Shown: one piece after another, positions 1 through 64,000 of the stretch | Layout: each line of letters begins with the position of its first letter | Numbering within the stretch: the stretch's first letter is position 1 | Assembly: GCA_934378145.1 (NCBI GenBank) | Contig: CAKXXW010000007.1 | Coordinates: 10,053-74,052 of the forward strand | Length of the DNA: 64,000 bases | DNA from: an uncultured Eubacteriales bacterium | Lineage (GTDB): Bacteria > Bacillota > Clostridia > Oscillospirales > CAG-272 | Direction: 5' to 3' | Program-made: the position numbers and the translations under genes | Notes under the pieces: generated by a model | Seen by the model: only the letters and a program-made list of their open reading frames with translations | The model's database searches: none | What the model was told of the DNA's origin: nothing

Positions 1-715
1 TGAGGTCGAACTGCACGAGTTTCACGATACCGACGCTCTTATCGGCAGCCGAAACGGTATAGACCACCGACTCGGATGTAAATTCTTCGCGAAGGATCGA
101 AAATTCCATTATCTCATCGCTCCCCTCGCGAAGGACCCCGAACTCGCAAAGAGTACCCTTCACCCCCTGGAGCTTCTTGAGTGCAGGCTCGTATCCCACA
201 GTCGCCACATCGGAGGCGTCATCGCCCTTGCCGACCTTCACGATAAGGTCGCCGGCAAGCAGTCCCGCCTTCTCAGCCGGAGTATCGGGAAGAACCGAGA
301 TTATCTCGATAGCCTTTTTCTCTGCATTTTCGGTGACGGTTATACCGATCCCCTGATTTTCGCCTTCGTTTTCGCGCTGAAGCGCGGCGTATTCTTCTTC
401 ATTATAATATTTCGCATACCTGTCGCCCGTTTTGGCGATATACGCGCTCACGACGGCATATGCCATATCCTCATCGGTGATCTCGATGTCGTAGAAGGAA
501 AAGCGTTCGAGCATAGCCTTCACTATATCCTCTTTCGACACATCGGAGACACCGCCGGTGTTTCCGTTATCGTTACCGTTGCCGTTGTTGTTACCGTTGC
601 TTCCGGAGCCGAAGATGTTTCCTATGGTGTCCGACAGCCTTACAAGTGCGCAGGAGTTCAGGCAGAACACGAGCGCGAGCAGAAGAGCCGCCAATGCGAT
701 ATACTTTCTTTTCAT
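1..715 (-). CDS. S41-family carboxy-terminal processing peptidase, N-terminal part (3' end is beyond the left window edge)
   Basis: The reverse frame is open from the window edge to the ATG at 715-713, which is preceded by AAGGAAG. Translation begins MKRKYIALAALLLALVFCLNSC (signal peptide), followed by an Asn/Gly-rich linker. A PDZ-like segment follows, GIGITV...PAEKAGLLAGDLIVKV, typical of Ctp/Prc peptidases. Confidence 0.65.
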   Translation of the reverse strand, partial: MKRKYIALAALLLALVFCLNSCALVRLSDTIGNIFGSGSNGNNNGNGNDNGNTGGVSDVSKEDIVKAMLERFSFYDIEITDEDMAYAVVSAYIAKTGDRYAKYYNEEEYAALQRENEGENQGIGITVTENAEKKAIEIISVLPDTPAEKAGLLAGDLIVKVGKGDDASDVATVGYEPALKKLQGVKGTLCEFGVLREGSDEIMEFSILREEFTSESVVYTVSAADKSVGIVKLVQFDL

Positions 716-790
716 AGCAAAATCTTCCTTATTGTATTATTTAATTATGCAATTAAGCGAAACGGATGAGCCTCCGTTCCGCTTATGCGT

Positions 791-1876
791 TCAGAATTTC
801 GCGGGCTTCGAGTTGAGATATTTCTTGACCATAAGGGCGACCTTGAAGGTTATCGCGTGTTCGAATTCGCGCAGGTCAAGTCCCGTCAGCTTGCGGATCT
901 TATCGAGCCTGTAAACGAGGGTATTCCTGTGTACGAAGAGCTTTCTCGAAGTCTCCGAAACATTCAGATTGTTCTCAAAGAAGCAGTTTATCGTCATAAG
1001 AGTCTCGCGGTCGAGCGATTCGAGCGAGCCTTTCTTGAAGACCTCCTGCAAAAACATCTCGCAAAGGGTCGTCGGGAGCTGATAAATGAGCCTTCCGATA
1101 CCGAGGTTCTCGTAGCTTATGATGCTCTTCTCGGTGTCGAAGACCTTTCCGACATCAAGCGCGACCTGCGCCTCCTTGTAGGCTCTCGCAAGGTCCTTGA
1201 TATTGTCGACGACGGTCGAGATACCGATGCTCGCCTTCGTGTAGAATTCGGTCGAAAGGGTATCGGCGATATTCGTCGCCATCTTCTCGATCTCCTTCTG
1301 ATCGGTGCCGGGCTTGAGATCCTTCACAAGCACAATATCGTGTTCGCCGACGCTTATGACATAGTCCTTCGATTTGTCGGGGAACATATTCTGGAGCATC
1401 TCAAACGGCATCATATCGGTCTTGCCGCTGAACTTTATGAGGAAGACTATGCGGCTCTCCTCGGTATTGAAGTGAAGCTCCTTGCTCTTGATATAAATAT
1501 CGCTCGGAAGAATGTTGTCGAGTATGATGTTCTTGACAAACGAACCCTTATCGTATTTTTCGTCGTAAAGGTTCTTTATATTCGCCAGCGAGATGGCAAG
1601 CAGCTTCGAGGTCTTCTCGGCATTCTTGTCCTCTCCCTCAACGAAAACGATATATTCCGCCTTTCCCGCGGGACCGATCGCGCGGTATGTGTAGCCGCCC
1701 GACACAACAAGGTCGTTTGAATAGGTAAGCTCGTCGCGGACACCCTGGCGGATCTCGCCGATCTTGACAAGCTCCGAGCAGGCTATGATGACTCCGTTTT
1801 CGTCGACAACGCCGATAACGCGGTCGACCGCGTCCTTCATCTGATGAATTACGCCCTGAAATAATCTGTTAGACAT
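791..1876 (-). CDS. CdaR/PucR-family transcriptional regulator (sugar-diacid-regulator type)
   Basis: 361-aa ORF. The C-terminus ETSRKLFVHRNTLVYRLDKIRKLTGLDLREFE is the PucR-type HTH. The N-terminus resembles the diacid-recognition domain. Confidence 0.8.
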   Translation of the reverse strand: MSNRLFQGVIHQMKDAVDRVIGVVDENGVIIACSELVKIGEIRQGVRDELTYSNDLVVSGGYTYRAIGPAGKAEYIVFVEGEDKNAEKTSKLLAISLANIKNLYDEKYDKGSFVKNIILDNILPSDIYIKSKELHFNTEESRIVFLIKFSGKTDMMPFEMLQNMFPDKSKDYVISVGEHDIVLVKDLKPGTDQKEIEKMATNIADTLSTEFYTKASIGISTVVDNIKDLARAYKEAQVALDVGKVFDTEKSIISYENLGIGRLIYQLPTTLCEMFLQEVFKKGSLESLDRETLMTINCFFENNLNVSETSRKLFVHRNTLVYRLDKIRKLTGLDLREFEHAITFKVALMVKKYLNSKPAKF

Positions 1877-1916
1877 TACTTTGCCCTCTTCTTCCGTTTT
1901 GTATATTCTACACTAT

Positions 1917-1945
1917 ATTGTACTACACTATTTGTGATTTTTCAA
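1917..1945 (-). promoter_or_regulatory. Sigma-A type promoter for the CdaR/PucR-family gene
   Basis: The minus strand reads TTGAAA, 17 nt, TACAAT (plus-strand tttcaa 1940-1945 and attgta 1917-1922). A 9-bp direct repeat CTACACTAT flanks the -10 at 1908-1916 and 1923-1931. Confidence 0.5.
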
Positions 1946-1995
1946 TAGGGTATTTTATGTTATTTCTAAAAAGACGAAAAAATAATTGTAAAAAT

Positions 1996-2766
1996 TCACT
2001 CATTTGACGAAGCACTGCCGAGTTCAAACTCATAAGACAGCGCCCCAAGCAGGAATGTTGACACAGTTTCGGTGCGAAGGATGCGTTTTCCGAGCCCGAC
2101 GGGGATAAGTCCCGTCGCCGACGCGCGCTCTGCCTCAGCCGTCGAAAAACCTCCCTCGGGGCCTATCACGACCGAGACGGTGAAGCCCTCGCGCCTGCCG
2201 AGCCGTGACACGGAAGCCTTCAGCGCTTCTCCGAGCGGAAGTGTACCCTCGCCCTCGTAGCAGAAGAGCGGGATGTCGGCTTTCGATGCCGAAAGAAGCA
2301 TCTCCGAAAAGCTCACGGCGCCATAAACGCGGGGAATTATGCCGCGACCGCTTTGCTTTGCCGCCTCGAGCGCAATCTTCTGCCGCCGCGGACTCTTCTT
2401 ATCCTCCGCCGCGGGATCCGTGCGGACGATGCAGCGCTCCGACCCGAAGAGCCTTATCTCTGACGCGCCGCACTCGACCGATTTCTGTATGACCGTGTCG
2501 AGCTTTTCGCCCTTCGGCAGAGCCTGCCATATACAGGCGAAAAACGGAGGCTCCGCAGCCGTCCGCCTTTTACTTATTATCCTTGCCGTAACATCACCCG
2601 AAAAGGCGACAAGCTCACAATCGTATTCGTTCCTTTCCCCATCGCAGACGGTGATATGCTCACCGGCAGCCATGCGGAGCGACCGCGAGATATGAAAAGC
2701 GTCATCTCCCGTGAGGGTCACAAGATCGCCGTCGATCTGCCCTTCACCGATAAAAAAACGCGGCAT
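1996..2766 (-). CDS. rsmE: 16S rRNA (uracil1498-N3)-methyltransferase
   Basis: The protein starts MPRFFIGEGQIDGDLVTLTGDDAFHISRSLR, and GPEGGFS...E is the RsmE SPOUT signature. I chose the ATG at 2766 rather than the ORF-track start at 2796. Confidence 0.85.
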   Translation of the reverse strand: MPRFFIGEGQIDGDLVTLTGDDAFHISRSLRMAAGEHITVCDGERNEYDCELVAFSGDVTARIISKRRTAAEPPFFACIWQALPKGEKLDTVIQKSVECGASEIRLFGSERCIVRTDPAAEDKKSPRRQKIALEAAKQSGRGIIPRVYGAVSFSEMLLSASKADIPLFCYEGEGTLPLGEALKASVSRLGRREGFTVSVVIGPEGGFSTAEAERASATGLIPVGLGKRILRTETVSTFLLGALSYEFELGSASSNE

Positions 2767-2966
2767 TATGACCTCCGAAGGCTTATTTTGTCGCATTATT
2801 GCGCAAGCATCTTGAATTATACTATATTATCTTCCGTTTGTCAAATGTTTTTATTGAATTTCACGAAAAATATCTCGTTTTTCGGTCATGTAAAGGCTTT
2901 ACTTTTGGCAGATAAGATGATATAATTGATAAAAATCACAAATAAAGACTTTAAGGAGTAAAAGCC

Positions 2967-4046
2967 GTGCGTGATTTCGATATAGCTGTGACCGGCGCGG
3001 GACCCGCCGGAGCGACCTTTGCAAGGCTCGCGGCAAAGAACGGTCTTTCGGTGCTTCTCGCCGACGGACAGAGTGAGCTTTCGCGCAAGCCCTGCGGCGG
3101 ACTTCTCGCACCCGACGCGCAGAATGTCCTCGCGGGAATGAAGCTGACACTGCCGAAAGAAGTCCTTGTCGACCCGCAGATCTTCTCCGTCAAGGTCTAC
3201 GACGCGAAAACACACCTGACCCGCTTCTATCCGCGGCGCTACCTCAATATGGAGCGGCTGAGATTCGACCGCTGGCTGATCTCGCTCGTCCCCGATCGGG
3301 TCGAAATAAAGGCAGGGCGCGTCACGCATATCGAGCGGCAGGGCGAGGGCTTCGGACTTACCTTCGGGGACGGGGAAAAGCTCTTCTGCCGCGCACTTGT
3401 CGGTGCCGACGGCGGAAATTCGGCAGTGAGGAAATTTTTCCTTTCCGAGAATATGAAAAAGGACAAGATAAAACGCTATACCGCCATCCAGCAGTGGTTT
3501 GCCGACGACGGGCGGAGCGAACCCTTCTATTCATGCATCTTCGACGGCGAAACGAGCCCGTCCTGCTCGTGGTCGGCTTACAAGGACGGACTGATAATGT
3601 TCGGCGGGTGCTTCCCGGGGAAGGATTGCCGCAAGGCTTTCGAGCGCCAGAAAGCGAAGCTCATCGCCGACGGCATCCTGCCGTTTGACGGAGAAAAGGC
3701 GATCAAGACCGAGGCGTGCCTTGTGTGCAGTCCGGGAAAGCAGTCGGACTTTGTTACCGGCGGCAACGGAGTATTTCTCATAGGCGAGGCGGCGGGCTTT
3801 GTCAGCCCCAGCTCATACGAGGGCATCAGCTACGCCCTTGACAGTGGGAGGCTGCTCTCTGTGGCTTTTGAAAGCACGAAAAGAGGAGATCTTGCCGACC
3901 TTTCGCAGGTCGCGGATACATACGGAAAGCTCACGGCTCCCATTCGCCGAAGGCTGTTGCTCAAGGACATGAAGCGGCGCGTGATCTTCTCGCAAGCCAC
4001 GAGGAACATCATCCTGCGTACCGGCATCGCTTCGTTGAGGATTTAA
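2967..4046 (+). CDS. FAD-dependent oxidoreductase (geranylgeranyl-reductase-like family)
   Basis: GTG start 8 nt after AAGGAG. The N-terminal DIAVTGAGPAGATFARLAAKNG is a GxGxxG FAD-binding Rossmann motif. 359 aa. Confidence 0.7.
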   Translation: MRDFDIAVTGAGPAGATFARLAAKNGLSVLLADGQSELSRKPCGGLLAPDAQNVLAGMKLTLPKEVLVDPQIFSVKVYDAKTHLTRFYPRRYLNMERLRFDRWLISLVPDRVEIKAGRVTHIERQGEGFGLTFGDGEKLFCRALVGADGGNSAVRKFFLSENMKKDKIKRYTAIQQWFADDGRSEPFYSCIFDGETSPSCSWSAYKDGLIMFGGCFPGKDCRKAFERQKAKLIADGILPFDGEKAIKTEACLVCSPGKQSDFVTGGNGVFLIGEAAGFVSPSSYEGISYALDSGRLLSVAFESTKRGDLADLSQVADTYGKLTAPIRRRLLLKDMKRRVIFSQATRNIILRTGIASLRI

Positions 4047-4055
4047 AGGCGTTTT

Positions 4056-4565
4056 GAAAGTAAAGACCTCACCCGCGGCAATGCCTTCAAAAAGGCATTG
4101 TTACGAGTGAGGTCTTTCTTACCCGTTCACGGCGGGCGCCCGATGGGACGCCCCTACCGTGCGCGAAAATGAAGCGCACCTGCGGTGCATGAAAAATGAA
4201 GCAGGGCTTCGCCCCGTTAAGCGCGGCTTCGCCGCACGGAAGGGAAACGGAGTACGTGCTTCGCTTTATGTTAGCACTATCGGTGTACTTCACCTTAAGA
4301 TTAAACACTTTAACTTTTTGTCTCGGGCAGAATTTCACCCCGTGGGTGAAATTCCGGTGGGTTTTTGAGAAAGGGCTGAAAAAAGGCTGCTCGCAGACTT
4401 TTGAAGACCTTTCTCAAAAAGACACCATAGTTTTGCCGCAGGCAAAATGCCGCGAGACAAGTCTTTACTGCCATAACCTTTCAGCAAATTCTTTGAAGGG
4501 TTCGGGAAACTTTCTTCTAAGAAAGTTTCCCGTGTCCCCCCCGTCGTATCTCCCGTATCCCTCGC
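4056..4565. repeat. Mosaic multi-hairpin intergenic repeat, copy A (gamma hairpin 4056-4120, variable segment, alpha unit 4318-4561)
   Basis: The alpha unit aligns almost base for base with 27470-27715 and 40726-40975. Shared blocks are cttgtctcgg, gaatttcaccccg.gggtgaaattccggtgg, ttttgccNNNggcaaaatgccgcgagacaag, gggaaactttctt..aagaaagtttccc and ctcccgtatc. The gamma hairpin, with inner palindrome atgccttcaaaaaggcat, recurs inverted at 27384-27450. Confidence 0.85.
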
Positions 4566-4581
4566 CGCGGCTTACCTGCCC

Positions 4582-4902
4582 TTAAAGCTCCTTGTCAATA
4601 AGGGCGGTGAGCGCCGACTCGGGCTTATAACCGAGGGAGACGGCTCTGACTGCCTTGTCCTTTATTATCACTACTGTCGGGATGCTGTCGATCTTGAACG
4701 CCGAGGCAAGCTCGGGTTCCTCATCGACATTGACCTTTCCGACCTTGATCCGACCTTCGTAATCGGCGGCGATCTTCTCGACCGTCGGTGCGAGCATGCG
4801 GCAGGGGCCGCACCACTCTGCCCAGAAATCGAGCATCACCGGAAGGTCGGAGCAGAGGACCTCGTCCTCAAAATTATCCTTCGTTATCTTTATCTCAGCC
4901 AT
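4582..4902 (-). CDS. trxA: Thioredoxin
   Basis: 106 aa with the WCGPC active site (FWAEWCGPCRMLAP). It lies 15 nt downstream of alaS. Confidence 0.92.
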   Translation of the reverse strand: MAEIKITKDNFEDEVLCSDLPVMLDFWAEWCGPCRMLAPTVEKIAADYEGRIKVGKVNVDEEPELASAFKIDSIPTVVIIKDKAVRAVSLGYKPESALTALIDKEL

Positions 4903-4917
4903 TTTCGGCTCCTTTTT

Positions 4918-7527
4918 TTATTTTCTCACGGAAGCGAGAGCCTCGTCGACCTTAGAGAGGTCGGGAGCGCCCGCCATAGCGGAATCGGGGCGTCCGCCGC
5001 CCTTGCCGCCCGCAACGGCTGCCGCCGCGCTGACGAGCTTGCCGGCGTGCGCGCCGCTCTTCACGGCATCGGCTCCGGCGACGCAGACAAAATTGAGCTT
5101 TCCGTCGCAGACCACGGCAAGCAGTGCCACGGTGTCCGGATGCGACGCCTTTATGTCATCGGCGAGCGAACGGGCAGCCGCGACATTCATTCCCTCGAGC
5201 TTTCCGGTCACGAGCTTATAGCTCCCGAGGTCGACAGCCCCAGCCATGATCGAATCGAGCTTCGACGCCGCAAGCTTCGCGTTGAGCGCCTCGACCTCGC
5301 GCTTGAGTTCCTTTATCTCAGCCATCACAGCCGTGCCGCGTTTCGGCAGCTCGCCGACATTCTGCGCCTTGATCTCCTTCGCGGTGGCGGCAAGCAGCAT
5401 GTCCTTCTCGCGGAGCAGCTTCAGCGATTCAAAGCCCGTCACGCACTCGATACGGCGAACACCCGCCGCAACGGAGGATTCGCTGACGATGTGGAAAAGT
5501 CCTATCTTCGAGGTGTTGTCGACATGAGTGCCTCCGCAGAATTCGACCGACTCGTTCCCCATCTTCACGACGCGGACGACCTTGCCGTACTTCTCTCCGA
5601 AGAGCATCATAGCGCCCATCTTCTTCGCTTCTTCTATATCGGTAACGACAGTCTCGACCGGAATACCGTCAAGGATCCTTGCATTTACAAGGTCCTCTAC
5701 CTTCTTAAGCTCCTCCGCCGTGACAGCCGAGAAGTGCGTGAAGTCGAACCTTCCGCGAAGCTCGTCGACATAGGAACCCGCCTGCTCGACATGATTGCCG
5801 AGGACGCGGCGAAGCTCCGCCTGAAGCAGGTGCAGCGCCGAATGATTCCGTCTTATCGCCTCTCGGCGGCAGACATCGACCTCTGCCCTGAGGGTATCGC
5901 CGACGCGGACCGTGCCGTTTGTCACAGTGCAGTAGTGGAGGTAGACACCGTCGGACTTTTTCGTGTCGTTGACGGCAGCCGAGAAGTCATTTCCGGTCAT
6001 GATACCGCTGTCGCCGACCTGACCTCCGCTCTCTCCGTAGAAAGGCGTCCGGTCAAGCACGAGAGTGAAATCGCCCTCGGTGACCTCCTCGCAGAGCATA
6101 TCGTCGGCGATTATCGCAACGACCTTTGCCTCTGTCCGATACCCGGTGTATCCCGTGAACTCGGTCTTCGGAAGTCCGGCGAGAAGATCCTTCTGCGAGG
6201 CATCCCAACCGCCGACCTTGCCTCTTGCGGCACGGGCACGGTTGCGCTGCTCGAGCATGAGTGCCTTGAAGCCCTCCTCGTCGACCTCAAGTCCCGCCTC
6301 CTCGGCGATCTCCTTTGTAAGGTCTATCGGGAATCCGTAGGTGTCGTAGAGCTTGAAGACCCCGTCACCCGAGAGCATCGTCTCCCCGTTCTTCTTCGCG
6401 TTCCCGACCATATCGGAAAGTATCCCGAGTCCGGCGTCGATCGTCGCGTGGAAGCGCTCTTCCTCGATCGAAATTACCTTATTTATATAGTCGCGCTTTG
6501 CGTCAAGCTCGGGGTAGGCGCGGTCGTTCTGCGCGATCGCGACCTCAAGGATCTCGGTGAGGAACTCACGGTCGATCCCGAGCAGCTTTCCGTGGCGCGA
6601 GGCGCGACGGAGGATCCTTCTGAGGACATATCCCCTTCCCTCGTTCGAGGGAATGACTCCGTCGGCGATCATGAACATCGCGCTCTTTATATGGTCGGTG
6701 ATGACGCGGATCGAGATGTCGTCCTTCGGATCGGCGCCGTACTTCTTTCCGGATACCTCGGTCACCTTGTCAAGGATTGCGCGGTTCGTGTCGACCTCGA
6801 ACATATTGTCAACGTCCTGAATGACACAGGCAAGGCGCTCAAGTCCCATTCCGGTGTCGATATTTTTCTGCTTCAGCTCGGTGTAGTTGCCCTTGCCGTC
6901 GTTATTGAACTGCGAAAAGACATTGTTCCATATCTCCATATATCTGTCGCAGTCGCAGCCGGGCTTGCAGTCGGGCTTGCCGCAACCATACTTCTCGCCG
7001 CGGTCAAAGTATATCTCCGAGCAGGGGCCGCAGGGACCCGAGCCGTGTTCCCAGAAGTTGTCCTCTTTCCCGAGCCTTACGATCCGCTCCTCCGGCACGC
7101 CTATCTTGTCGCGCCAGATGGCGTAAGCCTCGTCGTCGTTTTCGTAGACAGAGGGCCAGAGCCTGTCCTCCGGGATCTCCATGACCTGCGTCAGAAATTC
7201 CCATGCCCACGGAATAGCCTCGTTCTTGAAGTAGTCGCCGAAGCTGAAATTTCCGAGCATCTCAAAGAATGTCCCGTGACGCGCGGTGTGTCCGACGCGC
7301 TCAAGGTCGGGAGTCCTTATGCACTTCTGGCAGGTGGTCACGCGGTGACGCGGAGGCTCCTCTTCGCCCGTGAAATACTTCTTCATAGGCGCCATTCCCG
7401 AGTTGATAAGAAGCAGCGATTTGTCGTTGCGCGGTATCAGGGGGAAGGACGGCAGGCGCAGATGCCCCTTCGATTCAAAGAACGAGAGATATTTCTCTCT
7501 TATGTCGTTTAATGATGTCCATTCCAT
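4918..7527 (-). CDS. alaS: Alanine--tRNA ligase
   Basis: 869 aa. The N-terminus reads FFESKGHLRLPSFPLIPRNDKSLLLINSGMAPMKKYF. The editing-domain HxxxH and CGGTH motifs and a C-terminal DHHA1-like region are present. Confidence 0.96.
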   Translation of the reverse strand: MEWTSLNDIREKYLSFFESKGHLRLPSFPLIPRNDKSLLLINSGMAPMKKYFTGEEEPPRHRVTTCQKCIRTPDLERVGHTARHGTFFEMLGNFSFGDYFKNEAIPWAWEFLTQVMEIPEDRLWPSVYENDDEAYAIWRDKIGVPEERIVRLGKEDNFWEHGSGPCGPCSEIYFDRGEKYGCGKPDCKPGCDCDRYMEIWNNVFSQFNNDGKGNYTELKQKNIDTGMGLERLACVIQDVDNMFEVDTNRAILDKVTEVSGKKYGADPKDDISIRVITDHIKSAMFMIADGVIPSNEGRGYVLRRILRRASRHGKLLGIDREFLTEILEVAIAQNDRAYPELDAKRDYINKVISIEEERFHATIDAGLGILSDMVGNAKKNGETMLSGDGVFKLYDTYGFPIDLTKEIAEEAGLEVDEEGFKALMLEQRNRARAARGKVGGWDASQKDLLAGLPKTEFTGYTGYRTEAKVVAIIADDMLCEEVTEGDFTLVLDRTPFYGESGGQVGDSGIMTGNDFSAAVNDTKKSDGVYLHYCTVTNGTVRVGDTLRAEVDVCRREAIRRNHSALHLLQAELRRVLGNHVEQAGSYVDELRGRFDFTHFSAVTAEELKKVEDLVNARILDGIPVETVVTDIEEAKKMGAMMLFGEKYGKVVRVVKMGNESVEFCGGTHVDNTSKIGLFHIVSESSVAAGVRRIECVTGFESLKLLREKDMLLAATAKEIKAQNVGELPKRGTAVMAEIKELKREVEALNAKLAASKLDSIMAGAVDLGSYKLVTGKLEGMNVAAARSLADDIKASHPDTVALLAVVCDGKLNFVCVAGADAVKSGAHAGKLVSAAAAVAGGKGGGRPDSAMAGAPDLSKVDEALASVRK

Positions 7528-7572
7528 AAGTTATAAAATCCATACCTTTCGGATATATTTTCGCATTTAATA

Positions 7573-7601
7573 ATTATAGCATTTTATTATATTACTGTCA
7601 A
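7573..7601 (-). promoter_or_regulatory. Promoter of alaS-trxA
   Basis: The minus strand reads TTGACA, 17 nt, TATAAT with an extended TGc (plus-strand tgtcaa 7596-7601 and attata 7573-7578). The leader is about 40 nt, which is too short for a T-box. Confidence 0.55.
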
Positions 7602-7624
7602 TACCCGGAGCGGCAAAAGAAGGC

Positions 7625-7653
7625 TTGACAAATCACTCCTTATGTGTTATTAT
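7625..7653 (+). promoter_or_regulatory. Promoter of the MBL-fold lipoprotein gene
   Basis: TTGACA (7625-7630), 17 nt, TATTAT (7648-7653). It is divergent from the alaS promoter. Confidence 0.5.
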
Positions 7654-7721
7654 TGATAATAAAGATTTTTATGATGCTGCTTTGTGAAAAATCAACAAAT
7701 ATCGGAAAGGTGTATTATTTT

Positions 7722-9926
7722 ATGAAAAAAGCATTGCTCGCACTCCTTATCGCGCTCGCGATACTTATTCCGACTCTTGTTGCCTGTAACGGTAATACGC
7801 CGGACGGCGGAGACGGAACGACGACCGGAGATGTCGTCGGGGTAGAAAAAACCTTTGACCTCACCGACTACCGCCTTGTAAGAGGTTTCAAGCCGACTCC
7901 CTCGTCCGAGCTTATCAAGGGTATCGCTGATCTTCGCAATACGATACAGGACAAAATGGGCCTTGACCTTCGCTACACCGACGACTACCTTGAGAACGGT
8001 GCCACCGAAGAGACTCAGACAAAGGAGATAGTCATAGGAAAGACCTCCCGCTCCGCCACCGCAGAGGTGCAGGAGAAGCTCACCGACGGCTCGCGCTTCA
8101 TAATCACGACGGTCGGCGAGAGGATAGTCATCCTCGGCACGAGCGATGAAGAAACGCTCAAGGGCGTCGAATATTTCAAGAAGAACTTCATCGAAAAGGG
8201 CAAGGACGGCAAATTCACCTACATAGACACCCTCTACTATATGAGCGATGCCACCCCGATCATCGACATCCTGAAGGACGGCAAGACCGATTTCAAGATC
8301 ATATACATGGACGGTCTTGACAACAAGATAAACCTCTCCCCCGACGATAAAAACTACAAATACGACCGCCGCGACATCGAAGTCGAGTACGCTATGGCGA
8401 TAGCGTCAAAGCTCAACGGATACGCAAAGAGCAAGACCGCCTTCAAGCTCGAAAGCGATTGGACACCTGCCGGATCCGAGCCGGATCCCACTACATTCGA
8501 GATAATAGTCGGCAGAAGCAACCGCCCCGAACTTGCGAAGGTAAAAGAGACCCTCGGATACGACGAATATACCGTATGTATGGAGGGCAACAAGCTCATC
8601 GTCTTCGGATGGACCGCGACGACTCTCAAGCTCGCTTACGAGAAGGCGCTCACCGTTCTCAGTTCAATAGCCGTCGCCGACGATAACAAGAACTATACAC
8701 TCTCGATCCCGCAGGACTACAAGAAGGTCGGCAAATACAGCGGCTGGCTCACCGACATCCCCGCTTTCAGAGAGGCGAAAGCCGATGCCTGCTACGACGC
8801 GAATAACGGAAACCTCGGTATGAAGTTCGAGAACGCGACCGCCGATGAGTACAAGGCTTTCTGCAAAAAGCTCACCGACGCCGGCTACACTGCCGTTATG
8901 GAAAACGAAGCGGTAAACAATATCTTCAAGACCTTCACGAACGGCAAGAAGATGGTCCACACCTACTATGTCGACTACGACAAGGCGGTAAGGATCATCA
9001 CGAGCAACAACGAGACCGTTCTCCCGAACACCACGCCGCAGAAGATCAAAAACAAGATCTGCGATATGTCGCTCACTCAGCTCGGACTCAACTACTCAGC
9101 CGGAAACTTCGGTATGTGCTACATAATCACCCTTGAGGACGGCAGCTTCATCATCTACGACGGCGGCGGCTCGAACGGCGAAGACTACATAAGACTCTAC
9201 AATATGCTTGAAAAGCTCAACAAGCGCACCGACGGCATCCACATCGCGGCTTGGGTCATAACCCATATGCATTGGGATCACCACTCTGTATTCAGACAGT
9301 TCGTCAACTCCTACAAGAACAAGATAAAACTTGAGCTTGTCGTCACAAATGTCGTAAACCAGAACGAAATGTACAACGGCTGGAATACCGATAAGACCGG
9401 CGATACCGCGCTCCCGGACATCATTGCAGCCACCGGCGCAAAGCTCCTCAAGCCCCACACAGGTCAGTACTTCTATGTCAGGAATGTCAAGTGCGAGGTG
9501 CTTTACACGCACGAAGACCTCTTCCCCGACCCGATCCTCTACTTCAACAACACCTCGACCGTCACCCGTCTCACCCTCGGCAGTCAGACCATGCTCCTCC
9601 TCGGAGATGTGCAGGTCGCGGGCTGCAATGTAATGGTTCCGATGTACGGCGATTACCTCAAATCCGACATAGTGCAGGTCGCTCACCACGGCGAGACCGG
9701 CGCGACAAAGGCTCTTTATGTAAAGGCTGCCCCGACCTTCCTCGTATGGCCCGTAAGCGCCTCACGCTACAACGAACAGACCGCAGGAACCAGCAGCGGT
9801 GACCTCTATGTCGTTGACTACTACCTCAAGACGAATAAAAATATCCTTGATATAATCGTCGCCGATCAGAAAACGAAATTTATGCCTCTCCCCTACACGA
9901 AGGGCGCATGGAGTGCGCTCGAATGA
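7722..9926 (+). CDS. Lipoprotein with a C-terminal metallo-beta-lactamase-fold (ComEC/Rec2-related) hydrolase domain
   Basis: ATG at 7722 after GGAAAGG. Lipobox MKKALLALLIALAILIPTLVAC. The C-terminal domain has HMHWDHH and VAHHGE metal-binding motifs. The N-terminal roughly 450 aa have no motif I recognise. Confidence 0.7.
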   Translation: MKKALLALLIALAILIPTLVACNGNTPDGGDGTTTGDVVGVEKTFDLTDYRLVRGFKPTPSSELIKGIADLRNTIQDKMGLDLRYTDDYLENGATEETQTKEIVIGKTSRSATAEVQEKLTDGSRFIITTVGERIVILGTSDEETLKGVEYFKKNFIEKGKDGKFTYIDTLYYMSDATPIIDILKDGKTDFKIIYMDGLDNKINLSPDDKNYKYDRRDIEVEYAMAIASKLNGYAKSKTAFKLESDWTPAGSEPDPTTFEIIVGRSNRPELAKVKETLGYDEYTVCMEGNKLIVFGWTATTLKLAYEKALTVLSSIAVADDNKNYTLSIPQDYKKVGKYSGWLTDIPAFREAKADACYDANNGNLGMKFENATADEYKAFCKKLTDAGYTAVMENEAVNNIFKTFTNGKKMVHTYYVDYDKAVRIITSNNETVLPNTTPQKIKNKICDMSLTQLGLNYSAGNFGMCYIITLEDGSFIIYDGGGSNGEDYIRLYNMLEKLNKRTDGIHIAAWVITHMHWDHHSVFRQFVNSYKNKIKLELVVTNVVNQNEMYNGWNTDKTGDTALPDIIAATGAKLLKPHTGQYFYVRNVKCEVLYTHEDLFPDPILYFNNTSTVTRLTLGSQTMLLLGDVQVAGCNVMVPMYGDYLKSDIVQVAHHGETGATKALYVKAAPTFLVWPVSASRYNEQTAGTSSGDLYVVDYYLKTNKNILDIIVADQKTKFMPLPYTKGAWSALE

Positions 9927-9940
9927 CCCGATAAAAAGCA

Positions 9941-9989
9941 AAAAAGCTCTGCCTGTCTTCCGCATAGGAAGCTCAGGCAGGGCTTTTTT
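9941..9989. terminator. Bidirectional rho-independent terminator
   Basis: The hairpin is aaaaagctctgcctgtcttcc-gcata-ggaagctcaggcagggcttttt. It has an A-tract 5' and a T-tract 3' and lies between convergent genes. Confidence 0.7.
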
Positions 9990-10005
9990 ATGACCCGTTA
10001 TTTAT

Positions 10006-10713
10006 TCAGTGACCGAAGAATCCGATGCTGCCCTTGAACACGACTACGAGCAGAACGGTGCAGACCGCGATCACGGCGACTGCGGAGATCAGAACGATTA
10101 TCTCACGCTTTCCGAAGCGGTAGCTGCCGTCGCCTCCGTCCGAAACGCTCTCGGCGGGGATCGCCCGCGCCTTTCTGAGCGCCGTCGCCAGCGGCTTGTA
10201 CAGCACAAGGACGAGTGCGGCGTTTATGACCGTCTTGATAAGGTTGAACGGCAGGAGCAGCGCGGGGATCATTCCGGCTATCGTACCTACCGACATTCCC
10301 GTATAGATCGGCGTTATGAGCAGGTTCATAAGAAGCATAACTCCGGTCGTCAGCACGACCGAAAGCGTAAGCCCGACGACCGCACCCGAGAATGTCTTCT
10401 TCAGCTTCGGAATGTAAAAGTAGACAACACTGCCCGCGGCGGCAAAGGTCGCGCTCGCGATCGCGTTCATTATGAAGCCCCAGATGCCCGTCGAACTTAC
10501 CGTGACCATCTCAAGCAGCGCCACAAGCACCGAGATCACACATCCGGCGACCGGTCCGTAGGCAAATGCCGCGACCGTGATGACCGCGTCCTTCGCGTCG
10601 AATGTCAGAAAGCCTCCGATGCCACCTATCTTCACGACAAAAAGGCTTGCATAAGCCAATGCCGCGAACATTGCAAGCGATGTATAGCGTCTGATACCGT
10701 ATTTCTTAGTCAT
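10006..10713 (-). CDS. ribU: Riboflavin ECF transporter S component
   Basis: Multi-pass membrane protein with an ECF S-component pattern (LLPFNLIKTVINAALVLVLY). It lies directly downstream of an FMN riboswitch. The ATG at 10713 follows GGGAGAG; the ORF-track start at 10731 is a TTG that overlaps this RBS. Confidence 0.75.
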   Translation of the reverse strand: MTKKYGIRRYTSLAMFAALAYASLFVVKIGGIGGFLTFDAKDAVITVAAFAYGPVAGCVISVLVALLEMVTVSSTGIWGFIMNAIASATFAAAGSVVYFYIPKLKKTFSGAVVGLTLSVVLTTGVMLLMNLLITPIYTGMSVGTIAGMIPALLLPFNLIKTVINAALVLVLYKPLATALRKARAIPAESVSDGGDGSYRFGKREIIVLISAVAVIAVCTVLLVVVFKGSIGFFGH

Positions 10714-10746
10714 AAAAATCTCTCCCAACAAATAAATTTTGGAAGA

Positions 10747-10772
10747 TAAAAAAAGTCCCCTCCCGGGGAACA
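10747..10772 (-). terminator. Putative expression-platform terminator of the FMN riboswitch
   Basis: The minus strand has a short GC stem, gttcccc-ggga-ggggac, followed by tttttttat. Confidence 0.45.
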
Positions 10773-10778
10773 GGTTTT

Positions 10779-10889
10779 ATCTTTTCTCATCCGGACTCTG
10801 ACCGTCGGCACAGGAATCTCACCTGTTCGGCGCCTCTCGGCGTTAGCGGGCTTTACCGCCGGTATGGAATTTCACCAATCCCCAAAGAT
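10779..10889 (-). promoter_or_regulatory. FMN riboswitch (RFN element, Rfam RF00050)
   Basis: The minus strand reads atctttggggattggtgaaattccataccggcggtaaagcccgc...ggtgagattcctgtgccgacggtcagagtccggatgagaaaagat. Both conserved GGUGAAAUUCC-type boxes are present, as are ACCGGCGGUAAAGCCCGC, GCCGACGGU..AGUCCGGAUG and the closing P1 helix (atctttt/aaaagat). Confidence 0.85.
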
Positions 10890-10932
10890 CTGTGATCTTA
10901 AGTTTTTCGCGCTTTCCTCAAGGTCAAATGCC

Positions 10933-10974
10933 GTACAGGGACTGCCGCTTTCGCGGCAACCCCTGTACTTTTTT
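10933..10974. terminator. Hairpin downstream of tuf (probable operon terminator)
   Basis: Strong stem: gtacaggg-actgccgctttcgcggcaac-ccctgtac. The T-run (10969-10974) is on the plus-strand side only, so polarity relative to tuf is atypical. Confidence 0.45.
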
Positions 10975-10991
10975 GATCCTTAACGGTTCAA

Positions 10992-12194
10992 TTATGCAAG
11001 GATCTTCGAAACAACGCCCGATCCGACGGTTCTGCCGCCCTCACGGATAGCGAAACGAAGTCCCTCTTCCATAGCGATAGGTGTGATAAGCTCAACAGTC
11101 ATATCAACATTATCGCCCGGACGGCACATATCGGTGCCTTCGGGAAGCTCGATAGTACCGGTAACATCGGTGGTTCTGAAGTAGAACTGAGGTCTGTATC
11201 CGGTTACGAAGGGCTTCTTACGGCCGCCTTCTTTTTCGGTCAGGCAGTAAACATGACCGACGAACTTGGTGTGCGGATGAACTGTGCCGGGCTTGCAGAG
11301 GACCTGGCCACGCTCGATGCCGTCCTTCGCTACGCCGCGAAGAAGAACACCGATGTTGTCGCCCGCCTCAGCCTGGGGCAGGAGCTTGTGGAACATCTCA
11401 ACGCCGGTAACGACAGAGCTGCCCTTTTCTTCGGAAAGACCGACGATCTCGACAGCGTCGCCAACCTTAACGGTTCCGCGCTCGACACGACCGGTAGCAA
11501 CCGTTCCACGGCCGGAGATCGAGAAAACATCCTCGACAGGCATAAGGAAGGGCTTATCGGACTGACGCTCAGGGGTAGGAATATAGCTGTCAACAGCCTC
11601 CATCAGCTCCTTGATGCAAGCATACTCGGGAGCGTTGGGATCGGTGCTGGTCGACTCGAGGGCGTTACGGGCAGAGCCGCGGATGATCGGAATATCATCG
11701 CCCGGGAAGTCATAGGACGAGAGGAGGTCACGGACTTCCATCTCGACAAGGTCAAGGATCTCTTCGTCATCAACAAGGTCAGTCTTGTTCATGAAAACGA
11801 CGAGGGCAGGAACGCCGACCTGACGGGCAAGAAGAACATGCTCGCGGGTCTGGGCAAGAGGTCCGTCGGTACCCGCAACGACGAGGATAGCGCCGTCCAT
11901 CTGTGCAGCACCGGTGATCATGTTTTTAACATAGTCAGCGTGTCCCGGGCAGTCAACATGCGCGTAGTGACGGTTTGCGGTCTCATACTCAACATGTCTC
12001 GAGTTGATCGTGATACCACGGGCTCTTTCCTCGGGGCAGTTGTCGATCTGGCTGTAATCAAGGAACTCAGACCCGTTTACGAGAGAGAGATACTTCGTGA
12101 TCGCAGCAGTAAGAGTAGTTTTACCGTGGTCAACGTGACCGATGGTACCAATGTTTACATGGGGCTTTGTACGCTCAAACGTCTGTTTTGCCAT
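10992..12194 (-). CDS. tuf: Elongation factor Tu
   Basis: 400 aa. The sequence [33 protein letters not shown] plus DCPGHADY and NKTD G-motifs identify it. Confidence 0.98.
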
Positions 12195-12231
12195 TTGTAA
12201 AATCCTCCGATTATTATTTTAATTAAATTTT

Positions 12232-14301
12232 TCAGCGTGATGCAATGATTTTTTCCTGGATCGACTTCGGCACTTCTGCGAAGTGATCGGGTTCCATGGA
12301 ATAGTTGCCGCGTCCCTGCGTCTTTGAACGCAGATCGGTGGCATATCCGAACATTTCGGACAGCGGGACCATCGCGGTGATCTCCTGCGCGCCCGTTACA
12401 GGCTCAATCGACTGGATCGCACCGCGGCGTGAGTTGAAGTCGCCGATAACATCGCCCATATAATCATCGGGAACGACGGTAACGACCTTCATGATAGGCT
12501 CGGTGAGTACGGGGTCCGCCTTCTTCATAGCATCCTTGAACGCCATGGAACCGGCGATCTTGAATGCCATTTCGGACGAGTCGACCTCGTGATACGAGCC
12601 GTCGTAGAGCGTGACCTTCACATCAACGACATTGTAGCCCGCAAGCACACCCGAGCGCATAGCGCTCTGGATACCGGCGTCGACCGCAGGAATGAATTCC
12701 TTCGGGATCGCGCCGCCCGTGACGGCATTGACGAACTCGTAGCCCTTTCCGGGTTCGGAAGGCTCGATCGTGATCTTGACATGACCGTACTGACCGTGAC
12801 CGCCCGACTGACGGGCAAACTTGGTCTCCTGGTCGGCTTTCTTGCGGATGGTCTCCTTATAAGCGACCTGCGGTGCGCCTATATTCGCCTCAACATTGAA
12901 CTCGCGGAGAAGTCTCTCGACGATGATCTCAAGGTGAAGCTCGCCCATTCCGGCGATGATCGTCTGACCGGTGTCCTGATCGGTGTAGGTCCTGAAGGTA
13001 GGATCCTCCTCCGCCAGCTTCTGAAGTCCGACGCCGAGCTTTTCCTGACCCGCGCGGGTCTTCGGCTCGATGGCGACTCTGATAACGGGCTCGGGGAATT
13101 CCATCTGCTCAAGGATGATGGGCTTCGTCTCATCGCAGAAGGTATCGCCCGTTGTGGTATTCTTTATACCGATAACGGCGGCGATGTCTCCGCTGTAAAC
13201 GCCCTCGATGTCCTTACGCTCGTTGGCGTGCATCTGAAGGATACGACCGAAGCGCTCGCGCGCCCCCTTCGTTGAGTTATACGCTGTTTCGCCCGCCTTG
13301 ATCGTTCCCGAATATACGCGGAAGAAGCAGAGTCTTCCGACATAGGGGTCGGTCATGATCTTGAACGCCAGAGCCGAGAAAGGCTCCGAGTCGCTCGCGC
13401 TGCGGGTGTCCTCCTCACCGGTCTGGGGATTTATACCCTTCACGGGAGGAATATCAAGCGGCGAGGGAAGGTACTCGACGATATTGTCAAGCAGCTTCTG
13501 AACGCCCTTGTTTCTGTACGATGTTCCGCACATAACGGGGACCATGGTGTTTGCGATCGTGGCTTTTCTGATAGCGGCGCGGATCTCGTCGACCGTGATC
13601 TCTTCCCCGTTGCAGAACTTCTCGAAAAGCTCTTCGTCGGTCTCGGCGGTAGCTTCGAGCATCTTTTCACGGTACTCGTTTGCAAGCTCGACCATATCTT
13701 CCGGGATCGGCTCGATCCTCATATCCTTACCGAGTTCATCGTAGTAAACATCGGCTTCCATGTTTACGAGGTCGACAATGCCACGGAAGCTGTCCTCAGA
13801 ACCGATAGGCAGTTGTACGGGAACGGGATTTGTGTGGAGCCTTTCCTTCATCATCGTGAGAACGCGGTAGAAGTTGGCTCCCATGATATCCATTTTGTTT
13901 ACATACGCCATTCTCGGCACACCGTACTTGTTTGCCTGTCTCCAGACAGTTTCGGACTGCGGCTCGACTCCGCCCTTGGCGCAGAAGACGCAGACCGCTC
14001 CGTCAAGTACACGGAGCGAACGCTCGACCTCGACTGTAAAATCGACATGTCCCGGCGTATCTATGATATTTATGCGATGACCCTTCCAATAGCAGGTAGT
14101 GGCAGCCGATGTGATCGTGATACCTCTCTCCTGCTCCTCTTCCATCCAGTCCATCGTTGCGGCACCCTCGTGGGTCTCGCCGAGCTTATGGGTCTTTCCG
14201 GTATAAAAGAGGATTCTCTCGGTCGTAGTGGTTTTGCCGGCATCGATATGAGCCATGATTCCGATGTTCCGGGTCCGCTCAAGTGAATACTCCCTTGGCA
14301 T
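12232..14301 (-). CDS. fusA: Elongation factor G
   Basis: 689 aa. The sequence [24 protein letters not shown] and DTPGHVDF identify it. It sits in str-operon order. Confidence 0.98.
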
Positions 14302-14331
14302 AGATTGCTTTTTCTCCTATTCTGCGGCAGA

Positions 14332-14826
<495 letters not shown>

Positions 14827-14954
14827 TTATGAAATCACAGGTACTCAAAAGCATTCTTCTGTCAGTGCCCGGCTTGCTCTGCTTAAACATTAAAGTTCAG
14901 CTCAAAAGGCGGGCTTGTCAGTGGTATGCTTATACCCTTTCTGCTCCCGAAGAA

Positions 14955-15374
14955 TTATTTCTTCTTTTTAGGAGCCTTTGCGCCGTACTTTGAACGGCTC
15001 TGCAGACGGTTCGCGACGCCCTGTGCATCGAGCGTACCGCGGATGATGTGGTAACGCACGCCAGGCAGGTCACGGACACGACCGCCCCTGATAAGGACGA
15101 CCGAGTGTTCCTGCAGGTTGTGTCCGATTCCCGGAATATACACCGTAGCCTCGAGACCGTTGGTAAGACGGACTCTCGCTATCTTACGGAGAGCGGAGTT
15201 AGGCTTCTTCGGGCTGGTCGTATACACTCTCGTGCAGACGCCTCTCTTCTGCGGTGAACTCAGGTCTGTCGGGGCATTTTCGAGAGAGTTGAAGCCCTTC
15301 TGAAGCACGGGGGCTTTGGACTTGTATGTCTTCTCGCTTCTGCCTTGTCTGACAAGTTGGTTGAATGTCGGCAT
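14955..15374 (-). CDS. rpsL: 30S ribosomal protein S12
   Basis: 139 aa. The sequence [12 protein letters not shown]...[10 protein letters not shown] identifies it. Confidence 0.98.
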
Positions 15375-15474
15375 TGTTTTCCTCCTTTCGGCAATACTTT
15401 AATGTTTATACAGACGCAAACCGAACGGTCTGCGATACTGCCATATTTTGGCTATCGCTCCAAAAATACATTTT

Positions 15475-15503
15475 ATTATATCATTTTGCCCGTCTTTTGT
15501 CAA
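15475..15503 (-). promoter_or_regulatory. Promoter of the rpsL-rpsG-fusA-tuf (str) operon
   Basis: The minus strand has consensus TTGACA, 17 nt, TATAAT (plus-strand tgtcaa 15498-15503 and attata 15475-15480). Confidence 0.65.
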
Positions 15504-15633
15504 GCGGACAAGCGGATGACTTATCTTTTTATCCGTTTTTTCTGCGTTTTGCACAAACGCGGAGACATCTTAATAAAATATTTACACAATTTTGGCGCAT
15601 ATAAACAAAGCGAAGAAGCTCCTCTTTCTTGAC

Positions 15634-15667
15634 CTGTTGCCGCGGAGCATCAGCTCCGCGGCAACAG
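15634..15667 (-). terminator. Hairpin terminator after rpoC
   Basis: A perfect 15-bp stem, ctgttgccgcggagc-atc-agctccgcggcaacag, lies 10 nt downstream of the rpoC stop. There is no clean U-tract. Confidence 0.55.
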
Positions 15668-15676
15668 ATTATTGTC

Positions 15677-18600
15677 TCAGCCGGCGATCGCACCGCTGTC
15701 GGGGGTCTCTCCGACGCCCTCGGTGTCGACTACGGTGATATTCTTGTAGCGATCCATACCGGTACCGGCAGGGATCAGCTTACCTATAATGACATTCTCC
15801 TTGAGTCCGAGCAGGTTGTCGACCTTGCCCTTGATAGCCGCTTCGGTAAGGACCTTCGTGGTCTCCTGGAACGAAGCCGCGGACAGGAAGGACTCGGTCT
15901 GGAGCGCTGCCTTCGTGATACCGAGAAGTACGGGCGAGCCTTCCGCGACGGCAAGCTCGGCTCCCGTCTCGTCGGTCTTCTCGCCGGCGGCGAGGCGCTC
16001 TTCGACGATCTCGTTCTGCTCCTCAAACTCGTTGAGGTCGACGGTCGCGCCCTCAAGCAGCTCGGTGCTGCCCGGGAAGTCGACCTTCATCTTTCTCGTC
16101 ATCTGACGGCAGATGATCTCGATATGCTTATCGTTTACGCGCACATCCTGCGAACGGTATACCTTCTGTACCTCTTTGATAAGGTACTCATAAACGGCGT
16201 CAAGTCCGAGGATGCGCATGATATCGGCAGGAGACTTGTTGCCCTCTGTAAGAGCCTGACCCTTCTCGACACGGTCGCCGTCGGCGATCGCAAGGCGCGT
16301 GCCGTAGGGTATCTGATACTTTCTGATCTCACCGTCGTCGGTGTTGATCGTGACCTCGTAGGCTCCGAACTCGGTCGGGGCGATATAAGCCAGACCCGAT
16401 ACCTCGCTCATAACGGCAGCCTTCTTCGGCGAGCGGGCTTCGAACAGCTCCTCGACACGGGGAAGACCCTGCGTGATATCCGAGCCGGCAACGCCGCCCG
16501 AGTGGAAGGTTCTCATCGTAAGCTGAGTACCCGGTTCACCTATCGACTGAGCGGCTATGATACCGACAGCCTCGCCTATGCTGACAGGTCTTGCGAAAGC
16601 AAGGTCGTCGCCGTAGCAGTGAGCGCAGATACCGTGCTTCGCATGGCACTGAATGACCGAACGGATATAGACCTTTCCGATGCCTGCCTCGACGATCTTT
16701 GCGATGATCTCGTCATTGATCCTTGTATCGTCCTCTGCGATGACCTCACCGGTCTTCGGGTTGACGATGGGACCCATAGTATATCTGCCGCGGATGCGGT
16801 CTTCAAGCGATTCGAGCGCCTTCGGTGCAAGCTCGATCTCGGTAAGTCCCGACTCGCGGAGCTGCTTTTCCATGCCCGAGGTGATAAGGGTGAGCGCGCC
16901 GACGATGATCTCTCCGGTCTTCGGATCCTTGACATCGAATGCCGAGTAGTTTCCGGCGAGCTTTTCGGGGGACGAGAGGTCGAAGGCAGAGGTCTCGTTG
17001 CGGTCGAAGATCGCATTGACCCACGCGCCCTTCTTCGTGTCGCACTTCTCCTCCCTGACGATGACATCCTGCGATACATCGACAAGACGGCGGGTAAGGT
17101 AACCCGAGTCTGCGGTACGGAGAGCCGTATCCGACAGCGATTTACGCGAACCCTTTGCGCCCATGAAGTATTCGAGTATATTAAGACCCTCACGGAAGTT
17201 CGACTTGATCGGTATCTCAAGGGTCTTACCGTTTGTAGCGAACATAAGTCCGCGCATACCGGCGAGCTGATACATCTGTTTTACGGAACCACGGGCTCCG
17301 GAATCGGACATTATCTTGATCGGGTTGTAGCGGTCGAATCTGTTAAGAAGCGCCGTAGTAACATCCTTTGTGGTCTGTTCCCAGATCTTTATGACGCTGT
17401 TATAGCGCTCAGTCTCGGAAAGTTCACCGCGGTTGAAGTGCTTTATGACCTTGCCGACCTTCTTTTCGGATTCGGCGATGATGTCCTTCTTCTCGTCGGG
17501 GATCGTCATATCGTAGACCGAGATCGAGATAGCGGCCTTTGTCGAATACTTGTAGCCCATCTCCTTGATGGAGTCAAGGATCTCGGCGGTCTGCGCGGTA
17601 TCGTAATGCTTCGCGCACTTATCGACTATCTGGCTGAGTTCCTTCTTCGTGACGACGAAGGCTACCTCAAGCGCGAATTCATTGCCGGGCTTCGTACGGT
17701 CGACAAACCCGAGGTCCTGCGGCAGGGGCTTATTGTAGATAAGTCTGCCGAGTGTTACGGCATTCGGTCCGGTCATAACGCGCTTTTCGCCGTTCTCGCC
17801 GGTCTCGACACCGATAAGCTCGGTCTTCTCGACTCCGCCGATCTTCTTTGTATATCTGACCGCGATAGGCGCATGGAGTCCTATCTGATGCTCCTCGTAA
17901 GCCATGACAGCCTCGTCGAAGTCGCGGAAGACGCGACCCGTTCCGGGCTCTTCGGGCTTCACTATCGTGAGGTAGTAGGAGCCGAGGATCATGTCCTGTG
18001 TAGGAACGGTAACGGCGTTACCGTCAACGGGCTTCAGAAGGTTGTTGGCCGAGAGCATGAGGAATCTCGCCTCAGCCTGCGCCTCGGAGGACAGCGGCAC
18101 ATGGACCGGCATCTGGTCGCCGTCGAAGTCGGCGTTGAATGCGGTACATACCAGCGGGTGGAGCTTTATGGCACGACCCTCGACAAGCACCGGCTCGAAA
18201 GCCTGTATCGAAAGTCTGTGCAGTGTGGGAGCGCGGTTCAGAAGGACCGGATGCTCCTTGATGACATTTTCGAGAGCGTCCCATACGGGGGGATTCTCGT
18301 AAGCCTTCTCGATCTTCTTCTGCGCGTCCTTGACATTCGTCGCCTTCTGCATTTCGACAAGGCGCTTTACGACGAAGGGCTTGAATAGTTCGAGAGCCAT
18401 TTCCTTCGGCAGACCGCACTGATAGATCTTCAGCGAAGGTCCGACGACGATGACCGAACGGCCCGAATAGTCGACACGCTTACCGAGAAGGTTCTGACGG
18501 AAGCGTCCCTGCTTACCGCGGAGCATCTCGGAGAGCGACTTGAGCGGACGGTTCGAGGGGCCCGTGACGGGCTTTCCGCGTCTGCCGTTGTCGATGAGCG

Positions 18601-19603
18601 AGTCAACGGCTTCCTGAAGCATACGCTTCTCGTTGCGGATAACTATCTCGGGAGTCCTTATTTCAAGGAGCTTCTTGAGTCGGTTGTTTCTGCTTATGAT
18701 GCGGCGGTAAAGCTCATTTATGTCGGAAGACGCGAATCTTCCGCCGTCGAGCTGTACCATCGGGCGGATATCGGGCGGGATGACCGGTACATTTTCAAGT
18801 ATCATCCAGTCGAGGTGGTTGCCCGACTTTCTGAAAGCCTCGAAGACCTCGAGCCTCTTGATATACCTGATCTTCTTCTGACCCGTCGCGGCAAGAAGTC
18901 CCTGCTTGAGTTCGGTGACGGTTCTCGCGACACCCGCGCGGCAGAGGTTTTCAAGCTCTTCGCTCTCCTCGGTCGAAAGGGTCTCGCCGGCAGCCTCCTT
19001 CTCCTTCTTGAGCTTTTCAAGCTCGAAGCGGCGGGCAGCCTCGGCATCGGTCAGACCGACCTCTTTGAGCAGCTCCTCGATAGCCTCGGCGCCCATTCCG
19101 GCGCGGAAGCCGTTGCCGTACATCTCGCGCGCCTCGGTGTACTGCTTCTCGGAGAGGACCATGCCCTTCTCAAGAGGCGTGTTGCCGGGATCGAGGACGA
19201 CATTTTCGGCAAAGTAGAGTACCTGCTCGAGCTGCTTCGGCGACATATCAAGTACGAGAGCCATTCTCGAGGGGATAGCCTTGAAGTACCAGATATGCGA
19301 CACCGGAGTCGCAAGCTCTATGTGACCCATTCTCTCGCGGCGCACCTTCTTCGTGGTCACATCGACGCCGCACTTCTCGCACTTTATGACTTCCTTGCTG
19401 TGCGAGTTCTTATACTTTCCGCAGGCGCAGGCTCCGTCCTTCATAGGCCCGAAGATCCTTTCGCAGAAAAGACCTCCGATCTCGGGCTTGAGCGTGCGGT
19501 AGTTTATGGTCTCGGGCTTCGTTACCTCGCCGTAAGACCAGTTCTTGATCATATCGGGAGAAGCAAGACCTATTTTTATCGAAGCAAACTCATGATTTCC
19601 CAT
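15677..19603 (-). CDS. rpoC: DNA-directed RNA polymerase subunit beta'
   Basis: 1308 aa with the NADFDGD catalytic motif and a zinc-binding CxxxxCxxC N-terminus. Confidence 0.98.
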
Positions 19604-19618
19604 CTCTGCATCTCCTCC

Positions 19619-22600
19619 TTACTCATTATCCGGATCTTCGGAAGAATAGTCATCGGGTTCGAATACCTCTTCCTCTTCGTAGCCGGTATCCTCTTCGTGA
19701 CCGTTCTCATCCTCGATCAGGAACGATTTGCGTATTTCTTCTTCGTCGTACTCGCTTCTGCCGTAAATATCGTCGCCGTTTATATCGTGGCGGCCCGAAT
19801 ACTCGTGAGTATCGTCATCCTGGCAGAGAGTCGAGAGCTGTACTTCTTCGCCGTTCTTGTCAAGCACCTTGATGTCAAGGGCGAGCGACTGAAGCTCTTT
19901 CACAAGGACCTTGAAGGATTCGGGAACGCCCGGAGTCGGGATGTTCTGACCCTTGATTATCGCTTCATATGCCTTGCGGCGGCCGTTGATATCGTCCGAC
20001 TTGACGGTGAGGATCTCCTGAAGCGTGTAGGCAGCGCCGTATGCTTCGAGCGCCCAGACCTCCATCTCTCCGAATCTCTGTCCGCCGAACTGCGCCTTGC
20101 CTCCGAGAGGCTGCTGCGTTACGAGCGAGTACGGACCGTTCGAACGGGCATGGATCTTATCATCGACAAGGTGATGCAGCTTGAGGTAGTACATGATACC
20201 GACGGTAACGGGGTTATCGAAGGCATCGCCGGTGCGTCCGTCATAGACGACCGTCTTACCGTCGACGATCTTCGTCTGCGTGTAATCGACCGACTCGCAG
20301 AGCTTTTCCATCGTTGCCGAGAGCTTCGCGCAATCCTCTGCGCCGAGGTCATAGGCATGGGCGATCAAAGCCTTCGACGCTTCGACCTCTGCCTTGAAGG
20401 CATCAAGCTCAGCCTCGTCGGCAAAACGCTTCGCATCGATGAGATCGGCAAGGATCCCGGTCGCTTCGGTCGCCGCGCTTATGACAAGTGCGGACTTTTC
20501 TTTATCCTTGTTGGTCTCACCGAGGTACTTACGGAATGTCTCGAGCTTCTTCACGCTGTCCGAGACGGCGATGAAGGTCTTCGTTCCGTCCTCGTTCTCG
20601 ACGACCTTGAGAACTTCTTTTCCGCGCACATCGTCGCCGGGACGGTAGTCGCGGTAGATGCCCGCCATCTTGAGGCATTCCGAGATGTCCTTCTCGGTCG
20701 CGCCGTCAAATACGGGGGTCATTACCTTCCAGCCGAGCTTTCTCGCGGCAAGTCCGAGGTGGACCTCAAGGACCTGACCGATATTCATTCGGGAAGGAAC
20801 GCCCAGCGGGTTCAGGCATATGTCAAGCGGTGTGCCGTCGGGGAGGAATGGCATATCCTCGGGTGCGAGGATACGCGAAACAACGCCCTTGTTACCGTGG
20901 CGTCCCGCCATCTTGTCGCCGACAGAGATCTTACGCTTCTGAGCGATATAGACCTTGACGACCTTGTTTACATTTGCGGGAAGCTCGTCGTGCTGCTCGC
21001 GCGAAAATACGCGGACATCGACGACGATACCCGATTCGCCGTGAGGCAGACGCAGCGAGGTGTCGCGCACCTCTCTCGCCTTTTCACCGAAGATGGCGCG
21101 GAGAAGTCTCTCTTCAGCCGTCAGCTCGGTCTCGCCCTTCGGCGTGATCTTACCGACGAGGATGTCGCCGGCACGGACCTCGGTCCCCTTCTTTACGATA
21201 CCCTCGGAATTGAGGTCTTTCAGCGCGTCGTCACCGACATTCGGGATCTCGCGCGTGATCTCCTCCGGCCCGAGCTTCGTATCTCTTGCCTCGTGGATAT
21301 ATTCCTCAACATGGAGAGAGGTATATACATCGTCGCGAACAAGTCTTTCGTTGAGAAGAACGGCGTCCTCGTAGTTATAACCTTCCCATGTCATGAAGCC
21401 GATGAGCGCGTTCTTTCCGAGCGCGACCTCACCGTTCGATGTCGCGGGGCCGTCGGCTATGACCTCGCCCTCCTCGACCGTGTCTCCGCGTGAGACTATC
21501 GGGCGCTGGTTGCAGCAGGTACCCTGGTTCGTTCTCTTGAACTTTATCAGCTCGTAGACATCCTTTTCGCCGTTGTCGCGGGCGACGACTATGCGGTTCG
21601 CCTCGACGCTCTCAACGGTGCCGGAGTGCTTTGCAAGTATGACGACGCCCGAGTCGACCGCCGCCTTGTATTCCATACCCGTTCCGACGATAGGCGATTC
21701 GGTGACCATAAGCGGCACCGCCTGTTTCTGCATGTTCGCTCCCATAAGAGCGCGCGAGTTGTCGTCGTTCTCAAGGAAGGGTATCATTGCCGTCGCGACC
21801 GAGACGACCATCTTCGGCGAGACATCCATATAGTCGACCTTCGACTGTTCGACCTCGATGATCTCCGCCTTGTCACGGACGGTGACGCGGGGACGGGTGA
21901 AGAATCCCTCGTCGTCGAGAGGCTCGTTCGCCTGCGCGATAACATAGTTATCCTCGACATCGGCGGTCATATAGCGCACCTCGTCGGTGACGCGCGAGCG
22001 TCCGTCGGGGAGATGCTCGACGCGGCGGTAGGGTGCCTCGATGAAGCCGTAGTCGCTGATCCTTGCGTAGGTCGAAAGGTAAGAGATAAGACCGATGTTA
22101 GGACCTTCGGGGGTCTCTATCGGGCACATTCTTCCGTAATGAGTATAGTGTACATCTCGGACATCGAAGGAGGCGCGGTCACGCGAGATTCCTCCGGGGC
22201 CGAGAGCCGAGAGCCTTCTCTTATGAGTCAGCTCGGAGAGCGGGTTCGCCTGATCCATGAACTGCGAGAGCTGCGAGGAGCCGAAGAACTCTCTTATCAC
22301 GGTCGCCACGGGGCGGGTGTTGATGAGAGCCTGCGCCGTCAGTTTCTCGTTGTCCTGGGTCGTCATCTTCTCCTTGATGATCTTATCCATACGGGCAAAG
22401 CCTATCCTCATCTGGTTCTGGAGCTGTTCTCCGACCGAGCGGATGCGGCGGTTACCGAGGTGGTCTATATCATCATAGGTGCCTATCTCGTGAGTCAGGC
22501 AGAGGAGGTAGTTTATCGAAGCAAGTATATCGTCCTTCGTGATGTGCTGCGGGCAAAGCTCGGCTATGCGCTCGGCAGCCTCTTTCTTGAGTCCCTCGGT

Positions 22601-23839
22601 ATCGTCGCCGTACTTTTCGGACAGCTCGCGAAGCACCGCAACGCGCGCCTTCTCGCGGACGCCGCAGTCCTTGAGGTCATATCCGAGGATATATTCGGGT
22701 TCGACGGTATTGTTCGAGAAGACCTTGACCCTGTCGCCGTTGTCAAGCTCAAGCACCACCTCGTTGATGGCAGCATGCTCGATGGCGAGCGCGGTCTCGT
22801 AGGTCAGCACACTTCCCGCCTCGGCGACAAGCTCGCCGGTGACGGGGCTGATCGCATCCTCGGCGAGTTTCCTGCCCGTGATCCTCTGTGCGAGGGCGAC
22901 CTTCTTATTGAATTTATAGCGTCCGACGGGAGCTATATCGTATCTTCTCGGGTCGAAGAAGAAGTTATTGAGAAGCTGGAGCGCCGTATCCACGAGCGGA
23001 GGCTCGCCCGGACGCAGCTTCTTGTATATTTCCTTGAGTGATTCGATGCTGACCTTCGAACGGTTGCGCTCGGCAATGCCCTCGCACTCGTCCTTCTCGA
23101 AGGTAGCCTTCAGCATAGGCTCCTCGCCGAAGATAGAGTAGACATCCTCTCTTGATTCAATAAGGAAGTCATACTTCTCGGCGTCGGACTTGCCGACCTT
23201 GTCGTCCGCGACCTCACCGTTCTTCGGAACGATCCCGAGCGCACGGATGAACATTGTTATCGGCATCTTGCGGTTCTTGTCTATCCTTACATAGATGACA
23301 CCGTTTATGTCGGTCTCGTATTCGAGCCACGCACCGCGGTAAGGAATGACCTGTGTCGCGTAGGTGCGCTTACCCGTCTTGTCGATCTCCGAGGAATAGT
23401 ACATTCCCGGCGACCTTATGATCTGGGATACTATGACACGCTCGGCACCGTTTATGACGAAGGTACCGTTTTCGGTCATGAGCGGGAAATCGGCAAGGTA
23501 TACGAAGGATTCGGTGACCTCGCCCGTCTGCTTGTTCGTGAGTCGGACATTCACGCGGAGCGGAGCCGCGTAGTTGACATCGCGCTCCTTACATTCCTCA
23601 ACGGGATACTTCGGCTTGCTGTCAAGTGTGTAAGAAAGGAACTCGACCGACAGATTCCCCGAATAGTCGGTGATCGGCGACACATCGCGAAGCACCTGAT
23701 TCAGTCCCTCGTCAAGGAACCACTTGAAGGACTTCGTCTGGATCTCTACGAGATTCGGAAGCTCGAGAGATGAGCGACGGGTACGCGAAAAGCTCATTCT
23801 TACATTTTTGCCGAGCCTTTGCTCTTGTACATTGACCAT
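19619..23839 (-). CDS. rpoB: DNA-directed RNA polymerase subunit beta
   Basis: Conserved blocks include [24 protein letters not shown] and [27 protein letters not shown] preferred the ATG at 23839 (GGAG upstream, [11 protein letters not shown]...). The ORF-track start at 23860 has no RBS. Confidence 0.97.
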
Positions 23840-23996
23840 TAATTTTATCACTCCATTCAATGTAGTCGGTGCGGCGGGCAGCTCGCACCCCTTATGGTCG
23901 CTTGCAAATTTTTTGTAACTTTTAGGTAAATCTTTACGATTTCCACAAAATTACACCCGTGAAAAGGGCATATTTCGCATTATATTACATCTTAAA

Positions 23997-24025
23997 ATTT
24001 TAGCACACGAAAGGCGCTTTGTCAA
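23997..24025 (-). promoter_or_regulatory. Promoter of rpoB-rpoC
   Basis: The minus strand reads TTGACA, 17 nt, TAAAAT with an extended TGc (plus-strand tgtcaa 24020-24025 and atttta 23997-24002). The leader is about 150 nt. Confidence 0.55.
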
Positions 24026-24117
24026 GCAAATTCTTAAAAAAATTATTTATAATGCGATTTTTTTGAAATTTGCGAAGAAAAAAAGCCGAAGAGAGCGGAA
24101 AAAATTTCGTCTTCCTC

Positions 24118-24146
24118 TTGCAATCCGGGGAAAAGTGTGGTATGAT
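24118..24146 (+). promoter_or_regulatory. Promoter of rpsT
   Basis: TTGCAA (24118-24123), 17 nt, extended TGg, TATGAT (24141-24146). Confidence 0.6.
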
Positions 24147-24233
24147 ATTTAACTGTATGGACGGACGACCGGCGCACCCTCTCAGGTGTCGGGCGTGATA
24201 CAGACACAAGATCTTTCGGGGGAGGTGAAAATT

Positions 24234-24497
24234 TTGCCGAATATCAAATCCGCGAAAAAGCGCGTAAAGGTCATCAAAACAAAGACTCTTCGCAACAAGA
24301 TGTTCCGTTCGGAGCTGAAGACTTCCGTAAAGAAGTTTGAGGCTGCCGTCGTTTCGGGTGACAAGGCGAAGGCTACCGAGACTTATACCGCAGCCGTAAA
24401 GAAACTCGATCAGGCTGCCGCTCACGGTATCATCCACAAGAACAATGCCGCTCACAAGAAGAGCCATCTCACAAAGAAGCTCAACGCAATGCAGTGA
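24234..24497 (+). CDS. rpsT: 30S ribosomal protein S20
   Basis: TTG start at 24234, 5 nt after GGAGGTG, gives (M)PNIKSAKKRVKVIKTKTLRNKMFRSELKT and 87 aa. The ORF-track start at 24186 is upstream of this RBS. Confidence 0.9.
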   Translation: MPNIKSAKKRVKVIKTKTLRNKMFRSELKTSVKKFEAAVVSGDKAKATETYTAAVKKLDQAAAHGIIHKNNAAHKKSHLTKKLNAMQ

Positions 24498-24544
24498 TCT
24501 GCGGAGCTTTTGCAGTCGACCCGCTGCATAAGCTTCAAAAAATA

Positions 24545-24582
24545 AAAGCCGTTTGCGGATCCCGCGAACGGCTTTTATTTTT
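24545..24582 (+). terminator. rpsT rho-independent terminator
   Basis: The stem aaaagccgtttgcgg-atc-ccgcgaacggctttt is followed by atttttg. Confidence 0.75.
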
Positions 24583-24832
24583 GCCCGAAAAGAAAACGGC
24601 ATTTTTTCCGAAACATATTGCAAAAAAGAAAAAAGTGTGATAAACTTATCTTGCCACACAATTGAATCAACAGTACACGGGATACCTCTCTTTTTTCATG
24701 GGAGTAGTATACTCTTTTTCTGTCATACAAAAAATGAATTTGGCAAAAACGCAAATTCCGTTTTCGTATGACAAGGAAGAGTATCCTTTTCTGTTGAAAT
24801 TGTGTGGCAACAATAGGAGTTTGCATTTTTCG

Positions 24833-24868
24833 GTGTGGCTCCTGTTGGAGTCACACTTTTTTATTTTT
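24833..24868 (+). terminator. Orphan terminator-like hairpin in the AT-rich spacer
   Basis: The stem gtgtggctcc-tgt-tggagtcacac is followed by ttttttattttt. No convincing ORF lies upstream of it. Confidence 0.4.
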
Positions 24869-25054
24869 CAACAAAGGAGAAGAAAAGAGGTAGCACAAAA
24901 TGATTTATGTATAAAAATAATCATCGGACTTCTTATTGTATATTCATCTAAGAAATACCGGCGGCAAGAAAAGCCCCGCCCGACGATAGAGCAGAAGACT
25001 ATATGCAAGAGAGAAAAAGTGTGGCAATACAATATTTTATGGAGAGAATAAATT

Positions 25055-25891
25055 ATGAAAGAGACAGATCTCAAGGTTTCATATGCAATTTCAAGCTACA
25101 CCATATTTTACACAGCAATATGTGCAATACTGACTTTAGCAGGATTTATCGTCAGCACCTTAATGTATGCAAACAGTAACATATTATTGCTTCTTAGCTT
25201 TTTTTCCATGATTGTAACCATATCTCTCACCATTACTCTAGGGACATGCCCCGCTCGAATAATACCGACTATTGTCGCTTGTCTTTTCTCTAGTATAACT
25301 TTCTTTGCCAATTTAGAATATTTGTCATTCAACCCCGCCGTTTGGGCGTTGCTTATTGTGCCTTGCCTTCAAATTGTATGCATTGTATTGCTCGCATCAG
25401 ATGATATTATCTCAGTTACCGATAAGAGAGTGATACAAACCTGCTTCTTCGGCCACATTGAAAAAAGTATAAGTAACAGTGAAATCAATTATATCGAAAT
25501 CGGATTATTCAATACGATAAAAGTCCGAACATCATCAGGGGGACTTTTTCTTGTTAATGTTGCCGAATTACATGCAATTTTGGAAACGATAAAAGACAGG
25601 CGTTATTTGCAAACAGAGCCATTGAATACGGACCGTGAAGAGGTTCAAAAGCCAAAAAATAATGCCACTGAACATTCTGAAACATTGACGATATCCAAAG
25701 ATAAAAATCCTTTAGATCACGAATTGGATGAAAAAGTAAAATACGACAAAGCGAAATATACACAGACAGAAGATTTCGTTATTGTCCAATGTCCTCATTG
25801 CGGTGAAAAACTTACATACAGCAAGAAAGTATTTCAGACCGAGTCACCACTCCATTGCCCATTTTGCCAAAAAGAATTCAAGCTTCAATAA
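25055..25891 (+). CDS. Hypothetical membrane protein (4 TM helices, PH-like segment, C-terminal CxxC...CxxC zinc ribbon)
   Basis: ATG 8 nt after GGAGAG. 278 aa. The hydrophobic N-terminal 110 aa are followed by the C-terminal CPHCGEKL...CPFCQKEF. About 33% GC in an otherwise high-GC window. Confidence 0.6.
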   Translation: MKETDLKVSYAISSYTIFYTAICAILTLAGFIVSTLMYANSNILLLLSFFSMIVTISLTITLGTCPARIIPTIVACLFSSITFFANLEYLSFNPAVWALLIVPCLQIVCIVLLASDDIISVTDKRVIQTCFFGHIEKSISNSEINYIEIGLFNTIKVRTSSGGLFLVNVAELHAILETIKDRRYLQTEPLNTDREEVQKPKNNATEHSETLTISKDKNPLDHELDEKVKYDKAKYTQTEDFVIVQCPHCGEKLTYSKKVFQTESPLHCPFCQKEFKLQ

Positions 25892-25895
25892 AGTC

Positions 25896-25917
25896 AGCCG
25901 ACCCGAATGGGTCGGCT
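25896..25917. terminator. Bidirectional terminator hairpin between the orphan gene and asd
   Basis: The stem agccgaccc-gaat-gggtcggct has A/T-rich runs on both sides. Confidence 0.6.
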
Positions 25918-25925
25918 ACTTTATT

Positions 25926-26996
25926 TCAGTCAAGATACCCGAGCCTGTAAAGCAGCTCAGCGTTGAGAAGTGCGCCGCCGGCGGCTCCGCGGAGAGTGTT
26001 GTGCGAAAGTCCGATAAACTTTATTCCCTTCTCTCCGTCCTTTTTGAGCCTCCCCGCCGAGATCCCCATCCCGCGGTATAGCCCGCGGTCAAGGACGCAC
26101 TGCGGGCGATCCTCTTCATTATAATATGTAATGAAATGCTCGGGCGCGCTCGGCAGGGAAAGCTCCTGCGGCAGTCCGCGAAGGCTCTCCCATAAACCCT
26201 TGACAAGATCAAGGTCGGGCGCCGCGCCCGAAAAGGTAACGAACACCGACGCCGTGTGACCGTCGCTGACCGGGACCCGAATACACCTTGCCGAGATGTC
26301 CGGCGCAGATGCGGGAACGATTTGTCCTCCTTCGACCTTCCCGAGGATCTTGAGCGGCTCGCGCTCGCTCTTCTCCTCTTCTCCGGCGATGAAGGGAATG
26401 ACATTGCCCCGCATCTCGCGCCAATCCTCAAGGGTCCGCCCCGCGCCCGAGACCGCCTGAAGGGTCGTCACGAAGACCTTCTCTATTCCGTACCCGATAA
26501 GGGGATAAAGCATCGGCAGATAGCTCTGCACCGAGCAGTTGGGCTTCACCGCGATGAAGCCGCGGCGGGTGCCGAGCCTTTTTTTCTGAGCTTCTATCAC
26601 ACAAAAATGTCCGGCGTTGATCTCCGGAATGACCATAGGCACATCGGGCGTCCCGCGGTTCGCGCTGTTGTTTGAGATGACCGGAAGCTCGGCGCGCGCG
26701 TATGACTCCTCGAGCGCGAGAGTCTCCTCCCGGGGAAGATTCGTCGCGCAGAAGACAACGGAGCAAAGCTCCGCCATTTTCCGCGTGTCGGCGGCGTCGA
26801 TGACCCTCATATCACCGAAAATGCCGGCATCTCCCCTGCCTCCGAGAGCCTCGCGGTAGGTCTTCCCCGCGCTCCTCGGCGAGGCTGCAAGCGCCGCGAC
26901 CTCGAAATACGGATGATCGGCAAGCAGCGACAGAAAGCGCCTCCCGACCGTACCGGTCGCGCCGATGACACCGACCCTGATCTTTTCCTTTTCCAT
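25926..26996 (-). CDS. asd: Aspartate-semialdehyde dehydrogenase
   Basis: 356 aa. The N-terminal RVGVIGATGTVGRRF Rossmann motif is present. A VISNNSANR segment and an active-site region (KPNCSVQS...H) match the Asd family. ATG follows GGAGGAC. Confidence 0.8.
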   Translation of the reverse strand: MEKEKIRVGVIGATGTVGRRFLSLLADHPYFEVAALAASPRSAGKTYREALGGRGDAGIFGDMRVIDAADTRKMAELCSVVFCATNLPREETLALEESYARAELPVISNNSANRGTPDVPMVIPEINAGHFCVIEAQKKRLGTRRGFIAVKPNCSVQSYLPMLYPLIGYGIEKVFVTTLQAVSGAGRTLEDWREMRGNVIPFIAGEEEKSEREPLKILGKVEGGQIVPASAPDISARCIRVPVSDGHTASVFVTFSGAAPDLDLVKGLWESLRGLPQELSLPSAPEHFITYYNEEDRPQCVLDRGLYRGMGISAGRLKKDGEKGIKFIGLSHNTLRGAAGGALLNAELLYRLGYLD

Positions 26997-27067
26997 AATG
27001 TCCTCCTTCCGGGGAGCGAAGTCCCCTCGGAAGCATCATATTCCGGAAACAGAAAAAGGTTCCTGCG

Positions 27068-27715
27068 GAGACGGGAGATGCGACGAAGGACGCGGGGGCT
27101 TTCTTGAAAGAAAGCCCCCTGCACCCCAAAGAACTTGTTGGAAGGTTATGGAAGTAACGCTTTGTCTCGGGGCATTTTGCCTACGGCAAAACTATGGTGG
27201 ATTTTTGCCGAGGACTCAAGGGTATGCAAGCATCCCCTTCTCGCCCTCGGGCAAAATCCACCGAAATTTTCCCCCGCGGGGGAAAATTCTGTCCCGAGAC
27301 AAGAGGTTAAACCGTTTGACCTTAAGGTGAAGCTCACTTACAGGACGAACGCACGGTTAAACCGATGCCCCCTAAAAGTGAAGACCTCGCTCTAACGATG
27401 CCTTTTTGAAGGCATTGCCACGGGTAAGGTCTTCACTTTTAGCTTAAGCGCTTTTATCTCTTTTCTCGCGACAGAATTTCACCCCGCGGGGTGAAATTCC
27501 GGTGGTTTTTTGGGAAAGGTCTGAAGAAAGGCTGCTTGCAGACTTTTGAAGACCTTTCCCAAAAAGACACCTTAGTTTTGCCGTAGGCAAAATGCCGCGA
27601 GACAAGTCTTTACTCCTATAATTCGCCGGCAAGTTCTTTGAGGGGTGTGGGGAACTTTCTTCCAAGAAAGTTCCCTGAGTCTCCCGTATCCCCCGCGTAT
27701 CCCCCGTTGTACTCC
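27068..27715. repeat. Mosaic multi-hairpin repeat, copy B: foldback composite (beta unit inverted 27068-27313, gamma hairpin 27384-27450, alpha unit 27470-27715)
   Basis: The two arms are mutually inverted versions of the same hairpin series. The beta arm matches 40285-40545. The alpha arm matches 4318-4561 and 40726-40975. Confidence 0.85.
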
Positions 27716-27733
27716 TGCAACGGAAAAAGGGGA

Positions 27734-27766
27734 ATCTTCCCGAAAGAAGATCCCCCACAAAAATAT
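27734..27766 (-). terminator. Rho-independent terminator of the ynbB-like gene
   Basis: The minus strand has ggggatcttc-tttcgg-gaagattcccc followed by ttttt, 20 nt after the stop codon. Confidence 0.65.
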
Positions 27767-27785
27767 TTTCCTTTATGTTGCCGTA

Positions 27786-29045
27786 TTACTCGCCGAGCAT
27801 ATAATCGACCGCGTGCATCACGCCGAGCTTGCCGTACTCATACGACAGTCCGCCCTGCATATACGATGTATAGGGCGGCTTCAGCGGTCCGTCGCAGGAC
27901 AGCTCGATGGTCGAGCCTACGGTAAACGAGCCGCCCGCCATGATCTCCTCATCCTCGTATCCGGGCATAGCGTCGGGCTGAGGCTCGACATAGGACTCTA
28001 TCGGCGAGCCTTTCTGAAGCCCGCGGCAGAACTTTATCAGGTTGTCCGCGCTGCCGAGGTCGACCGTCTGGACTATATCCGTCCTCCTGTCATCATACCT
28101 CGGGTCAATGCCGCAAAAGCCCGCAAGCTCAAGCAGGCGCGAGGCGAATATCATCGACTTTATCGCCATCCTCGTCACCGACGGCGCCATGAAAAGTCCC
28201 TTATACAGCGAGGAGAGCTGATTGAGATTCGCGCCGAGATCCTTGCCGATGCAGGGTGAGGTCAGCCTCTCGGCTACGTCGTTTATGAGATCTTTCCTTC
28301 CGACGCAGTAAGCTCCGCTGACGGCGATACCCGCGCCGGGATTCTTCATCATCGAGCCTACGGCAACATCGGCGCCGACATGGGTCGGCTCAAGCTCCTC
28401 GGTGAACTCTCCGTAGCAGTTGTCGACGAAGACTATCGCCTCGGGCGCGACGCGCTTCACGAGCGAGATCGCCTTCTCTATCTTGTCTATGGTGAGGCTC
28501 TTGCGCGCGGCATATCCCTTGCTTCTCTGGATATGGACGAGCTTCACTCCGCCCTTTTTCAGCCTCTCCTCTATCGCGGGAAGGTCAAATTCGCTGTTCA
28601 CAAGCTCGATAGCCTCGTATTTTACGCCGTTTGCCATAAGCGAATTGCGGCTGCCCCCCGTGATGCCGATGACGCTCTTCAGAGTGTCGTAAGGCTCGCC
28701 CGAGATGCAGAGCATCGTGTCGCCGTATTTGAGAAGCCCGCTCATCGCGATATAGAGCGCGTGAGTTCCCGACATGAACTGGATGCGCACAAGCGCGTCC
28801 TCCGTGCCGAAAATGTCCGAGTAGATCCGCTCGAGCTTGTCGCGCCCGCCATCGTAGAAGCCGTAGCCCGTTATCTCCATAAAGTCGGAGGTCGAAACTC
28901 TCTCCTTCTGGAACGCCTGAAGCACCTCGGCGCTTCTCTTGAGGCATATCTCATCGGTCCTCGCAAACATCTCCGCGCAATCCTTCTCCGCGCGAAGGGC
29001 AAGCTCGACCGTCTTTTCTCCGAATTCGTAACCGCAGTAATTCAT
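27786..29045 (-). CDS. Methionine gamma-lyase-family PLP enzyme (YnbB / aluminium-resistance-protein family)
   Basis: 419 aa. The segment ITGYGFYDGGRDKLERIYSDIFGTEDALVRIQFMSGTHAL is characteristic of this family. Confidence 0.75.
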   Translation of the reverse strand: MNYCGYEFGEKTVELALRAEKDCAEMFARTDEICLKRSAEVLQAFQKERVSTSDFMEITGYGFYDGGRDKLERIYSDIFGTEDALVRIQFMSGTHALYIAMSGLLKYGDTMLCISGEPYDTLKSVIGITGGSRNSLMANGVKYEAIELVNSEFDLPAIEERLKKGGVKLVHIQRSKGYAARKSLTIDKIEKAISLVKRVAPEAIVFVDNCYGEFTEELEPTHVGADVAVGSMMKNPGAGIAVSGAYCVGRKDLINDVAERLTSPCIGKDLGANLNQLSSLYKGLFMAPSVTRMAIKSMIFASRLLELAGFCGIDPRYDDRRTDIVQTVDLGSADNLIKFCRGLQKGSPIESYVEPQPDAMPGYEDEEIMAGGSFTVGSTIELSCDGPLKPPYTSYMQGGLSYEYGKLGVMHAVDYMLGE

Positions 29046-29068
29046 TTTTTCTTATTCTTCCTTTTTAT

Positions 29069-29980
29069 TTATAATTCAAACAATTTCACAGTCTTCACCG
29101 CGCTGCCGTCGGGATAGTCCCTGACCTCGCCGAGCGCGAAAAAGCCGTTTTTCCCCGATATGCGGAGCCTCTCTCCGACCGGAAAAGCCGTCCCGATCTT
29201 CTTCTGATATATCTCGCACCCCGAGCGGCAGAGCCTCTCGTAAAAGGGCGCGAGCTTCAGCTCGGGAAGGTCGCAGAAAAGTGACTCAACGGGGCGCAGG
29301 CAGGCAAGCCTTTCCTCTTCGGTCATAGTCCCGAGAGTTTCAACAGTGAAGCTCTCCGAGATGTCAAAGCCCCCGCAAAGCCTTCGTTCGAGCGACGCCA
29401 TGGCGCCCCCGCAGCCGAGAGCAGCGCCTATATCGGCACAAAGCGTCCTGATATAGGTCCCGCCCGAACATTCGGCGTCAAGAATGTATTCGTCGCTCCT
29501 GTCCGTCGGGGTAATGTCAAGGGAAAATACCCTGACCTTCCTTGCCTCGCGCTCGACCTCGATGCCCTGCCGCGCGAGGTCGACGAGCTTTCTTCCCCCG
29601 ACCTTTATCGCGCTGTACATCGGAGGCACCTGCGCGATCTCTCCGACAAAGGTGCGGCAGACCTCTTCGACTCTTTCTCGCGTCGGAAGCTCATCGCACC
29701 GGGACAGCACTTTTCCCGTAGTGTCCTCGGTATCTGTCGTCAGCCCGAGCCGCAGGGTCGCACGATAGCGCTTCCTGTCGTTCACGATAAGGTCGGCAGC
29801 CTTCGCCGCCCGTCCGAGCAGAACGACGAGAACGCCCGTCGCCATCGGATCGAGCGTCCCCGTGTGTCCGACCCGACGGGTGCCGTACAGCCGCCGGATC
29901 ATATTCACGATGTCGAGCGAGGTGCAGCCCGCGTGCTTGTCTACCGGAAGCACACCGCATATCTCTTTCTTTTCGTCCAT
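29069..29980 (-). CDS. truB: tRNA pseudouridine(55) synthase
   Basis: The catalytic-Asp motif GHTGTLDPMATGVLVVLLG is present. The ATG at 29980 shares one base with the trmB stop (TGATG). The ORF-track start at 29995 is the alternative. Confidence 0.9.
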   Translation of the reverse strand: MDEKKEICGVLPVDKHAGCTSLDIVNMIRRLYGTRRVGHTGTLDPMATGVLVVLLGRAAKAADLIVNDRKRYRATLRLGLTTDTEDTTGKVLSRCDELPTRERVEEVCRTFVGEIAQVPPMYSAIKVGGRKLVDLARQGIEVEREARKVRVFSLDITPTDRSDEYILDAECSGGTYIRTLCADIGAALGCGGAMASLERRLCGGFDISESFTVETLGTMTEEERLACLRPVESLFCDLPELKLAPFYERLCRSGCEIYQKKIGTAFPVGERLRISGKNGFFALGEVRDYPDGSAVKTVKLFEL

Positions 29981-30621
29981 CAGAAGCGCACCCACGCCGA
30001 GTATATCGGCATCCCCTTCGCAGAGAACTGCGCCTCGTATTCGGTGACGACATTTTCGGCGGCATAAGGCGAATTGTGCAGGTCGCGCGTCGTCATCACG
30101 ATATCAAGTCCCGCCGCCGCGAACTGTTCGAGGGAAAATTCAAAGAGTCCCTCTTTGTCGGTCTTCTGCCTGAGCATCCCGCCCGGGACGAGGAGCTTTC
30201 TGTATATCTCGAGGAAGGAGGCATATGTAAGCCTTCTCTTGTAATATCCCGACTTCGGCCACGGGTCGGAAAAGTTCAGGTATATGCAGGAAACGCTGTG
30301 TTCGGGGAAATACTCCCCGAGAGCCGAGGCATCGGCTATCATAAAGCGGAGGTTGTCGGGGCGGCTGCACACGCTCGACTTCGCCTTCTCGAGTGCAAGG
30401 CAGGCGGCATCAGAATACTTTTCGACCGCGACAAGGTTTATCCCCTGCTCTTTTGCGGTCAGTCCGCAGGCAAAGCCGCCCTTGCCGCAGCCTATCTCAA
30501 GGCAGAGCGGGCGCTCAGCGGTAAAATATTCCCGTATGTCCTTTTCGGGCGGCGAGGGGATGAGCAGGTCGGCACAGGCGGCGATACGCTCGGCGCCGTG
30601 CTTCTTTTTACGCATCCTCAT
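29980..30621 (-). CDS. trmB: tRNA (guanine46-N7)-methyltransferase
   Basis: 213 aa. The SAM motif LEIGCGKGGF and the NFSDPWPK motif are present. ATGA overlap with the ychF stop. Confidence 0.9.
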   Translation of the reverse strand: MRMRKKKHGAERIAACADLLIPSPPEKDIREYFTAERPLCLEIGCGKGGFACGLTAKEQGINLVAVEKYSDAACLALEKAKSSVCSRPDNLRFMIADASALGEYFPEHSVSCIYLNFSDPWPKSGYYKRRLTYASFLEIYRKLLVPGGMLRQKTDKEGLFEFSLEQFAAAGLDIVMTTRDLHNSPYAAENVVTEYEAQFSAKGMPIYSAWVRF

Positions 30622-31712
30622 ACATTGAACCTGAAGACGACGATGTCGCCGTCGCGCATGACATAGTCCTTGCCCTCCGAGCGCACGAGTCCCTTCTCCT
30701 TCGCCACGGTCATACTGCCGCTCGCGATAAGGTCGTCGTACGAGATGACCTCGGCGCGTATGAATCCGCGCTCAAAGTCGGAATGTATCTTGCCGGCAGC
30801 CTGAGGCGCCTTCATGCCCTTCTTTATCGTCCATGCGCGTACCTCCTTCGGTCCCGCGGTAAGGAAGCTGCAAAGCCCGAGCAGAGAGTAGCTCTCCTTT
30901 ATCAGCCGGTCAAGTCCCGATTCCTTTATTCCGAGGTCGTCAAGGAACATCTGCTTCTCGTCGTCCTCCATAGCGGCAATCTCCGCCTCTATCGAGGCAC
31001 AGACCGGAATTATGCCCGCGCCCTCTTTTCCTGCCTCCTCGCGAAGCGCCGTATAGTATCTGTTCCCCTCGGGCTCGGTACCGACCTCGTCCTCCGGTAT
31101 GTTCGCAGCGTAGATGACCGGTTTTAGGGTAAGGAGCGTCGACTCGGCAAGGAGCTTTCTCTCGTCCTCGGTCATCTCGACAGCCCTCGCCGGTGTTCCG
31201 TCCGACAGCGCTGCGCTGACCCTCTCGAGCAGCTCAAGCTCGGAAGCGAGCGTGCGGTCGCCCTTCATAGCCTTTCTCACCCTGTCGATGCGGCGGTCGA
31301 GCATCTCTATATCGGCAAGGATCAGCTCGGTGTTGACGACGCCGGCGTCGTTCACGGGGTCGACCCTGCCGTCGACATGGATTATGTTCTGATTGTCAAA
31401 GCAGCGGACGACATGTATTATCGCGTCGACCTCACGGATATGCGACAGGAACTTGTTTCCGAGTCCCTCGCCCTGCGACGCCCCCTTCACAAGTCCCGCA
31501 ATATCAACAAATTCTATCACTGCGGGCGTGTACTTTTCGGGATGATACATCTCCGCCAGCACATCGAGCCTTCTGTCCGGAACGGCAACGACTCCGACAT
31601 TCGGCTCTATCGTGCAGAACGGGTAGTTCGCCGACTCCGCCCCCGCATTCGTCAGGGCATTGAAAAGCGTACTCTTTCCGACATTCGGAAGTCCTACTAT
31701 ACCGAGCTTCAT
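30618..31712 (-). CDS. ychF: Redox-regulated ATPase YchF
   Basis: The sequence [21 protein letters not shown] and a C-terminal TGS-like domain identify it. The ATG at 31712 follows GGAGGT. Confidence 0.93.
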
Positions 31713-31976
31713 AAATCTACCTCCGCCTTCACACAAAGGTGAAGACCTCTTTCTCTTTTATAATGGTTCTATTATATACCTTTTGAAGGCTTTTGGCAAG
31801 CGGAAAATAAATATTTGAATTATTTCTTCAAAAACCCTTTTCAAAACGCGGAATGTGTGCTATAATGTGAATATATGGGAGAATTCCAATTGAATGCGTA
31901 AATTTTCACTCCGTTTTCACATGGTTTCCCCGAAGGTATTTTAAAATTATTGTAAATACAACTACAGGAGGTCAAT

Positions 31977-32669
31977 ATGTTAGATACCAAAATTCTCGTA
32001 GTCGACGATGATCCCAATATCTGTGATATGCTGAAGATCTATTTTGAGAACGAAGGCTACGATGTCAAAACAGTCAATGATGGCGTTGAAGGTGTGAACT
32101 TCTTCAAGATGTTTGAGCCTGACCTCGTTCTTCTTGACATCATGCTTCCGAAAAAGGACGGCTATCAGGTCTGCCGCGAGATCCGTGAAGTCTCGTCGAA
32201 ACCCATTATCATGGTCACCGCAAAGGGTGAGATCATAGACAAGGTCCTCGGACTTGAGCTTGGTGCCGATGATTTCGTCGTAAAGCCCTTCGATATGAAA
32301 GAGCTTTCGTCAAGGATCAAGGCGGTCCTTCGTCGCTACCAGGCACACACGAAACAGAGCGACGACGAAGTCGTTAAATTCGAAAACATCGAGATAAGCC
32401 TTCAGAAATATGAGCTGAAGCTCAAGGGCAAGTCGATAGACATCCCGCCCAAGGAACTCGAGCTTCTCTACTTCCTTGCCTCGAACTACAACCGCGTGTT
32501 CACCCGCGATCAGCTTCTTGACAAGGTATGGGGCTTCGACTACTTCGGCGACTCCCGCACCGTGGATGTTCATGTAAAGCGTCTGCGTGAGAAACTCGAG
32601 GGCGTTTCCGACAAGTGGGTACTTAAGACCGTCTGGGGCGTCGGATATAAATTCGAGTTGCTTAGCTGA
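31977..32669 (+). CDS. OmpR-family response regulator (WalR/YycF-like)
   Basis: 230 aa. The receiver domain (ILVVDDD...DLVLLDIMLPKKDG) and winged-helix C-terminus (VWGFDYFGDSRTVDVHVKRLREKL) are present. AGGAGG RBS. Confidence 0.9.
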   Translation: MLDTKILVVDDDPNICDMLKIYFENEGYDVKTVNDGVEGVNFFKMFEPDLVLLDIMLPKKDGYQVCREIREVSSKPIIMVTAKGEIIDKVLGLELGADDFVVKPFDMKELSSRIKAVLRRYQAHTKQSDDEVVKFENIEISLQKYELKLKGKSIDIPPKELELLYFLASNYNRVFTRDQLLDKVWGFDYFGDSRTVDVHVKRLREKLEGVSDKWVLKTVWGVGYKFELLS

Positions 32670-32747
32670 ATAAAACCGATATAATGCTGCAGGGGGACTT
32701 TTCTCCTGCGGCATTATGCCATATACGGATCTTTCACCGGAGTGACT

Positions 32748-34229
32748 ATGTTCAAAAGTATATTTTCAAAGTATATAAGTGCGTTTATGGTGATAATCCT
32801 GCTGTCCTTCACGGCGCTTGTCGTCATAACAACGGTAACGGTCAGCCGCTTCTCTCAGGAAGAGAACGAAAAAGCCGTCATGCGCGCAATGGAATCGGCA
32901 AGCGACTATATCTCGGCGAAGGTCAACGCCTCCGACGGATATTCCGACAGCGGGGACACACCGCGTATCCGCCGCTTCATAGAGTCGGAGGGCGATTCAT
33001 TCAAGCGCACGATGAAGATAATAACAAAGTACACCGACGGTCTTACGGTCATGATAACCGACCCCGCCGGCAATATCCTTATGATAGTCGACAGCGACTA
33101 TGTGCGCTATCCGACCGGTCTTTCGATAGCCGTCGAGGATATGAGCAGCTTCAACAGCGGGAACGAGCTTGACTTTCTCCACGGAGTGAAGGGAGTTTTC
33201 GACGACACCCGTACCGCCTCGGCTTCCGCCATAACCTACGGAAACGAGCATATCGGAAATGTCTTTGTCTGCGTCCCGACGGGCGAGTCCTACCTTCGCA
33301 GCGTCATCGTCAAGACGATAATCCTTGCAAGCCTCTGGGTGATGCTCGCCGCGCTCGTGGCGGTCTACTTCATCACCGAGATGATAACGAAACCGCTCAA
33401 CGATATGCGCAATGCCGTGAAGAATTTCGCCTCGGGCGACTATACCGTGAGGATCCCCGTCAAGGGAAGCACCGAGATCGCGGAGCTTGCCTCGGCGTTC
33501 AACGGAATGGCTGAATCCATCGAAGCGTCCGAAAAGATGCGCAATACCTTCATGGCAAATGTATCGCACGATCTCCGCACGCCGATGACCACAATAGCCG
33601 GCTTCATCGACAGCATACTGTCGGGTGCCATCCCGCCCGAAAAACACGAATATTACCTCAATGTGATAGCGACCGAGGTCAGAAGGCTCTCGCGCCTTGT
33701 CTCCCAGCTCCTTGATATATCAAGGCTTCAGGCGGGCGACAGGAAGTTCAATATGCAGCCCTTCGATGTCTGCGAAATGGCACGCCAGATCCTCATCTCC
33801 TTCGAGCAGAAGATCGACGCAAAGCGCCTTGATGTCTCGTTTGAATGTGACAGCGACAATATGTTCGCCGTTGCCGACCGCGATGCGATCTACCAGATAC
33901 TGTATAATATCTGCGACAACGCGGTAAAATTCTCTTACGAGGGCGGAAAGCTCGCGCTGAACATCAGCCGCTCGGAGGACGAAAAGCTGCTCGTCTCGGT
34001 CTATAACGAGGGTCAGGGTATCTCGGAAGAGGACCTTCCCTATGTCTTCGAGCGGTTCTACAAGGGCGACAAGAGCCGCGGGCTTGACAAGACCGGGGTC
34101 GGACTCGGCATGTTCATAGCAAAGACCATCATCGACGCCCATCATCAGACCATCTCGGTCGACAGCGAATACGGCAAATACTGCCGTTTCAGATTTACTC
34201 TTGCAGCCGCAAAGGAGCAGAATCAATGA
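32748..34229 (+). CDS. Sensor histidine kinase (HAMP-HisKA-HATPase)
   Basis: Two TM helices, the H-box FMANVSHDLRTPMT, and N/G boxes (NAVKFS, GVGLGM). The ATG at 32748 is 5 nt after GGAG. The GTG at 32742 is the alternative start. Confidence 0.85.
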   Translation: MFKSIFSKYISAFMVIILLSFTALVVITTVTVSRFSQEENEKAVMRAMESASDYISAKVNASDGYSDSGDTPRIRRFIESEGDSFKRTMKIITKYTDGLTVMITDPAGNILMIVDSDYVRYPTGLSIAVEDMSSFNSGNELDFLHGVKGVFDDTRTASASAITYGNEHIGNVFVCVPTGESYLRSVIVKTIILASLWVMLAALVAVYFITEMITKPLNDMRNAVKNFASGDYTVRIPVKGSTEIAELASAFNGMAESIEASEKMRNTFMANVSHDLRTPMTTIAGFIDSILSGAIPPEKHEYYLNVIATEVRRLSRLVSQLLDISRLQAGDRKFNMQPFDVCEMARQILISFEQKIDAKRLDVSFECDSDNMFAVADRDAIYQILYNICDNAVKFSYEGGKLALNISRSEDEKLLVSVYNEGQGISEEDLPYVFERFYKGDKSRGLDKTGVGLGMFIAKTIIDAHHQTISVDSEYGKYCRFRFTLAAAKEQNQ

Positions 34230-35638
34230 TTGATGAAGAAAGAAACGACAACATTCAGCCCGGATCGGAACCGGCAAACGAGCCTGCGCCCGCACCCGAA
34301 AGCGAACCTTCAACAGAACCCGTAGCCGAACCCGTAAGCGAACCCGCAAGCGAACCCGCAAGCGAGCCGAACCCTTCGCCGGCTCACGCCGCAGCTCCCG
34401 CAAAGGAAAACGAAAGCGCACGCTTTGTCTACCATTGGAAGGGCGGAGAGGGCAAAAAGGAGTCAACGCGCACGGCAAAGGGTGCGATGACCTTCGGCAT
34501 CGTTATGCTCTCGGCATTCCTTATCGCCCTCGCGGCGCTGATCGGAGTGCTGGCATTCCTTCCCGGAAACGGCAGCAAGGTCGTCTATGTCCATGACCGC
34601 GACGAGACCAACGCGACCCTCACGGTACAGGAGACCGCCGACCTCTGCAATCCCTTCACGGTAGCGATACAGACAAGGACCGCGCTTACTACCGGCTCGA
34701 TAGGCACGGGCGTTATCATGACCGAGGACGGATACATCATCACAAACTACCATGTCGTGAAGGATGCCATGACGATAACGGTCTACACCTTCGACGGCAA
34801 TACCTACGGCGGGCGCACCGTCGGATACGACGAGGGGCGCGACATCGCGGTCGTGAAGATAACCCCCACCGGTAATGAAAAGTTCCCCGTCGCGAAAACG
34901 GCGGACTATGACAGCGTCCTCACGGGCGACAGGGTCGTCGCCATAGGCACTCCCTCGAGCCTTGAGTGTGCGTGGACCCTCACCGTCGGTAATGTGTCCT
35001 ACGCCAAGCGCACACTGAAGATGAGCGACGGCACACAGCATCAGGTCATCCAGTTCGACGCCGCGGTCAATCCCGGGAACTCGGGCGGACCCCTGATAAA
35101 CGACAAGGGCGAGGTCATCGGCATCGTCCAGCTCAAGATCGACCAGAACGACGGAATCGGCTTCGCGATCCCCGTCAGCACGATAACCGACCTCTTTGAA
35201 CAGCTCAAGGCGGATGACAAGACCCGCCCCTACCTCGGGATAACGATAGTCAATGTCCAGAAGGACACCGAGCTGTACTTCACCGGCAACTCGGCTGCCG
35301 TGGTCACTACCGAGGCACCGGGCAAGAAGTTCTACTATAACGAAGGCAAAAAGGTCTACCTTTCCGACACAGCGGAAACAGTCACGGCAAGCGCGACAGG
35401 ACTCTATGTCAGAGAGATAAGTGACGGCTCGGGCTGCAAGGGTGTCCTCCTTCCGGGAGACATTATAACCGTCTTTGACGGTCAGACCCTTGTCTACGAT
35501 CCGGCGAACGGTACCCTTCCCGACCTTACGGTGTTTGAGATGCTGAATTCGAAGAAGGCGGGCGACAAGGTAACTATGACGGTCGACAGAAACGGCACCT
35601 CCGTAGATGTCACGGTCACACTCGCCGCCAAGAACTGA
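34226..35638 (+). CDS. HtrA/DegP-type trypsin-like serine protease with an N-terminal Pro/Glu-rich repeat, a TM anchor and a C-terminal PDZ-like domain
   Basis: The catalytic triad context is TNYHVV, DIAVVK and GNSGGPL. ATGA overlap with the kinase stop. 470 aa. Confidence 0.85.
   Translation: MIDEERNDNIQPGSEPANEPAPAPESEPSTEPVAEPVSEPASEPASEPNPSPAHAAAPAKENESARFVYHWKGGEGKKESTRTAKGAMTFGIVMLSAFLIALAALIGVLAFLPGNGSKVVYVHDRDETNATLTVQETADLCNPFTVAIQTRTALTTGSIGTGVIMTEDGYIITNYHVVKDAMTITVYTFDGNTYGGRTVGYDEGRDIAVVKITPTGNEKFPVAKTADYDSVLTGDRVVAIGTPSSLECAWTLTVGNVSYAKRTLKMSDGTQHQVIQFDAAVNPGNSGGPLINDKGEVIGIVQLKIDQNDGIGFAIPVSTITDLFEQLKADDKTRPYLGITIVNVQKDTELYFTGNSAAVVTTEAPGKKFYYNEGKKVYLSDTAETVTASATGLYVREISDGSGCKGVLLPGDIITVFDGQTLVYDPANGTLPDLTVFEMLNSKKAGDKVTMTVDRNGTSVDVTVTLAAKN
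34325..34372 (+). repeat. In-frame 12-bp tandem repeat (agcgaacccgca) encoding the (S/A)EPx units of the protease N-terminus
   Basis: Two perfect units at 34337-34348 and 34349-34360, flanked by degenerate units. Translation is EPVAEPVSEPASEPASEP. Confidence 0.7.
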
Positions 35639-35650
35639 ATAACAAAAAAA

Positions 35651-35687
35651 ATACAGCCTCCGCAAACATCGTTTGCGGAGGCTGTAT
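35651..35687. terminator. Bidirectional rho-independent terminator
   Basis: A 17-bp stem, atacagcctccgcaaac-atc-gtttgcggaggctgtat, with an A-run 5' and a T-run 3', lies between convergent genes. Confidence 0.8.
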
Positions 35688-35693
35688 TTTTGA

Positions 35694-36575
35694 TCAGAGA
35701 GCTTCGTATTTGCTTATCCAATAGCGTCCGACATCCTGCATAAACTTTGCCGCGAGCGGGAATTCCGCCAGCTCGAAGTTTGCGAAGAAGGCATCCGCCT
35801 CGTAGGTGAACTCACCCTTGTAACCTGTGTCGTGAAGCGCCTGTATCACGGCGTTGTAGTCTATCCTGCCGTGTCCTATCACAGTGTGCTGGTCGGCAAG
35901 GTAGTTGTTGTCGTGGACATGAAGCGCCTCGAGCCTTCCTCCGATCGTCCGTATGACCTCTGCGGGGTCGCGTCCGACAAGCACCACATGACCGATGTCA
36001 AGGCAGGCGTTGAAGACGGGCGAGAAGGAATTCAGCTCGTCGATGTAGGCATTCATCTCGGCGGGATCAGCCAGGGTATCGTCGACTATGTACTTTCTTA
36101 TCGGGTCCCTCTGCCACATATTTTCGAGCGAGATCTTCACGCCCGCCGCCTCTGCATAAGGGATCAGCGAACGGTAAAACTCCATATTCTTCTCAAATAT
36201 CTCCTGCGCATGTCCCGCATAGACGAAATGATGCAGGGGGTGGACGACAAGGTTCCTCACTCCGAGAAGTCCGGCGACCTCTATCGACCTTATCGTGTCG
36301 GGCATAAATCTGTTCTCGAAGACGCCTTCTTCGTTGAACTTGTACGAGAAAGGCGAATGTCCCTGATTGAAATACATCCCGTAGTCCTCGCACTTTTTTC
36401 TCAGCGCTGCGGCGTGTTCGCGGTAGTCCTCCTGCTGCCATACGCACTCGGGGTCGCAGCACATAGAGAACATCGAAATGTCGAGCGCATCGTAACCGGC
36501 ATAGGCGAGGAGCTTAAGTCCCGCGTCCTCTCCGAGCTTACCGAAGGCTCTCGAGGTCTGTGTCGAAAGTTTCAT
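35694..36575 (-). CDS. Sugar phosphate isomerase/epimerase (xylose-isomerase-like TIM barrel)
   Basis: 293 aa. The pattern LGVRNLVVHP...ISLENM...LDIGH...HVHDN of metal-binding residues is typical of AP-endonuclease-2/xylose-isomerase-like TIM barrels. Confidence 0.75.
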   Translation of the reverse strand: MKLSTQTSRAFGKLGEDAGLKLLAYAGYDALDISMFSMCCDPECVWQQEDYREHAAALRKKCEDYGMYFNQGHSPFSYKFNEEGVFENRFMPDTIRSIEVAGLLGVRNLVVHPLHHFVYAGHAQEIFEKNMEFYRSLIPYAEAAGVKISLENMWQRDPIRKYIVDDTLADPAEMNAYIDELNSFSPVFNACLDIGHVVLVGRDPAEVIRTIGGRLEALHVHDNNYLADQHTVIGHGRIDYNAVIQALHDTGYKGEFTYEADAFFANFELAEFPLAAKFMQDVGRYWISKYEAL

Positions 36576-36611
36576 GGATCTTTACCTGCCCCTTCGCAGA
36601 AGGGCTTCCTT

Positions 36612-37112
36612 TCAGAATATTTTTTTATGTTTATTGAGCTTTTCAAGAGGAAACAGTACCGCGTATCCGAGGATCCACGCCGAGATCACCTCTCCGGCAC
36701 CGACAGTCAGCATCATAAACCATATCGCGTCGGGCGCGCCGTAGGCGTATCTCAGCACGAAGGGAACTATGAGCGTGTTTGCGACGACCGTGGGGAGCGG
36801 AACGAGCCATTTGCACCTTCTGATAAGGTAGCCGAGGATCGCGCCGATGAGCGTCGCAAGCGAGCCGAAGATGACATCCCACACGACCGCCCCCGTCAGA
36901 AGGTTCGAGATCAGGCAGCCTATCGTGAGTCCCGGTATCGCCGCGGGGGTGAAGCAGACGAGAACGCAGAGCGCCTCCGACAGCCGGCACTGAATGACCC
37001 CGCCCTGCAATCCGAGAAGCGCCGAAAGCTCGGTCAGCACGGTGTAGAGCGCCGCGATCGCCGCGGCATAGCAGATGAAACGGACCCTGTTACTGTTTTT
37101 CTGGGTGGACAT
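36612..37112 (-). CDS. queT: QueT-family queuosine-precursor transporter
   Basis: 166-aa polytopic protein containing SEALCVLVCFTPAAIPGLTIGCLISNLL...DVIFGSLATLIGA. It lies directly behind a preQ1-I riboswitch. Confidence 0.8.
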   Translation of the reverse strand: MSTQKNSNRVRFICYAAAIAALYTVLTELSALLGLQGGVIQCRLSEALCVLVCFTPAAIPGLTIGCLISNLLTGAVVWDVIFGSLATLIGAILGYLIRRCKWLVPLPTVVANTLIVPFVLRYAYGAPDAIWFMMLTVGAGEVISAWILGYAVLFPLEKLNKHKKIF

Positions 37113-37120
37113 GTTTTTTT

Positions 37121-37163
37121 CTCCTTAGTTTTAATTTAAGTGAGGATGGTTACGAACTCACTG
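37121..37163 (-). promoter_or_regulatory. preQ1-I riboswitch (Rfam RF00522)
   Basis: The minus strand reads GUGAG-UUCGUAACCAUC-CUCAC-UUAAAUUAAAACUAAGGAG. This is a P1 stem, a conserved loop, and an A-rich tail whose ACUAAGG overlaps the queT Shine-Dalgarno. The architecture matches B. subtilis queC (AGAGGUUCUAGCUACACCCUCUAUAAAAAACUAA). Confidence 0.7.
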
Positions 37164-37175
37164 TTATTCGGTTTT

Positions 37176-38450
37176 TTATTTCAGTCCGAGGAAGGCGCTC
37201 TTTATTTCGCCGTACATATAGAGCGAGCCGAGCGCGATCAACGGAATATTCTTGCTCTTTGCATAGTCCACGGCGGTACGAACTGCCTCTTCCGTGCTGT
37301 CAAATGGCTTTGCCGGCGCCGAGCAGGCTTCAAAATCCTTTGCATAGAGCGAAGGTTCGAGTGCGCGCGGGTTCGGCGGCTTTAAGATAAACACGCTGTC
37401 GGCGACCGTCGAAAGCTCCCTTGCCATAGAGGTGTGATCCTTGTCGCGCAGGACTCCGGTGAGAAGGCAGACCTTCTCTCCTCCGAAGTAATGCTTTATG
37501 CTCATGATAGCCGCAGCGATGCCCTCCGGATTGTGTGAGCCGTCGATGATGAAGAGCGGATCCTTCTCCGAGAGCTTCTCGAATCTGCCCTTCCATTTCG
37601 CCTCAGCCATTCCCTTTACAAGAGCTTCCTCGGGGATGTCAAGTCCGCGCCTCCGAAGCTCACGCACGGTGCTTATCGCCGTCGCCGCGTTGTAGGGCTG
37701 GTAAAGTCCGAGCAGCCCGAGCCTTACCTTCTCACCGTCGTATTCAAGCTCGGTTCCCGAAAGGTCGCACGAGGTGACATTGATCTTTTCCCTGTCGACC
37801 GCGAAAAAGTCGCACCCGCGCTCTTTTGCGGCAGTCCCGATGACCTCCAGAGCCTCGGGCGATCCTCCTCCGAAGATGACAGGCACGCCGGGCTTGATTA
37901 TCCCCGCCTTTTCGTGCGCTATCTTCTCCACCGTGTCGCCGAGTATCGCGGTGTGATCGAGCGAGATGCCCGTTATCACAGAGACGAGAGGCGTCTTTAT
38001 TATGTTCGTCGCGTCGAGCCTGCCTCCCATCCCGACCTCAAGCACGACGGGGTCGCACTTATGCCTTGCGAAAAAGAGCATCGCGACCGCAGTGATAAGC
38101 TCGAATTCGGTGGGTTTATCCTTCATAGACTCGGCAAAGGGTCTTACATAGGAGGTCAGCTCGGCAAGCTCCCCGTCGGAGATCTCCCTGCCGTCGCAGA
38201 CCATGCGCTCGTTGAAGCGTTCAAGGTAGGGCGAGGTGTAAAGCCCCGTATGGTATCCCGCCGCGCGAAGCACCGAATCGGTCATCGCGCTGACCGAGCC
38301 TTTTCCGTTCGTCCCCGCAATATGGATAAAACGAAGGCTGTCCTGCGGATCTCCGAGCAGTGACAGAAGCTCCCCTACCCTTTCAAGGCCCGGGCGCGTC
38401 CCCCCGAAAAATCCGCAGTGGATATATTCAAGCGATTCCTGATAGTTCAT
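37176..38450 (-). CDS. folC: Bifunctional folylpolyglutamate synthase / dihydrofolate synthase
   Basis: 424 aa with the Mur-ligase P-loop HIAGTNGKGS. ATGA overlap with the folT stop. Confidence 0.9.
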   Translation of the reverse strand: MNYQESLEYIHCGFFGGTRPGLERVGELLSLLGDPQDSLRFIHIAGTNGKGSVSAMTDSVLRAAGYHTGLYTSPYLERFNERMVCDGREISDGELAELTSYVRPFAESMKDKPTEFELITAVAMLFFARHKCDPVVLEVGMGGRLDATNIIKTPLVSVITGISLDHTAILGDTVEKIAHEKAGIIKPGVPVIFGGGSPEALEVIGTAAKERGCDFFAVDREKINVTSCDLSGTELEYDGEKVRLGLLGLYQPYNAATAISTVRELRRRGLDIPEEALVKGMAEAKWKGRFEKLSEKDPLFIIDGSHNPEGIAAAIMSIKHYFGGEKVCLLTGVLRDKDHTSMARELSTVADSVFILKPPNPRALEPSLYAKDFEACSAPAKPFDSTEEAVRTAVDYAKSKNIPLIALGSLYMYGEIKSAFLGLK

Positions 38451-39052
38451 TTTTTCTTTTCAGTCAACCTTTCGAGCTGTGCGCGGAACACGCGGCTCCG
38501 CATCAGCAGACAGATCACGGTAAATTCGGCGATCCCCGTTATGGTGTAGACAAGGAGCCTCCATCCCATCAGCTCAAGGATCCCCATATTGTATTTTGTA
38601 AGGTACCATGCGGCAAGCCCGAACGACTTCACGACGACCGAGCCGACAAGATGCGAGAAAAGCACCGAAAGCCCGACGGAAAGCACGAGCGGCTTCCTTA
38701 TAAGATAGTGTGACACGGCGCCCGAAACAAAGCCGACCGCAGCCGCGCCGAGCGTTATCAGCGGGTTTATCGTGTAGCCGTAAAGCAGGCAACCGACAAG
38801 ATCGGCGACGGCTCCCGTCATCGCCCCGACGAGAGGCCCGAAGCATATTCCGGCTATCATCAGCGGAAGATTCTCGAAGCTGATCCTGATTACCTCCATA
38901 AACGGGTTCGGGATCTGAAGAAATTTTCCGAGGATGAAGCTCATTGCGGCAAGAAGCGCCGCGGCGACGATGATCCTCAGCCTTGTCGGTGCGCGAAGAT
39001 CGGAGATAAGAGTTTCTTTAAGGGTCTGCTTTTTTGTAATCGAGTTTTCCAT
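38447..39052 (-). CDS. folT: Folate-family ECF transporter S component
   Basis: The ATG at 39052 follows AAGGAGG. The ORF-track start at 39112 falls in the riboswitch expression platform. The polytopic protein contains FENLPLMIAGICFGPLVGAMTGAVADLVG. A THF riboswitch lies upstream. Confidence 0.8.
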   Translation of the reverse strand: MENSITKKQTLKETLISDLRAPTRLRIIVAAALLAAMSFILGKFLQIPNPFMEVIRISFENLPLMIAGICFGPLVGAMTGAVADLVGCLLYGYTINPLITLGAAAVGFVSGAVSHYLIRKPLVLSVGLSVLFSHLVGSVVVKSFGLAAWYLTKYNMGILELMGWRLLVYTITGIAEFTVICLLMRSRVFRAQLERLTEKKK

Positions 39053-39179
39053 ATAAAATTCCTCCTTTTTCCCGTATTCGGTCAAAAGGAAGTGCAGAAA
39101 AAAAGCCCTCACATAAACCGACGGTCAAGATAAAAGGGACCGTCGCTCCATGCGGCAGTCCCCTATCAATTACCGTTTG

Positions 39180-39290
39180 CCGTATAAAGCGGGATGCAGA
39201 ACGGTGACCGCGTCGGGTATCCCCGACTTCGTCCGGACGGCAACTCCCCGTCCCTCCGGCACTTCACGCCATCGCTCTTACTCTTTTACG
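39180..39290 (-). promoter_or_regulatory. THF (tetrahydrofolate) riboswitch (Rfam RF01831)
   Basis: The minus strand reads aaagAGUAAGagcgauGGCGUGAAGUGccggaGGGAcgg...ggaCGAAGucgg...ccgACGCGGucaccguucUGCAUCCCGCUuua. The conserved AGAGUAG, GCGUG.AGUG, GGGA, CGAAG, GCGCGG-like and UGCAUCCGCU blocks are present. A terminator-like stem and U-run follow at about 39127-39165. Confidence 0.75.
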
Positions 39291-39295
39291 GTATA

Positions 39296-39323
39296 ATTAT
39301 ACCACGAAACATACGAAAGTCAA
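39296..39323 (-). promoter_or_regulatory. Promoter driving the THF riboswitch-folT-folC unit
   Basis: The minus strand reads TTGACT, 16 nt, extended TGg, TATAAT (plus-strand agtcaa 39318-39323 and attata 39296-39301). Confidence 0.6.
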
Positions 39324-39330
39324 CTGTTTT

Positions 39331-39726
39331 TCAGATTTTCTTAGGATTTTCCATCATATAGACACTCTGCCCGTCAATGTTTATGTCGGGGAAGAAGATC
39401 GGCGGTACATTCGCCGCCACCGTCAGCGAGGTTATTATCGCCTTGATATGCGGGAAAAGCAGCTTGTATGTCGTTCTGTGCACATCGTCCTGCGGCGCGT
39501 CGTCCTCACGCACAAAGTTTCCGACAAGCTTTACCTTGAGGCAGAAGCTCTTCGGATTATTTTTGTTGAAGACCTCCGCCGTCATCTCCCCGCGGCAGAG
39601 GCGGTTCTGCGCAAACCCGAGGTTATACGCGCACCTGTTCGTAAGCTCAAAGGTCTCGGTCTTCTGAATGTTGTTTACAAAGCTCATCTCACTGACCGAG
39701 TAGCCGAGCAACTTTACATCAGCCAT
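39331..39726 (-). CDS. Small cytoplasmic protein, possibly a SecB-like chaperone
   Basis: 131 aa. The segment LLFPHIKAIITSLTVAANVPPIFFPDINID resembles the SecB motif [29 protein letters not shown]. This assignment comes from motif memory only. Confidence 0.45.
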   Translation of the reverse strand: MADVKLLGYSVSEMSFVNNIQKTETFELTNRCAYNLGFAQNRLCRGEMTAEVFNKNNPKSFCLKVKLVGNFVREDDAPQDDVHRTTYKLLFPHIKAIITSLTVAANVPPIFFPDINIDGQSVYMMENPKKI

Positions 39727-40252
39727 TTGTCTTGTCCTCCTTTTCTTCGCCCTTTTTCTTTCTGAAAACGAGCAGCTTGCTTAAAATATAGTTCAGTACG
39801 GTCACGACCACGATGGATACCGCCGTCGCAATAAGATCGGGCGTTATGTCGATGATAAGGTGAAATTCCCTGTATCCGCAGGCGAGCAGGATCATCGGAA
39901 CAAGCACGCCGATGCCAAGCTCGACAAAGTATGTGCCGACACGCGAGCCGACGAATTTGCCGAACTGCGCCGCGACCGCGCCTTTTTCCTTCGCCTTGTC
40001 GCGGAAGACCCACCATTTGTTGGTGAAGAAGGCGAAGATCACACCGGCGACCCAGCCGAGGCTCACGGCGACCGTGCGAAGAGTCGACGCCGCGGCGAGA
40101 TCCGCCCCCTCGGTCGCACCGATGTCAATGTGAAGTATCGCCGCGAAGGCGTACAGCACCGCAAAGCGCACGCCGTAGGAGACGATCGTCGTAAGAAGCC
40201 CTACGCCTATGTAAACTATTATTTCCCTGTATTTCTCAAAAAATTTTTTCAT
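39719..40252 (-). CDS. GtrA-family membrane protein
   Basis: The ATG at 40252 gives MKKFFEKYREIIVYIGVGLLTTIVSYGVRF, four TM helices and 177 aa. The longer ORF-track start at 40363 runs into the intergenic repeat. The stop overlaps the next gene by 8 nt. Confidence 0.7.
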   Translation of the reverse strand: MKKFFEKYREIIVYIGVGLLTTIVSYGVRFAVLYAFAAILHIDIGATEGADLAAASTLRTVAVSLGWVAGVIFAFFTNKWWVFRDKAKEKGAVAAQFGKFVGSRVGTYFVELGIGVLVPMILLACGYREFHLIIDITPDLIATAVSIVVVTVLNYILSKLLVFRKKKGEEKEDKTNG

Positions 40253-40284
40253 GGTTTTCCTCTGCTTTGTTTGGTCTGTTTTCG

Positions 40285-40975
40285 ACGGGAGACGCGGCGG
40301 ACGGGAGACGCGGGAAACTTTCTTGGAAGAAAGTTTATCCTCACCGCAGGTGAGGAAATGCACCCTTCAAAGAACTTTTCGGGAAACTACGGAAATAACG
40401 CCTTATTCCGCGGCATTTTGCCTGTGGCAAAACTTTGGTGGATTTTTGCCGAGGACTCAAGGGTATGCAAGCATCCCCTTTTCGTCCTCTGCAAAATCCG
40501 CCGGAATTTCCCCTCTGCGAGGCGAAATTCTGCCCGGAATAAGTGATAAAACCGTTTGAGCTTAAAGCAAAGCTCTCTGATAGATCCAATCTTAAGGTAA
40601 TGCTTACCGATAGATAGAGCATCCTGCGTAAATCTTGCGTAAATCTTGCGTAAATCTTGCGTAAATCTTGCGCAAAATGTTCAACCTGTCGGTGAATTTT
40701 GCCTTTAGGTTAAACGCCTTAAACCCTTGTCTCGGGACAGAATTTTCCCCCGCGGGGGAAAATTCCGGTGGATTTTTGAAAAGTCCGATAAAAGGCTGCT
40801 TGCAGACTTTTGAGGAGCTTTTCCAAAAATCCACCATAGTTTTGCCACAGGCAAAATGCCGCGAGACAAGGCAATATTGCCATAACCTTTCAGAAAAGTT
40901 CTTTGAAGGGTGCGGGAAACCTTTCTTTCAAGAAAGTTTCCCGCAGCTCCCGTATCGTTCCTTCGTATCCCCCGT
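40285..40975. repeat. Mosaic multi-hairpin repeat, copy C: foldback composite (beta unit inverted 40285-40545, central 11-bp tandem array, alpha unit 40726-40975)
   Basis: The architecture matches copy B. The ends are inverted repeats: acgggagacgcgggaaactttctt on the left, against the reverse complement of the right end, acgggagctgcgggaaactttctt. Confidence 0.85.
40625..40679. repeat. 11-bp tandem repeat, TGCGTAAATCT x4 plus one degenerate unit
   Basis: Perfect units at 40625, 40636, 40647 and 40658. A degenerate unit, tgcgcaaaatg, is at 40669. Confidence 0.9.
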
Positions 40976-42393
40976 CAAGCCTTTTTGTAGGTAGTGCCTT
41001 CCTTTGTGTCGACAAGGGTGATGCCTTTCGCCGAAAGCTCGCCGCGGATGCGGTCAGCCTCGGCGTAATTCTTTGCCTTTTTCGCCGCTGCGCGAGCCTC
41101 GATAAGGTCAAGGATCCAGCGGTCGTCATCCGACGGGGCGTCCTTCGCCTTTTCTTCCTCACGGAAGGCGGACACGGCGTCGAGCAGACCGAGCTGCATC
41201 ACCTGCTCAAAATTTTCTATCAGCGCGAGCTTAGTCGCATCGTTCGTGTCAGCCTTAAGCACATCGTAGTAGGCGGTCACGGCGAGCGAGGTGTTCATAT
41301 CGTTGTCAAGAGCCGCGACAAAGCCGGCACGGAGATTCTCAAACGCCTGCCTGTCCACCTCGCCGTCGGGACTGAGCGCGGCAATGCGCGAGACGAGCTT
41401 GCGGTAGGCAGCCTTCGCATTGTCAAGTCCCTCGTAGGAGAAGACCAGCGACTTGCGGTAGTGCGACTGCATGCAGAAGAAACGGTAGACCTCCGGCGCG
41501 TAGCCCTTGCTCTCAAGGAGTGAAACGGTCAGAAATTCGCCCGAAGATTTGCTCATCTTCCCGCTCGTCGTGTTCAGGTGATGCACATGGAACCAATAGT
41601 GGCACCAAGGATGCCCGAGGTAAGCCTCGCTCTGCGCGATCTCGTTCGTGTGATGCGGGAAGGCGTTGTCGATGCCTCCGCAGTGAATGTCAAGATACTC
41701 GCCGAGATATTTCATGCTTATGCAGGAACATTCGATGTGCCAGCCGGGGTAGCCTACACCCCACGGGCTGTCCCACTTAAGCTCCTGCGCGTCGAATTTC
41801 GACTTCGTGAACCAAAGCACAAAGTCAGCCTTGTTCCTCTTGTTTTCGTCGCCCTCAACGCCCTCTCTGACGCCGACGGCAAGATCCTCTTCTTCAAAAT
41901 CGTTGAAAACATAATACTTTTCGAGCTTAGAGGTGTCAAAATAGACATTCCCGCCGGCAATATAAGCGTATCCCTTCTCGAGCAGCGAGGTGATGACCTT
42001 TATGAAATCGTCAATGCAACCCGTCGCCGGCTGAACGACATCGGGAGTCCTTATCCGCAGCTTGCGGCAGTCCTCAAAGAAAGCGTCGGTGTAGAACTTC
42101 GCTATCTCAAGCACCGTCTTGTGTTCGCGGCGCGCGCCCTTCAGCATCTTGTCTTCACCCGTGTCGGCATCGCTCGTGAGATGTCCGACATCGGTGATGT
42201 TCATCACGCGCGTGACATCGTAGCCCGCATAGCGGAGGTAACGGTCAAGCACATCCTCCATAATGTAGGAGCGGAGATTCCCTATGTGCGCGAAATGATA
42301 GACCGTGGGGCCGCAGGTGTACATCTTCACCTTTCCCTCTTCGATCGGTCTGAATTCTTCTTTTGTCCTTGTCAGCGAATTGTATATCTGCAT
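40975..42393 (-). CDS. cysS: Cysteine--tRNA ligase
   Basis: The ATG at 42393 gives MQIYNSLTRTKEEFRPIEEGKVKMYTCGPTVYHFAHIGN (HIGH motif). A KMSKS motif is present. Confidence 0.94.
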   Translation of the reverse strand: MQIYNSLTRTKEEFRPIEEGKVKMYTCGPTVYHFAHIGNLRSYIMEDVLDRYLRYAGYDVTRVMNITDVGHLTSDADTGEDKMLKGARREHKTVLEIAKFYTDAFFEDCRKLRIRTPDVVQPATGCIDDFIKVITSLLEKGYAYIAGGNVYFDTSKLEKYYVFNDFEEEDLAVGVREGVEGDENKRNKADFVLWFTKSKFDAQELKWDSPWGVGYPGWHIECSCISMKYLGEYLDIHCGGIDNAFPHHTNEIAQSEAYLGHPWCHYWFHVHHLNTTSGKMSKSSGEFLTVSLLESKGYAPEVYRFFCMQSHYRKSLVFSYEGLDNAKAAYRKLVSRIAALSPDGEVDRQAFENLRAGFVAALDNDMNTSLAVTAYYDVLKADTNDATKLALIENFEQVMQLGLLDAVSAFREEEKAKDAPSDDDRWILDLIEARAAAKKAKNYAEADRIRGELSAKGITLVDTKEGTTYKKA

Positions 42394-42394
42394 A

Positions 42395-43174
42395 TCAGTC
42401 TTTCCTGTCTTCCTTTTTGATTTTCTTTCCTGTCTTTTTTTCGGAGGCAGCCCTGTATTCGGCAAGCTCGGCTTCGAGCGCACTTATCTTCTTCTCGAGC
42501 CGGCGAAGCTCCTGCGCCACCGGATCGGGGATGTGGATCTGGTCCATGTCGTCATTTACCCGCCTGCCGCCCTTCCTGACGACCTTCGCGGGGATGCCGA
42601 CAGCCGTACTCTCGGCGGGGATGTCACGAAGCACCACGGCTCCCGAGGCTATCTTTGAATTGTCACCGAGCGTCACGGGACCGAGGACCTTCGCCCCCGC
42701 ACCTACCATGACATTGTCGCCGAGCGTCGGGTGACGCTTGCCCTGCTCCTTGCCCGTTCCGCCGAGGGTCACGCCCTGATAGACCGTGCAGTTGTCGCCG
42801 ATCTCGGTCGTCTCACCGATGACGACCCCCATTCCGTGGTCGATGAAGAGTCCCTTCCCTATCTTCGCTCCCGGGTGTATCTCGATCCCCGTCGCAAAGC
42901 GCGCGAGCTGGCTTATAAGCCTCGCCGGGAAATAATGCTTCGACACATAGAGCTTATGCGCCACGCGGTAGGCTATCAGCGCATGCACCCCCGAATAGAG
43001 AAACAGCACCTCAAGGTTGCTCCTTGCCGCCGGATCGCGGCGGCGCACCGCGTCGACCTCCGAGAGAAGGTCGTCTATCGCCTGCTTCCCTATCCCCGGC
43101 AGGCGCGAAAGCCCCACCATAAGGTCGCCGAAGCCGCACCTTTCACGGCAGGCATTGCATTTGTTTATATCCAT
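42395..43174 (-). CDS. cysE: Serine O-acetyltransferase
   Basis: The ATG at 43174 follows GGAGGAAGG. Hexapeptide-repeat core: GIEIHPGAKIGKGLFIDHGMGVVIGETTEIGDNCTVYQGVTLGG. The stop is 1 nt from the cysS start. Confidence 0.9.
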   Translation of the reverse strand: MDINKCNACRERCGFGDLMVGLSRLPGIGKQAIDDLLSEVDAVRRRDPAARSNLEVLFLYSGVHALIAYRVAHKLYVSKHYFPARLISQLARFATGIEIHPGAKIGKGLFIDHGMGVVIGETTEIGDNCTVYQGVTLGGTGKEQGKRHPTLGDNVMVGAGAKVLGPVTLGDNSKIASGAVVLRDIPAESTAVGIPAKVVRKGGRRVNDDMDQIHIPDPVAQELRRLEKKISALEAELAEYRAASEKKTGKKIKKEDRKD

Positions 43175-43194
43175 AGTTCCCTTCCTCCGAAGGA

Positions 43195-43941
43195 TCAGCC
43201 TTCGCCGTTCTCCTTCCTGAAGCTCAGTATCGCGTCGCGGTCGGCGCGGGTGAATTCCCTCGTCCGGTTCTTCGACGCGTAGTCGTAAAGGCAAAGAGTC
43301 CCGATAGCCTCCTCGTCGTAGTTCACCTCGCCGCCTCCGGCGTACCTTATGTCAAGGTAGACCGCCAGCGTCAGCTTATCATCTATATCTATGCCGTCAA
43401 AGATGAATTTCCTGTAATTGTAGAGGTTCTTTTTGTCCTTCTTCATCTCCGATGGATGATAGCGCGTCTCGGAAACGCTCTTCGGGTTCTCCTTCGCGCT
43501 GAGGTCATTGTCGCTGTCATCGTCGGGCGTAAGGTCTGTACTTATCGCCACCGTGACATCGAAGACATCGGCGTCGCGGTCGGGGACCTCATCGAGTCCG
43601 AGATCCTTCGCCACCGAGCGAAGGGTGCTGTTGTTGTACCGCACGACCACCTGAAGCTGATGCGCCTCGGGAATGAACGCTACCTGCGATACCGAAAAGT
43701 ATCCCGCGTTCTTCTCGCCGCGCGTGATGTCGTTCTGCCCCTGATAAAACATATAGAGGCTCCCGTCCTCACTCGCATCATATGCCGCAACTGTGTTTTT
43801 ATTTACCATAATGGTCTTCATTCCCGACGGATCACCCGAGGAGAGCATCCTCCAGATGATGAATCCCGTTACCGAGAAAACAAGCACTATTCCGAGGTAT
43901 TTGAGTACCCTTCCGGCGATACGCCAGCCTCTTTTTGCCAT
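43195..43941 (-). CDS. Hypothetical N-terminally anchored membrane protein
   Basis: 248 aa with a single TM helix (LKYLGIVLVFSVTGFIIW). It is tightly packed between araB and cysE. I recognise no motif. Confidence 0.55.
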   Translation of the reverse strand: MAKRGWRIAGRVLKYLGIVLVFSVTGFIIWRMLSSGDPSGMKTIMVNKNTVAAYDASEDGSLYMFYQGQNDITRGEKNAGYFSVSQVAFIPEAHQLQVVVRYNNSTLRSVAKDLGLDEVPDRDADVFDVTVAISTDLTPDDDSDNDLSAKENPKSVSETRYHPSEMKKDKKNLYNYRKFIFDGIDIDDKLTLAVYLDIRYAGGGEVNYDEEAIGTLCLYDYASKNRTREFTRADRDAILSFRKENGEG

Positions 43942-43956
43942 TCGGCACCTCCCGGA

Positions 43957-45612
43957 TCATTTTCCTGAATTTTCTTTTATCCTTCTGAGCCGCTTCATAA
44001 CATCGTTCTGTCCCCTGCCGAAGTAGTCATAGAGCGACAGATATTCTTTATACAGCTCGTCATAGACCTCGGATGCCGCCTCGTTCGGATGATACACCGT
44101 ATCCGAAAGGTGGCTCATCCGCTCCATACAGTCAAGCAGATCCTCTCCCGCCGACGCCGCCGCATAGACCGCCGAGGCGAGCGCGGGTATCTGCCGCGAC
44201 TCTGCGATGATTATATCCTTCTTCAGTACATCGGAGAAGAGCTGCATCGTGAAAGCGTCCTTGCGCGCGATCCCTCCCGCGGCGATGATGCGCCGGATGC
44301 TCACGCCCGAGGACTCGATAGTCTCGGTTATCACCCTTGTGGCAAATGCCGTAGCCTCTATCAGCGCGCGCATTATGTCCTCGGGGCGGGTGCGGAGGTC
44401 CATACCTATTATCATTGCCGAAAGATCGGAATCTATCAGCACATTCCGGTTGCCGTTCAGCCAATCGAGAGCCACAAGCCCCGTCTCTCCGGGAGCTTTT
44501 TCGGCGCACTTCCTTATAAGGAGCTGAAGCACCGAAATGCCGAGCGCGTCAGCCTCATCGCGGTAAGACGCGGGAGCTATATTGTCCGCCGCCCACGCAA
44601 AGGCGTCGCCGAAGCAGCAAAGTCCCGATTCGTATCCCCAGAAACCGGGGGTAAGGCTGTCGCGGAGGACTCCGCAGATGCCCTTCACATTACGCCTCTT
44701 GTCATCTATCAGCATATAGCAGGACGAGGTGCCCATAATTGCACACATATCGCCCGCCGTGTGCATATTAAGTGCCGAGGGCGCCACATGAGCGTCGGGC
44801 TGGGCGGGAGCTACGACCGTTTTTTCACTCAGTCCGTACCTCTCGGCGATCTCTTTTCTCACATTCCCGACCTTTCCGCAGGTATATACCATAGGAGCAT
44901 CGGTCTTCTCCTTCACGACATCGGCAAAGCGCGGGTCGAGCGCGGCAAAAAATTCGCGCGAAGGATAGCCCTTCTCCATATCGTACATGGCCTTCGACGC
45001 GGCGTAGGTGTAGCTCTTTTTCAGCTCACCGCAAAGGTACATATTTATGAAATCCCCCGCCTCGACAAAAAAGTCGGCATCGGCGTAGACCTGCGGCGCA
45101 CGGTCAAGCACCTCGAATACCTTCGGGAAATACCACTCGCTCGAGATCTTTCCGCCGTAGGCTGCAAGCCATTCCTCGCCCATTTTTTCGGCAGTTTCGT
45201 TTATTCTGTCGGCGTAGGGCTGGGCGGCGTGATGCTTCCAGAGCTTCACATAGGCGTGCGGCTCGCACCGGTACTTTTCCTCAAAGCAGAGCGGCGTACC
45301 GTCAGCCCTTATCGGCAGTATCGTGCAGGTCGTGAAATCCACACCGATACCTATTATATTCTCCTTATCGACTCCGGCGTCCGCAATGACTCCCGGAAGT
45401 ATGTAATCAAGCACCTCAAGATAATCTCTCGGGTCCTGAAGCGCGAAATCGGGCGGAAGAGGCTCGCCGCTCGCGGCAAGGCACCTGTCCATCACCCCGT
45501 GCGGATACTCCATCGTCCGCGTGGCAAGCTCGGCTCCGTCCGAGATGCGGACGAGCAGCGCCCGCCCCGACAGAGTTCCGAAATCAAGGCCTATCGTATA
45601 TTTTTCGGTCAT
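43957..45612 (-). CDS. araB: Ribulokinase (FGGY family)
   Basis: 551 aa and collinear with E. coli AraB. Shared segments are IGLDFGTLSGRAL, LWKHHAA, SSEWYFPK, KGICG, LDWLNGNR and AAGGIARK. Confidence 0.85.
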   Translation of the reverse strand: MTEKYTIGLDFGTLSGRALLVRISDGAELATRTMEYPHGVMDRCLAASGEPLPPDFALQDPRDYLEVLDYILPGVIADAGVDKENIIGIGVDFTTCTILPIRADGTPLCFEEKYRCEPHAYVKLWKHHAAQPYADRINETAEKMGEEWLAAYGGKISSEWYFPKVFEVLDRAPQVYADADFFVEAGDFINMYLCGELKKSYTYAASKAMYDMEKGYPSREFFAALDPRFADVVKEKTDAPMVYTCGKVGNVRKEIAERYGLSEKTVVAPAQPDAHVAPSALNMHTAGDMCAIMGTSSCYMLIDDKRRNVKGICGVLRDSLTPGFWGYESGLCCFGDAFAWAADNIAPASYRDEADALGISVLQLLIRKCAEKAPGETGLVALDWLNGNRNVLIDSDLSAMIIGMDLRTRPEDIMRALIEATAFATRVITETIESSGVSIRRIIAAGGIARKDAFTMQLFSDVLKKDIIIAESRQIPALASAVYAAASAGEDLLDCMERMSHLSDTVYHPNEAASEVYDELYKEYLSLYDYFGRGQNDVMKRLRRIKENSGK

Positions 45613-45617
45613 AAGGC

Positions 45618-46133
45618 TTACCTCTTATCTTTCTTTTCCGACGAAAACGATCCGAGAAGGTCGCGAAGCCTTTCGTCGGCGGATATGAATACCACACACT
45701 CGCCGTCACCGTCAGAAACGAGCAGAGCGGTCCTCTCTTTTTTGGGGAGTGCGGGGCAATAGGAATATCTCACGGTGTCCTTCGGCGCCCTGTACGAGCC
45801 TTCACCGCCCGAGGCGTCCTTCACCGCGCAGATATCCCGCGCGGCAATGCGGCAGACGACAGTGAGCCGCCGTCCGTGCCTTTTTGTCACCTCGAACAGC
45901 ACCTCGCCCGTTTTGTCGTCCCTTCCGAGGGCGTAGGTGTAAACGGTCAGGACGAGCCTGTCGATGACAAGCAATCCGACAAGCACGCAGACCGGAGCAA
46001 GGCTCCTTACAATATTTATCACGGTGTCGTTGCCGAGCGTCGGAAAAAGCAGTATCAGGGCGGCAAAAAAGCAAAGGAAAGCGACTGCGGTCCCCGTTTT
46101 TTTCTGCCGGTCGGGTGTATATGAATATATCAC
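45618..46133 (-). CDS. Hypothetical membrane protein (2 TM helices plus a soluble C-terminal domain)
   Basis: 171 aa, 5 nt upstream of araB. I recognise no motif. Confidence 0.5.
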   Translation of the reverse strand: MIYSYTPDRQKKTGTAVAFLCFFAALILLFPTLGNDTVINIVRSLAPVCVLVGLLVIDRLVLTVYTYALGRDDKTGEVLFEVTKRHGRRLTVVCRIAARDICAVKDASGGEGSYRAPKDTVRYSYCPALPKKERTALLVSDGDGECVVFISADERLRDLLGSFSSEKKDKR

Positions 46134-46281
46134 GCCTTCACCGCCAAATCTTTTATAGAGATAATTTTATTGTACCATATTTCAGCCGAAAAATCAATGT
46201 TTTTTGCGTGATAAGCTGAGGAATATTCGCGTGCGGCGGTGAGAATACTAAGACCAAACAAGAATGAAAGGACAAATATAT

Positions 46282-47553
46282 ATGCAGAAACCTCAGATCG
46301 CAAGATGCACGGCGCGCGAAATACTTGATTCGCGCGGAAATCCCACCGTCGAGGCGACGGTCTTCCTCACCGACGGCACGGTAGGTGTCGCCGGAGTACC
46401 CTCCGGAGCCTCCACCGGTACCTACGAGGCAAAAGAAAAGCGCGACGGGGACAAGACCCGCTACTCCGGCAAGGGCGTCCTTGACGCCGTACTCAATGTC
46501 TGCCGCAGGATCTCTCCCGCCATCGCGGGGGTATGCCCGACCGAGCAGCACGAGCTTGACCGCATCCTTCTCTCGCTCGACGGGACGAAGGACAAGTCCG
46601 AGCTTGGCGCTAACGCGACCCTTGCGGTATCGCTCGCAACGGCTCGCGCGGCGGCAAACTTCTACCGTATGCCGGTCTACCGCTATCTCGGAGGTGCCGA
46701 TTCCTACCGCCTCCCGATCCCGATGATGAACATCCTCAACGGCGGCGCGCACGCGTCAAACAATGTAGAGATACAGGAATTTATGATAGTCCCGATCGGC
46801 GCCGAGCGCTTCTCGGAGGCTCTTCGCATGGGAAGTGAGATATATCACGCCCTCGGTGCTCTGCTGAAAAAGAAAGACCTCGCCTCGACTGTCGGAGACG
46901 AGGGAGGATACGCACCCGATCTTTCATCCGACGAGGAGGCTCTCGACCTCATCGTCCGCGCAATAAGCCGCGCGGGATACGACACCGACCGCGTGAAGAT
47001 CGCCCTTGACATGGCGACCGGCGAATGGTACTCCGCCGAGAGCCGGAAGTACGAGCTTCCGAAGCGGAAAGAATCGAAGACCCGCGACGAAATGATAGAC
47101 TATATAGAAAAGCTCACCCGCACCTACCCGATAATGTCGGTCGAGGACGGACTTGACCAGACCGACTTCGAGGGCTGGGCAGAGCTTACCCGCCGTCTCG
47201 GACACGAGACGATGCTCGTCGGCGACGATCTCTTCGTTACGAACACCGAGCGCCTTCGCACCGGGATCGAGGCGGGCGCGGCGAACGCCATCCTCATAAA
47301 GCCGAATCAGATAGGCACTCTCTCGGAGACCCTTGATGTCATCCGCAAGGCGAAGGACGCCGGCTACCGTTTCATCCTCTCTCACCGTTCGGGCGAGACC
47401 GAGGACACGACTCTCTCGGACATCGCCGTAGCTACCGCCTCGCCCTTCATAAAAAGCGGCGCACCCTGCCGCGGCGAACGCGTGGCAAAGTACAACCGCC
47501 TTCTTCGCATCGAATCCTCGCTCAATTCGGGAGCGCGTTACGGCTTCAACTGA
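46282..47553 (+). CDS. eno: Enolase
   Basis: Identifying segments are [17 protein letters not shown] and [18 protein letters not shown]...KYNRLLRIE. The ATG at 46282 is preferred and 46264 is the alternative. The 3' end overlaps the convergent DUF5131 gene by 8 bp. Confidence 0.94.
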
Positions 47554-48259
47554 GGTCTATACCGGCGAGCCTTGCCTGCTTCGCCTGCTCTCTTCTCGGG
47601 ACAGAGTAAAGTCTTCCGTCCTTTTTGAAATTCGCGCCGGTCTGCCTGAAGGTAAAAGGCACTCCGGCAGAATAGCAGGCGTCACGGATCGTCAGCACCC
47701 AATCAAAATCGCAAACCCTTGCGCCCTCGCCCGACTCTCCGCCGACCGAAACGCCCCTTATCTCCGGGGACAGGTAGGGCGAGAGGTCGATCTCACCGAG
47801 CAGAGGCTCGCAGATTATCTCCTTACGGGCTATCGGAAGCGACAGAAAGTACGGCAGCCGCTCGTCGGCACGCCTTTGATTCTCGCAGGTCACGGCGACC
47901 GTGACATTCGGGTAGCCCCCGCCCCAATCGTCGGGAAGGCTCTCGCGAAAGCGCAGGATCCTCTTCGTGATTATAAAAAATTCAAGGTCGGGTCGGCGGC
48001 GCATGATCTCCCACGCCTCGCGCCGCCACGGATCCGCCGTATCAAGAAAAAAGTCGGAAGACAGGCAGGTATATACCCGCTCTCCCGACTTTATTTTATA
48101 TCCGTCGGCACCTTTTTTCAGCGGCAGGTCAAACGACGCATTCCTCCCGACCCTCATAGCGTCGCGCCCGTGCTTTCCGTCGATGCGGAAAACATAGCAG
48201 TTAAGGCAACCCTCGCTGTACTTTTTACACCCGTGCCAAGGGTTCCAGAGAAGGCTCAT
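47546..48259 (-). CDS. DUF5131 (phage Gp37/Gp68) family protein
   Basis: 237 aa. The N-terminal signature is [22 protein letters not shown] overlap with the nrdR stop. Confidence 0.75.
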
Positions 48260-48747
48260 TCGCCCTCCTTGCCGCTCTTTCTCGTGCGGCGCGGGCGGTG
48301 GCGGCGAAGGCTCTTCAGCTCATCAAGGAAGGTATCGACATCCTTGAACTCGCGGTAGACCGACGCAAACCTCACATAGGCTACATCGTCGACCGCCTTC
48401 AGCTTCTCCATAGCCATCTCGCCGATCTGCGCGGTCGTGACCTCCGAAACAAGGCTGTTAAGAAGCTCACTCTCTATCGAATCGGCTATCGCGGAGGGGT
48501 CTATCGGGCGTTTATGCGAGGCGCGGTAAAGTCCCGAAAGCAGCTTCTGCTTATCGAAAAGCTCGCGGCTTCCGTCCTTCTTCACGACGGTTATCTGCAT
48601 AGTCTCGAGCATCTCAAAGGTCGTGAAGCGCTTCTGACACGAAAGGCACTCACGGCGGCGACGGATGCTTGTCCCTTCCGACGCGGGGCGCGAGTCTATG
48701 ACCTTGCTGTCCGGATATCCGCAATAGGGACATTTCATTTGTTTCAC
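48256..48747 (-). CDS. nrdR: Transcriptional repressor NrdR
   Basis: The zinc ribbon MKCPYCGYPDSKVIDSR...RRRRECLSCQKRFTTFE is followed by an ATP-cone. The start is either GTG at 48747 or ATG at 48738. Confidence 0.92.
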   Translation of the reverse strand: MKQMKCPYCGYPDSKVIDSRPASEGTSIRRRRECLSCQKRFTTFEMLETMQITVVKKDGSRELFDKQKLLSGLYRASHKRPIDPSAIADSIESELLNSLVSEVTTAQIGEMAMEKLKAVDDVAYVRFASVYREFKDVDTFLDELKSLRRHRPRRTRKSGKEGE

Positions 48748-48806
48748 CCGACCTCCGGAGGTTCGGAGGGCCCTTCCGAAAATGATTTTTCTTGTAATTC
48801 TTCCTT

Positions 48807-48835
48807 ATTATAGCATAAAAACGCCGTTTTGTAAA
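48807..48835 (-). promoter_or_regulatory. Promoter of nrdR-DUF5131
   Basis: The minus strand reads TTTACA, 17 nt, extended TGc, TATAAT (plus-strand tgtaaa 48830-48835 and attata 48807-48812). Confidence 0.55.
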
Positions 48836-48886
48836 CTGTTTCTTCCATATCTTCCGCGTCTTTTCTCGGCTTGAAGGACTTACAGC

Positions 48887-48915
48887 TTTACATCGGGCGT
48901 TCTCTGCGTTAGAAT
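48887..48915 (+). promoter_or_regulatory. Promoter of the small membrane-protein gene
   Basis: TTTACA (48887-48892), 17 nt, TAGAAT (48910-48915). Confidence 0.45.
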
Positions 48916-48939
48916 ATAAACAAAAAAGGATACCTGCCC

Positions 48940-49209
48940 ATGAAAAACAGAACATCGCGCACAAGGCTGTTTCTTTCGGGGCTGAATAACCTCTCGCGCA
49001 GATCCGTGCTGATACTGCTCATAGGTCTGCCGACGGTCGCCATCGCCTCGCTCGCCCTTCTTCCCGACCTTATTTACATAAGCGCTAACTATCACGACTA
49101 CGCCGAGCTTATCTACCCCGATTACTTCGAGCATATAGCAATGACCCTGCTGATCGTGATCGGCGGCGCGCTCTTTTTCGACATTGCCGAAAAGAAGGAC
49201 ATTTATTAA
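48940..49209 (+). CDS. Small hypothetical membrane protein (89 aa, 2 TM helices)
   Basis: The ORF has its own promoter-like signal, a weak AAGGAT RBS, two hydrophobic helices and a strong terminator directly after the stop. Confidence 0.45.
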   Translation: MKNRTSRTRLFLSGLNNLSRRSVLILLIGLPTVAIASLALLPDLIYISANYHDYAELIYPDYFEHIAMTLLIVIGGALFFDIAEKKDIY

Positions 49210-49251
49210 AATATCCCCCGCACCTATCGGTGCGGGGGATATTTTGCTTTT
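49209..49251. terminator. Bidirectional rho-independent terminator (end of the large ABC operon)
   Basis: The stem aaatatcccccgcacc-tatc-ggtgcgggggatattt is followed by tgcttttt. Confidence 0.8.
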
Positions 49252-49261
49252 TGCGGAAATA

Positions 49262-50344
49262 TCAATCTGCGGTAAGACCGGAGCGTTCGATACCCTGTAC
49301 CAGGAACTTCTGGCAGAATATATAAACGACGACCAGCGGCGCGATTATCATAAGTCCGCAGGTATTCCTTATCGCCGCCTCATAGAGGTTCTTGCCGGCG
49401 GCATAGTCCTCTGCTTTCAACGCGAGCGACGCGGGTATACCGACTATGTTCGACAGCAGTTTCGTCTTCGTCGAAGTGAAGAACATTCCGGTATAGTCTA
49501 TATCGGTCCACTGCCACGAGAACGAGAAGAGGAATACCGTTATCATCATCGGCACCGAAAGCGGCAGGATGATGCTGATAAATGTCCTTATCGTTCCCGA
49601 ACCGTCGATGTACGCCGATTCCTCAAGCTCATCGGGAACTCCGCGGAAGAACTGCCTCAGAAGGAAGATATAAAGTCCGTTCTTGAACGCAAGTCCCGCA
49701 GCCGAGAGCAGTATGAGCGGGATATAGGTGTTGTTGATGTTCACACCGTAGTAGAGATCCTCAAGACCCGCCATTCCGAGCAGGGTGAAGAGTCCGGGAC
49801 CGTCTACGAGCGACGAGATGGGGCCTCTTATATCGAAGTTTCCGAAGAAGCTCACGATAGAGCTGTAAAGTGTTCTGTAAGGGATTATCATCGTCAGTAT
49901 GACGGCGAGGAAGACATACTTTGCACCCTTGAACTTGAACTTTGCAAGTCCGTAGCCGATAAGGCAGCAGCTCAGCGTCTGGATAACTGCGCAGGCGACC
50001 GACAGCATAAATGTGTTGAGGAACGCCTCGCTGTATCCCAGCTCGTTGAATATCGCCGTATAGGTGTCAAAGGTGAAGTGCTTCGGTATAATAAGTACCG
50101 TGACATCGACGAAATCCTCGGGCGACATTACCGAACCCGCGATCTTCGTGATGAAGGGGTAGATCACGACATACGCGATACCTATCAGAAGTATAAGCCT
50201 GAAGAGGTACCAGCCCACCTTCTTTAAGAAGAAGAAGGAGAGATATTTTGCCTTGAGCCGCTGAGAGAGAGGCGCACGGTCGAATTCGACCTTTACCTTC
50301 TTATGCGGATCGCGGTATGAATTTGAATTCATTGTTGCATCCAT
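49262..50344 (-). CDS. Carbohydrate-type ABC transporter permease (second pair, MalG-like) with an N-terminal extension
   Basis: 360 aa and polytopic. The EAA-loop motif is EESAYIDGSGTIRTFISIILPLSVP. Confidence 0.85.
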   Translation of the reverse strand: MDATMNSNSYRDPHKKVKVEFDRAPLSQRLKAKYLSFFFLKKVGWYLFRLILLIGIAYVVIYPFITKIAGSVMSPEDFVDVTVLIIPKHFTFDTYTAIFNELGYSEAFLNTFMLSVACAVIQTLSCCLIGYGLAKFKFKGAKYVFLAVILTMIIPYRTLYSSIVSFFGNFDIRGPISSLVDGPGLFTLLGMAGLEDLYYGVNINNTYIPLILLSAAGLAFKNGLYIFLLRQFFRGVPDELEESAYIDGSGTIRTFISIILPLSVPMMITVFLFSFSWQWTDIDYTGMFFTSTKTKLLSNIVGIPASLALKAEDYAAGKNLYEAAIRNTCGLMIIAPLVVVYIFCQKFLVQGIERSGLTAD

Positions 50345-50361
50345 TTCTTTTCTCTCCTTTC

Positions 50362-51348
50362 TCAGTCATTCCGTCTTTGGTAGAACACGAAGGCGGAGCA
50401 TATCGCCGCGATGATACCGACCATTGCTATTACGATAAGGAAGTACATCCACGCCATTGCCGTACTCGTTCCCTTTCCGTCGGGCTGCAGATACTCGTTT
50501 GAGATAAACTTCATTATCGTATTTGAATCTGTCGTAAATGAGTCTATGACCGTATATACCGCGTTGACGAGGATCATAGGACTTATCATCGGGAATGTGA
50601 TCTTCCAGAAAGTCTCCCACGAGGTCGCGCCGTCTATCTGGCACGATTCGTAGATCGTAGGCGAGATCGACTGAAGTCCGGCAAGGAATATCAGCATCTG
50701 AACGCCCGAGCGGTTGACTATCTGGAATATCCTGTTGACCCAGTCGGCAACTATCTCCGCCAACTCGGATCCGACCGCCATTCCCGAGAATAGTGCCTGA
50801 ATGTCCATCGCCGAGGCTATCTGATCCGTAGTGCTCGCCTCCGTACCGTCCGAGATACCTTCATCCATGTATTCATCAAGGATGTTCGCACTGTTGATCG
50901 ATTCCATGATACCCGTCGAAAGGATAACCGGTATGAAGAATATCGCACGGAAGAATGCTCTTCCCGCCATCTTCTGGTTCAGAAGGACCGCCATAAAGAG
51001 CGAGAAGATTATTATCGCGGGGATCTCGAAGATCATATCTCCGATACCCGTGACAAGCGTCTGCACGAACTTCGGATTTACGAACAGCGCCTTACGGTAG
51101 AACTCGAAGCCGACCCACTCAAGGGTGTAGCCTCCGCCGGCAAGTGTCTCCATCGTGAAGAAGCTCAGTTTTATCGACTGCAGAACTATGGGAAAATAAA
51201 TGAAGAGAAATCCGACAACGAACGGAGCGACGAATATCCAACCGGCACGCGCCTTGCGCTTATCAAGCGAGGCATGACCGCGTTTTTTCTTCTTGGCTCC
51301 GGCATTTTTCTTTGTTTCGGTGCCGTTCATCTTAATGTTTTCAGTCAT
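50362..51348 (-). CDS. Carbohydrate-type ABC transporter permease (second pair, MalF-like)
   Basis: 328 aa. The EAA-loop motif is YESCQIDGATSWETFWKITFPMISP. Confidence 0.85.
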   Translation of the reverse strand: MTENIKMNGTETKKNAGAKKKKRGHASLDKRKARAGWIFVAPFVVGFLFIYFPIVLQSIKLSFFTMETLAGGGYTLEWVGFEFYRKALFVNPKFVQTLVTGIGDMIFEIPAIIIFSLFMAVLLNQKMAGRAFFRAIFFIPVILSTGIMESINSANILDEYMDEGISDGTEASTTDQIASAMDIQALFSGMAVGSELAEIVADWVNRIFQIVNRSGVQMLIFLAGLQSISPTIYESCQIDGATSWETFWKITFPMISPMILVNAVYTVIDSFTTDSNTIMKFISNEYLQPDGKGTSTAMAWMYFLIVIAMVGIIAAICSAFVFYQRRND

Positions 51349-51367
51349 TGTCTTTGCTTCTCCTTTC

Positions 51368-54300
51368 TCAGTGATTTATAACCTTGTAGCCGTATGCGGG
51401 GATCGTGTACTCGACTCCGTTATAGGTCACGGTTATTGCGAAGGAATTGTAGTTGAGGATGAAGGTACGGTATGCCTTGTTGTCATCGCCGTCCTTACCG
51501 CCGTAGGTCACCGCCACGATGGATCCGTCGGAGGAGGTGTACTTTGTCGACTCGATGACGGTGTTATTGTGCTTCTTCGTATTGAGCGTCGCATCGAAGA
51601 GGTCCTGCGCCTTTGTGTTGTTCGTGATCTCAAAATTCTCGTCTATAAGCTCCTGCTCAAGGGCGGATGCGCGGATCTGCGCGAGGAGAGCGTCTGCCTT
51701 TTCAAGCATCGCACTGTACTTGTCGCAGAGTGCCTTGAGATCATTGTACTTCCCGGCGGCGTAAGCCTTATCCTCTTCGGTCGCGGTCGCATCCGCGTCA
51801 TAGAGGTTCTTCAGCGTTTCGGCGTATTCAAGATCCACGAGCAGCTGCTGGAGAGCTGTCTCAGCGCTGTTGCGGTATCTTGCAAGGTTTCTGTAGCCGT
51901 TATTGTCCTTGAAGGTGAGGAGGCTTTGGCTCAGCGCCTCATTCGCGGCGCGAAGCTCTTCCTCGGCAACCGATTTTCTGTAAGAGTAGATAACAAGGTT
52001 CGCCTTGTACTCTTCCTTCTCCGCCTTGCTCATCGACCAGAAGTCCATGTTCGCCATCGTTTCAAGAGCATTCGCGGATTCGGTGTAGCGCTTCGCGGCG
52101 TCTACCATCTTCTTCCACTCGGCATCAATGACCTTGAGTGCTTCTTCCGAAACATTCAGAGCATTGTTGAGAAGTCTGAGAGCCTCGGTGACCGCATTGC
52201 TGTCGGCATCGACGGTCTCCTGACCGAAGATGATGACCTTCGCCTTCGTAAGCGCCTCATTGTAGGTCAGTTTGCGAAGCTCGTCGTAATCCTTCTCGAG
52301 GGCGGCAAGGTTATCGCTCGCCTTCTTCGTATTGGCTACCGCGGATTCGTAGAACTGCTTTGCGCTCTGCTTCTCGATAGCGGTCGCGGTAGGATCGGCA
52401 AGGATCTCCTCGTACTTCTCCTTGAGCGACTTCGTAGCCGCTTCTGCGAGGCTCACCGAGTTCTTCATAGTCGAGATGCTCGATTTGATGGAGGATACCG
52501 CGCTGTCGATCTTCGAGATGTAGGTCCTGTAGGTCGCGGAGGCTTCGGTAGCCTTTGCGCTCTTGATAAGGTAATCGGCGGTCTTATTAACCGCGTCGAT
52601 CATCTCGGCGCTCGCACCGAAGAGTCCGTCTACCTCGGTCTTGATATAACCGTCAATGGCGGTTATGAGATCGTTATTTGCCTTGGCGGCAAGCTGTTCG
52701 CTGTATGCCTTCTCGACAGCCTCGAACTCGGTCTTGTGCGTGGAGGCGTTTCTCGCGGCGTCGAGGTCCGCCTGCGCCGTCGTCATAACGGTAAGTGCGG
52801 TCTCGTATGCGGTCTTAGCCGTATTGTATGCGGCTTCCTCAAGTCCGGTCTTGTCAAATACTTCCTTGGCGGCGTCGTAGGTCGTCTTCGCTGCCTCAAG
52901 CCCGGTCGTTGCCTTGCTGAGGGCATCCGCAAGAGCCGTGATCTCTTTCGCGGTCCTGATAGTATCCGAACCGGCAACGGCGTTGTAAGCGGCAGCAACC
53001 GTGTTGTAGTTTTCGTCGGCTGCTTTCTTCTCAAGAGCGAATTTGTTCTCGTTGTAAGCCTTCAGTGCAGCTTCCGATTTGGTTAAGAGAACTTGGTATT
53101 CGGCGTATCCCGGTGCGGCGGCGCTGACTGCTGCCTTCGCATCGCTAAGCTCGGAAGCGAGCTTTGCAAGCGTCGCATATGCCGTATCGGTGTTCGCTGC
53201 GACAGCCGCGGCAACGGCGTCGGCGGCAGCCTTTGCGGCATTTCTGTCGGCTTCGGGAAGCGCGTCGTATTCAGCCTTCCTGTCATCCGCGGTCTTGCGG
53301 GCGGAGGTCGCGCTGTCCTTGTTGGAATCGCTCGGGTTCACTCCCGCAAGAGCTTCTGCGGCTTCGGCATCGGCGTTTGCCTGCTCATAAGTCGCGAGCT
53401 TTGCAAGAGCATCCTTGAGCGCGGCATTGCTGCCGGCGTAAGTATCGTAGGTCTTCTTGAGTTCCGCATAGTAGGACGCTATCTTAGCCTTGTAGTCATA
53501 GAAAGCGTTGTTGTAAAGCGTTTCGCTCTCTTTCGCGGCGCTGACTTTCTTTATCGCCGTGTACTTTGCCTCGGAAAGGGCTATGGCGTTTGCAAGGTCG
53601 GCTTCCGAAATGCCGGCTGCGAGAGCCGCATTCGCGGTATTCGTCCTGTTTGCGACAGCCTGTGCAAGCCTCTTTATATTATCGGTGGTTTCGGTAACGG
53701 CTTTGTCGTAAGTCGACTTTGTAGTGTTGTACACAGCCTCGGCGTCGGTCGCCTTGAAGGAAGCGAGGACATTTTCGGTCACGCTCTCGGCTACTTCGGA
53801 TATGATCGCACGGTCAGCCTCGTCCGCTGTAACGGTCAGAGATGCGCTCTCGTTTCCGAGACCGTCGGCGACGGCATCAATGATCTCCGCGGCGGCGGCT
53901 GCCTTCGCGGCTGCCTCTTCGGCGGTGCTGAAGTATGTACCGGCGTTGGCGACAAGTCCGGCAGCCTCGGCTGCTCCGGCATTCGCGGCGGCGTTCTTCA
54001 GCTTGGTCGCGATATCATTCACCTTAGCGGTGATCTCTGCTTTCTTTGCCTCGTCGGTGACACCGACAAGGAGGACATCGGTCGCTTCCCTGATCGCGGC
54101 ATCGACCGCACTCTTTATTCTGCTTTCTATCGAGGAAGCTGCATCAGCCTCGGCTTTGTTATATCCGGTGACGCTGTAAACAGCTTTCTGTGCGTCGTTC
54201 GCAGCCTTGAGCGCCTTTTCGGACGCCTTCGCGAGATCGGCGCAGATATCGACATAGCTCTTGTCGATAAGAGCCGCGTGCTTTGCCGCGACATTGATGT

Positions 54301-57300
54301 ATGCCGCGACGCGGGCAAGCTCGGCCTCGGTCGCCTTTGCCTGCGTCATAGGAGTCTTTCTGAGAGCAAGTGCCTCTGCCAGTTCCTTTCTCGCGGCTGC
54401 GGCTGCCTCTTCGGCTGCCTTAAGCTCTTCCTCTTTCCTCTTGTTCTCCTCGTCCTCTATCACCTCATCGGGATCGGGTACGCGGTTTCCTATAAGGAAT
54501 TCGTGGTCGATTATGAGCTTTGTCTGAAGGTCGCTCAGAAGGTCGTTCAGCTCGACATACATATCGACAAGGTCGTCTCTCCATATGTCGTATCTGACCG
54601 AGTAATGCTCGCTGAGTCTGAAATCATCCTTCAGCTTCTGGGTGTTCTGATAGGATATTACGAAGTAAAGTCCGGCACCGTTCTCGATAGCCTTCAGGAA
54701 GGCGTACTCTATATCGCCCTCTTCATTGATAGGCGTACCGGAGAACTGGAGGTAACCGTGAAGCACTACACCGAGGAAGGGTACCGCATTGCTCGAATCG
54801 TTGTAACGGCTCGAATTCAGCGGCATATTCACGATGTAGTCGGCATATCTCCATGTGTAGGCATTTCCGCCGCTCGTCATTATCTTAAGTGCGTCTCCGG
54901 CGGAGTTGACCGTAAGGCTGAGCTTTCTCAGCGCGTCGATCGTATATTCCTTCGAGTCCTCGCGGTTGAGCGGATCGTCTTCATCGAAATCCGAGTTGAG
55001 GTCGGTTCCGAGAGTCGCTACCGAGATGCCCGTCGGGTCGTACTTGAGGTAATTCGAGAGCAGCTTGGTGATGAATTTGTCAAATCTTGATGCGGAGATG
55101 GCAAGCTCGTAGTAACCGACATATGCCTGATAGGTCGCGCTGAAGTAGCGGCGCATGGTATAGCGGTTATCTATCGTCTTTACGGCGTCCGTCTTGAGGT
55201 CTACGCCGTCAAAGTTCGCCTGATTCTCCGAATATACGAAGTCGAAGTCGGGGAAGACACCGAAGTTCTTCTCCTTCGAGTATTTCACGAGATCGGCAAA
55301 GCCCGATGCTCCTCCGACAGCCTTTTCCCAGTTGAGGTTATAAGGCATGACCGAGTAGAGACCGCCGTTCGCGTATCCCGTGAGCTTGAAGTTGATGTTT
55401 GCGGCTGTATTTACATTGTCCTCATCGGCGGATGTAGTGTTTCCGCTGTTGACAAGCTCTTCGGTCTTCTTCTTTATATCGCCCGAAAGCTCGTTGTACA
55501 TGGTCTTGACATCCTCAAAGGTGGTGAGAGGAGTCATGACATCGACCGGGATCGAGAAGATCTTCTCGGTCGTCATAAGCGCGCCGTAGGTCTCGATATA
55601 AAGCGGAATGTTTGCCGATACATCGCTGTCGGTGAGCCTTGTCAGGACATTCTGCTTTTCAAGGTAATCGCGGTAAGCGACCGCCATACCCATCCACGAA
55701 CATTCGTAGTACCTTGAAAGGTTGTTTTCCCTCGCAAGGTTGTCGTCCGAGAGCATAACATATCTGACCTTGTAGTTTCCGACATATTTTCTCTCCGAAA
55801 CGACGGTCATTTCCTTGTTTGAGCCGACCGAGATCGCATCAGCCATATTGTAGCTGTCCTTAGGTCTCGGATAGAAGCTCATCTTGACCATATTGTAGAT
55901 GCTCTTCGCGCTCATATGAACGGTCGTCAGTCTTGCAAGGGCGTCGCCCTCCTCGATTATGGCGAGGAAGCCGTGGTCCTCATCGACATCCTTCGTTCCG
56001 TAGACCGCGGGTGTCTTCACGGTTCCGTCCTCATTGAGGACTTCCTGCTTTATGACCTTCGTGTAGTCGGTCTTCTTGCCCGACCAATGCTCGACGATAC
56101 CGAAAACAGGGACCCTTATGGTTTCCTGATGCTGACCCGAGAGAGTATGGTACGCGAAGTCGGTACCGTATATCTGTGCATAAGCATCGTGGTGAGAACC
56201 GTCATTGAGCTGCTGGAAGTCGAACAGTGCGCCCGAACCGTCCGGGAAGAAGGTATAGCCGTCTCCGCCGTCGGACCAGTCACCGTCGTTCCTGCCGGCT
56301 CCCATATACGGGAGCATCTCGATATTCTCGAGCAGGTAGATCGACTCGTCGAAGCGTATTCCGTTTGCCGGCATACGGACGACAAGGCCGTCTTCGTCAA
56401 CGGTATATTCAAGTGCGACCTTGAAGAGTACGGGCGACTTTGCGGTTGCCTCATACTGGGTAAGATCGTGGTCGCTGTCAAGCTCCTCGTAGGTGTAGGT
56501 GGAGGCATAATCCTTGATATACGACTCGACCTTTCTCATCTGCGAGGTGTTATCCTGCACCTTCTTGTCTATGACATAGATAGGCATCGTCTTGACTATC
56601 GGATACATAGCGAGAAGGGATGAACGGCCCGCGTCGGTCTTTTCCTTATCAAGGTTCTTCTCGTTGTAGTACGAGGTGAACTTTATGATAGCGAAACATT
56701 CATACTCGAATCCGTAGTCGGACTTCTTGAGCTTTTCGGCTACAAGAGGCTCGCCCTCCATATCGAAGGTCGGATCGAGGAACTTTATTACATAGTCGTA
56801 ATATCCGTATTCCTCGCCCTCTTCGGCACCCTGATTAAGCGCGTCCTGATACTTGAATACCTTTTGGTTATTGATAAGAGTGTAGTTGTTCTGGTTCGAG
56901 GTATCGATCACGATAATGTCTTCGGCATTTGCGGTCTCGCGCATTTCGCGAAGGAGCCTCTTCTCGAATCTGTCCTTGCTTATGCGCATGGGGACGAGCA
57001 TTCTCGCCTCTTCGCGTCCGATGGAGTACTCGATACGGATACCGTTCTTTATGTACTCGACATTTATCTGATTTCTCGCCGCAGCCTCAAGGCTGGAGTA
57101 AAGATCCTTCGGGTTGTTGTTATCGATATAAGTGATAACTATCTGCGACAGAAGCTGCTTCTTGACGCTGATCGCGGTGGTCTTGCTCTTCTTTCCCGCC
57201 GTTACCGCGGTGTAGGAAGCATCCGAAAGATCCCACGGGTTGGTGAAGAGAAGCTCACCGGTAGCGATCTTTTCGGTCGCGACCTCGCCGCTTATCGGGT

Positions 57301-57559
57301 CGACATACATTCTGTACCCGTTCTTCTCCCACATGAGGTCCATGCTCGCGACCTTTTCCTGCGGAGTACTGAACTTCGAGGATTCGAGGTTCTTCTCGAT
57401 CGTGACATCATAGTCGATCGCTTCGGAATTGAACTTGCTTGACCCTTCGGCGTTTCCGTTCTCATCGTAAAGGGTGAAAGCACCCGCTCCGACAGTCACA
57501 GCACCGCACAGCATCAGCACAGCCAAGAGAGCCGACAGTATTTTGATTCCTTTTTTCAT
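51368..57559 (-). CDS. Giant secreted protein (2,063 aa): DUF5696-like N-terminal region, a roughly 940-aa Ala-rich helical insert, and a small C-terminal beta domain
   Basis: The ATG at 57559 is 5 nt after GGAGGG. Signal peptide MKKGIKILSALLAVLMLCGAVTVGAGA. The frame is continuous and there is a 13-nt gap to the upstream gene. The DUF5696 assignment is from memory of that family and its Yip1/ABC gene context. It has not been searched. Confidence 0.85.
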   Translation of the reverse strand: MKKGIKILSALLAVLMLCGAVTVGAGAFTLYDENGNAEGSSKFNSEAIDYDVTIEKNLESSKFSTPQEKVASMDLMWEKNGYRMYVDPISGEVATEKIATGELLFTNPWDLSDASYTAVTAGKKSKTTAISVKKQLLSQIVITYIDNNNPKDLYSSLEAAARNQINVEYIKNGIRIEYSIGREEARMLVPMRISKDRFEKRLLREMRETANAEDIIVIDTSNQNNYTLINNQKVFKYQDALNQGAEEGEEYGYYDYVIKFLDPTFDMEGEPLVAEKLKKSDYGFEYECFAIIKFTSYYNEKNLDKEKTDAGRSSLLAMYPIVKTMPIYVIDKKVQDNTSQMRKVESYIKDYASTYTYEELDSDHDLTQYEATAKSPVLFKVALEYTVDEDGLVVRMPANGIRFDESIYLLENIEMLPYMGAGRNDGDWSDGGDGYTFFPDGSGALFDFQQLNDGSHHDAYAQIYGTDFAYHTLSGQHQETIRVPVFGIVEHWSGKKTDYTKVIKQEVLNEDGTVKTPAVYGTKDVDEDHGFLAIIEEGDALARLTTVHMSAKSIYNMVKMSFYPRPKDSYNMADAISVGSNKEMTVVSERKYVGNYKVRYVMLSDDNLARENNLSRYYECSWMGMAVAYRDYLEKQNVLTRLTDSDVSANIPLYIETYGALMTTEKIFSIPVDVMTPLTTFEDVKTMYNELSGDIKKKTEELVNSGNTTSADEDNVNTAANINFKLTGYANGGLYSVMPYNLNWEKAVGGASGFADLVKYSKEKNFGVFPDFDFVYSENQANFDGVDLKTDAVKTIDNRYTMRRYFSATYQAYVGYYELAISASRFDKFITKLLSNYLKYDPTGISVATLGTDLNSDFDEDDPLNREDSKEYTIDALRKLSLTVNSAGDALKIMTSGGNAYTWRYADYIVNMPLNSSRYNDSSNAVPFLGVVLHGYLQFSGTPINEEGDIEYAFLKAIENGAGLYFVISYQNTQKLKDDFRLSEHYSVRYDIWRDDLVDMYVELNDLLSDLQTKLIIDHEFLIGNRVPDPDEVIEDEENKRKEEELKAAEEAAAAARKELAEALALRKTPMTQAKATEAELARVAAYINVAAKHAALIDKSYVDICADLAKASEKALKAANDAQKAVYSVTGYNKAEADAASSIESRIKSAVDAAIREATDVLLVGVTDEAKKAEITAKVNDIATKLKNAAANAGAAEAAGLVANAGTYFSTAEEAAAKAAAAAEIIDAVADGLGNESASLTVTADEADRAIISEVAESVTENVLASFKATDAEAVYNTTKSTYDKAVTETTDNIKRLAQAVANRTNTANAALAAGISEADLANAIALSEAKYTAIKKVSAAKESETLYNNAFYDYKAKIASYYAELKKTYDTYAGSNAALKDALAKLATYEQANADAEAAEALAGVNPSDSNKDSATSARKTADDRKAEYDALPEADRNAAKAAADAVAAAVAANTDTAYATLAKLASELSDAKAAVSAAAPGYAEYQVLLTKSEAALKAYNENKFALEKKAADENYNTVAAAYNAVAGSDTIRTAKEITALADALSKATTGLEAAKTTYDAAKEVFDKTGLEEAAYNTAKTAYETALTVMTTAQADLDAARNASTHKTEFEAVEKAYSEQLAAKANNDLITAIDGYIKTEVDGLFGASAEMIDAVNKTADYLIKSAKATEASATYRTYISKIDSAVSSIKSSISTMKNSVSLAEAATKSLKEKYEEILADPTATAIEKQSAKQFYESAVANTKKASDNLAALEKDYDELRKLTYNEALTKAKVIIFGQETVDADSNAVTEALRLLNNALNVSEEALKVIDAEWKKMVDAAKRYTESANALETMANMDFWSMSKAEKEEYKANLVIYSYRKSVAEEELRAANEALSQSLLTFKDNNGYRNLARYRNSAETALQQLLVDLEYAETLKNLYDADATATEEDKAYAAGKYNDLKALCDKYSAMLEKADALLAQIRASALEQELIDENFEITNNTKAQDLFDATLNTKKHNNTVIESTKYTSSDGSIVAVTYGGKDGDDNKAYRTFILNYNSFAITVTYNGVEYTIPAYGYKVINH

Positions 57560-57572
57560 TTTATCCCTCCGA

Positions 57573-59768
57573 CTATGCATTGTACCTTATCTCGGTTATG
57601 ATGTTGGTCACAAAGCTTACCACCTTGCCGAGAAGTGTTACGAACAGTACGCTGATGAACATTATGAAGATTATTCCGACGAGCGTACCGAGCGTCGTTA
57701 TAAGATTCTTTCCGATGGAGTAGTCGTGCGTCACCATCATTCCGGTGAAGATCAGGAGTCCCGCCCAGATAAGTCCGACCGTTGTGATGAAGTTCAGAAC
57801 ATCAATCTCCGATTTGACCATGAAGTTCGATGCGAGCGTTGTCGGGATTATCGTGAGTATGACCGGAAGCAGTGAGTATCCCACGGCTATCACGATATCC
57901 TTGAAGCTGCCCTCGCCGTCAAAGAGCGTCGTAAGGCACCAGTTGGCTATCGCCCAGAGCATCAGCGGAAGTACCACCGTTACTGCCTGGTCAAGGATCG
58001 TCGTATAGACAGTATGCTGATTTACCGAGTAGCCCGAGCCGACCGCCTGGTAGAAATACGCGACGATCGTCAGCAGTATGAAGACTATCGCTGCTCTGAG
58101 CGAGCCTCGCTTCTCGTGCTTCAGATCCCAGAAGCCGTCGAACGGGTGGAAGATGACATGGAAGCCGTAGAGCAACTCTTCCTTGAAGTTCCTCTTGCCT
58201 CCCGCGACAGCCGCGCGGCTGTTGACCTTCGTTGCGTACTTCATAAAGAAGACGCATCCGACGATGATCGCCGCCGCTCCGAGCGGGATGAGAAGGAGCC
58301 ACTTGCTGATCCATGCCTTACGGATCTCTTCGTACGAGCTTGAGTAGTTCGAGGTATCGTATGCAGCCTTGAAGTACTCTATCGACTCCTCGTACTGACC
58401 GTTTCTGTACATCGACTGACCTATACCGATATAAGCCGCGTCGTAGTTCGAATTTCTCTTGAGTATCTCGAACCAGTCATCGACCGCCGTATCGTACTGA
58501 CGGGCGTTCTGATGCTCGAGAGCGCGGATAAGCGTCTTTCCGTACTCGGTCTGACGGTAGACCGTGAAGGTCTTGCTGTTCTTGTCGAGCAGGAGCATCT
58601 TGTAGTTCTGATTTCCTTCGGCGTCGTAATTGCGCTGATAGGTCATACCGACGAGCAGGTTTATGTTTCCAAGCTGTCCGCCGCTCTTCTGTCCGAAGGC
58701 GAAGAGCAGGTTTCCGTCGAAGTCATAGGTAAATACCCTTGATCTCTTGCTGTCGGCGATCGACCATGTCTTTTCGGGGCCGACTGCGGCGTCGATTATC
58801 GAGGAAGCACCGACGTCGTCTCCCGTACCGGTACCGACCTGAACGTCACCAGAAGGCGGCCAGAAGCCGTTTCGTCTCATGATCTCCTCGCCCGCGGGGT
58901 TGAGCAGCTTGACGGGAGCGTAGTCACCGCTCTTTGACTTCTTCTTTATCGCGTTCTGCTGAGTCTTTTCGGCTATCTTATTTGTCGTGACATATACGAA
59001 GCCGTCATCGTTTATCGCAATGTTGTTGAATTCGGTCGGGACGACGCTCGCCGTCTGATCTCTCTGTTCCTGAGTCTGGAAGCGTCTCCAGATTATGTCC
59101 CATGTCGAGAGCGAGGATTTCTGCGCGCCGATGAAGCCCGTGAAATCTCCGTCGCGGGTCATCATAATGACTCCCTGGTTCGTTGTCGAGGATACGACAT
59201 AGAGTCTGTCGTACTGGTCGACTGCGACCGCGACCGGTTTATAGACCGAGTCATTCTCGAAAAGCTCGTCTTCGGGTGCCTTGATTATGTCGATGAAGTT
59301 GAAATCACGGTCAAAGGTGACTATCCTGTTCTTTTCGGTATCGCAGACAAAGATCGTATCATCGGTGATGAACACGCCCTTCGGACCCGAAAGTGTATCG
59401 GGGTTACCCTGATCGTTGTCGAAGTCCTTGATTATATGCTTCAGCTTGAAGTTACTGTCAAGAACGACGATACGGCTGTAAAGACCGTCTTTCGAATCGG
59501 CTGCCGAATCGGCTATATATACCCAGCCGTTCTCGTCGACCTCTATGTCCGCCGGTTCCTTGAGAGGCTTAAGCTCGCTCGTGTCACCCGTAAGTCCGAT
59601 ATAATCCGAATCTATCTCTTTCTCGGGAACATAGGCATCGGGCGAGTTCAGCGGGAAGCCGCCGAGCGCGTAGGTATAGGTCTGATATGACTTGGCTCCT
59701 ACCGGAAGCGAGCAAAGTATTATTATAATGAAGATCACTGCCAGCACGGCACTTATTCTTTTTACCAT
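57573..59768 (-). CDS. Fusion protein: signal peptide, NHL-repeat beta-propeller, TPR-like segment and a C-terminal Yip1-type multi-pass membrane domain
   Basis: 731 aa. NHL-like repeats include GWVYIADSA...RIVVLDSNF, IFVCDTEKNRIVTFDRDF and RLYVVSSTTNQGVIMMTRDGDF. The TPR-like segment reads IGIGQSMYRNGQYEESIEYFKAAYD. About six hydrophobic helices occupy the last roughly 250 aa. Confidence 0.75.
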   Translation of the reverse strand: MVKRISAVLAVIFIIIILCSLPVGAKSYQTYTYALGGFPLNSPDAYVPEKEIDSDYIGLTGDTSELKPLKEPADIEVDENGWVYIADSAADSKDGLYSRIVVLDSNFKLKHIIKDFDNDQGNPDTLSGPKGVFITDDTIFVCDTEKNRIVTFDRDFNFIDIIKAPEDELFENDSVYKPVAVAVDQYDRLYVVSSTTNQGVIMMTRDGDFTGFIGAQKSSLSTWDIIWRRFQTQEQRDQTASVVPTEFNNIAINDDGFVYVTTNKIAEKTQQNAIKKKSKSGDYAPVKLLNPAGEEIMRRNGFWPPSGDVQVGTGTGDDVGASSIIDAAVGPEKTWSIADSKRSRVFTYDFDGNLLFAFGQKSGGQLGNINLLVGMTYQRNYDAEGNQNYKMLLLDKNSKTFTVYRQTEYGKTLIRALEHQNARQYDTAVDDWFEILKRNSNYDAAYIGIGQSMYRNGQYEESIEYFKAAYDTSNYSSSYEEIRKAWISKWLLLIPLGAAAIIVGCVFFMKYATKVNSRAAVAGGKRNFKEELLYGFHVIFHPFDGFWDLKHEKRGSLRAAIVFILLTIVAYFYQAVGSGYSVNQHTVYTTILDQAVTVVLPLMLWAIANWCLTTLFDGEGSFKDIVIAVGYSLLPVILTIIPTTLASNFMVKSEIDVLNFITTVGLIWAGLLIFTGMMVTHDYSIGKNLITTLGTLVGIIFIMFISVLFVTLLGKVVSFVTNIITEIRYNA

Positions 59769-59783
59769 ACTCTGCCTCCTTTT

Positions 59784-60656
59784 TTAATCCTTCATACCGC
59801 TGGATCCCATAGTCTCGATGATGTTCGACTGAGTTACTACGAAAACGAGTATCGGAACCATCATCATGATGACCTGAGCCGCGGCGCCGGCGCCGGCACG
59901 CTTGATACCGCCGGCGACGATCTGCTGAATTGCGTAGTTAAATGATTTGAGCTGCTCGGACTGAATGTATATCGACTGTCCCGCGTTCCAGAGTCCCTGG
60001 AAACAGTAAATGATAAGCGTCAGCCATGCCGGTTTGACCATAGGCATCGCTATCATCCAGAAGGTCCTGAATTCGCTCGCGCCGTCAAGTCGTGCCGATT
60101 CAAGCACCGACTCGGACACCTGCGAATCCATGAACTGCTTCATAAGGTAAAGACCGAGAGTCGTACAGAAGGCGGGGACTATCTTTGCAAGATAGGTATC
60201 GACCCAACCGAGGCGGCTCATGATGAAGTAGTTCGTGATAGATGTGACCGTAGAGTGGAACATGAGGGACATTCTTATCGTCTTGAACATCCACTTTCTT
60301 CCGGGGAAGTGGATCTTCGAGAAGGCGTATGCCGCCATCGACGACAGGAAGAGGTTTCCTACCGTTCCGACGACCGAAACGAGAACCGTGTTGAATATGT
60401 ATCTCGAGAAAGGCACCCACGATACATTCATCTGTACGAACAGATCCTGATAGTTCTTTATCGTCGGTCTGTAAACTATGAATCTCGGTGGGAACATCCA
60501 AAGCTCGTCAAGAGGTTTGAATGACTGCGCGATCGCGTACCACATAGGCAGGAACATGAAGGCACCGAGGATTATGAGGATAAGAGTGATGCCTATGTCG
60601 CCTCCCGCAGAGCGGCTGAGAACGACTCTGTGTTTTCTTGTTCTTAATCTTGCCAT
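59784..60656 (-). CDS. Carbohydrate-type ABC transporter permease (first pair, MalG-like)
   Basis: 290 aa. The EAA-loop motif is LESARLDGASEFRTFWMIAMPMVKP. Confidence 0.9.
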   Translation of the reverse strand: MARLRTRKHRVVLSRSAGGDIGITLILIILGAFMFLPMWYAIAQSFKPLDELWMFPPRFIVYRPTIKNYQDLFVQMNVSWVPFSRYIFNTVLVSVVGTVGNLFLSSMAAYAFSKIHFPGRKWMFKTIRMSLMFHSTVTSITNYFIMSRLGWVDTYLAKIVPAFCTTLGLYLMKQFMDSQVSESVLESARLDGASEFRTFWMIAMPMVKPAWLTLIIYCFQGLWNAGQSIYIQSEQLKSFNYAIQQIVAGGIKRAGAGAAAQVIMMMVPILVFVVTQSNIIETMGSSGMKD

Positions 60657-60657
60657 A

Positions 60658-61605
60658 TCACTTACCTACCTTCGAAATCAGTTTCTTGACCAGCAGGTTC
60701 GCCGATATCATGATAGCGAACAGAACCACAGCGATCGTTGACGAATAGCCTATTTCAAATCTCGTGCTTCCGTAGTCGTTCAGGTGGTGCATTATCGTAT
60801 GCGCCGCGTAATCGACCGACGGGAAGCCGCAGAGTGCGGTAACGACCGATCCGAAGCCGAACGAGCTTGTGATCGACATGATGGCGCCGAACATAAGCTG
60901 AGGCTTCATACTCGGAAGGGTTATGTACCAAAGCTCCTGCCAACGGTTTCTGATACCGTCGACGGCTCCCGCCTCATAGAGAGAGCGGTTGATGCCCTGC
61001 AGACCGGCGATGAACGAAAGGAACGCCGTTCCGAGTGACTGCCAGAGAGCAACTATGATACAAAGAGGCATTACATATTCGGCTTTTTCAAACCAGTTGA
61101 TCTCCTCGGTGATTATCTGGAGCTTCATCAGCCAGGCGTTCGCCCAACCGTAAGCGTCTCCCGAGAAGAGGGTCTTCCAAATGAGGTAGACCTCACCGGA
61201 AATCGACGGCGCGTAGAAGACCAGGGTGACAAGCGATCTGATCTTCGGCGACAGCTCGTTTATGAACCACGCGACCATAAGTGACATAATGTAGGACGCG
61301 GGTCCGACTATGCACGCGAATATAAAGGTGTTCTTGCAGGCTATGAGGAATATGTCATCATCGAGGAAGAGGCGCGCATAGTTGTCGAGGAAGACGAAAT
61401 TCGGCGTCTGCAACATATTGAAGTCTGTGAAACTGAATATCACCGAGAGCAACACAGGGCATACCGTGAAGAGCGTGAAGAGGATCACGAACGGCGCGAT
61501 CATCACATATCCCGCCCAGTTACGCTTCATTTCCTTCAGCGTCCACTGGAACTTCGACATATCCTTGCGTGCCACAGCTTTTTTCTTTGTCGTATTCTGT
61601 GACAT
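60658..61605 (-). CDS. Carbohydrate-type ABC transporter permease (first pair, MalF/LplB-like)
   Basis: 315 aa. The EAA-loop motif is YEAGAVDGIRNRWQELWYITLPSMKP. There is a 1-nt gap to the next permease gene. Confidence 0.9.
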   Translation of the reverse strand: MSQNTTKKKAVARKDMSKFQWTLKEMKRNWAGYVMIAPFVILFTLFTVCPVLLSVIFSFTDFNMLQTPNFVFLDNYARLFLDDDIFLIACKNTFIFACIVGPASYIMSLMVAWFINELSPKIRSLVTLVFYAPSISGEVYLIWKTLFSGDAYGWANAWLMKLQIITEEINWFEKAEYVMPLCIIVALWQSLGTAFLSFIAGLQGINRSLYEAGAVDGIRNRWQELWYITLPSMKPQLMFGAIMSITSSFGFGSVVTALCGFPSVDYAAHTIMHHLNDYGSTRFEIGYSSTIAVVLFAIMISANLLVKKLISKVGK

Positions 61606-61640
61606 AATTATCTCCTTACATCGTTATTTGCGTTGCTCTG

Positions 61641-64000
61641 TCAATAAGATGATCTGTAATCACGCAGAGCCTCCGCCGCGGTGTCAATACAGTCCGCGAC
61701 CTCATAAAGATCCGAATACTGCGTTTTGCGAAGTCCCTCTGAAGCCGCTTCGAGTGCCTCGATATGCTCTATCGAAACTCTCGCCTTCTGCGATTCAAGG
61801 TTCGCTATCGCCGTTCTGAGGGCGTCTATCTCAGCCTTGTACTGAGCCTTTGCGCTGTCGCTGAGTCCGTCGAGCTTTGCCTCGGCCTGAGCGATCCTCT
61901 TGCTCGCAAGGGTCTCGCCGATCTCAAGGGTCTCAAGTCCGAACTCATCGCGCTTTCTCGTTATTTCCTTATTTATAGTATTGATATACTTAAGGAGCGA
62001 GGTCGTCGGGTTCGCGTTCTTATCGTAAGCCGCAAGGAATGCGAACTTCGTGTAACGGGCTATGATGTACGATCCGGGATAGTTGGGTATCGACGCAAGG
62101 TTGTTGAACTGTGCCGAGAGCTGCTTATACTCATCGGTGGTCCATGGCATACTTTCGAGAGCCGTGATATTGGCTGTCGCGTGCTTTGCCGAGTCACCGA
62201 GGATAGCGACCATCTCGTTCGAGTAGTTGACCTGGCACTCGGGACCGACATGCCACTTCATGAACGACCACGCCGCCTCGACATTCTCGCATCCGTTTAT
62301 CATCGAGATAGCCGATACCGTCGCGACCGCGACATTGTTGATGCTCTCAACGACCTTCTTACCGTCCTCGTAGACATATCTGCCTGCCTCGTCGGTCTTG
62401 TAGGTCGCGATACCGGGGACCGGATAGAAGGACCAGAGTCCGCGGATCTCGGTCGCGAAAACGATGAGCTGGTTATATGTTCCGCTGTATCCCGCGATAC
62501 CTATCGGCATCTCACCCGTTCTGAAACGGTTCGAGAAGTCGTACTTGTACGGGAAGGAGTACATTGTAAAGAGGTTGCACATATAATCGAAGGAGTCAAG
62601 CGCTATATTGGAGTCAAGGTTGATCCTCATACCGTCGTCGGCGAAGAGCTTGCTTCCCTTCTGATAGAGGAAGATCTTGTAGTCGTTCGACATACCGATC
62701 TGCATGTTCTTCGATTCAAGCGTCTGGATAGCCGCCTGAACATCGTCCCACGACTTCGGGATCTCTATTCCGAGGTTCGCAAGGATGTCGTTTCTGACGA
62801 ACATCATCGAGAACGACTGGGTCTCCGGCAGTCCGTAGTAGTGCATGATGTTGTCGGCGTCGGGAAGTCCGAGCGTGTACATCGCAGCCTCGTTGAACTG
62901 CACCTTGTCGTTCTTTATCTTATTGCCGTTTTCGTCGAGCTGATACTTGTAAGTATATGTCCTTCCGCTGAAGGTCGAGCCGGTCTCATAGAGCCAGCCC
63001 TCGGTCGTGAAGCTGTAACGCGTCTTGCCCGTGCGGTCGGTGCATTCGCCCGAGCCGTCGGCGTTGTACTTTATCGTGTACATCGCCACGCCGTCGGTGG
63101 ACATAGCCTTGATCTCCTTGCCCGCCTCGCCGGTAATGATGTAATTCTCGGCTCTGAGATCTTCGACATAATCGCCGATCGTCTTATGCTCACGCAGGTA
63201 GGTATCGGTAAGCTCGTAGAATCCTTCGCAGTTCTCGATATTCATGAGAGCGCCGCGGATAGCGTAGTTTATGATGTTATCCTCGCTGACGCCGATATAG
63301 ACATCGGGGCCGGACTGAGCAAGGATCGAAGGCAGCAGCGAGCCGGCTGCAACGAGCTTCAGGTTGACAAGGTGTCCGGTCTGCGGCGTGAAGTCGTTGT
63401 TGATAAGGCTTCTGATGACCTGTGTCTGGTCACGGCCGTAAGCGAGCCAGACCTCGACAGCCTCTTCTTCCTCGCCCGCATTGGTGGCACCCATACGGTT
63501 GTAGTTACGCCAGAAGCTGTTCCAGAACTTCAAAAACTCGTGACCTATCGTCTGGAAGAAATTCGCCTTGGCTGCGGGAAGATCTTCTCCGGGAGCCTGA
63601 ACGATGAAGTAGTCGAGCTGGAGCGGCTGGGTCTTGTTGTCGTTGATCCAGGTGCCGAGGGTACCTATGTATGTCTTGAGCTGATCGAGGTTCTTTGCGA
63701 CATTGTCCTCGTCGATGCCCATCTCGTAAAGAAGTCTTACTATCTTATCGAGCGTCGCGGCGTTCGAGCTGCTCTGCCCCGCGATGTTCTTAAGCTCGTT
63801 CGAGATGTCCTCAAGTCTTCTCGACTCGACGATGAGTCCCTGCATGGTATCGGGCATGATACGGTAGAAGCCGTAGTCACGGTACTGGTCGGGATCCGCT
63901 CCGGTGAGCTTCAGTATATTAAGGTAGTAATTGTTGATGTTGGTAAGCGAAGTGCTGACCTCGCTGACTATCGAGCCCATATCGCCGAGAGAGACCTCAA
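61641..64000 (-). CDS. Oversized extracellular solute-binding protein (5' end beyond the right window edge)
   Basis: The reverse frame stays open past 63980 to the window edge, so the protein is longer than 786 aa. The central region has a family-1 SBP character (VEVWLAYGRDQTQVIRSLINNDFTPQTG...). Extra helical segments lie at both ends. Confidence 0.7.
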   Translation of the reverse strand, partial: EVSLGDMGSIVSEVSTSLTNINNYYLNILKLTGADPDQYRDYGFYRIMPDTMQGLIVESRRLEDISNELKNIAGQSSSNAATLDKIVRLLYEMGIDEDNVAKNLDQLKTYIGTLGTWINDNKTQPLQLDYFIVQAPGEDLPAAKANFFQTIGHEFLKFWNSFWRNYNRMGATNAGEEEEAVEVWLAYGRDQTQVIRSLINNDFTPQTGHLVNLKLVAAGSLLPSILAQSGPDVYIGVSEDNIINYAIRGALMNIENCEGFYELTDTYLREHKTIGDYVEDLRAENYIITGEAGKEIKAMSTDGVAMYTIKYNADGSGECTDRTGKTRYSFTTEGWLYETGSTFSGRTYTYKYQLDENGNKIKNDKVQFNEAAMYTLGLPDADNIMHYYGLPETQSFSMMFVRNDILANLGIEIPKSWDDVQAAIQTLESKNMQIGMSNDYKIFLYQKGSKLFADDGMRINLDSNIALDSFDYMCNLFTMYSFPYKYDFSNRFRTGEMPIGIAGYSGTYNQLIVFATEIRGLWSFYPVPGIATYKTDEAGRYVYEDGKKVVESINNVAVATVSAISMINGCENVEAAWSFMKWHVGPECQVNYSNEMVAILGDSAKHATANITALESMPWTTDEYKQLSAQFNNLASIPNYPGSYIIARYTKFAFLAAYDKNANPTTSLLKYINTINKEITRKRDEFGLETLEIGETLASKRIAQAEAKLDGLSDSAKAQYKAEIDALRTAIANLESQKARVSIEHIEALEAASEGLRKTQYSDLYEVADCIDTAAEALRDYRSSY

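Follow-up and report, generated by a model that had tools for sequence, protein, structure and literature searches.

We find that the foldback element between asd and a Met_gamma_lyase (YnbB-like) gene is probably a locus of lineage-specific, mosaic, non-coding interspersed repeats, of the kind that includes BIME/REP, BOX, NIME, and bcr elements. Its basic unit, here termed an arm, is ~300 nt long and occurs five times in the window (the whole 64-kb stretch of DNA that was analysed). Arms are repeated, lie at gene ends, do not encode protein, fold with covarying stems, and undergo conversion and slippage between copies. Judged from sequence, they would be a new family within a known category of bacterial repeats, for which any function is a candidate only.

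The five arms are 73-86% identical to one another, as determined by repeat finding and alignment. A 19-base core pattern, taken from the hairpin that is most conserved, matches exactly these five sites (0 expected from shuffles), and a covariance model recovers the same sites at 205-255 bits, with no comparable match elsewhere in the window. An earlier sequence-only reading had placed five arms here, next to genes for thioredoxin, the Met_gamma_lyase/YnbB-like protein, CysS, a GtrA-like protein, and Asd; both the sites and the gene identifications hold. The arm extent of ~245 bp that it gave was too short: it left out a ~50-nt leader on the 5' side of the outer helix, and the tail proved to be a tandem array that varies.

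The foldback at 27058-27715 consists of two head-to-head arms, B2 and A2, around a terminator-like hairpin. Arm B2 (27058-27365, minus strand) has the beta subtype of hairpin P3. Its leader (27365-27304) is followed by core helices P1 to P4 (27303-27157), a linker, P5 (~27119-27094), and a tail (27093-27058) that points at the start codon (26996) of asd (25926-26996, minus strand), the gene on that flank of the element. The outer boundary of this arm, previously put at 27068, was moved to ~27058 by comparison with relatives that lack the arm. Arm A2 (27420-27715, plus strand) has the alpha P3 subtype. Here, P1 pairs 27460-27470 with 27596-27606 and encloses P2 (27474-27499), P3 (27501-27571, with a G(CUUG)C tip), and P4 (27575-27593); a linker, P5 (27650-27675), and a tail of CGTATCCCC units (27676-27715) follow. 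Between the A2 tail and the stop codon (27786-27788) of the YnbB-like gene (27786-29045, minus strand) sits module Z (27716-27770, minus strand). Module Z is the intrinsic terminator of that gene, with a stem at 27756-27729 and then a T-run, and a similar hairpin occupies the same place in a related contig (L079).

The remaining arms lie at two further loci. Arm A1 (4270-4566, plus strand) is a solo arm of the alpha subtype, with its leader at 4270-4316, core at 4317-4461, P5 at 4504-4531, and tail at 4532-4566, ending 15 nt short of the trxA stop codon (4582-4584). At the third locus, the beta arm B3 (40271-40589, minus strand) has an extra hairpin inserted ahead of P5 and carries 3.6 tail units of CGGGAGACG at 40286-40315; its tail ends ~20 nt before the start of the gtrA-like gene (40252). 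Its partner, the alpha arm A3 (40680-40977, plus strand), has a leader at 40680-40725, core plus P5 at 40726-40953, and a tail that extends to the cysS stop codon (40975-40977). The arms of one composite are mostly of different subtypes and only ~78% complementary. Repeat modules fill essentially the whole intergenic space at window loci 1 and 3.

Nine full copies, each folded singly, adopt one common architecture (9/9). An arm comprises a conserved ~50-nt leader upstream of P1, a cloverleaf-like core, a linker of ~45 nt, hairpin P5 (GGGAAACTTTCT..AGAAAGTTTCCC), and a tail of two to four tandem units of ~9 nt each (CGTATCCCC or CGTCTCCC). In the core, three hairpins extend from a junction that is closed by an outer helix P1 (CTTGTCTCG.. 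with ..CGAGACAAG, carrying a bulged G). P2 consists of GAATTTyxCCyC plus its complement; P3, a long hairpin, contains an internal loop and ends in an invariant G(CUUG)C tip; and P4 reads TTTTGCC-RYA-GGCAAAA. The stem and flanks of P4 are invariant, and its loop varies. The P4 loop variants GCA, GTA, and ACA reported earlier are confirmed, and the 'tac' and 'tgt' listed beside them are the reverse complements of gta and aca. Likewise, the earlier alpha and beta arms do differ in orientation, but they also differ in P3 hairpin subtype, which is not strictly tied to orientation. An arm folds far better than shuffled sequence on the plus strand (z = -6.7) and the minus strand (z = -6.2). As single-stranded DNA, the entire composite folds back at -211 kcal/mol (z = -19). 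A linker hairpin (CCTTTCAG / CTTTGAAGG) predicted by RNAfold in some copies was dropped, one of its sides being variable and the other invariant.

The complement of the tail (27676-27715 and 4532-4566) is G-rich, with three to four G-tracts (e.g., GGGGG-ATACGC-GGGGG-ATAC-GGG-AGACTCA-GGG). It fits a loose G-quadruplex pattern located just after stop codons; this pattern is absent from some copies.

Recurrent extra motifs (modules T, U, and H) separate alternating arms. Module T, which forms the centre of the 27058-27715 composite (27371-27450), is a compound hairpin preceded by an A-run and followed by a T-run. It resembles a bidirectional terminator, and its right half also serves as the A2 leader. 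A second copy (4057-4116) lies 10 nt past the stop codon of a FAD-binding gene (2967-4046), and there are further copies at several related loci, one of them directly after a stop codon (L091, 9555-9614). Module U (4120-4268, plus strand) is a conserved multi-hairpin module of ~140 nt that accompanies most solo arms on their leader side and once occurs without an arm. It contains several short hairpins, each preceded by ATGAAGC. Other copies lie in L079 (5509-5639, 10401-10534, and 16997-17108), L084 (1837-1979), L091 (10179-10297), and L093 (3503-3610); variation among them is too low for a covariation test. Module H (GGGAGGATAATATCCTCCC), whose flanks are conserved, forms an insertion behind a short tail, and a second linker, P5, and tail come after it, so that its copies form a subfamily with a duplicated 3' end. 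These copies are in L079 (10071-10096), L092 (10500-10525, 15003-15058, and 18875-18955), L091 (9661-9735), L065, L071, and L080. The centre of the gtrA-cysS composite (40590-40679) instead holds an 11-nt tandem repeat, ATCTTGCGTAA, in 5.1 copies at 40621-40676 (95% matches).

The predicted fold is preserved by change on both sides of its stems. Covariation was assessed in 27 arm copies from the window and metagenome contigs, aligned with a covariance model; a set of 18 copies gives the same picture. This alignment replaced a raw MAFFT alignment, on which RNAalifold yielded a poor consensus because of truncated and shifted rows. In the covariance-model alignment, which is fitted to the model and in which variants are inherited in blocks, standard pairs make up 95.3% of 1581 pair cells, compared with 88.9% when partners are shuffled and 29-61% when they are slid by 1-3 columns. 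Both sides change in 21 of the 67 pairs, a count reached by 0 of 500 shuffles. Mean pairwise identity is 0.84 in stem columns and 0.83 in unpaired core columns. Thus, greater conservation does not account for the stems, which change and yet stay paired. The independent events amount to ~15 pair-level changes and not to 137 covarying cells, because gene conversion moves whole hairpins between copies.

The variants themselves are few. P2 occurs as TTTTCCCCC/GGGGGAAAA, TTTCACCCC/GGGGTGAAA, and TTTCGCCTC/GAGGTGAAA, and the two subtypes of P3 (alpha and beta) differ in approximately nine pairs. P5 ranges from GGGAAAC/GTTTCCC through GGGGAAC/GTTCCCC to AGGGGGC/GCCCCC. The P2, P3, and P5 variants are found in almost all combinations. 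All stem variants quoted in the sequence-only reading are real and paired, and its claim that compensatory change keeps the fold is upheld by covariation counts that beat both the shuffled and the slid controls.

Such hairpins could also persist as neutral palindromic DNA, through intrastrand template switching and gene conversion, in which case the 'compensatory' changes would be single mutational events. P2, P4, and P5 are indeed almost purely Watson-Crick, with G-U (34) and A-C (17) cells rare among the 1581. Each hairpin variant moves as a unit, conversion patches are directly visible, and there are only a handful of variant types per helix. Against this, imperfections persist: the bulged G in P1 is kept in 20 of 23 copies, the G-T at the base of P4 in 26 of 26, and a 2x2 internal loop in beta-type P3 in nine copies. 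Three pairs in the long-range helix P1 of B3, whose two strands are 130 nt apart, are compensated (CTTATTCCG with CGGAATAAG). Moreover, the ~40 invariant nucleotides around P4, with a variable loop in their midst, are not predicted by palindrome repair alone. We consider neutral maintenance very unlikely, and we infer that selection on structure, as opposed to hairpin-templated repair, lies behind the kept fold.

Comparisons between strains show how the mosaic arises. The contig L084 comes from another strain with flanking genes 98% identical to those of the window, and it carries the equivalent composite between asd and the YnbB-like gene. In L084, the centre has been replaced, with ~300 nt that include module U in place of the T hairpin. 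The arm on the side of the YnbB-like gene has its P2, the 5' strand of P1, and its leader swapped for another variant, with a breakpoint within P2. The arm on the asd side is only 90% identical to the window copy, and there are three additional 9-nt tail units. Two further strains (L079 and L092) are 98.4% identical over 9.4 kb. The arm upstream of their ABC operon has identical ends in both, but the strains differ in a ~150-nt patch (P2, P3, and a portion of the leader) that is beta in one and alpha in the other. Downstream of the same operon, the L092 arm (14608-14738) has its P4 loop joined to its P2 loop at a GCGGG/GCAGG microhomology, a deletion that removes P3 entirely. The orthologous L079 arm is intact; past the leader of this arm, the two strains are no longer syntenic. 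Swaps of patches, centres, and tail units between strains thus indicate that the mosaic is made by gene conversion, and conversion, deletion, and slippage among copies explain why the P2, P3, and P5 variants are so freely combined. The earlier description of a mosaic repeat family is borne out by multiple copies, by variant combinations, and by patches exchanged between strains.

All same-species strains examined carry arms at the same loci; we therefore see recombination and not movement. Relatives with Asd proteins 88-91% identical keep the conserved asd leader and have no tail or P5 beside it, so the arm on the asd side was either gained in the lineage of the window or lost in the others. 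Because upstream synteny differs, the site does not qualify as a clean empty one; in one of these relatives, another gene with its terminator lies 85 nt upstream. No clean filled-versus-empty pair with both flanks conserved was found among the strains and relatives examined. Arms have no clear terminal inverted repeat or target-site duplication, and their two ends (leader and tail) are unrelated. A composite has inverted ends only as a consequence of its inverted arms. At loci 2 and 3, the flanks have no adjacent direct repeat in common, a test limited by the fuzzy ends of the tails.

The window also contains an AT-rich island (24500-25900; 36-38% GC versus ~58-60% in neighbouring genes). The island includes a 278-aa ORF (25055-25891) with no Pfam match. 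It is missing from the relative with a 91% identical Asd (L081), in which asd is followed directly by rpsT.

Copies of the arm differ by 1-, 2-, and 4-nt indels, and the open frame shifts from copy to copy. This excludes a conserved ORF and agrees with the earlier view that the element is non-coding. Type I toxin-antitoxin repeats (ldr, ibs/sib, and hok-like) were rejected as a candidate, since there is no conserved short ORF for a hydrophobic peptide and both frames and indels vary among copies.

In all cases with known neighbours, the tail of an arm points towards the nearest gene end and the leader towards the intergenic interior. This generalises the earlier link to gene ends, which now extends to every arm. 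Tails lie 0-70 nt from the stop codons of trxA, the YnbB-like gene, cysS, an ABC operon, and genes for an alkaline phosphatase, a sigma factor, a GFO/IDH protein, and polysaccharide synthesis. They lie 20-60 nt from the start codons of asd, the gtrA-like gene, and a MatE gene, and there are more distant start-facing tails at an ABC operon (~340 nt) and a Lactamase_B gene (~120 nt). These neighbours are unrelated housekeeping genes. Paired arms are arranged head to head with their leaders inward (window loci 2 and 3, L067, L072, L080, L084, and L092). Solo arms are as common as pairs and mostly have module U on their leader side.

This placement raises the possibility that the arms are cis-acting RNAs with a host function, transcribed with their neighbours as 3'-UTR or 5'-UTR structures. 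Stop-proximal arms would block 3'-5' exonucleases or attenuate read-through. Start-proximal arms would act as structures in the 5' UTR, and the tail behind them, rich in C and poor in G, could load Rho. In addition to the consistent orientation of the tails, a promoter scan of the gene strand from the YnbB-like gene to asd found no sigma-70-like site within the element, and asd may therefore be reached only through it. In the arm sense strand, neither the G(CUUG)C tip nor the basal G-U of P4 varies. G-U cells are more numerous there than A-C cells (34 versus 17), which is a weak lean only, as the pairs showing either number 12 versus 11. The invariant CUUG tetraloop and the P4 G-U lean towards RNA in the arm sense. 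The alpha P3 subtype is stop-proximal in six of seven cases and the beta subtype start-proximal in five of seven, an association that is suggestive only and not significant with 14 cases. As a marker of the type of gene end, subtype was rejected on that count and because it is contradicted at one orthologous site.

Several observations speak against a cis-acting role. Both strands of the arm fold equally well, and stop-proximal and start-proximal arms would be transcribed in opposite senses; the fold is thus compatible both with RNA and with single-stranded or cruciform DNA. P5 has no following U-run in either sense. Between stop codon and arm, a terminator is already in place for both the YnbB-like gene and the ABC operon, the neighbouring genes share no pathway, and subtype flips between strains at that same orthologous site. 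On balance, a cis-acting RNA with a host function seems unlikely. A T-box or other leader for asd and cysS was ruled out by Rfam and by the unrelated neighbouring genes.

A broader proposal is that the arm represents a new large structured RNA class, with a ~230-nt core plus P5 (~450 nt with module U), a four-way junction, and perhaps at least 100 copies per genome. It would act as a cis insulator, attenuator, or stabiliser at the ends of transcription units, or as the RNA partner of a mobile-element protein. We regard this as quite unlikely. Independently transcribed small or medium RNAs, or orphan scaffold RNAs in the style of omega-RNA or bridge-RNA with the tail-side flank as a variable guide, appear highly improbable. 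Such RNAs would account for a large conserved multi-helix core, for a sharply conserved end beside a variable flank, and for a family confined to one lineage. However, there is no conserved promoter upstream of the leader or of module U and no terminator after the tail, which is a slippery tandem array with no defined boundary. There is also no TnpB, IscB, or IS110-like gene in the 64-kb window or in ~90 kb of flanks, and no match to HEARO, IS605-orfB, or any other Rfam family even at E = 10.

More generally, the element has no match at gathering score in Rfam 15 (including HEARO, IS605-orfB, T-box, riboswitches, and ribozymes). Searches at E values up to 10 returned only chance matches to microRNA hairpins (~25 bits, versus gathering scores of 60-117). 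Collections of phages and plasmids gave no match, and viral contigs gave no arm match. The earlier statement that this is not a described family still stands after the Rfam, phage, and plasmid searches. Elsewhere in the window, two riboswitches score above the Rfam gathering threshold: an FMN riboswitch (10775-10893, minus strand) and a THF riboswitch (39185-39287, minus strand), the latter upstream of an ECF transporter S-component gene (38447-39112). ARAGORN detected no tRNA or tmRNA fold in the window, which argues against a repeat derived from either.

The family is found only in one isolated lineage, sampled in Hadza and other gut metagenomes. A 139-kb contig assembled from a Hadza gut metagenome carries the Asd protein of the window. 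The nearest homologues of this protein share 98, 91, 90, and 88% identity with it, followed by a gap to 67%, which indicates that the host belongs to an isolated, uncultured Clostridia lineage. A scan of 185,579 species representatives (one genome each) for the P4 pattern yielded 64 loci, none with arm homology by BLAST; these were dismissed as chance hairpins. A scan of metagenomes recovered seven short, low-coverage ENA contigs with true arms, many of which end within an arm. A search of public gene calls with the arm translated as though it were a gene retrieved 15 spurious "proteins" (P0001-P0006 and P0127-P0135), whose contigs provided further copies with their context. In total, five arms occur in the 64 kb of the window and 27 in ~155 kb of related DNA. 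Independent short-read assemblies of this species repeatedly stop within the arms by asd and trxA (L077 1-66, L078 1-62, and the ends of L088-L090). Thus, the family limits the contiguity of metagenome-assembled genomes.

Because the arms are extragenic, multi-copy, lineage-restricted, modular, folded, recombinogenic, and indifferent to their neighbours, we read them as selfish non-autonomous repeat DNA. The family would have spread in that form, conceivably (and here we are guessing) via an enzyme acting in trans that recognises either folded single strands or the invariant region around P4. The fold may be kept because the spreading machinery needs it. Alternatively, arms may be transcribed as 3' or 5' untranslated regions, where a compact fold would be tolerated or useful, for example, in 3'-end protection or in insulation between co-directional genes. 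The bulged G of P1, the G-T at the base of P4, the internal loops of P3, the G(CUUG)C tip, and the weak G-U excess would fit an RNA function equally well. There are precedents in the compensatory changes of bcr1 and in the modular BOX and BIME elements (PMC3184786, PMC3049150). No transposase, integrase, recombinase, or HUH enzyme was detected in the window, where 27 proteins were scanned with Pfam, or in the ~90 kb of fetched flanks.

If our reading of selfish, mosaic repeats is right, the family shows how far bacterial mosaic repeats can go, with multi-helix units ten times the size of a REP. Several intergenic regions of the core genome, next to rpoBC, trxA, asd, and cysS, would be almost entirely taken up by these repeats. 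Through the conversion patches between strains, one can observe directly how families of this sort remain mosaic without losing their fold. In practical terms, arms break short-read assemblies of this gut organism and seed spurious protein predictions in public databases. If the fold acts as RNA, the arms would constitute a large new class of structured RNA from the human gut.

Four known repeat systems resemble the family in part. As in MITEs and foldback elements, the inverted arms are long, non-coding, and self-folding, with outer ends made of short tandem sub-repeats. They differ in that no target-site duplication or matching autonomous element was found and in that the two arms of a composite usually belong to different subtypes. 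The bcr1 and bcr5 repeats of the Bacillus cereus group are likewise Firmicute repeats (155-310 bp) restricted to one lineage, with compensatory changes and a multi-hairpin, cruciform-like fold (PMC3184786). In contrast, bcr1 has 5-bp terminal direct repeats and a strain-variable location, and bcr5 flanks a resolvase/transposase cluster, neither of which was found here; nor do bcr repeats share sequence similarity with the arms.

BOX elements of S. pneumoniae are also modular, variable in copy number, and strongly folded as single strands, with annotated open frames on both strands (PMC3049150). Their co-transcription with neighbouring genes has been proposed to stabilise 3' ends (PMC3049150). 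Module T, as a repeated terminator-like hairpin near stop codons, further recalls SPRITE (PMC3049150). However, BOX elements have a boxA-boxB(n)-boxC organisation, are mostly <200 bp, and possess terminal inverted repeats and target duplications, neither of which could be defined in arms. Arms are larger, belong to an unrelated lineage, and are unrelated in sequence, and the described architecture of BOX sets them apart (PMC3049150).

The fourth likeness is to the BIME/REP (PU) clusters of enterobacteria and the REPIN doublets of Pseudomonas. These are extragenic and multi-copy, with alternating (head-to-head) units and recurrent spacer motifs (PMC3184786, PMC3116915). They also have two unit subtypes that are often paired within a cluster, lie at gene ends within or between transcription units, and are linked to recombination. 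The arms share no sequence similarity with REPs or REPINs, and no RAYT/Y1 or HUH gene is present in the window or its flanks. Unlike in REPs, no GTAG or CGTC tetranucleotide was seen in a fixed place in arms (PMC3733652); GTAG is limited to some P4 loops, and CGTC to some tail units. Finally, whereas a REP is a single GC-rich hairpin of 20-40 bp, an arm spans ~300 nt and combines five helices, a four-way junction, and a tandem tail.

Follow-up and report, generated by a model that had tools for sequence, protein, structure and literature searches.

A rigidly conserved seven-gene cassette of uncultured gut Clostridia, probably for cell-surface glycan acquisition, encodes a DUF5696 protein with a predicted GH129-like fold

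A string of seven genes from an uncultured human-gut Clostridium probably constitutes an operon for cell-surface glycan acquisition, in which capture of a glycan, its cleavage by an alpha-glycosidase and import by two ABC translocators would be combined. The seven co-directional genes (ORF calls) occupy positions 49262-64000 on the minus strand of the window, the 64,000-nucleotide stretch of DNA that we analysed. This never-studied cassette is rigidly conserved in uncultured gut Clostridia, and its largest product carries DUF5696 (PF18952), of which no mention was found in the literature searched, in keeping with the original prediction of an undescribed system. The genes, in the order of transcription, and the terminator that follows them are:

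61641-64000, continuing past the window, minus strand: 3´ part of the binding-protein gene (C-terminal 785 aa; open frame, Pfam SBP_bac_1)
60658-61605, minus strand: permease 1, 315 aa, UgpA/MalF-type, translocator A (BPD_transp_1 40 bits; EAA loop YEAGAVDG)
59784-60656, minus strand: permease 2, 290 aa, UgpE/MalG-type, translocator A (BPD_transp_1 29.7 bits; EAA loop LESARLDG)
57573-59768, minus strand: NHL-TPR-Yip1 protein, 731 aa (Pfam Yip1, TPR_16, NHL)
51368-57559, minus strand: DUF5696 giant protein, 2,063 aa (Pfam DUF5696)
50362-51348, minus strand: permease 3, 328 aa, UgpA/MalF-type, translocator B (BPD_transp_1 38.1 bits; EAA loop YESCQIDG)
49262-50344, minus strand: permease 4, 360 aa, UgpE/MalG-type, translocator B (BPD_transp_1 50 bits; EAA loop EESAYIDG)
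49207-49246, bidirectional: hairpin terminator, 18-bp stem with 9 G-C pairs and 4-nt loop (terminator scan and sequence)

The Pfam profile searches that the original prediction had called for confirmed SBP_bac_1, four BPD_transp_1 domains, the NHL-TPR-Yip1 fusion and DUF5696. The genes are separated by gaps of 35, 1, 15, 13, 19 and 17 nt, the lengths first reported for them being an exact match with the ORF coordinates, and a ribosome-binding site precedes all six genes whose starts fall inside the window. The hairpin lies 15 nt past the final stop codon of the cassette; it also closes a convergent 89-aa ORF at 48940-49209. A scan found no promoter-like or terminator-like match on the minus strand in the intergenic gaps, and inside the string as a whole such minus-strand matches were not commoner than in shuffled sequence. 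On another contig of the same organism (locus L160), a near-consensus promoter (TTGACA-17-TGnTATTAT) is located ~270 nt upstream of the binding-protein gene. Because of the tight gaps, the six ribosome-binding sites, the lack of intergenic signals, the terminal hairpin and the one strong L160 promoter, the cassette is consistent with a single transcription unit, as had been proposed from the window; the internal promoters or terminators named at the time as evidence against a single transcript were not found in the gaps.

We collected 135 distinct related loci, all from uncultured gut Clostridia and metagenome-assembled genomes, with more than 100 from species-representative genomes. All seven genes are present in the same order and on the same strand in 107 of these loci, and every one of the other 28 is interrupted by a contig end. 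The arrangement is thus far beyond chance, given that it is kept in each of the 107 loci long enough to judge at median protein identities of 45-74%. Order and short gaps persist where the proteins are just 31-60% identical and the flanks differ. The possibility raised earlier, that the juxtaposition is unique to one strain, is refuted by this comparison. The flanking genes vary among loci and are housekeeping genes (nrdR, eno, cysS, alaS and suf/nifU). In the flanks of all loci examined, we found neither a regulator nor a further carbohydrate-active enzyme beside the cassette, which in this respect differs from most catabolic sugar loci.

Since no stop codon lies upstream of its listed ATG, the binding-protein gene is cut by the window edge. 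The full protein has 1,302 aa in L160, and likewise in a related locus (L004), and begins MKQNLFRRILALVLALSCLAGC, lipobox included, in both. The oversized binding protein of the original prediction (>786 aa) therefore stands with corrected numbers, 785 aa being visible and the full length coming from L160. The visible part consists of a helical linker, an SBP_bac_1 domain carrying ~110 inserted aa (54.5 bits against a cut-off of 26; SBP_bac_8, 41.8 bits; Pfam) and a coiled-coil-like C-terminal tail of ~110 aa. The ~517 N-terminal aa outside the window comprise a signal peptide with an LAGC lipobox, followed by beta-rich, CBM-like modules. With an export/lipoprotein signal and SBP_bac_1 above cut-off, the protein fits solute-binding protein family 1; the lipobox cysteine is missing in many homologues. 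The homologues' N-terminal modules gave weak matches only, to GH115_C (25.3 bits), CBM_35 and Golvesin_C, and these weak hits are what suggests a CBM-like nature.

The giant protein matches DUF5696 with 392.4 bits against a cut-off of 25.6 (E 4.8e-117; Pfam), and all of its homologues among the matches listed carry the domain. Its start codon, ATG 57559, has a GGAGGG ribosome-binding site. ATG 57580 was rejected as a start, having no such site and producing an overlap with the upstream gene. The protein can be divided as follows:

aa 1-27, minus strand: signal or anchor helix
57412-56447 (aa 50-371), minus strand: conserved N-terminal region (conservation)
56446-54515 (aa 372-1015), minus strand: predicted GH129-like beta-sandwich and (beta/alpha)8 barrel (AlphaFold and Foldseek)
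54469-51635 (~aa 1031-1975), minus strand: Ala-rich helical stalk (composition, hydrophobic period)
51547-51371 (~aa 2005-2063), minus strand: conserved C-terminal beta module (conservation, homologue model)

Two AlphaFold models, one of the DUF5696 region of this protein (pLDDT 76, pTM 0.74) and one of a 45%-identical homologue (pLDDT 79), share the predicted three-domain plan of GH129, namely a beta-sandwich, a (beta/alpha)8 barrel and a C-terminal beta domain. For both models the best Foldseek matches are the GH129 entries 5opq/8rzk and 5wzn/5wzp (E 1e-20 to 6e-16), with moderate TM-scores (target TM 0.61-0.67); this protein's model scores highest with 5opq (E 1.7e-20) and 5wzp (E 5.7e-20). 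The enzymes in question are DagB of Zobellia galactanivorans, a 3,6-anhydro-D-galactosidase, and NagBb of Bifidobacterium bifidum, an alpha-N-acetylgalactosaminidase. The matches that follow are GH31, GH36 and GH101, all active on alpha-glycosidic bonds. As modelled, then, the fold of the DUF5696 region most resembles GH129. CAZy families are defined by sequence, and by sequence we rejected membership of GH129: there is no significant similarity to its members, and the structural alignments have only 9-12% identity. No sequence link from DUF5696 to any glycoside hydrolase emerged from phmmer and two profile searches of the PDB, which gave nothing or chance matches; NagBb and DagB, both among the PDB sequences, went unmatched at E up to 10.

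DagB is composed of a beta-sandwich, a TIM barrel and a C-terminal Ig-like domain, and its catalysis draws on two Asp residues, one in the sandwich and one in the barrel, together with a barrel Glu (PMC5698469). We therefore looked at DUF5696 against the GH129 pattern of an Asp nucleophile and a Glu acid/base (D435/E478 in NagBb) or the DagB residues D202/D486/E517. The DUF5696 sandwich has two invariant Asp residues (D440 and D568), and the barrel region has five invariant or near-invariant ones (D771, D773, D857, D859 and D868) in the motifs [FY]P[DE]FDF and LNSDFDxxxPxNRxD, the likeness to DagB being one of domain location. D773 is replaced by N in 4 and by E in 1 of 39 sequences. Across DUF5696 sequences that are just 31-60% identical, numerous Asp, Glu, His and Arg positions are invariant. 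The DUF5696 region is most likely a previously unrecognised glycosidase-like enzyme for an alpha-linked sugar polymer, as judged from the models. The giant protein might have belonged to an unrelated family, an outcome that the original prediction had counted against itself; structure prediction gave a glycosidase fold instead.

The stalk (~950 aa) is 24% Ala, has a hydrophobic period of 3.5 and contains no internal repeats that we could find. Relative to L004 it is 68% identical, compared with 90% for the catalytic part and 84% for the C-terminal module. Among homologues its length ranges from almost nothing to ~1,000 aa, differing between lineages and fixed within the species of this cassette: in its cluster at 90% identity (68 members), all members listed have 2,063 aa. 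In the full-length homologue model two strands precede the helices and five come after, and the Foldseek alignments to GH129 are longer for the homologue than for this protein, the difference roughly matching the helical insert in size. Because the C-terminal module is conserved like the catalytic part, the stalk is fast-evolving and variable in length, and strands flank the helices, we infer that the stalk is an insertion within the enzyme's C-terminal Ig-like domain.

A stalk of this kind could also belong to a system that maintains the cell envelope. We think it rather unlikely that the cassette serves to trim and recycle, or to remodel, an alpha-linked glycopolymer of the producer's wall or capsule, with the stalked enzyme reaching into the wall and the transporters recovering the units released. 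A stalk length fixed within the species and variable between lineages would suit a match to envelope thickness, and a housekeeping role would agree with core neighbours such as nrdR, eno, cysS, alaS and suf/nifU, with the absence of an adjacent regulator, with content and order that are invariant in 107 loci, and with the unusual conservation of permeases 1 and 2 (median 73-74%). However, a main nutrient system could also have a housekeeping context and a near-consensus, constitutive-looking promoter, foraging loci typically encode glycosidases that act outside the cell and binding proteins extended by beta-sandwich modules, and the cassette has neither wall-synthesis genes nor, in the translations of its seven proteins, LPXTG or SLH motifs. 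No observation separates the envelope and nutrient readings directly.

We consider it quite improbable that DUF5696 is a glycosidase fold that has become a lectin, a stalk-borne module that binds glycans or mediates adhesion but has no catalytic activity; the cassette would then link uptake to adhesion or sensing, and nothing would be hydrolysed. Helical stalks that are long and evolve fast are a typical feature of adhesins, DUF5696 has no sequence similarity to active glycosidases, and D773, a putative catalytic position, varies. Nevertheless, the Asp, Glu, His and Arg residues that are invariant in the sandwich and in the barrel motifs form the pattern expected of an active site, not of a lectin surface, and the nearest folds are enzymes throughout.

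All four permeases exceed the BPD_transp_1 cut-off of 26.4 bits (Pfam) and have an EAA loop, read from the translations, identifying them as CUT1-like type I importer subunits. The closest NCBIfam resemblance of permease 1 is to UgpA, and permease 2 resembles UgpE, GlcU and MalG; median identities among related loci are 73 and 74%, respectively, and the 1-nt gap between the two genes is retained in nearly all loci. Permease 3 (62%) has an enlarged extracytoplasmic loop at ~aa 150-215 by hydropathy, and permease 4 (57%) has two such loops. The named resemblances of the permeases, to UgpA/UgpE, MalF/MalG and GlcT/GlcU, are all far under the equivalog cut-offs. The operon itself encodes none of the nucleotide-binding subunits of a complete type I importer: the LSGGQ motif is absent from every frame of the window, and a MalK-type ATPase had no match in the window or adjoining the 135 related loci. 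Thus the predicted set of two permease pairs, one binding protein and no ATPase holds here and in the related loci. By analogy with Firmicute sugar importers, for which shared "multitask" ATPases are established, a missing cis ATPase would be ordinary (PMC7658222, PMC5730181).

Permease 3 is 25% identical to permease 1, and permease 4 is 22% identical to permease 2; at this divergence, the sequences mark the pairs as ancient paralogues and not as the products of a recent duplication. The two full pairs of the original prediction are confirmed, and its "duplication" does not hold as a recent event. The age of the paralogues and the single binding protein might suggest two unrelated neighbouring units, an importer (genes 1-3) and a Yip1/DUF5696/permease module (genes 4-7), perhaps on separate transcripts. 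We regard this as very unlikely, since all 107 informative loci retain the order and the narrow gaps despite 31-60% identity and differing flanks, no intergenic promoter or terminator was detected, and it is hard to see what a second translocator would do by itself if it lacked a binding partner. Export or assembly of a surface polymer is the least credible reading, for although it would suit the big extracellular proteins, the membrane scaffold and the housekeeping surroundings, the cassette has no glycosyltransferase and all four membrane subunits are of the type I importer kind (BPD_transp_1, EAA loops), accompanied by a solute-binding protein, an architecture that to our knowledge occurs in import only.

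The 731-aa protein encoded between permease 2 and the giant protein has the following parts:

59591-58569 (~aa 60-400), minus strand: predicted extracellular NHL beta-propeller, preceded by an N-terminal signal or anchor
58523-58344 (aa 416-475), minus strand: TPR (Pfam TPR_16)
aa 491-509, minus strand: one transmembrane helix, followed by a basic cytoplasmic loop (hydropathy)
58163-57651 (aa 536-706), minus strand: five-helix Yip1 domain (Pfam and hydropathy)

The Yip1 match (PF04893; 62.9 bits against a cut-off of 28.6) covers profile positions 1-172 of 173, and five hydrophobic segments at aa 559-714 agree with five transmembrane helices. NHL scores 24.7 bits against a cut-off of 20, TPR_16 is matched as well, and among PDB sequences the protein finds the NHL domains of Thin (E 2.7e-7) and TRIM71 and consensus TPRs. 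There are more than 3,000 homologues, and the architecture is identical among the matches listed.

For glycan acquisition, which we favor, the following mechanism can be envisaged. The 1,302-aa binding protein, which has a lipobox in this organism, would be held at the surface and would capture a glycan or its fragments through the N-terminal beta-sandwich modules and the SBP_bac_1 domain. The DUF5696 protein may be exported and act on an alpha-linked substrate, either as an alpha-glycosidase of the retaining type or as a related enzyme active on alpha-glycans, with the variable helical stalk as a spacer or docking arm set into its C-terminal Ig-like domain. The products would be imported by two distinct CUT1-type translocators (permeases 1+2 and 3+4), one of which may be fed by something other than the classical binding protein, and both could draw their energy from one MsmX/MsmK-type ATPase that they share and whose gene is located elsewhere in the genome. 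The NHL-TPR-Yip1 protein might be a membrane scaffold tying the extracellular parts to the translocators, as YknW may be for YknXYZ. A surface machine that processes a polymer had been suggested from the genes alone, and the GH129-like predicted fold suits the idea; capture, hydrolysis and import are what we infer from these components. More tentatively, DUF5696 could found a new glycoside hydrolase family specific for some alpha-glycan, and the seven proteins could form one surface supercomplex organised by the NHL-TPR-Yip1 scaffold, in which two different ABC translocators are supplied by the stalked enzyme and by the one multi-module binding protein. If so, it would be a Gram-positive counterpart of the Sus-like "utilisome" and would be characteristic of a large clade of uncultured gut Clostridia.

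Parts of the cassette can be compared with several known systems. It shares with E. coli MalEFGK2 the membrane-subunit family, the heterodimeric MalF/MalG-like pairing, EAA loops and binding-protein dependence, but its permeases score far beneath the equivalog cut-offs of the MalF and MalG models, and it has no malK in cis, two translocators and a multi-module binding protein. In Bacillus, assembly of the ABC transporter YknXYZ is modulated by YknW, a member of the Yip1 family, and the cassette likewise encodes a Yip1-domain membrane protein with ABC transporters as its presumed partners (PMC4887032). YknYZ, however, is an exporter of the MacB type that has a membrane fusion protein, whereas the cassette translocators are type I importers, and the cassette Yip1 domain bears an extracellular extension of 500 aa made up of an NHL propeller and TPR. 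DUF5696 resembles GH129 (5wzn, 5opq/8rzk) in its predicted plan and, compared by domain location, DagB in its invariant sandwich Asp and barrel-region acidic residues (PMC5698469); GH31, GH36 and GH101 appear to be more distant fold relatives. In contrast to GH129, it has a signal or anchor helix, an extra conserved N-terminal region of ~320 aa and a helical insertion, 0 to ~1,000 aa long, ahead of the final beta strands, and its genes are obligately partnered with transporters and a Yip1 protein. Like AraNPQ, GanSPQ and YtcQP-YteP of B. subtilis, which share MsmX/MsmK, the cassette joins a binding protein to UgpA/UgpE-type pairs with EAA loops, and as in other Firmicute CUT1 importers the operon has no ATPase gene (PMC7658222, PMC5730181), but there are two permease pairs and one binding protein of ~3 times the usual size. 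As in Gram-positive polysaccharide utilisation loci, a transporter is co-located with a predicted extracellular glycosidase-like enzyme, yet that protein is in no recognised GH family and the cassette flanks examined contain no regulator. What sets the cassette apart from both the CUT1 importers and the polysaccharide loci is its invariant Yip1 fusion and a gene order held rigidly in more than 100 loci.

Seven consecutive ORFs were called on the minus strand of 49262-64000 in the window, and they are listed below in gene order together with the hairpin that follows them.

Genes of the cassette, with Pfam matches and median identity of the products at related loci to the window proteins
61641 to beyond the window end, minus strand: gene 1, binding protein; SBP_bac_1 and SBP_bac_8; 58%
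minus strand: genes 2 and 3, permeases 1 and 2 (translocator A), 315 and 290 aa; BPD_transp_1 in both; 73-74%
minus strand, between permease 2 and the giant gene: gene 4, NHL-TPR-Yip1 protein, 731 aa; full-length Yip1, TPR and NHL; 54%
minus strand, start most likely at 57559: gene 5, giant protein; DUF5696, 392 bits; 45% (DUF5696 region)
minus strand: genes 6 and 7, permeases 3 and 4 (translocator B), 328 and 360 aa; BPD_transp_1 in both; 62% and 57%
49207-49246: hairpin of 18 bp, 15 nt beyond the last cassette stop codon

Gene 1 is truncated by the window, since its frame is open up to base 64000. For the giant gene, the start at 57559, which gives a product of 2,063 aa, is most likely, because its ATG is preceded by GGAGGG, whereas the ATG at 57580 lacks a ribosome-binding site and would overlap the upstream gene; an identical protein of 2,063 aa is on record. 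With these starts we reproduced the gaps of 35, 1, 15, 13, 19 and 17 nt reported in the original prediction. AAGGAG/GGAGG-type ribosome-binding sites precede five of the genes. Permease 2 has only a weak site and begins 1 nt past permease 1, suggesting that the two are translationally coupled. Internal promoters or terminators would split the string into independent units, contrary to the single transcript that had been predicted; matches resembling either were as frequent as in shuffled sequence, and none fell in the gaps between genes. A hydrophobic 89-aa ORF on the plus strand (48940-49209), without a Pfam match, is convergent with the cassette, meeting it at the same bidirectional terminator, and was also called in L160 and L161, two contigs of the window organism.

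The cassette is widespread and strictly ordered. Two scans of one genome per GTDB species gave at least 475 and at least 342 confirmed relatives, and the best 80 of each, together with contig look-ups, yielded 135 distinct loci. All seven genes were present on one strand and in identical order at 107 of these, and the other 28 were all truncated by the end of a contig or locus, with their remaining genes in the expected order. These counts point to an old, rigid cassette and not to a strain-specific rearrangement; the concern that the juxtaposition might be unique to this strain is thus dispelled by 107 of 107 informative loci. The intergenic gaps are also conserved, notably the single nucleotide between permeases 1 and 2. 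The cassette occurs in several hundred species-level genomes, and every locus belongs to a metagenome-assembled genome under the label Clostridia, Eubacteriales, Oscillospiraceae or 'Ruminococcus sp.', recovered from human, ruminant, horse, rabbit and chicken guts and a few digesters. Uncultured gut Clostridia of humans and livestock also account for every listed homologue with a name. The second scan, seeded with the most distant listed relatives, found no cultured organism and no simpler 'core' arrangement, only metagenome-assembled genomes with the seven genes.

The 5´ end of the cassette could be read in L160, a 139.6-kb contig from a Hadza human-gut metagenome on which an exact look-up of the giant protein located the window organism's locus. 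The binding protein encoded there is 1,302 aa long, with a lipoprotein-type signal at its N-terminus (…LSCLAGC). Genes for a RecD2-like helicase and a ComF-like phosphoribosyltransferase lie upstream of the cassette in L160, and nrdR, a DUF5131 gene and eno lie downstream, as in the window; with both flanks in view, the cassette consists of exactly seven genes. The binding-protein gene is preceded by 855 nt of non-coding DNA (L160 1157-2010), within which a near-consensus extended -10 promoter (TTGACA, 17 nt, TG-n-TATTAT; L160 1715-1743) is found ~270 nt upstream of the start codon. The resulting ~270-nt leader is GC-rich, with strong hairpins such as ATCGCCTCCCGGAGTCGCCGGGAGGCGAT and a GCGGGCTTTTTAT element, and could be an attenuator. 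It is kept in two related loci, L004 and L005, only partially so in two others, L001 and L015, and has no Rfam match; an Rfam search within and upstream of the cassette in L001, L002 (also a related locus) and L004 likewise returned nothing. We considered a regulatory leader shared across loci and rejected it, as the GC-rich hairpins are kept among close relatives only; across 63 loci, the ribosome-binding site and a -35 box are all that is common upstream of the binding-protein gene.

Elsewhere in the window, Rfam recognized two riboswitches, and one stretch stands out in composition.

10775-10893, minus strand: FMN riboswitch (100.9 bits; gathering score 66.2)
39185-39287, minus strand: THF riboswitch (78.1 bits; gathering score 36), near a folC-like Mur-ligase gene on the same strand (37176-38450)
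24001-26000: G+C falls to 0.40 (~0.54 elsewhere in the window), directly upstream of rpoB/rpoC (15677-23860); holds ORFs at 24000-24659 (minus) and 25055-25891 (plus), neither with a Pfam match; may represent inserted DNA or AT-rich regulatory sequence

The DNA around the cassette differs between loci. Clustering of the flanks revealed housekeeping genes (alaS in 26 loci, and also suf, nifU, an RlmI-like methyltransferase and others) and no recurrent regulator or further carbohydrate-active enzyme. In both the window (40975-43294) and L001 (18245-20396), whose proteins are 59-87% identical to those of the window, a hexapeptide-transferase gene followed by cysS lies downstream, which suggests that synteny extends in part to the surrounding region. 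A role in turnover of an envelope glycopolymer would fit the invariance of the cassette across the clade, its housekeeping neighbors and the absence of a regulator; we consider this explanation unlikely, though it deserves some weight. We favor processing of an alpha-linked glycan at the cell surface followed by import of the products.

The transport genes are those of an importer. Pfam profile searches, which had been proposed with the original prediction, matched SBP_bac_1, BPD_transp_1 in all four permeases, Yip1/TPR/NHL and DUF5696, and none of the seven proteins falls in a named NCBIfam equivalog. The closest NCBIfam resemblance is to UgpA/MalF for genes 2 and 6 and to UgpE/MalG for genes 3 and 7, and the translation of each permease contains an EAA loop. 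Between the two pairs, identity is 25% for permeases 1 and 3 and 22% for permeases 2 and 4, which makes them ancient paralogues and rules out a recent duplication. Translations and hydropathy show enlarged extracytoplasmic loops in permeases 3 and 4, and it is tempting to speculate that these dock a partner other than a classical binding protein. The noted absence of an ATPase was borne out: no MalK-type ATPase is encoded within the 64-kb window or at any of the 135 related loci, and tblastn with E. coli MalK detected only generic ABC ATPases, 21-32% identical and several kb away, at a few loci. Sharing of an MsmX/MsmK-type ATPase in trans is established for Firmicute sugar importers (PMC7658222, PMC5730181), and the absence of this gene from the cassette is ordinary.

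The binding protein and the NHL-TPR-Yip1 protein both carry additional domains. Over its N-terminal ~500 aa the binding protein is beta-rich and has no sequence relative in the PDB; the only matches of this part, all weak, are to beta-sandwich families of CBM-like type (GH115_C, with 25.3 bits in one homologue, CBM_35 and Golvesin_C). A lipobox (LAGC) is present in the binding protein of the window organism, and many homologues have a signal peptide without the cysteine, implying that these are retained at the surface by other means, such as an uncleaved anchor or partner binding. Hydropathy places the NHL propeller and TPR of the fusion protein extracellularly, between an N-terminal signal/anchor and a transmembrane helix, which is followed by a basic loop and the five-helix Yip1 domain. 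This fusion has >3,000 relatives, and our literature search found nothing related on a Yip1 protein together with an ABC transporter and a binding protein.

The giant protein owes its predicted function to its modeled fold. A phmmer search of the PDB with this protein returned nothing, a profile of 50 homologues matched only coiled-coil proteins, through the Ala-rich helical stalk, and the profile trimmed to the sandwich and barrel retrieved only interferon-gamma, a chance match; by sequence, then, DUF5696 connects to no glycosidase. Residues 1-1053 were modeled with AlphaFold from 50 homologues (pLDDT 76, pTM 0.74), and the model contains a beta-sandwich (~aa 372-610) and an alternating beta/alpha barrel (~aa 640-1010). 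Foldseek placed GH129 entries at the top of its PDB matches, namely the 'GH129-like' 3,6-anhydro-D-galactosidase DagB (5opq; E 1.7e-20, target TM 0.61) and 5wzp (E 5.7e-20), followed by GH31, GH36 and GH101 enzymes at E about 1e-10. [quoted passage not shown] The protein is therefore GH129-like in predicted fold, falls outside GH129 by CAZy's sequence criterion, and probably represents a new CAZy (GH) family.

DagB has three domains, a beta-sandwich at the N-terminus, a TIM barrel and an Ig-like domain at the C-terminus, and requires an Asp in the sandwich and an Asp and a Glu in the barrel (PMC5698469). The predicted sandwich and barrel of DUF5696 resemble this plan, and acidic residues are conserved in both domains. 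Across 39 sequences, down to ~48% identity, D440 and D568 of the sandwich and D868, R866, H934 and E959 of the barrel are invariant, position 771 (D771) carries an acidic residue throughout, D857 and D859 occur in 38/39, and D773 in 34/39. The two best-conserved motifs, [FY]P[DE]FDF and LNSDFDxxxPxNRxD, are located at or right after barrel strands. This conservation is the pattern predicted for an active enzyme, and the acidic constellation makes it decidedly unlikely that DUF5696 is a non-catalytic lectin or adhesin. The substrates of its nearest folds are alpha-GalNAc, 3,6-anhydro-alpha-D-galactose, alpha-Gal, alpha-Glc, alpha-Xyl and sulfoquinovose. With an E limit of 0.001, the DUF5696 region has 3,831 relatives among representatives of 50%-identity clusters (1,107 with a limit of 1e-30), and our literature search found no mention of DUF5696 or PF18952.

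The stalk (residues ~1031-1975) is 24% alanine, with nearly no Pro or Gly, a hydrophobic period of 3.5 residues and no internal repeats in either the DNA or the protein. From locus to locus the length of the whole protein varies between 936 and 2,063 aa (median 1,450), and the variation lies entirely in the stalk. Within the species of the window the length appears constant, every listed member of a 68-member 90%-identity cluster being 2,063 aa. At loci L001-L083 the lengths look bimodal, at ~1,200-1,500 and ~1,800-2,060 aa. Stalk length and binding-protein length are correlated too weakly to interpret (Spearman 0.31, p 0.012, with no correction for phylogeny). Evolution is much faster in the stalk than in the other regions: identity to the window protein is 68% in the stalk, 90% in the predicted catalytic part and 84% in the C-terminal module for L004, and 45%, 73% and 65%, respectively, for L005. 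The final ~60 residues form a conserved beta module, and the full-length homologue model places two strands ahead of the helical bundle and five beyond it. Foldseek alignments to GH129 are also longer for this model than for the first by about the length of the helical insert. From the flanking strands and the longer alignments, we take the stalk to be inserted into the C-terminal Ig-like domain, which would make it a hairpin-like mast or docking arm and not a tail. Two plus-strand ORFs inside the giant gene (51293-53086, 597 aa; 53093-55090, 665 aa) were rejected as shadow ORFs, since the minus-strand Ala-rich frame encodes the conserved protein; their translations have high contents of Arg, Gly, Leu and Val, and AT skew in the region is down to -0.285.

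Beyond the anatomy, conservation and fold similarity of the cassette, which the analysis shows, we propose a mechanism in which the binding protein and the DUF5696 enzyme would be exported and held on the cell surface, and the enzyme would cleave an alpha-linked glycan. The binding protein would hand the products on to one translocator or both, and both translocators could be powered by a shared MsmX/MsmK-type ATPase encoded elsewhere. The NHL-TPR-Yip1 protein may organize the assembly, by analogy with YknW, an accessory protein of the Yip1 family that modulates how the ABC transporter YknXYZ is assembled (PMC4887032). That the cassette is two unrelated units side by side is very improbable, given the arrangement at all 107 complete loci. 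The importer-type subunits and the binding protein contradict an export function, which is hardly credible.

The link to a GH129-type fold gives a 'domain of unknown function' an enzymatic hypothesis that is open to testing. Study of this cassette could reveal how Gram-positive bacteria arrange surface glycan processing without an outer membrane; the cassette could also mark this clade of Clostridia and, with its substrate in hand, guide cultivation. Loci for binding-protein-dependent sugar importers that also encode an extracellular glycosidase and rely on an ATPase in trans are already known as a general kind. What is new is that DUF5696 is assigned, by predicted fold, to the structural class of GH129/GH31/GH36/GH101, where it probably forms a GH family of its own, together with the likely insertion of a stalk in the same protein and the invariant combination of one giant binding protein, two translocators and a Yip1 scaffold, which is unusual among ABC importers.
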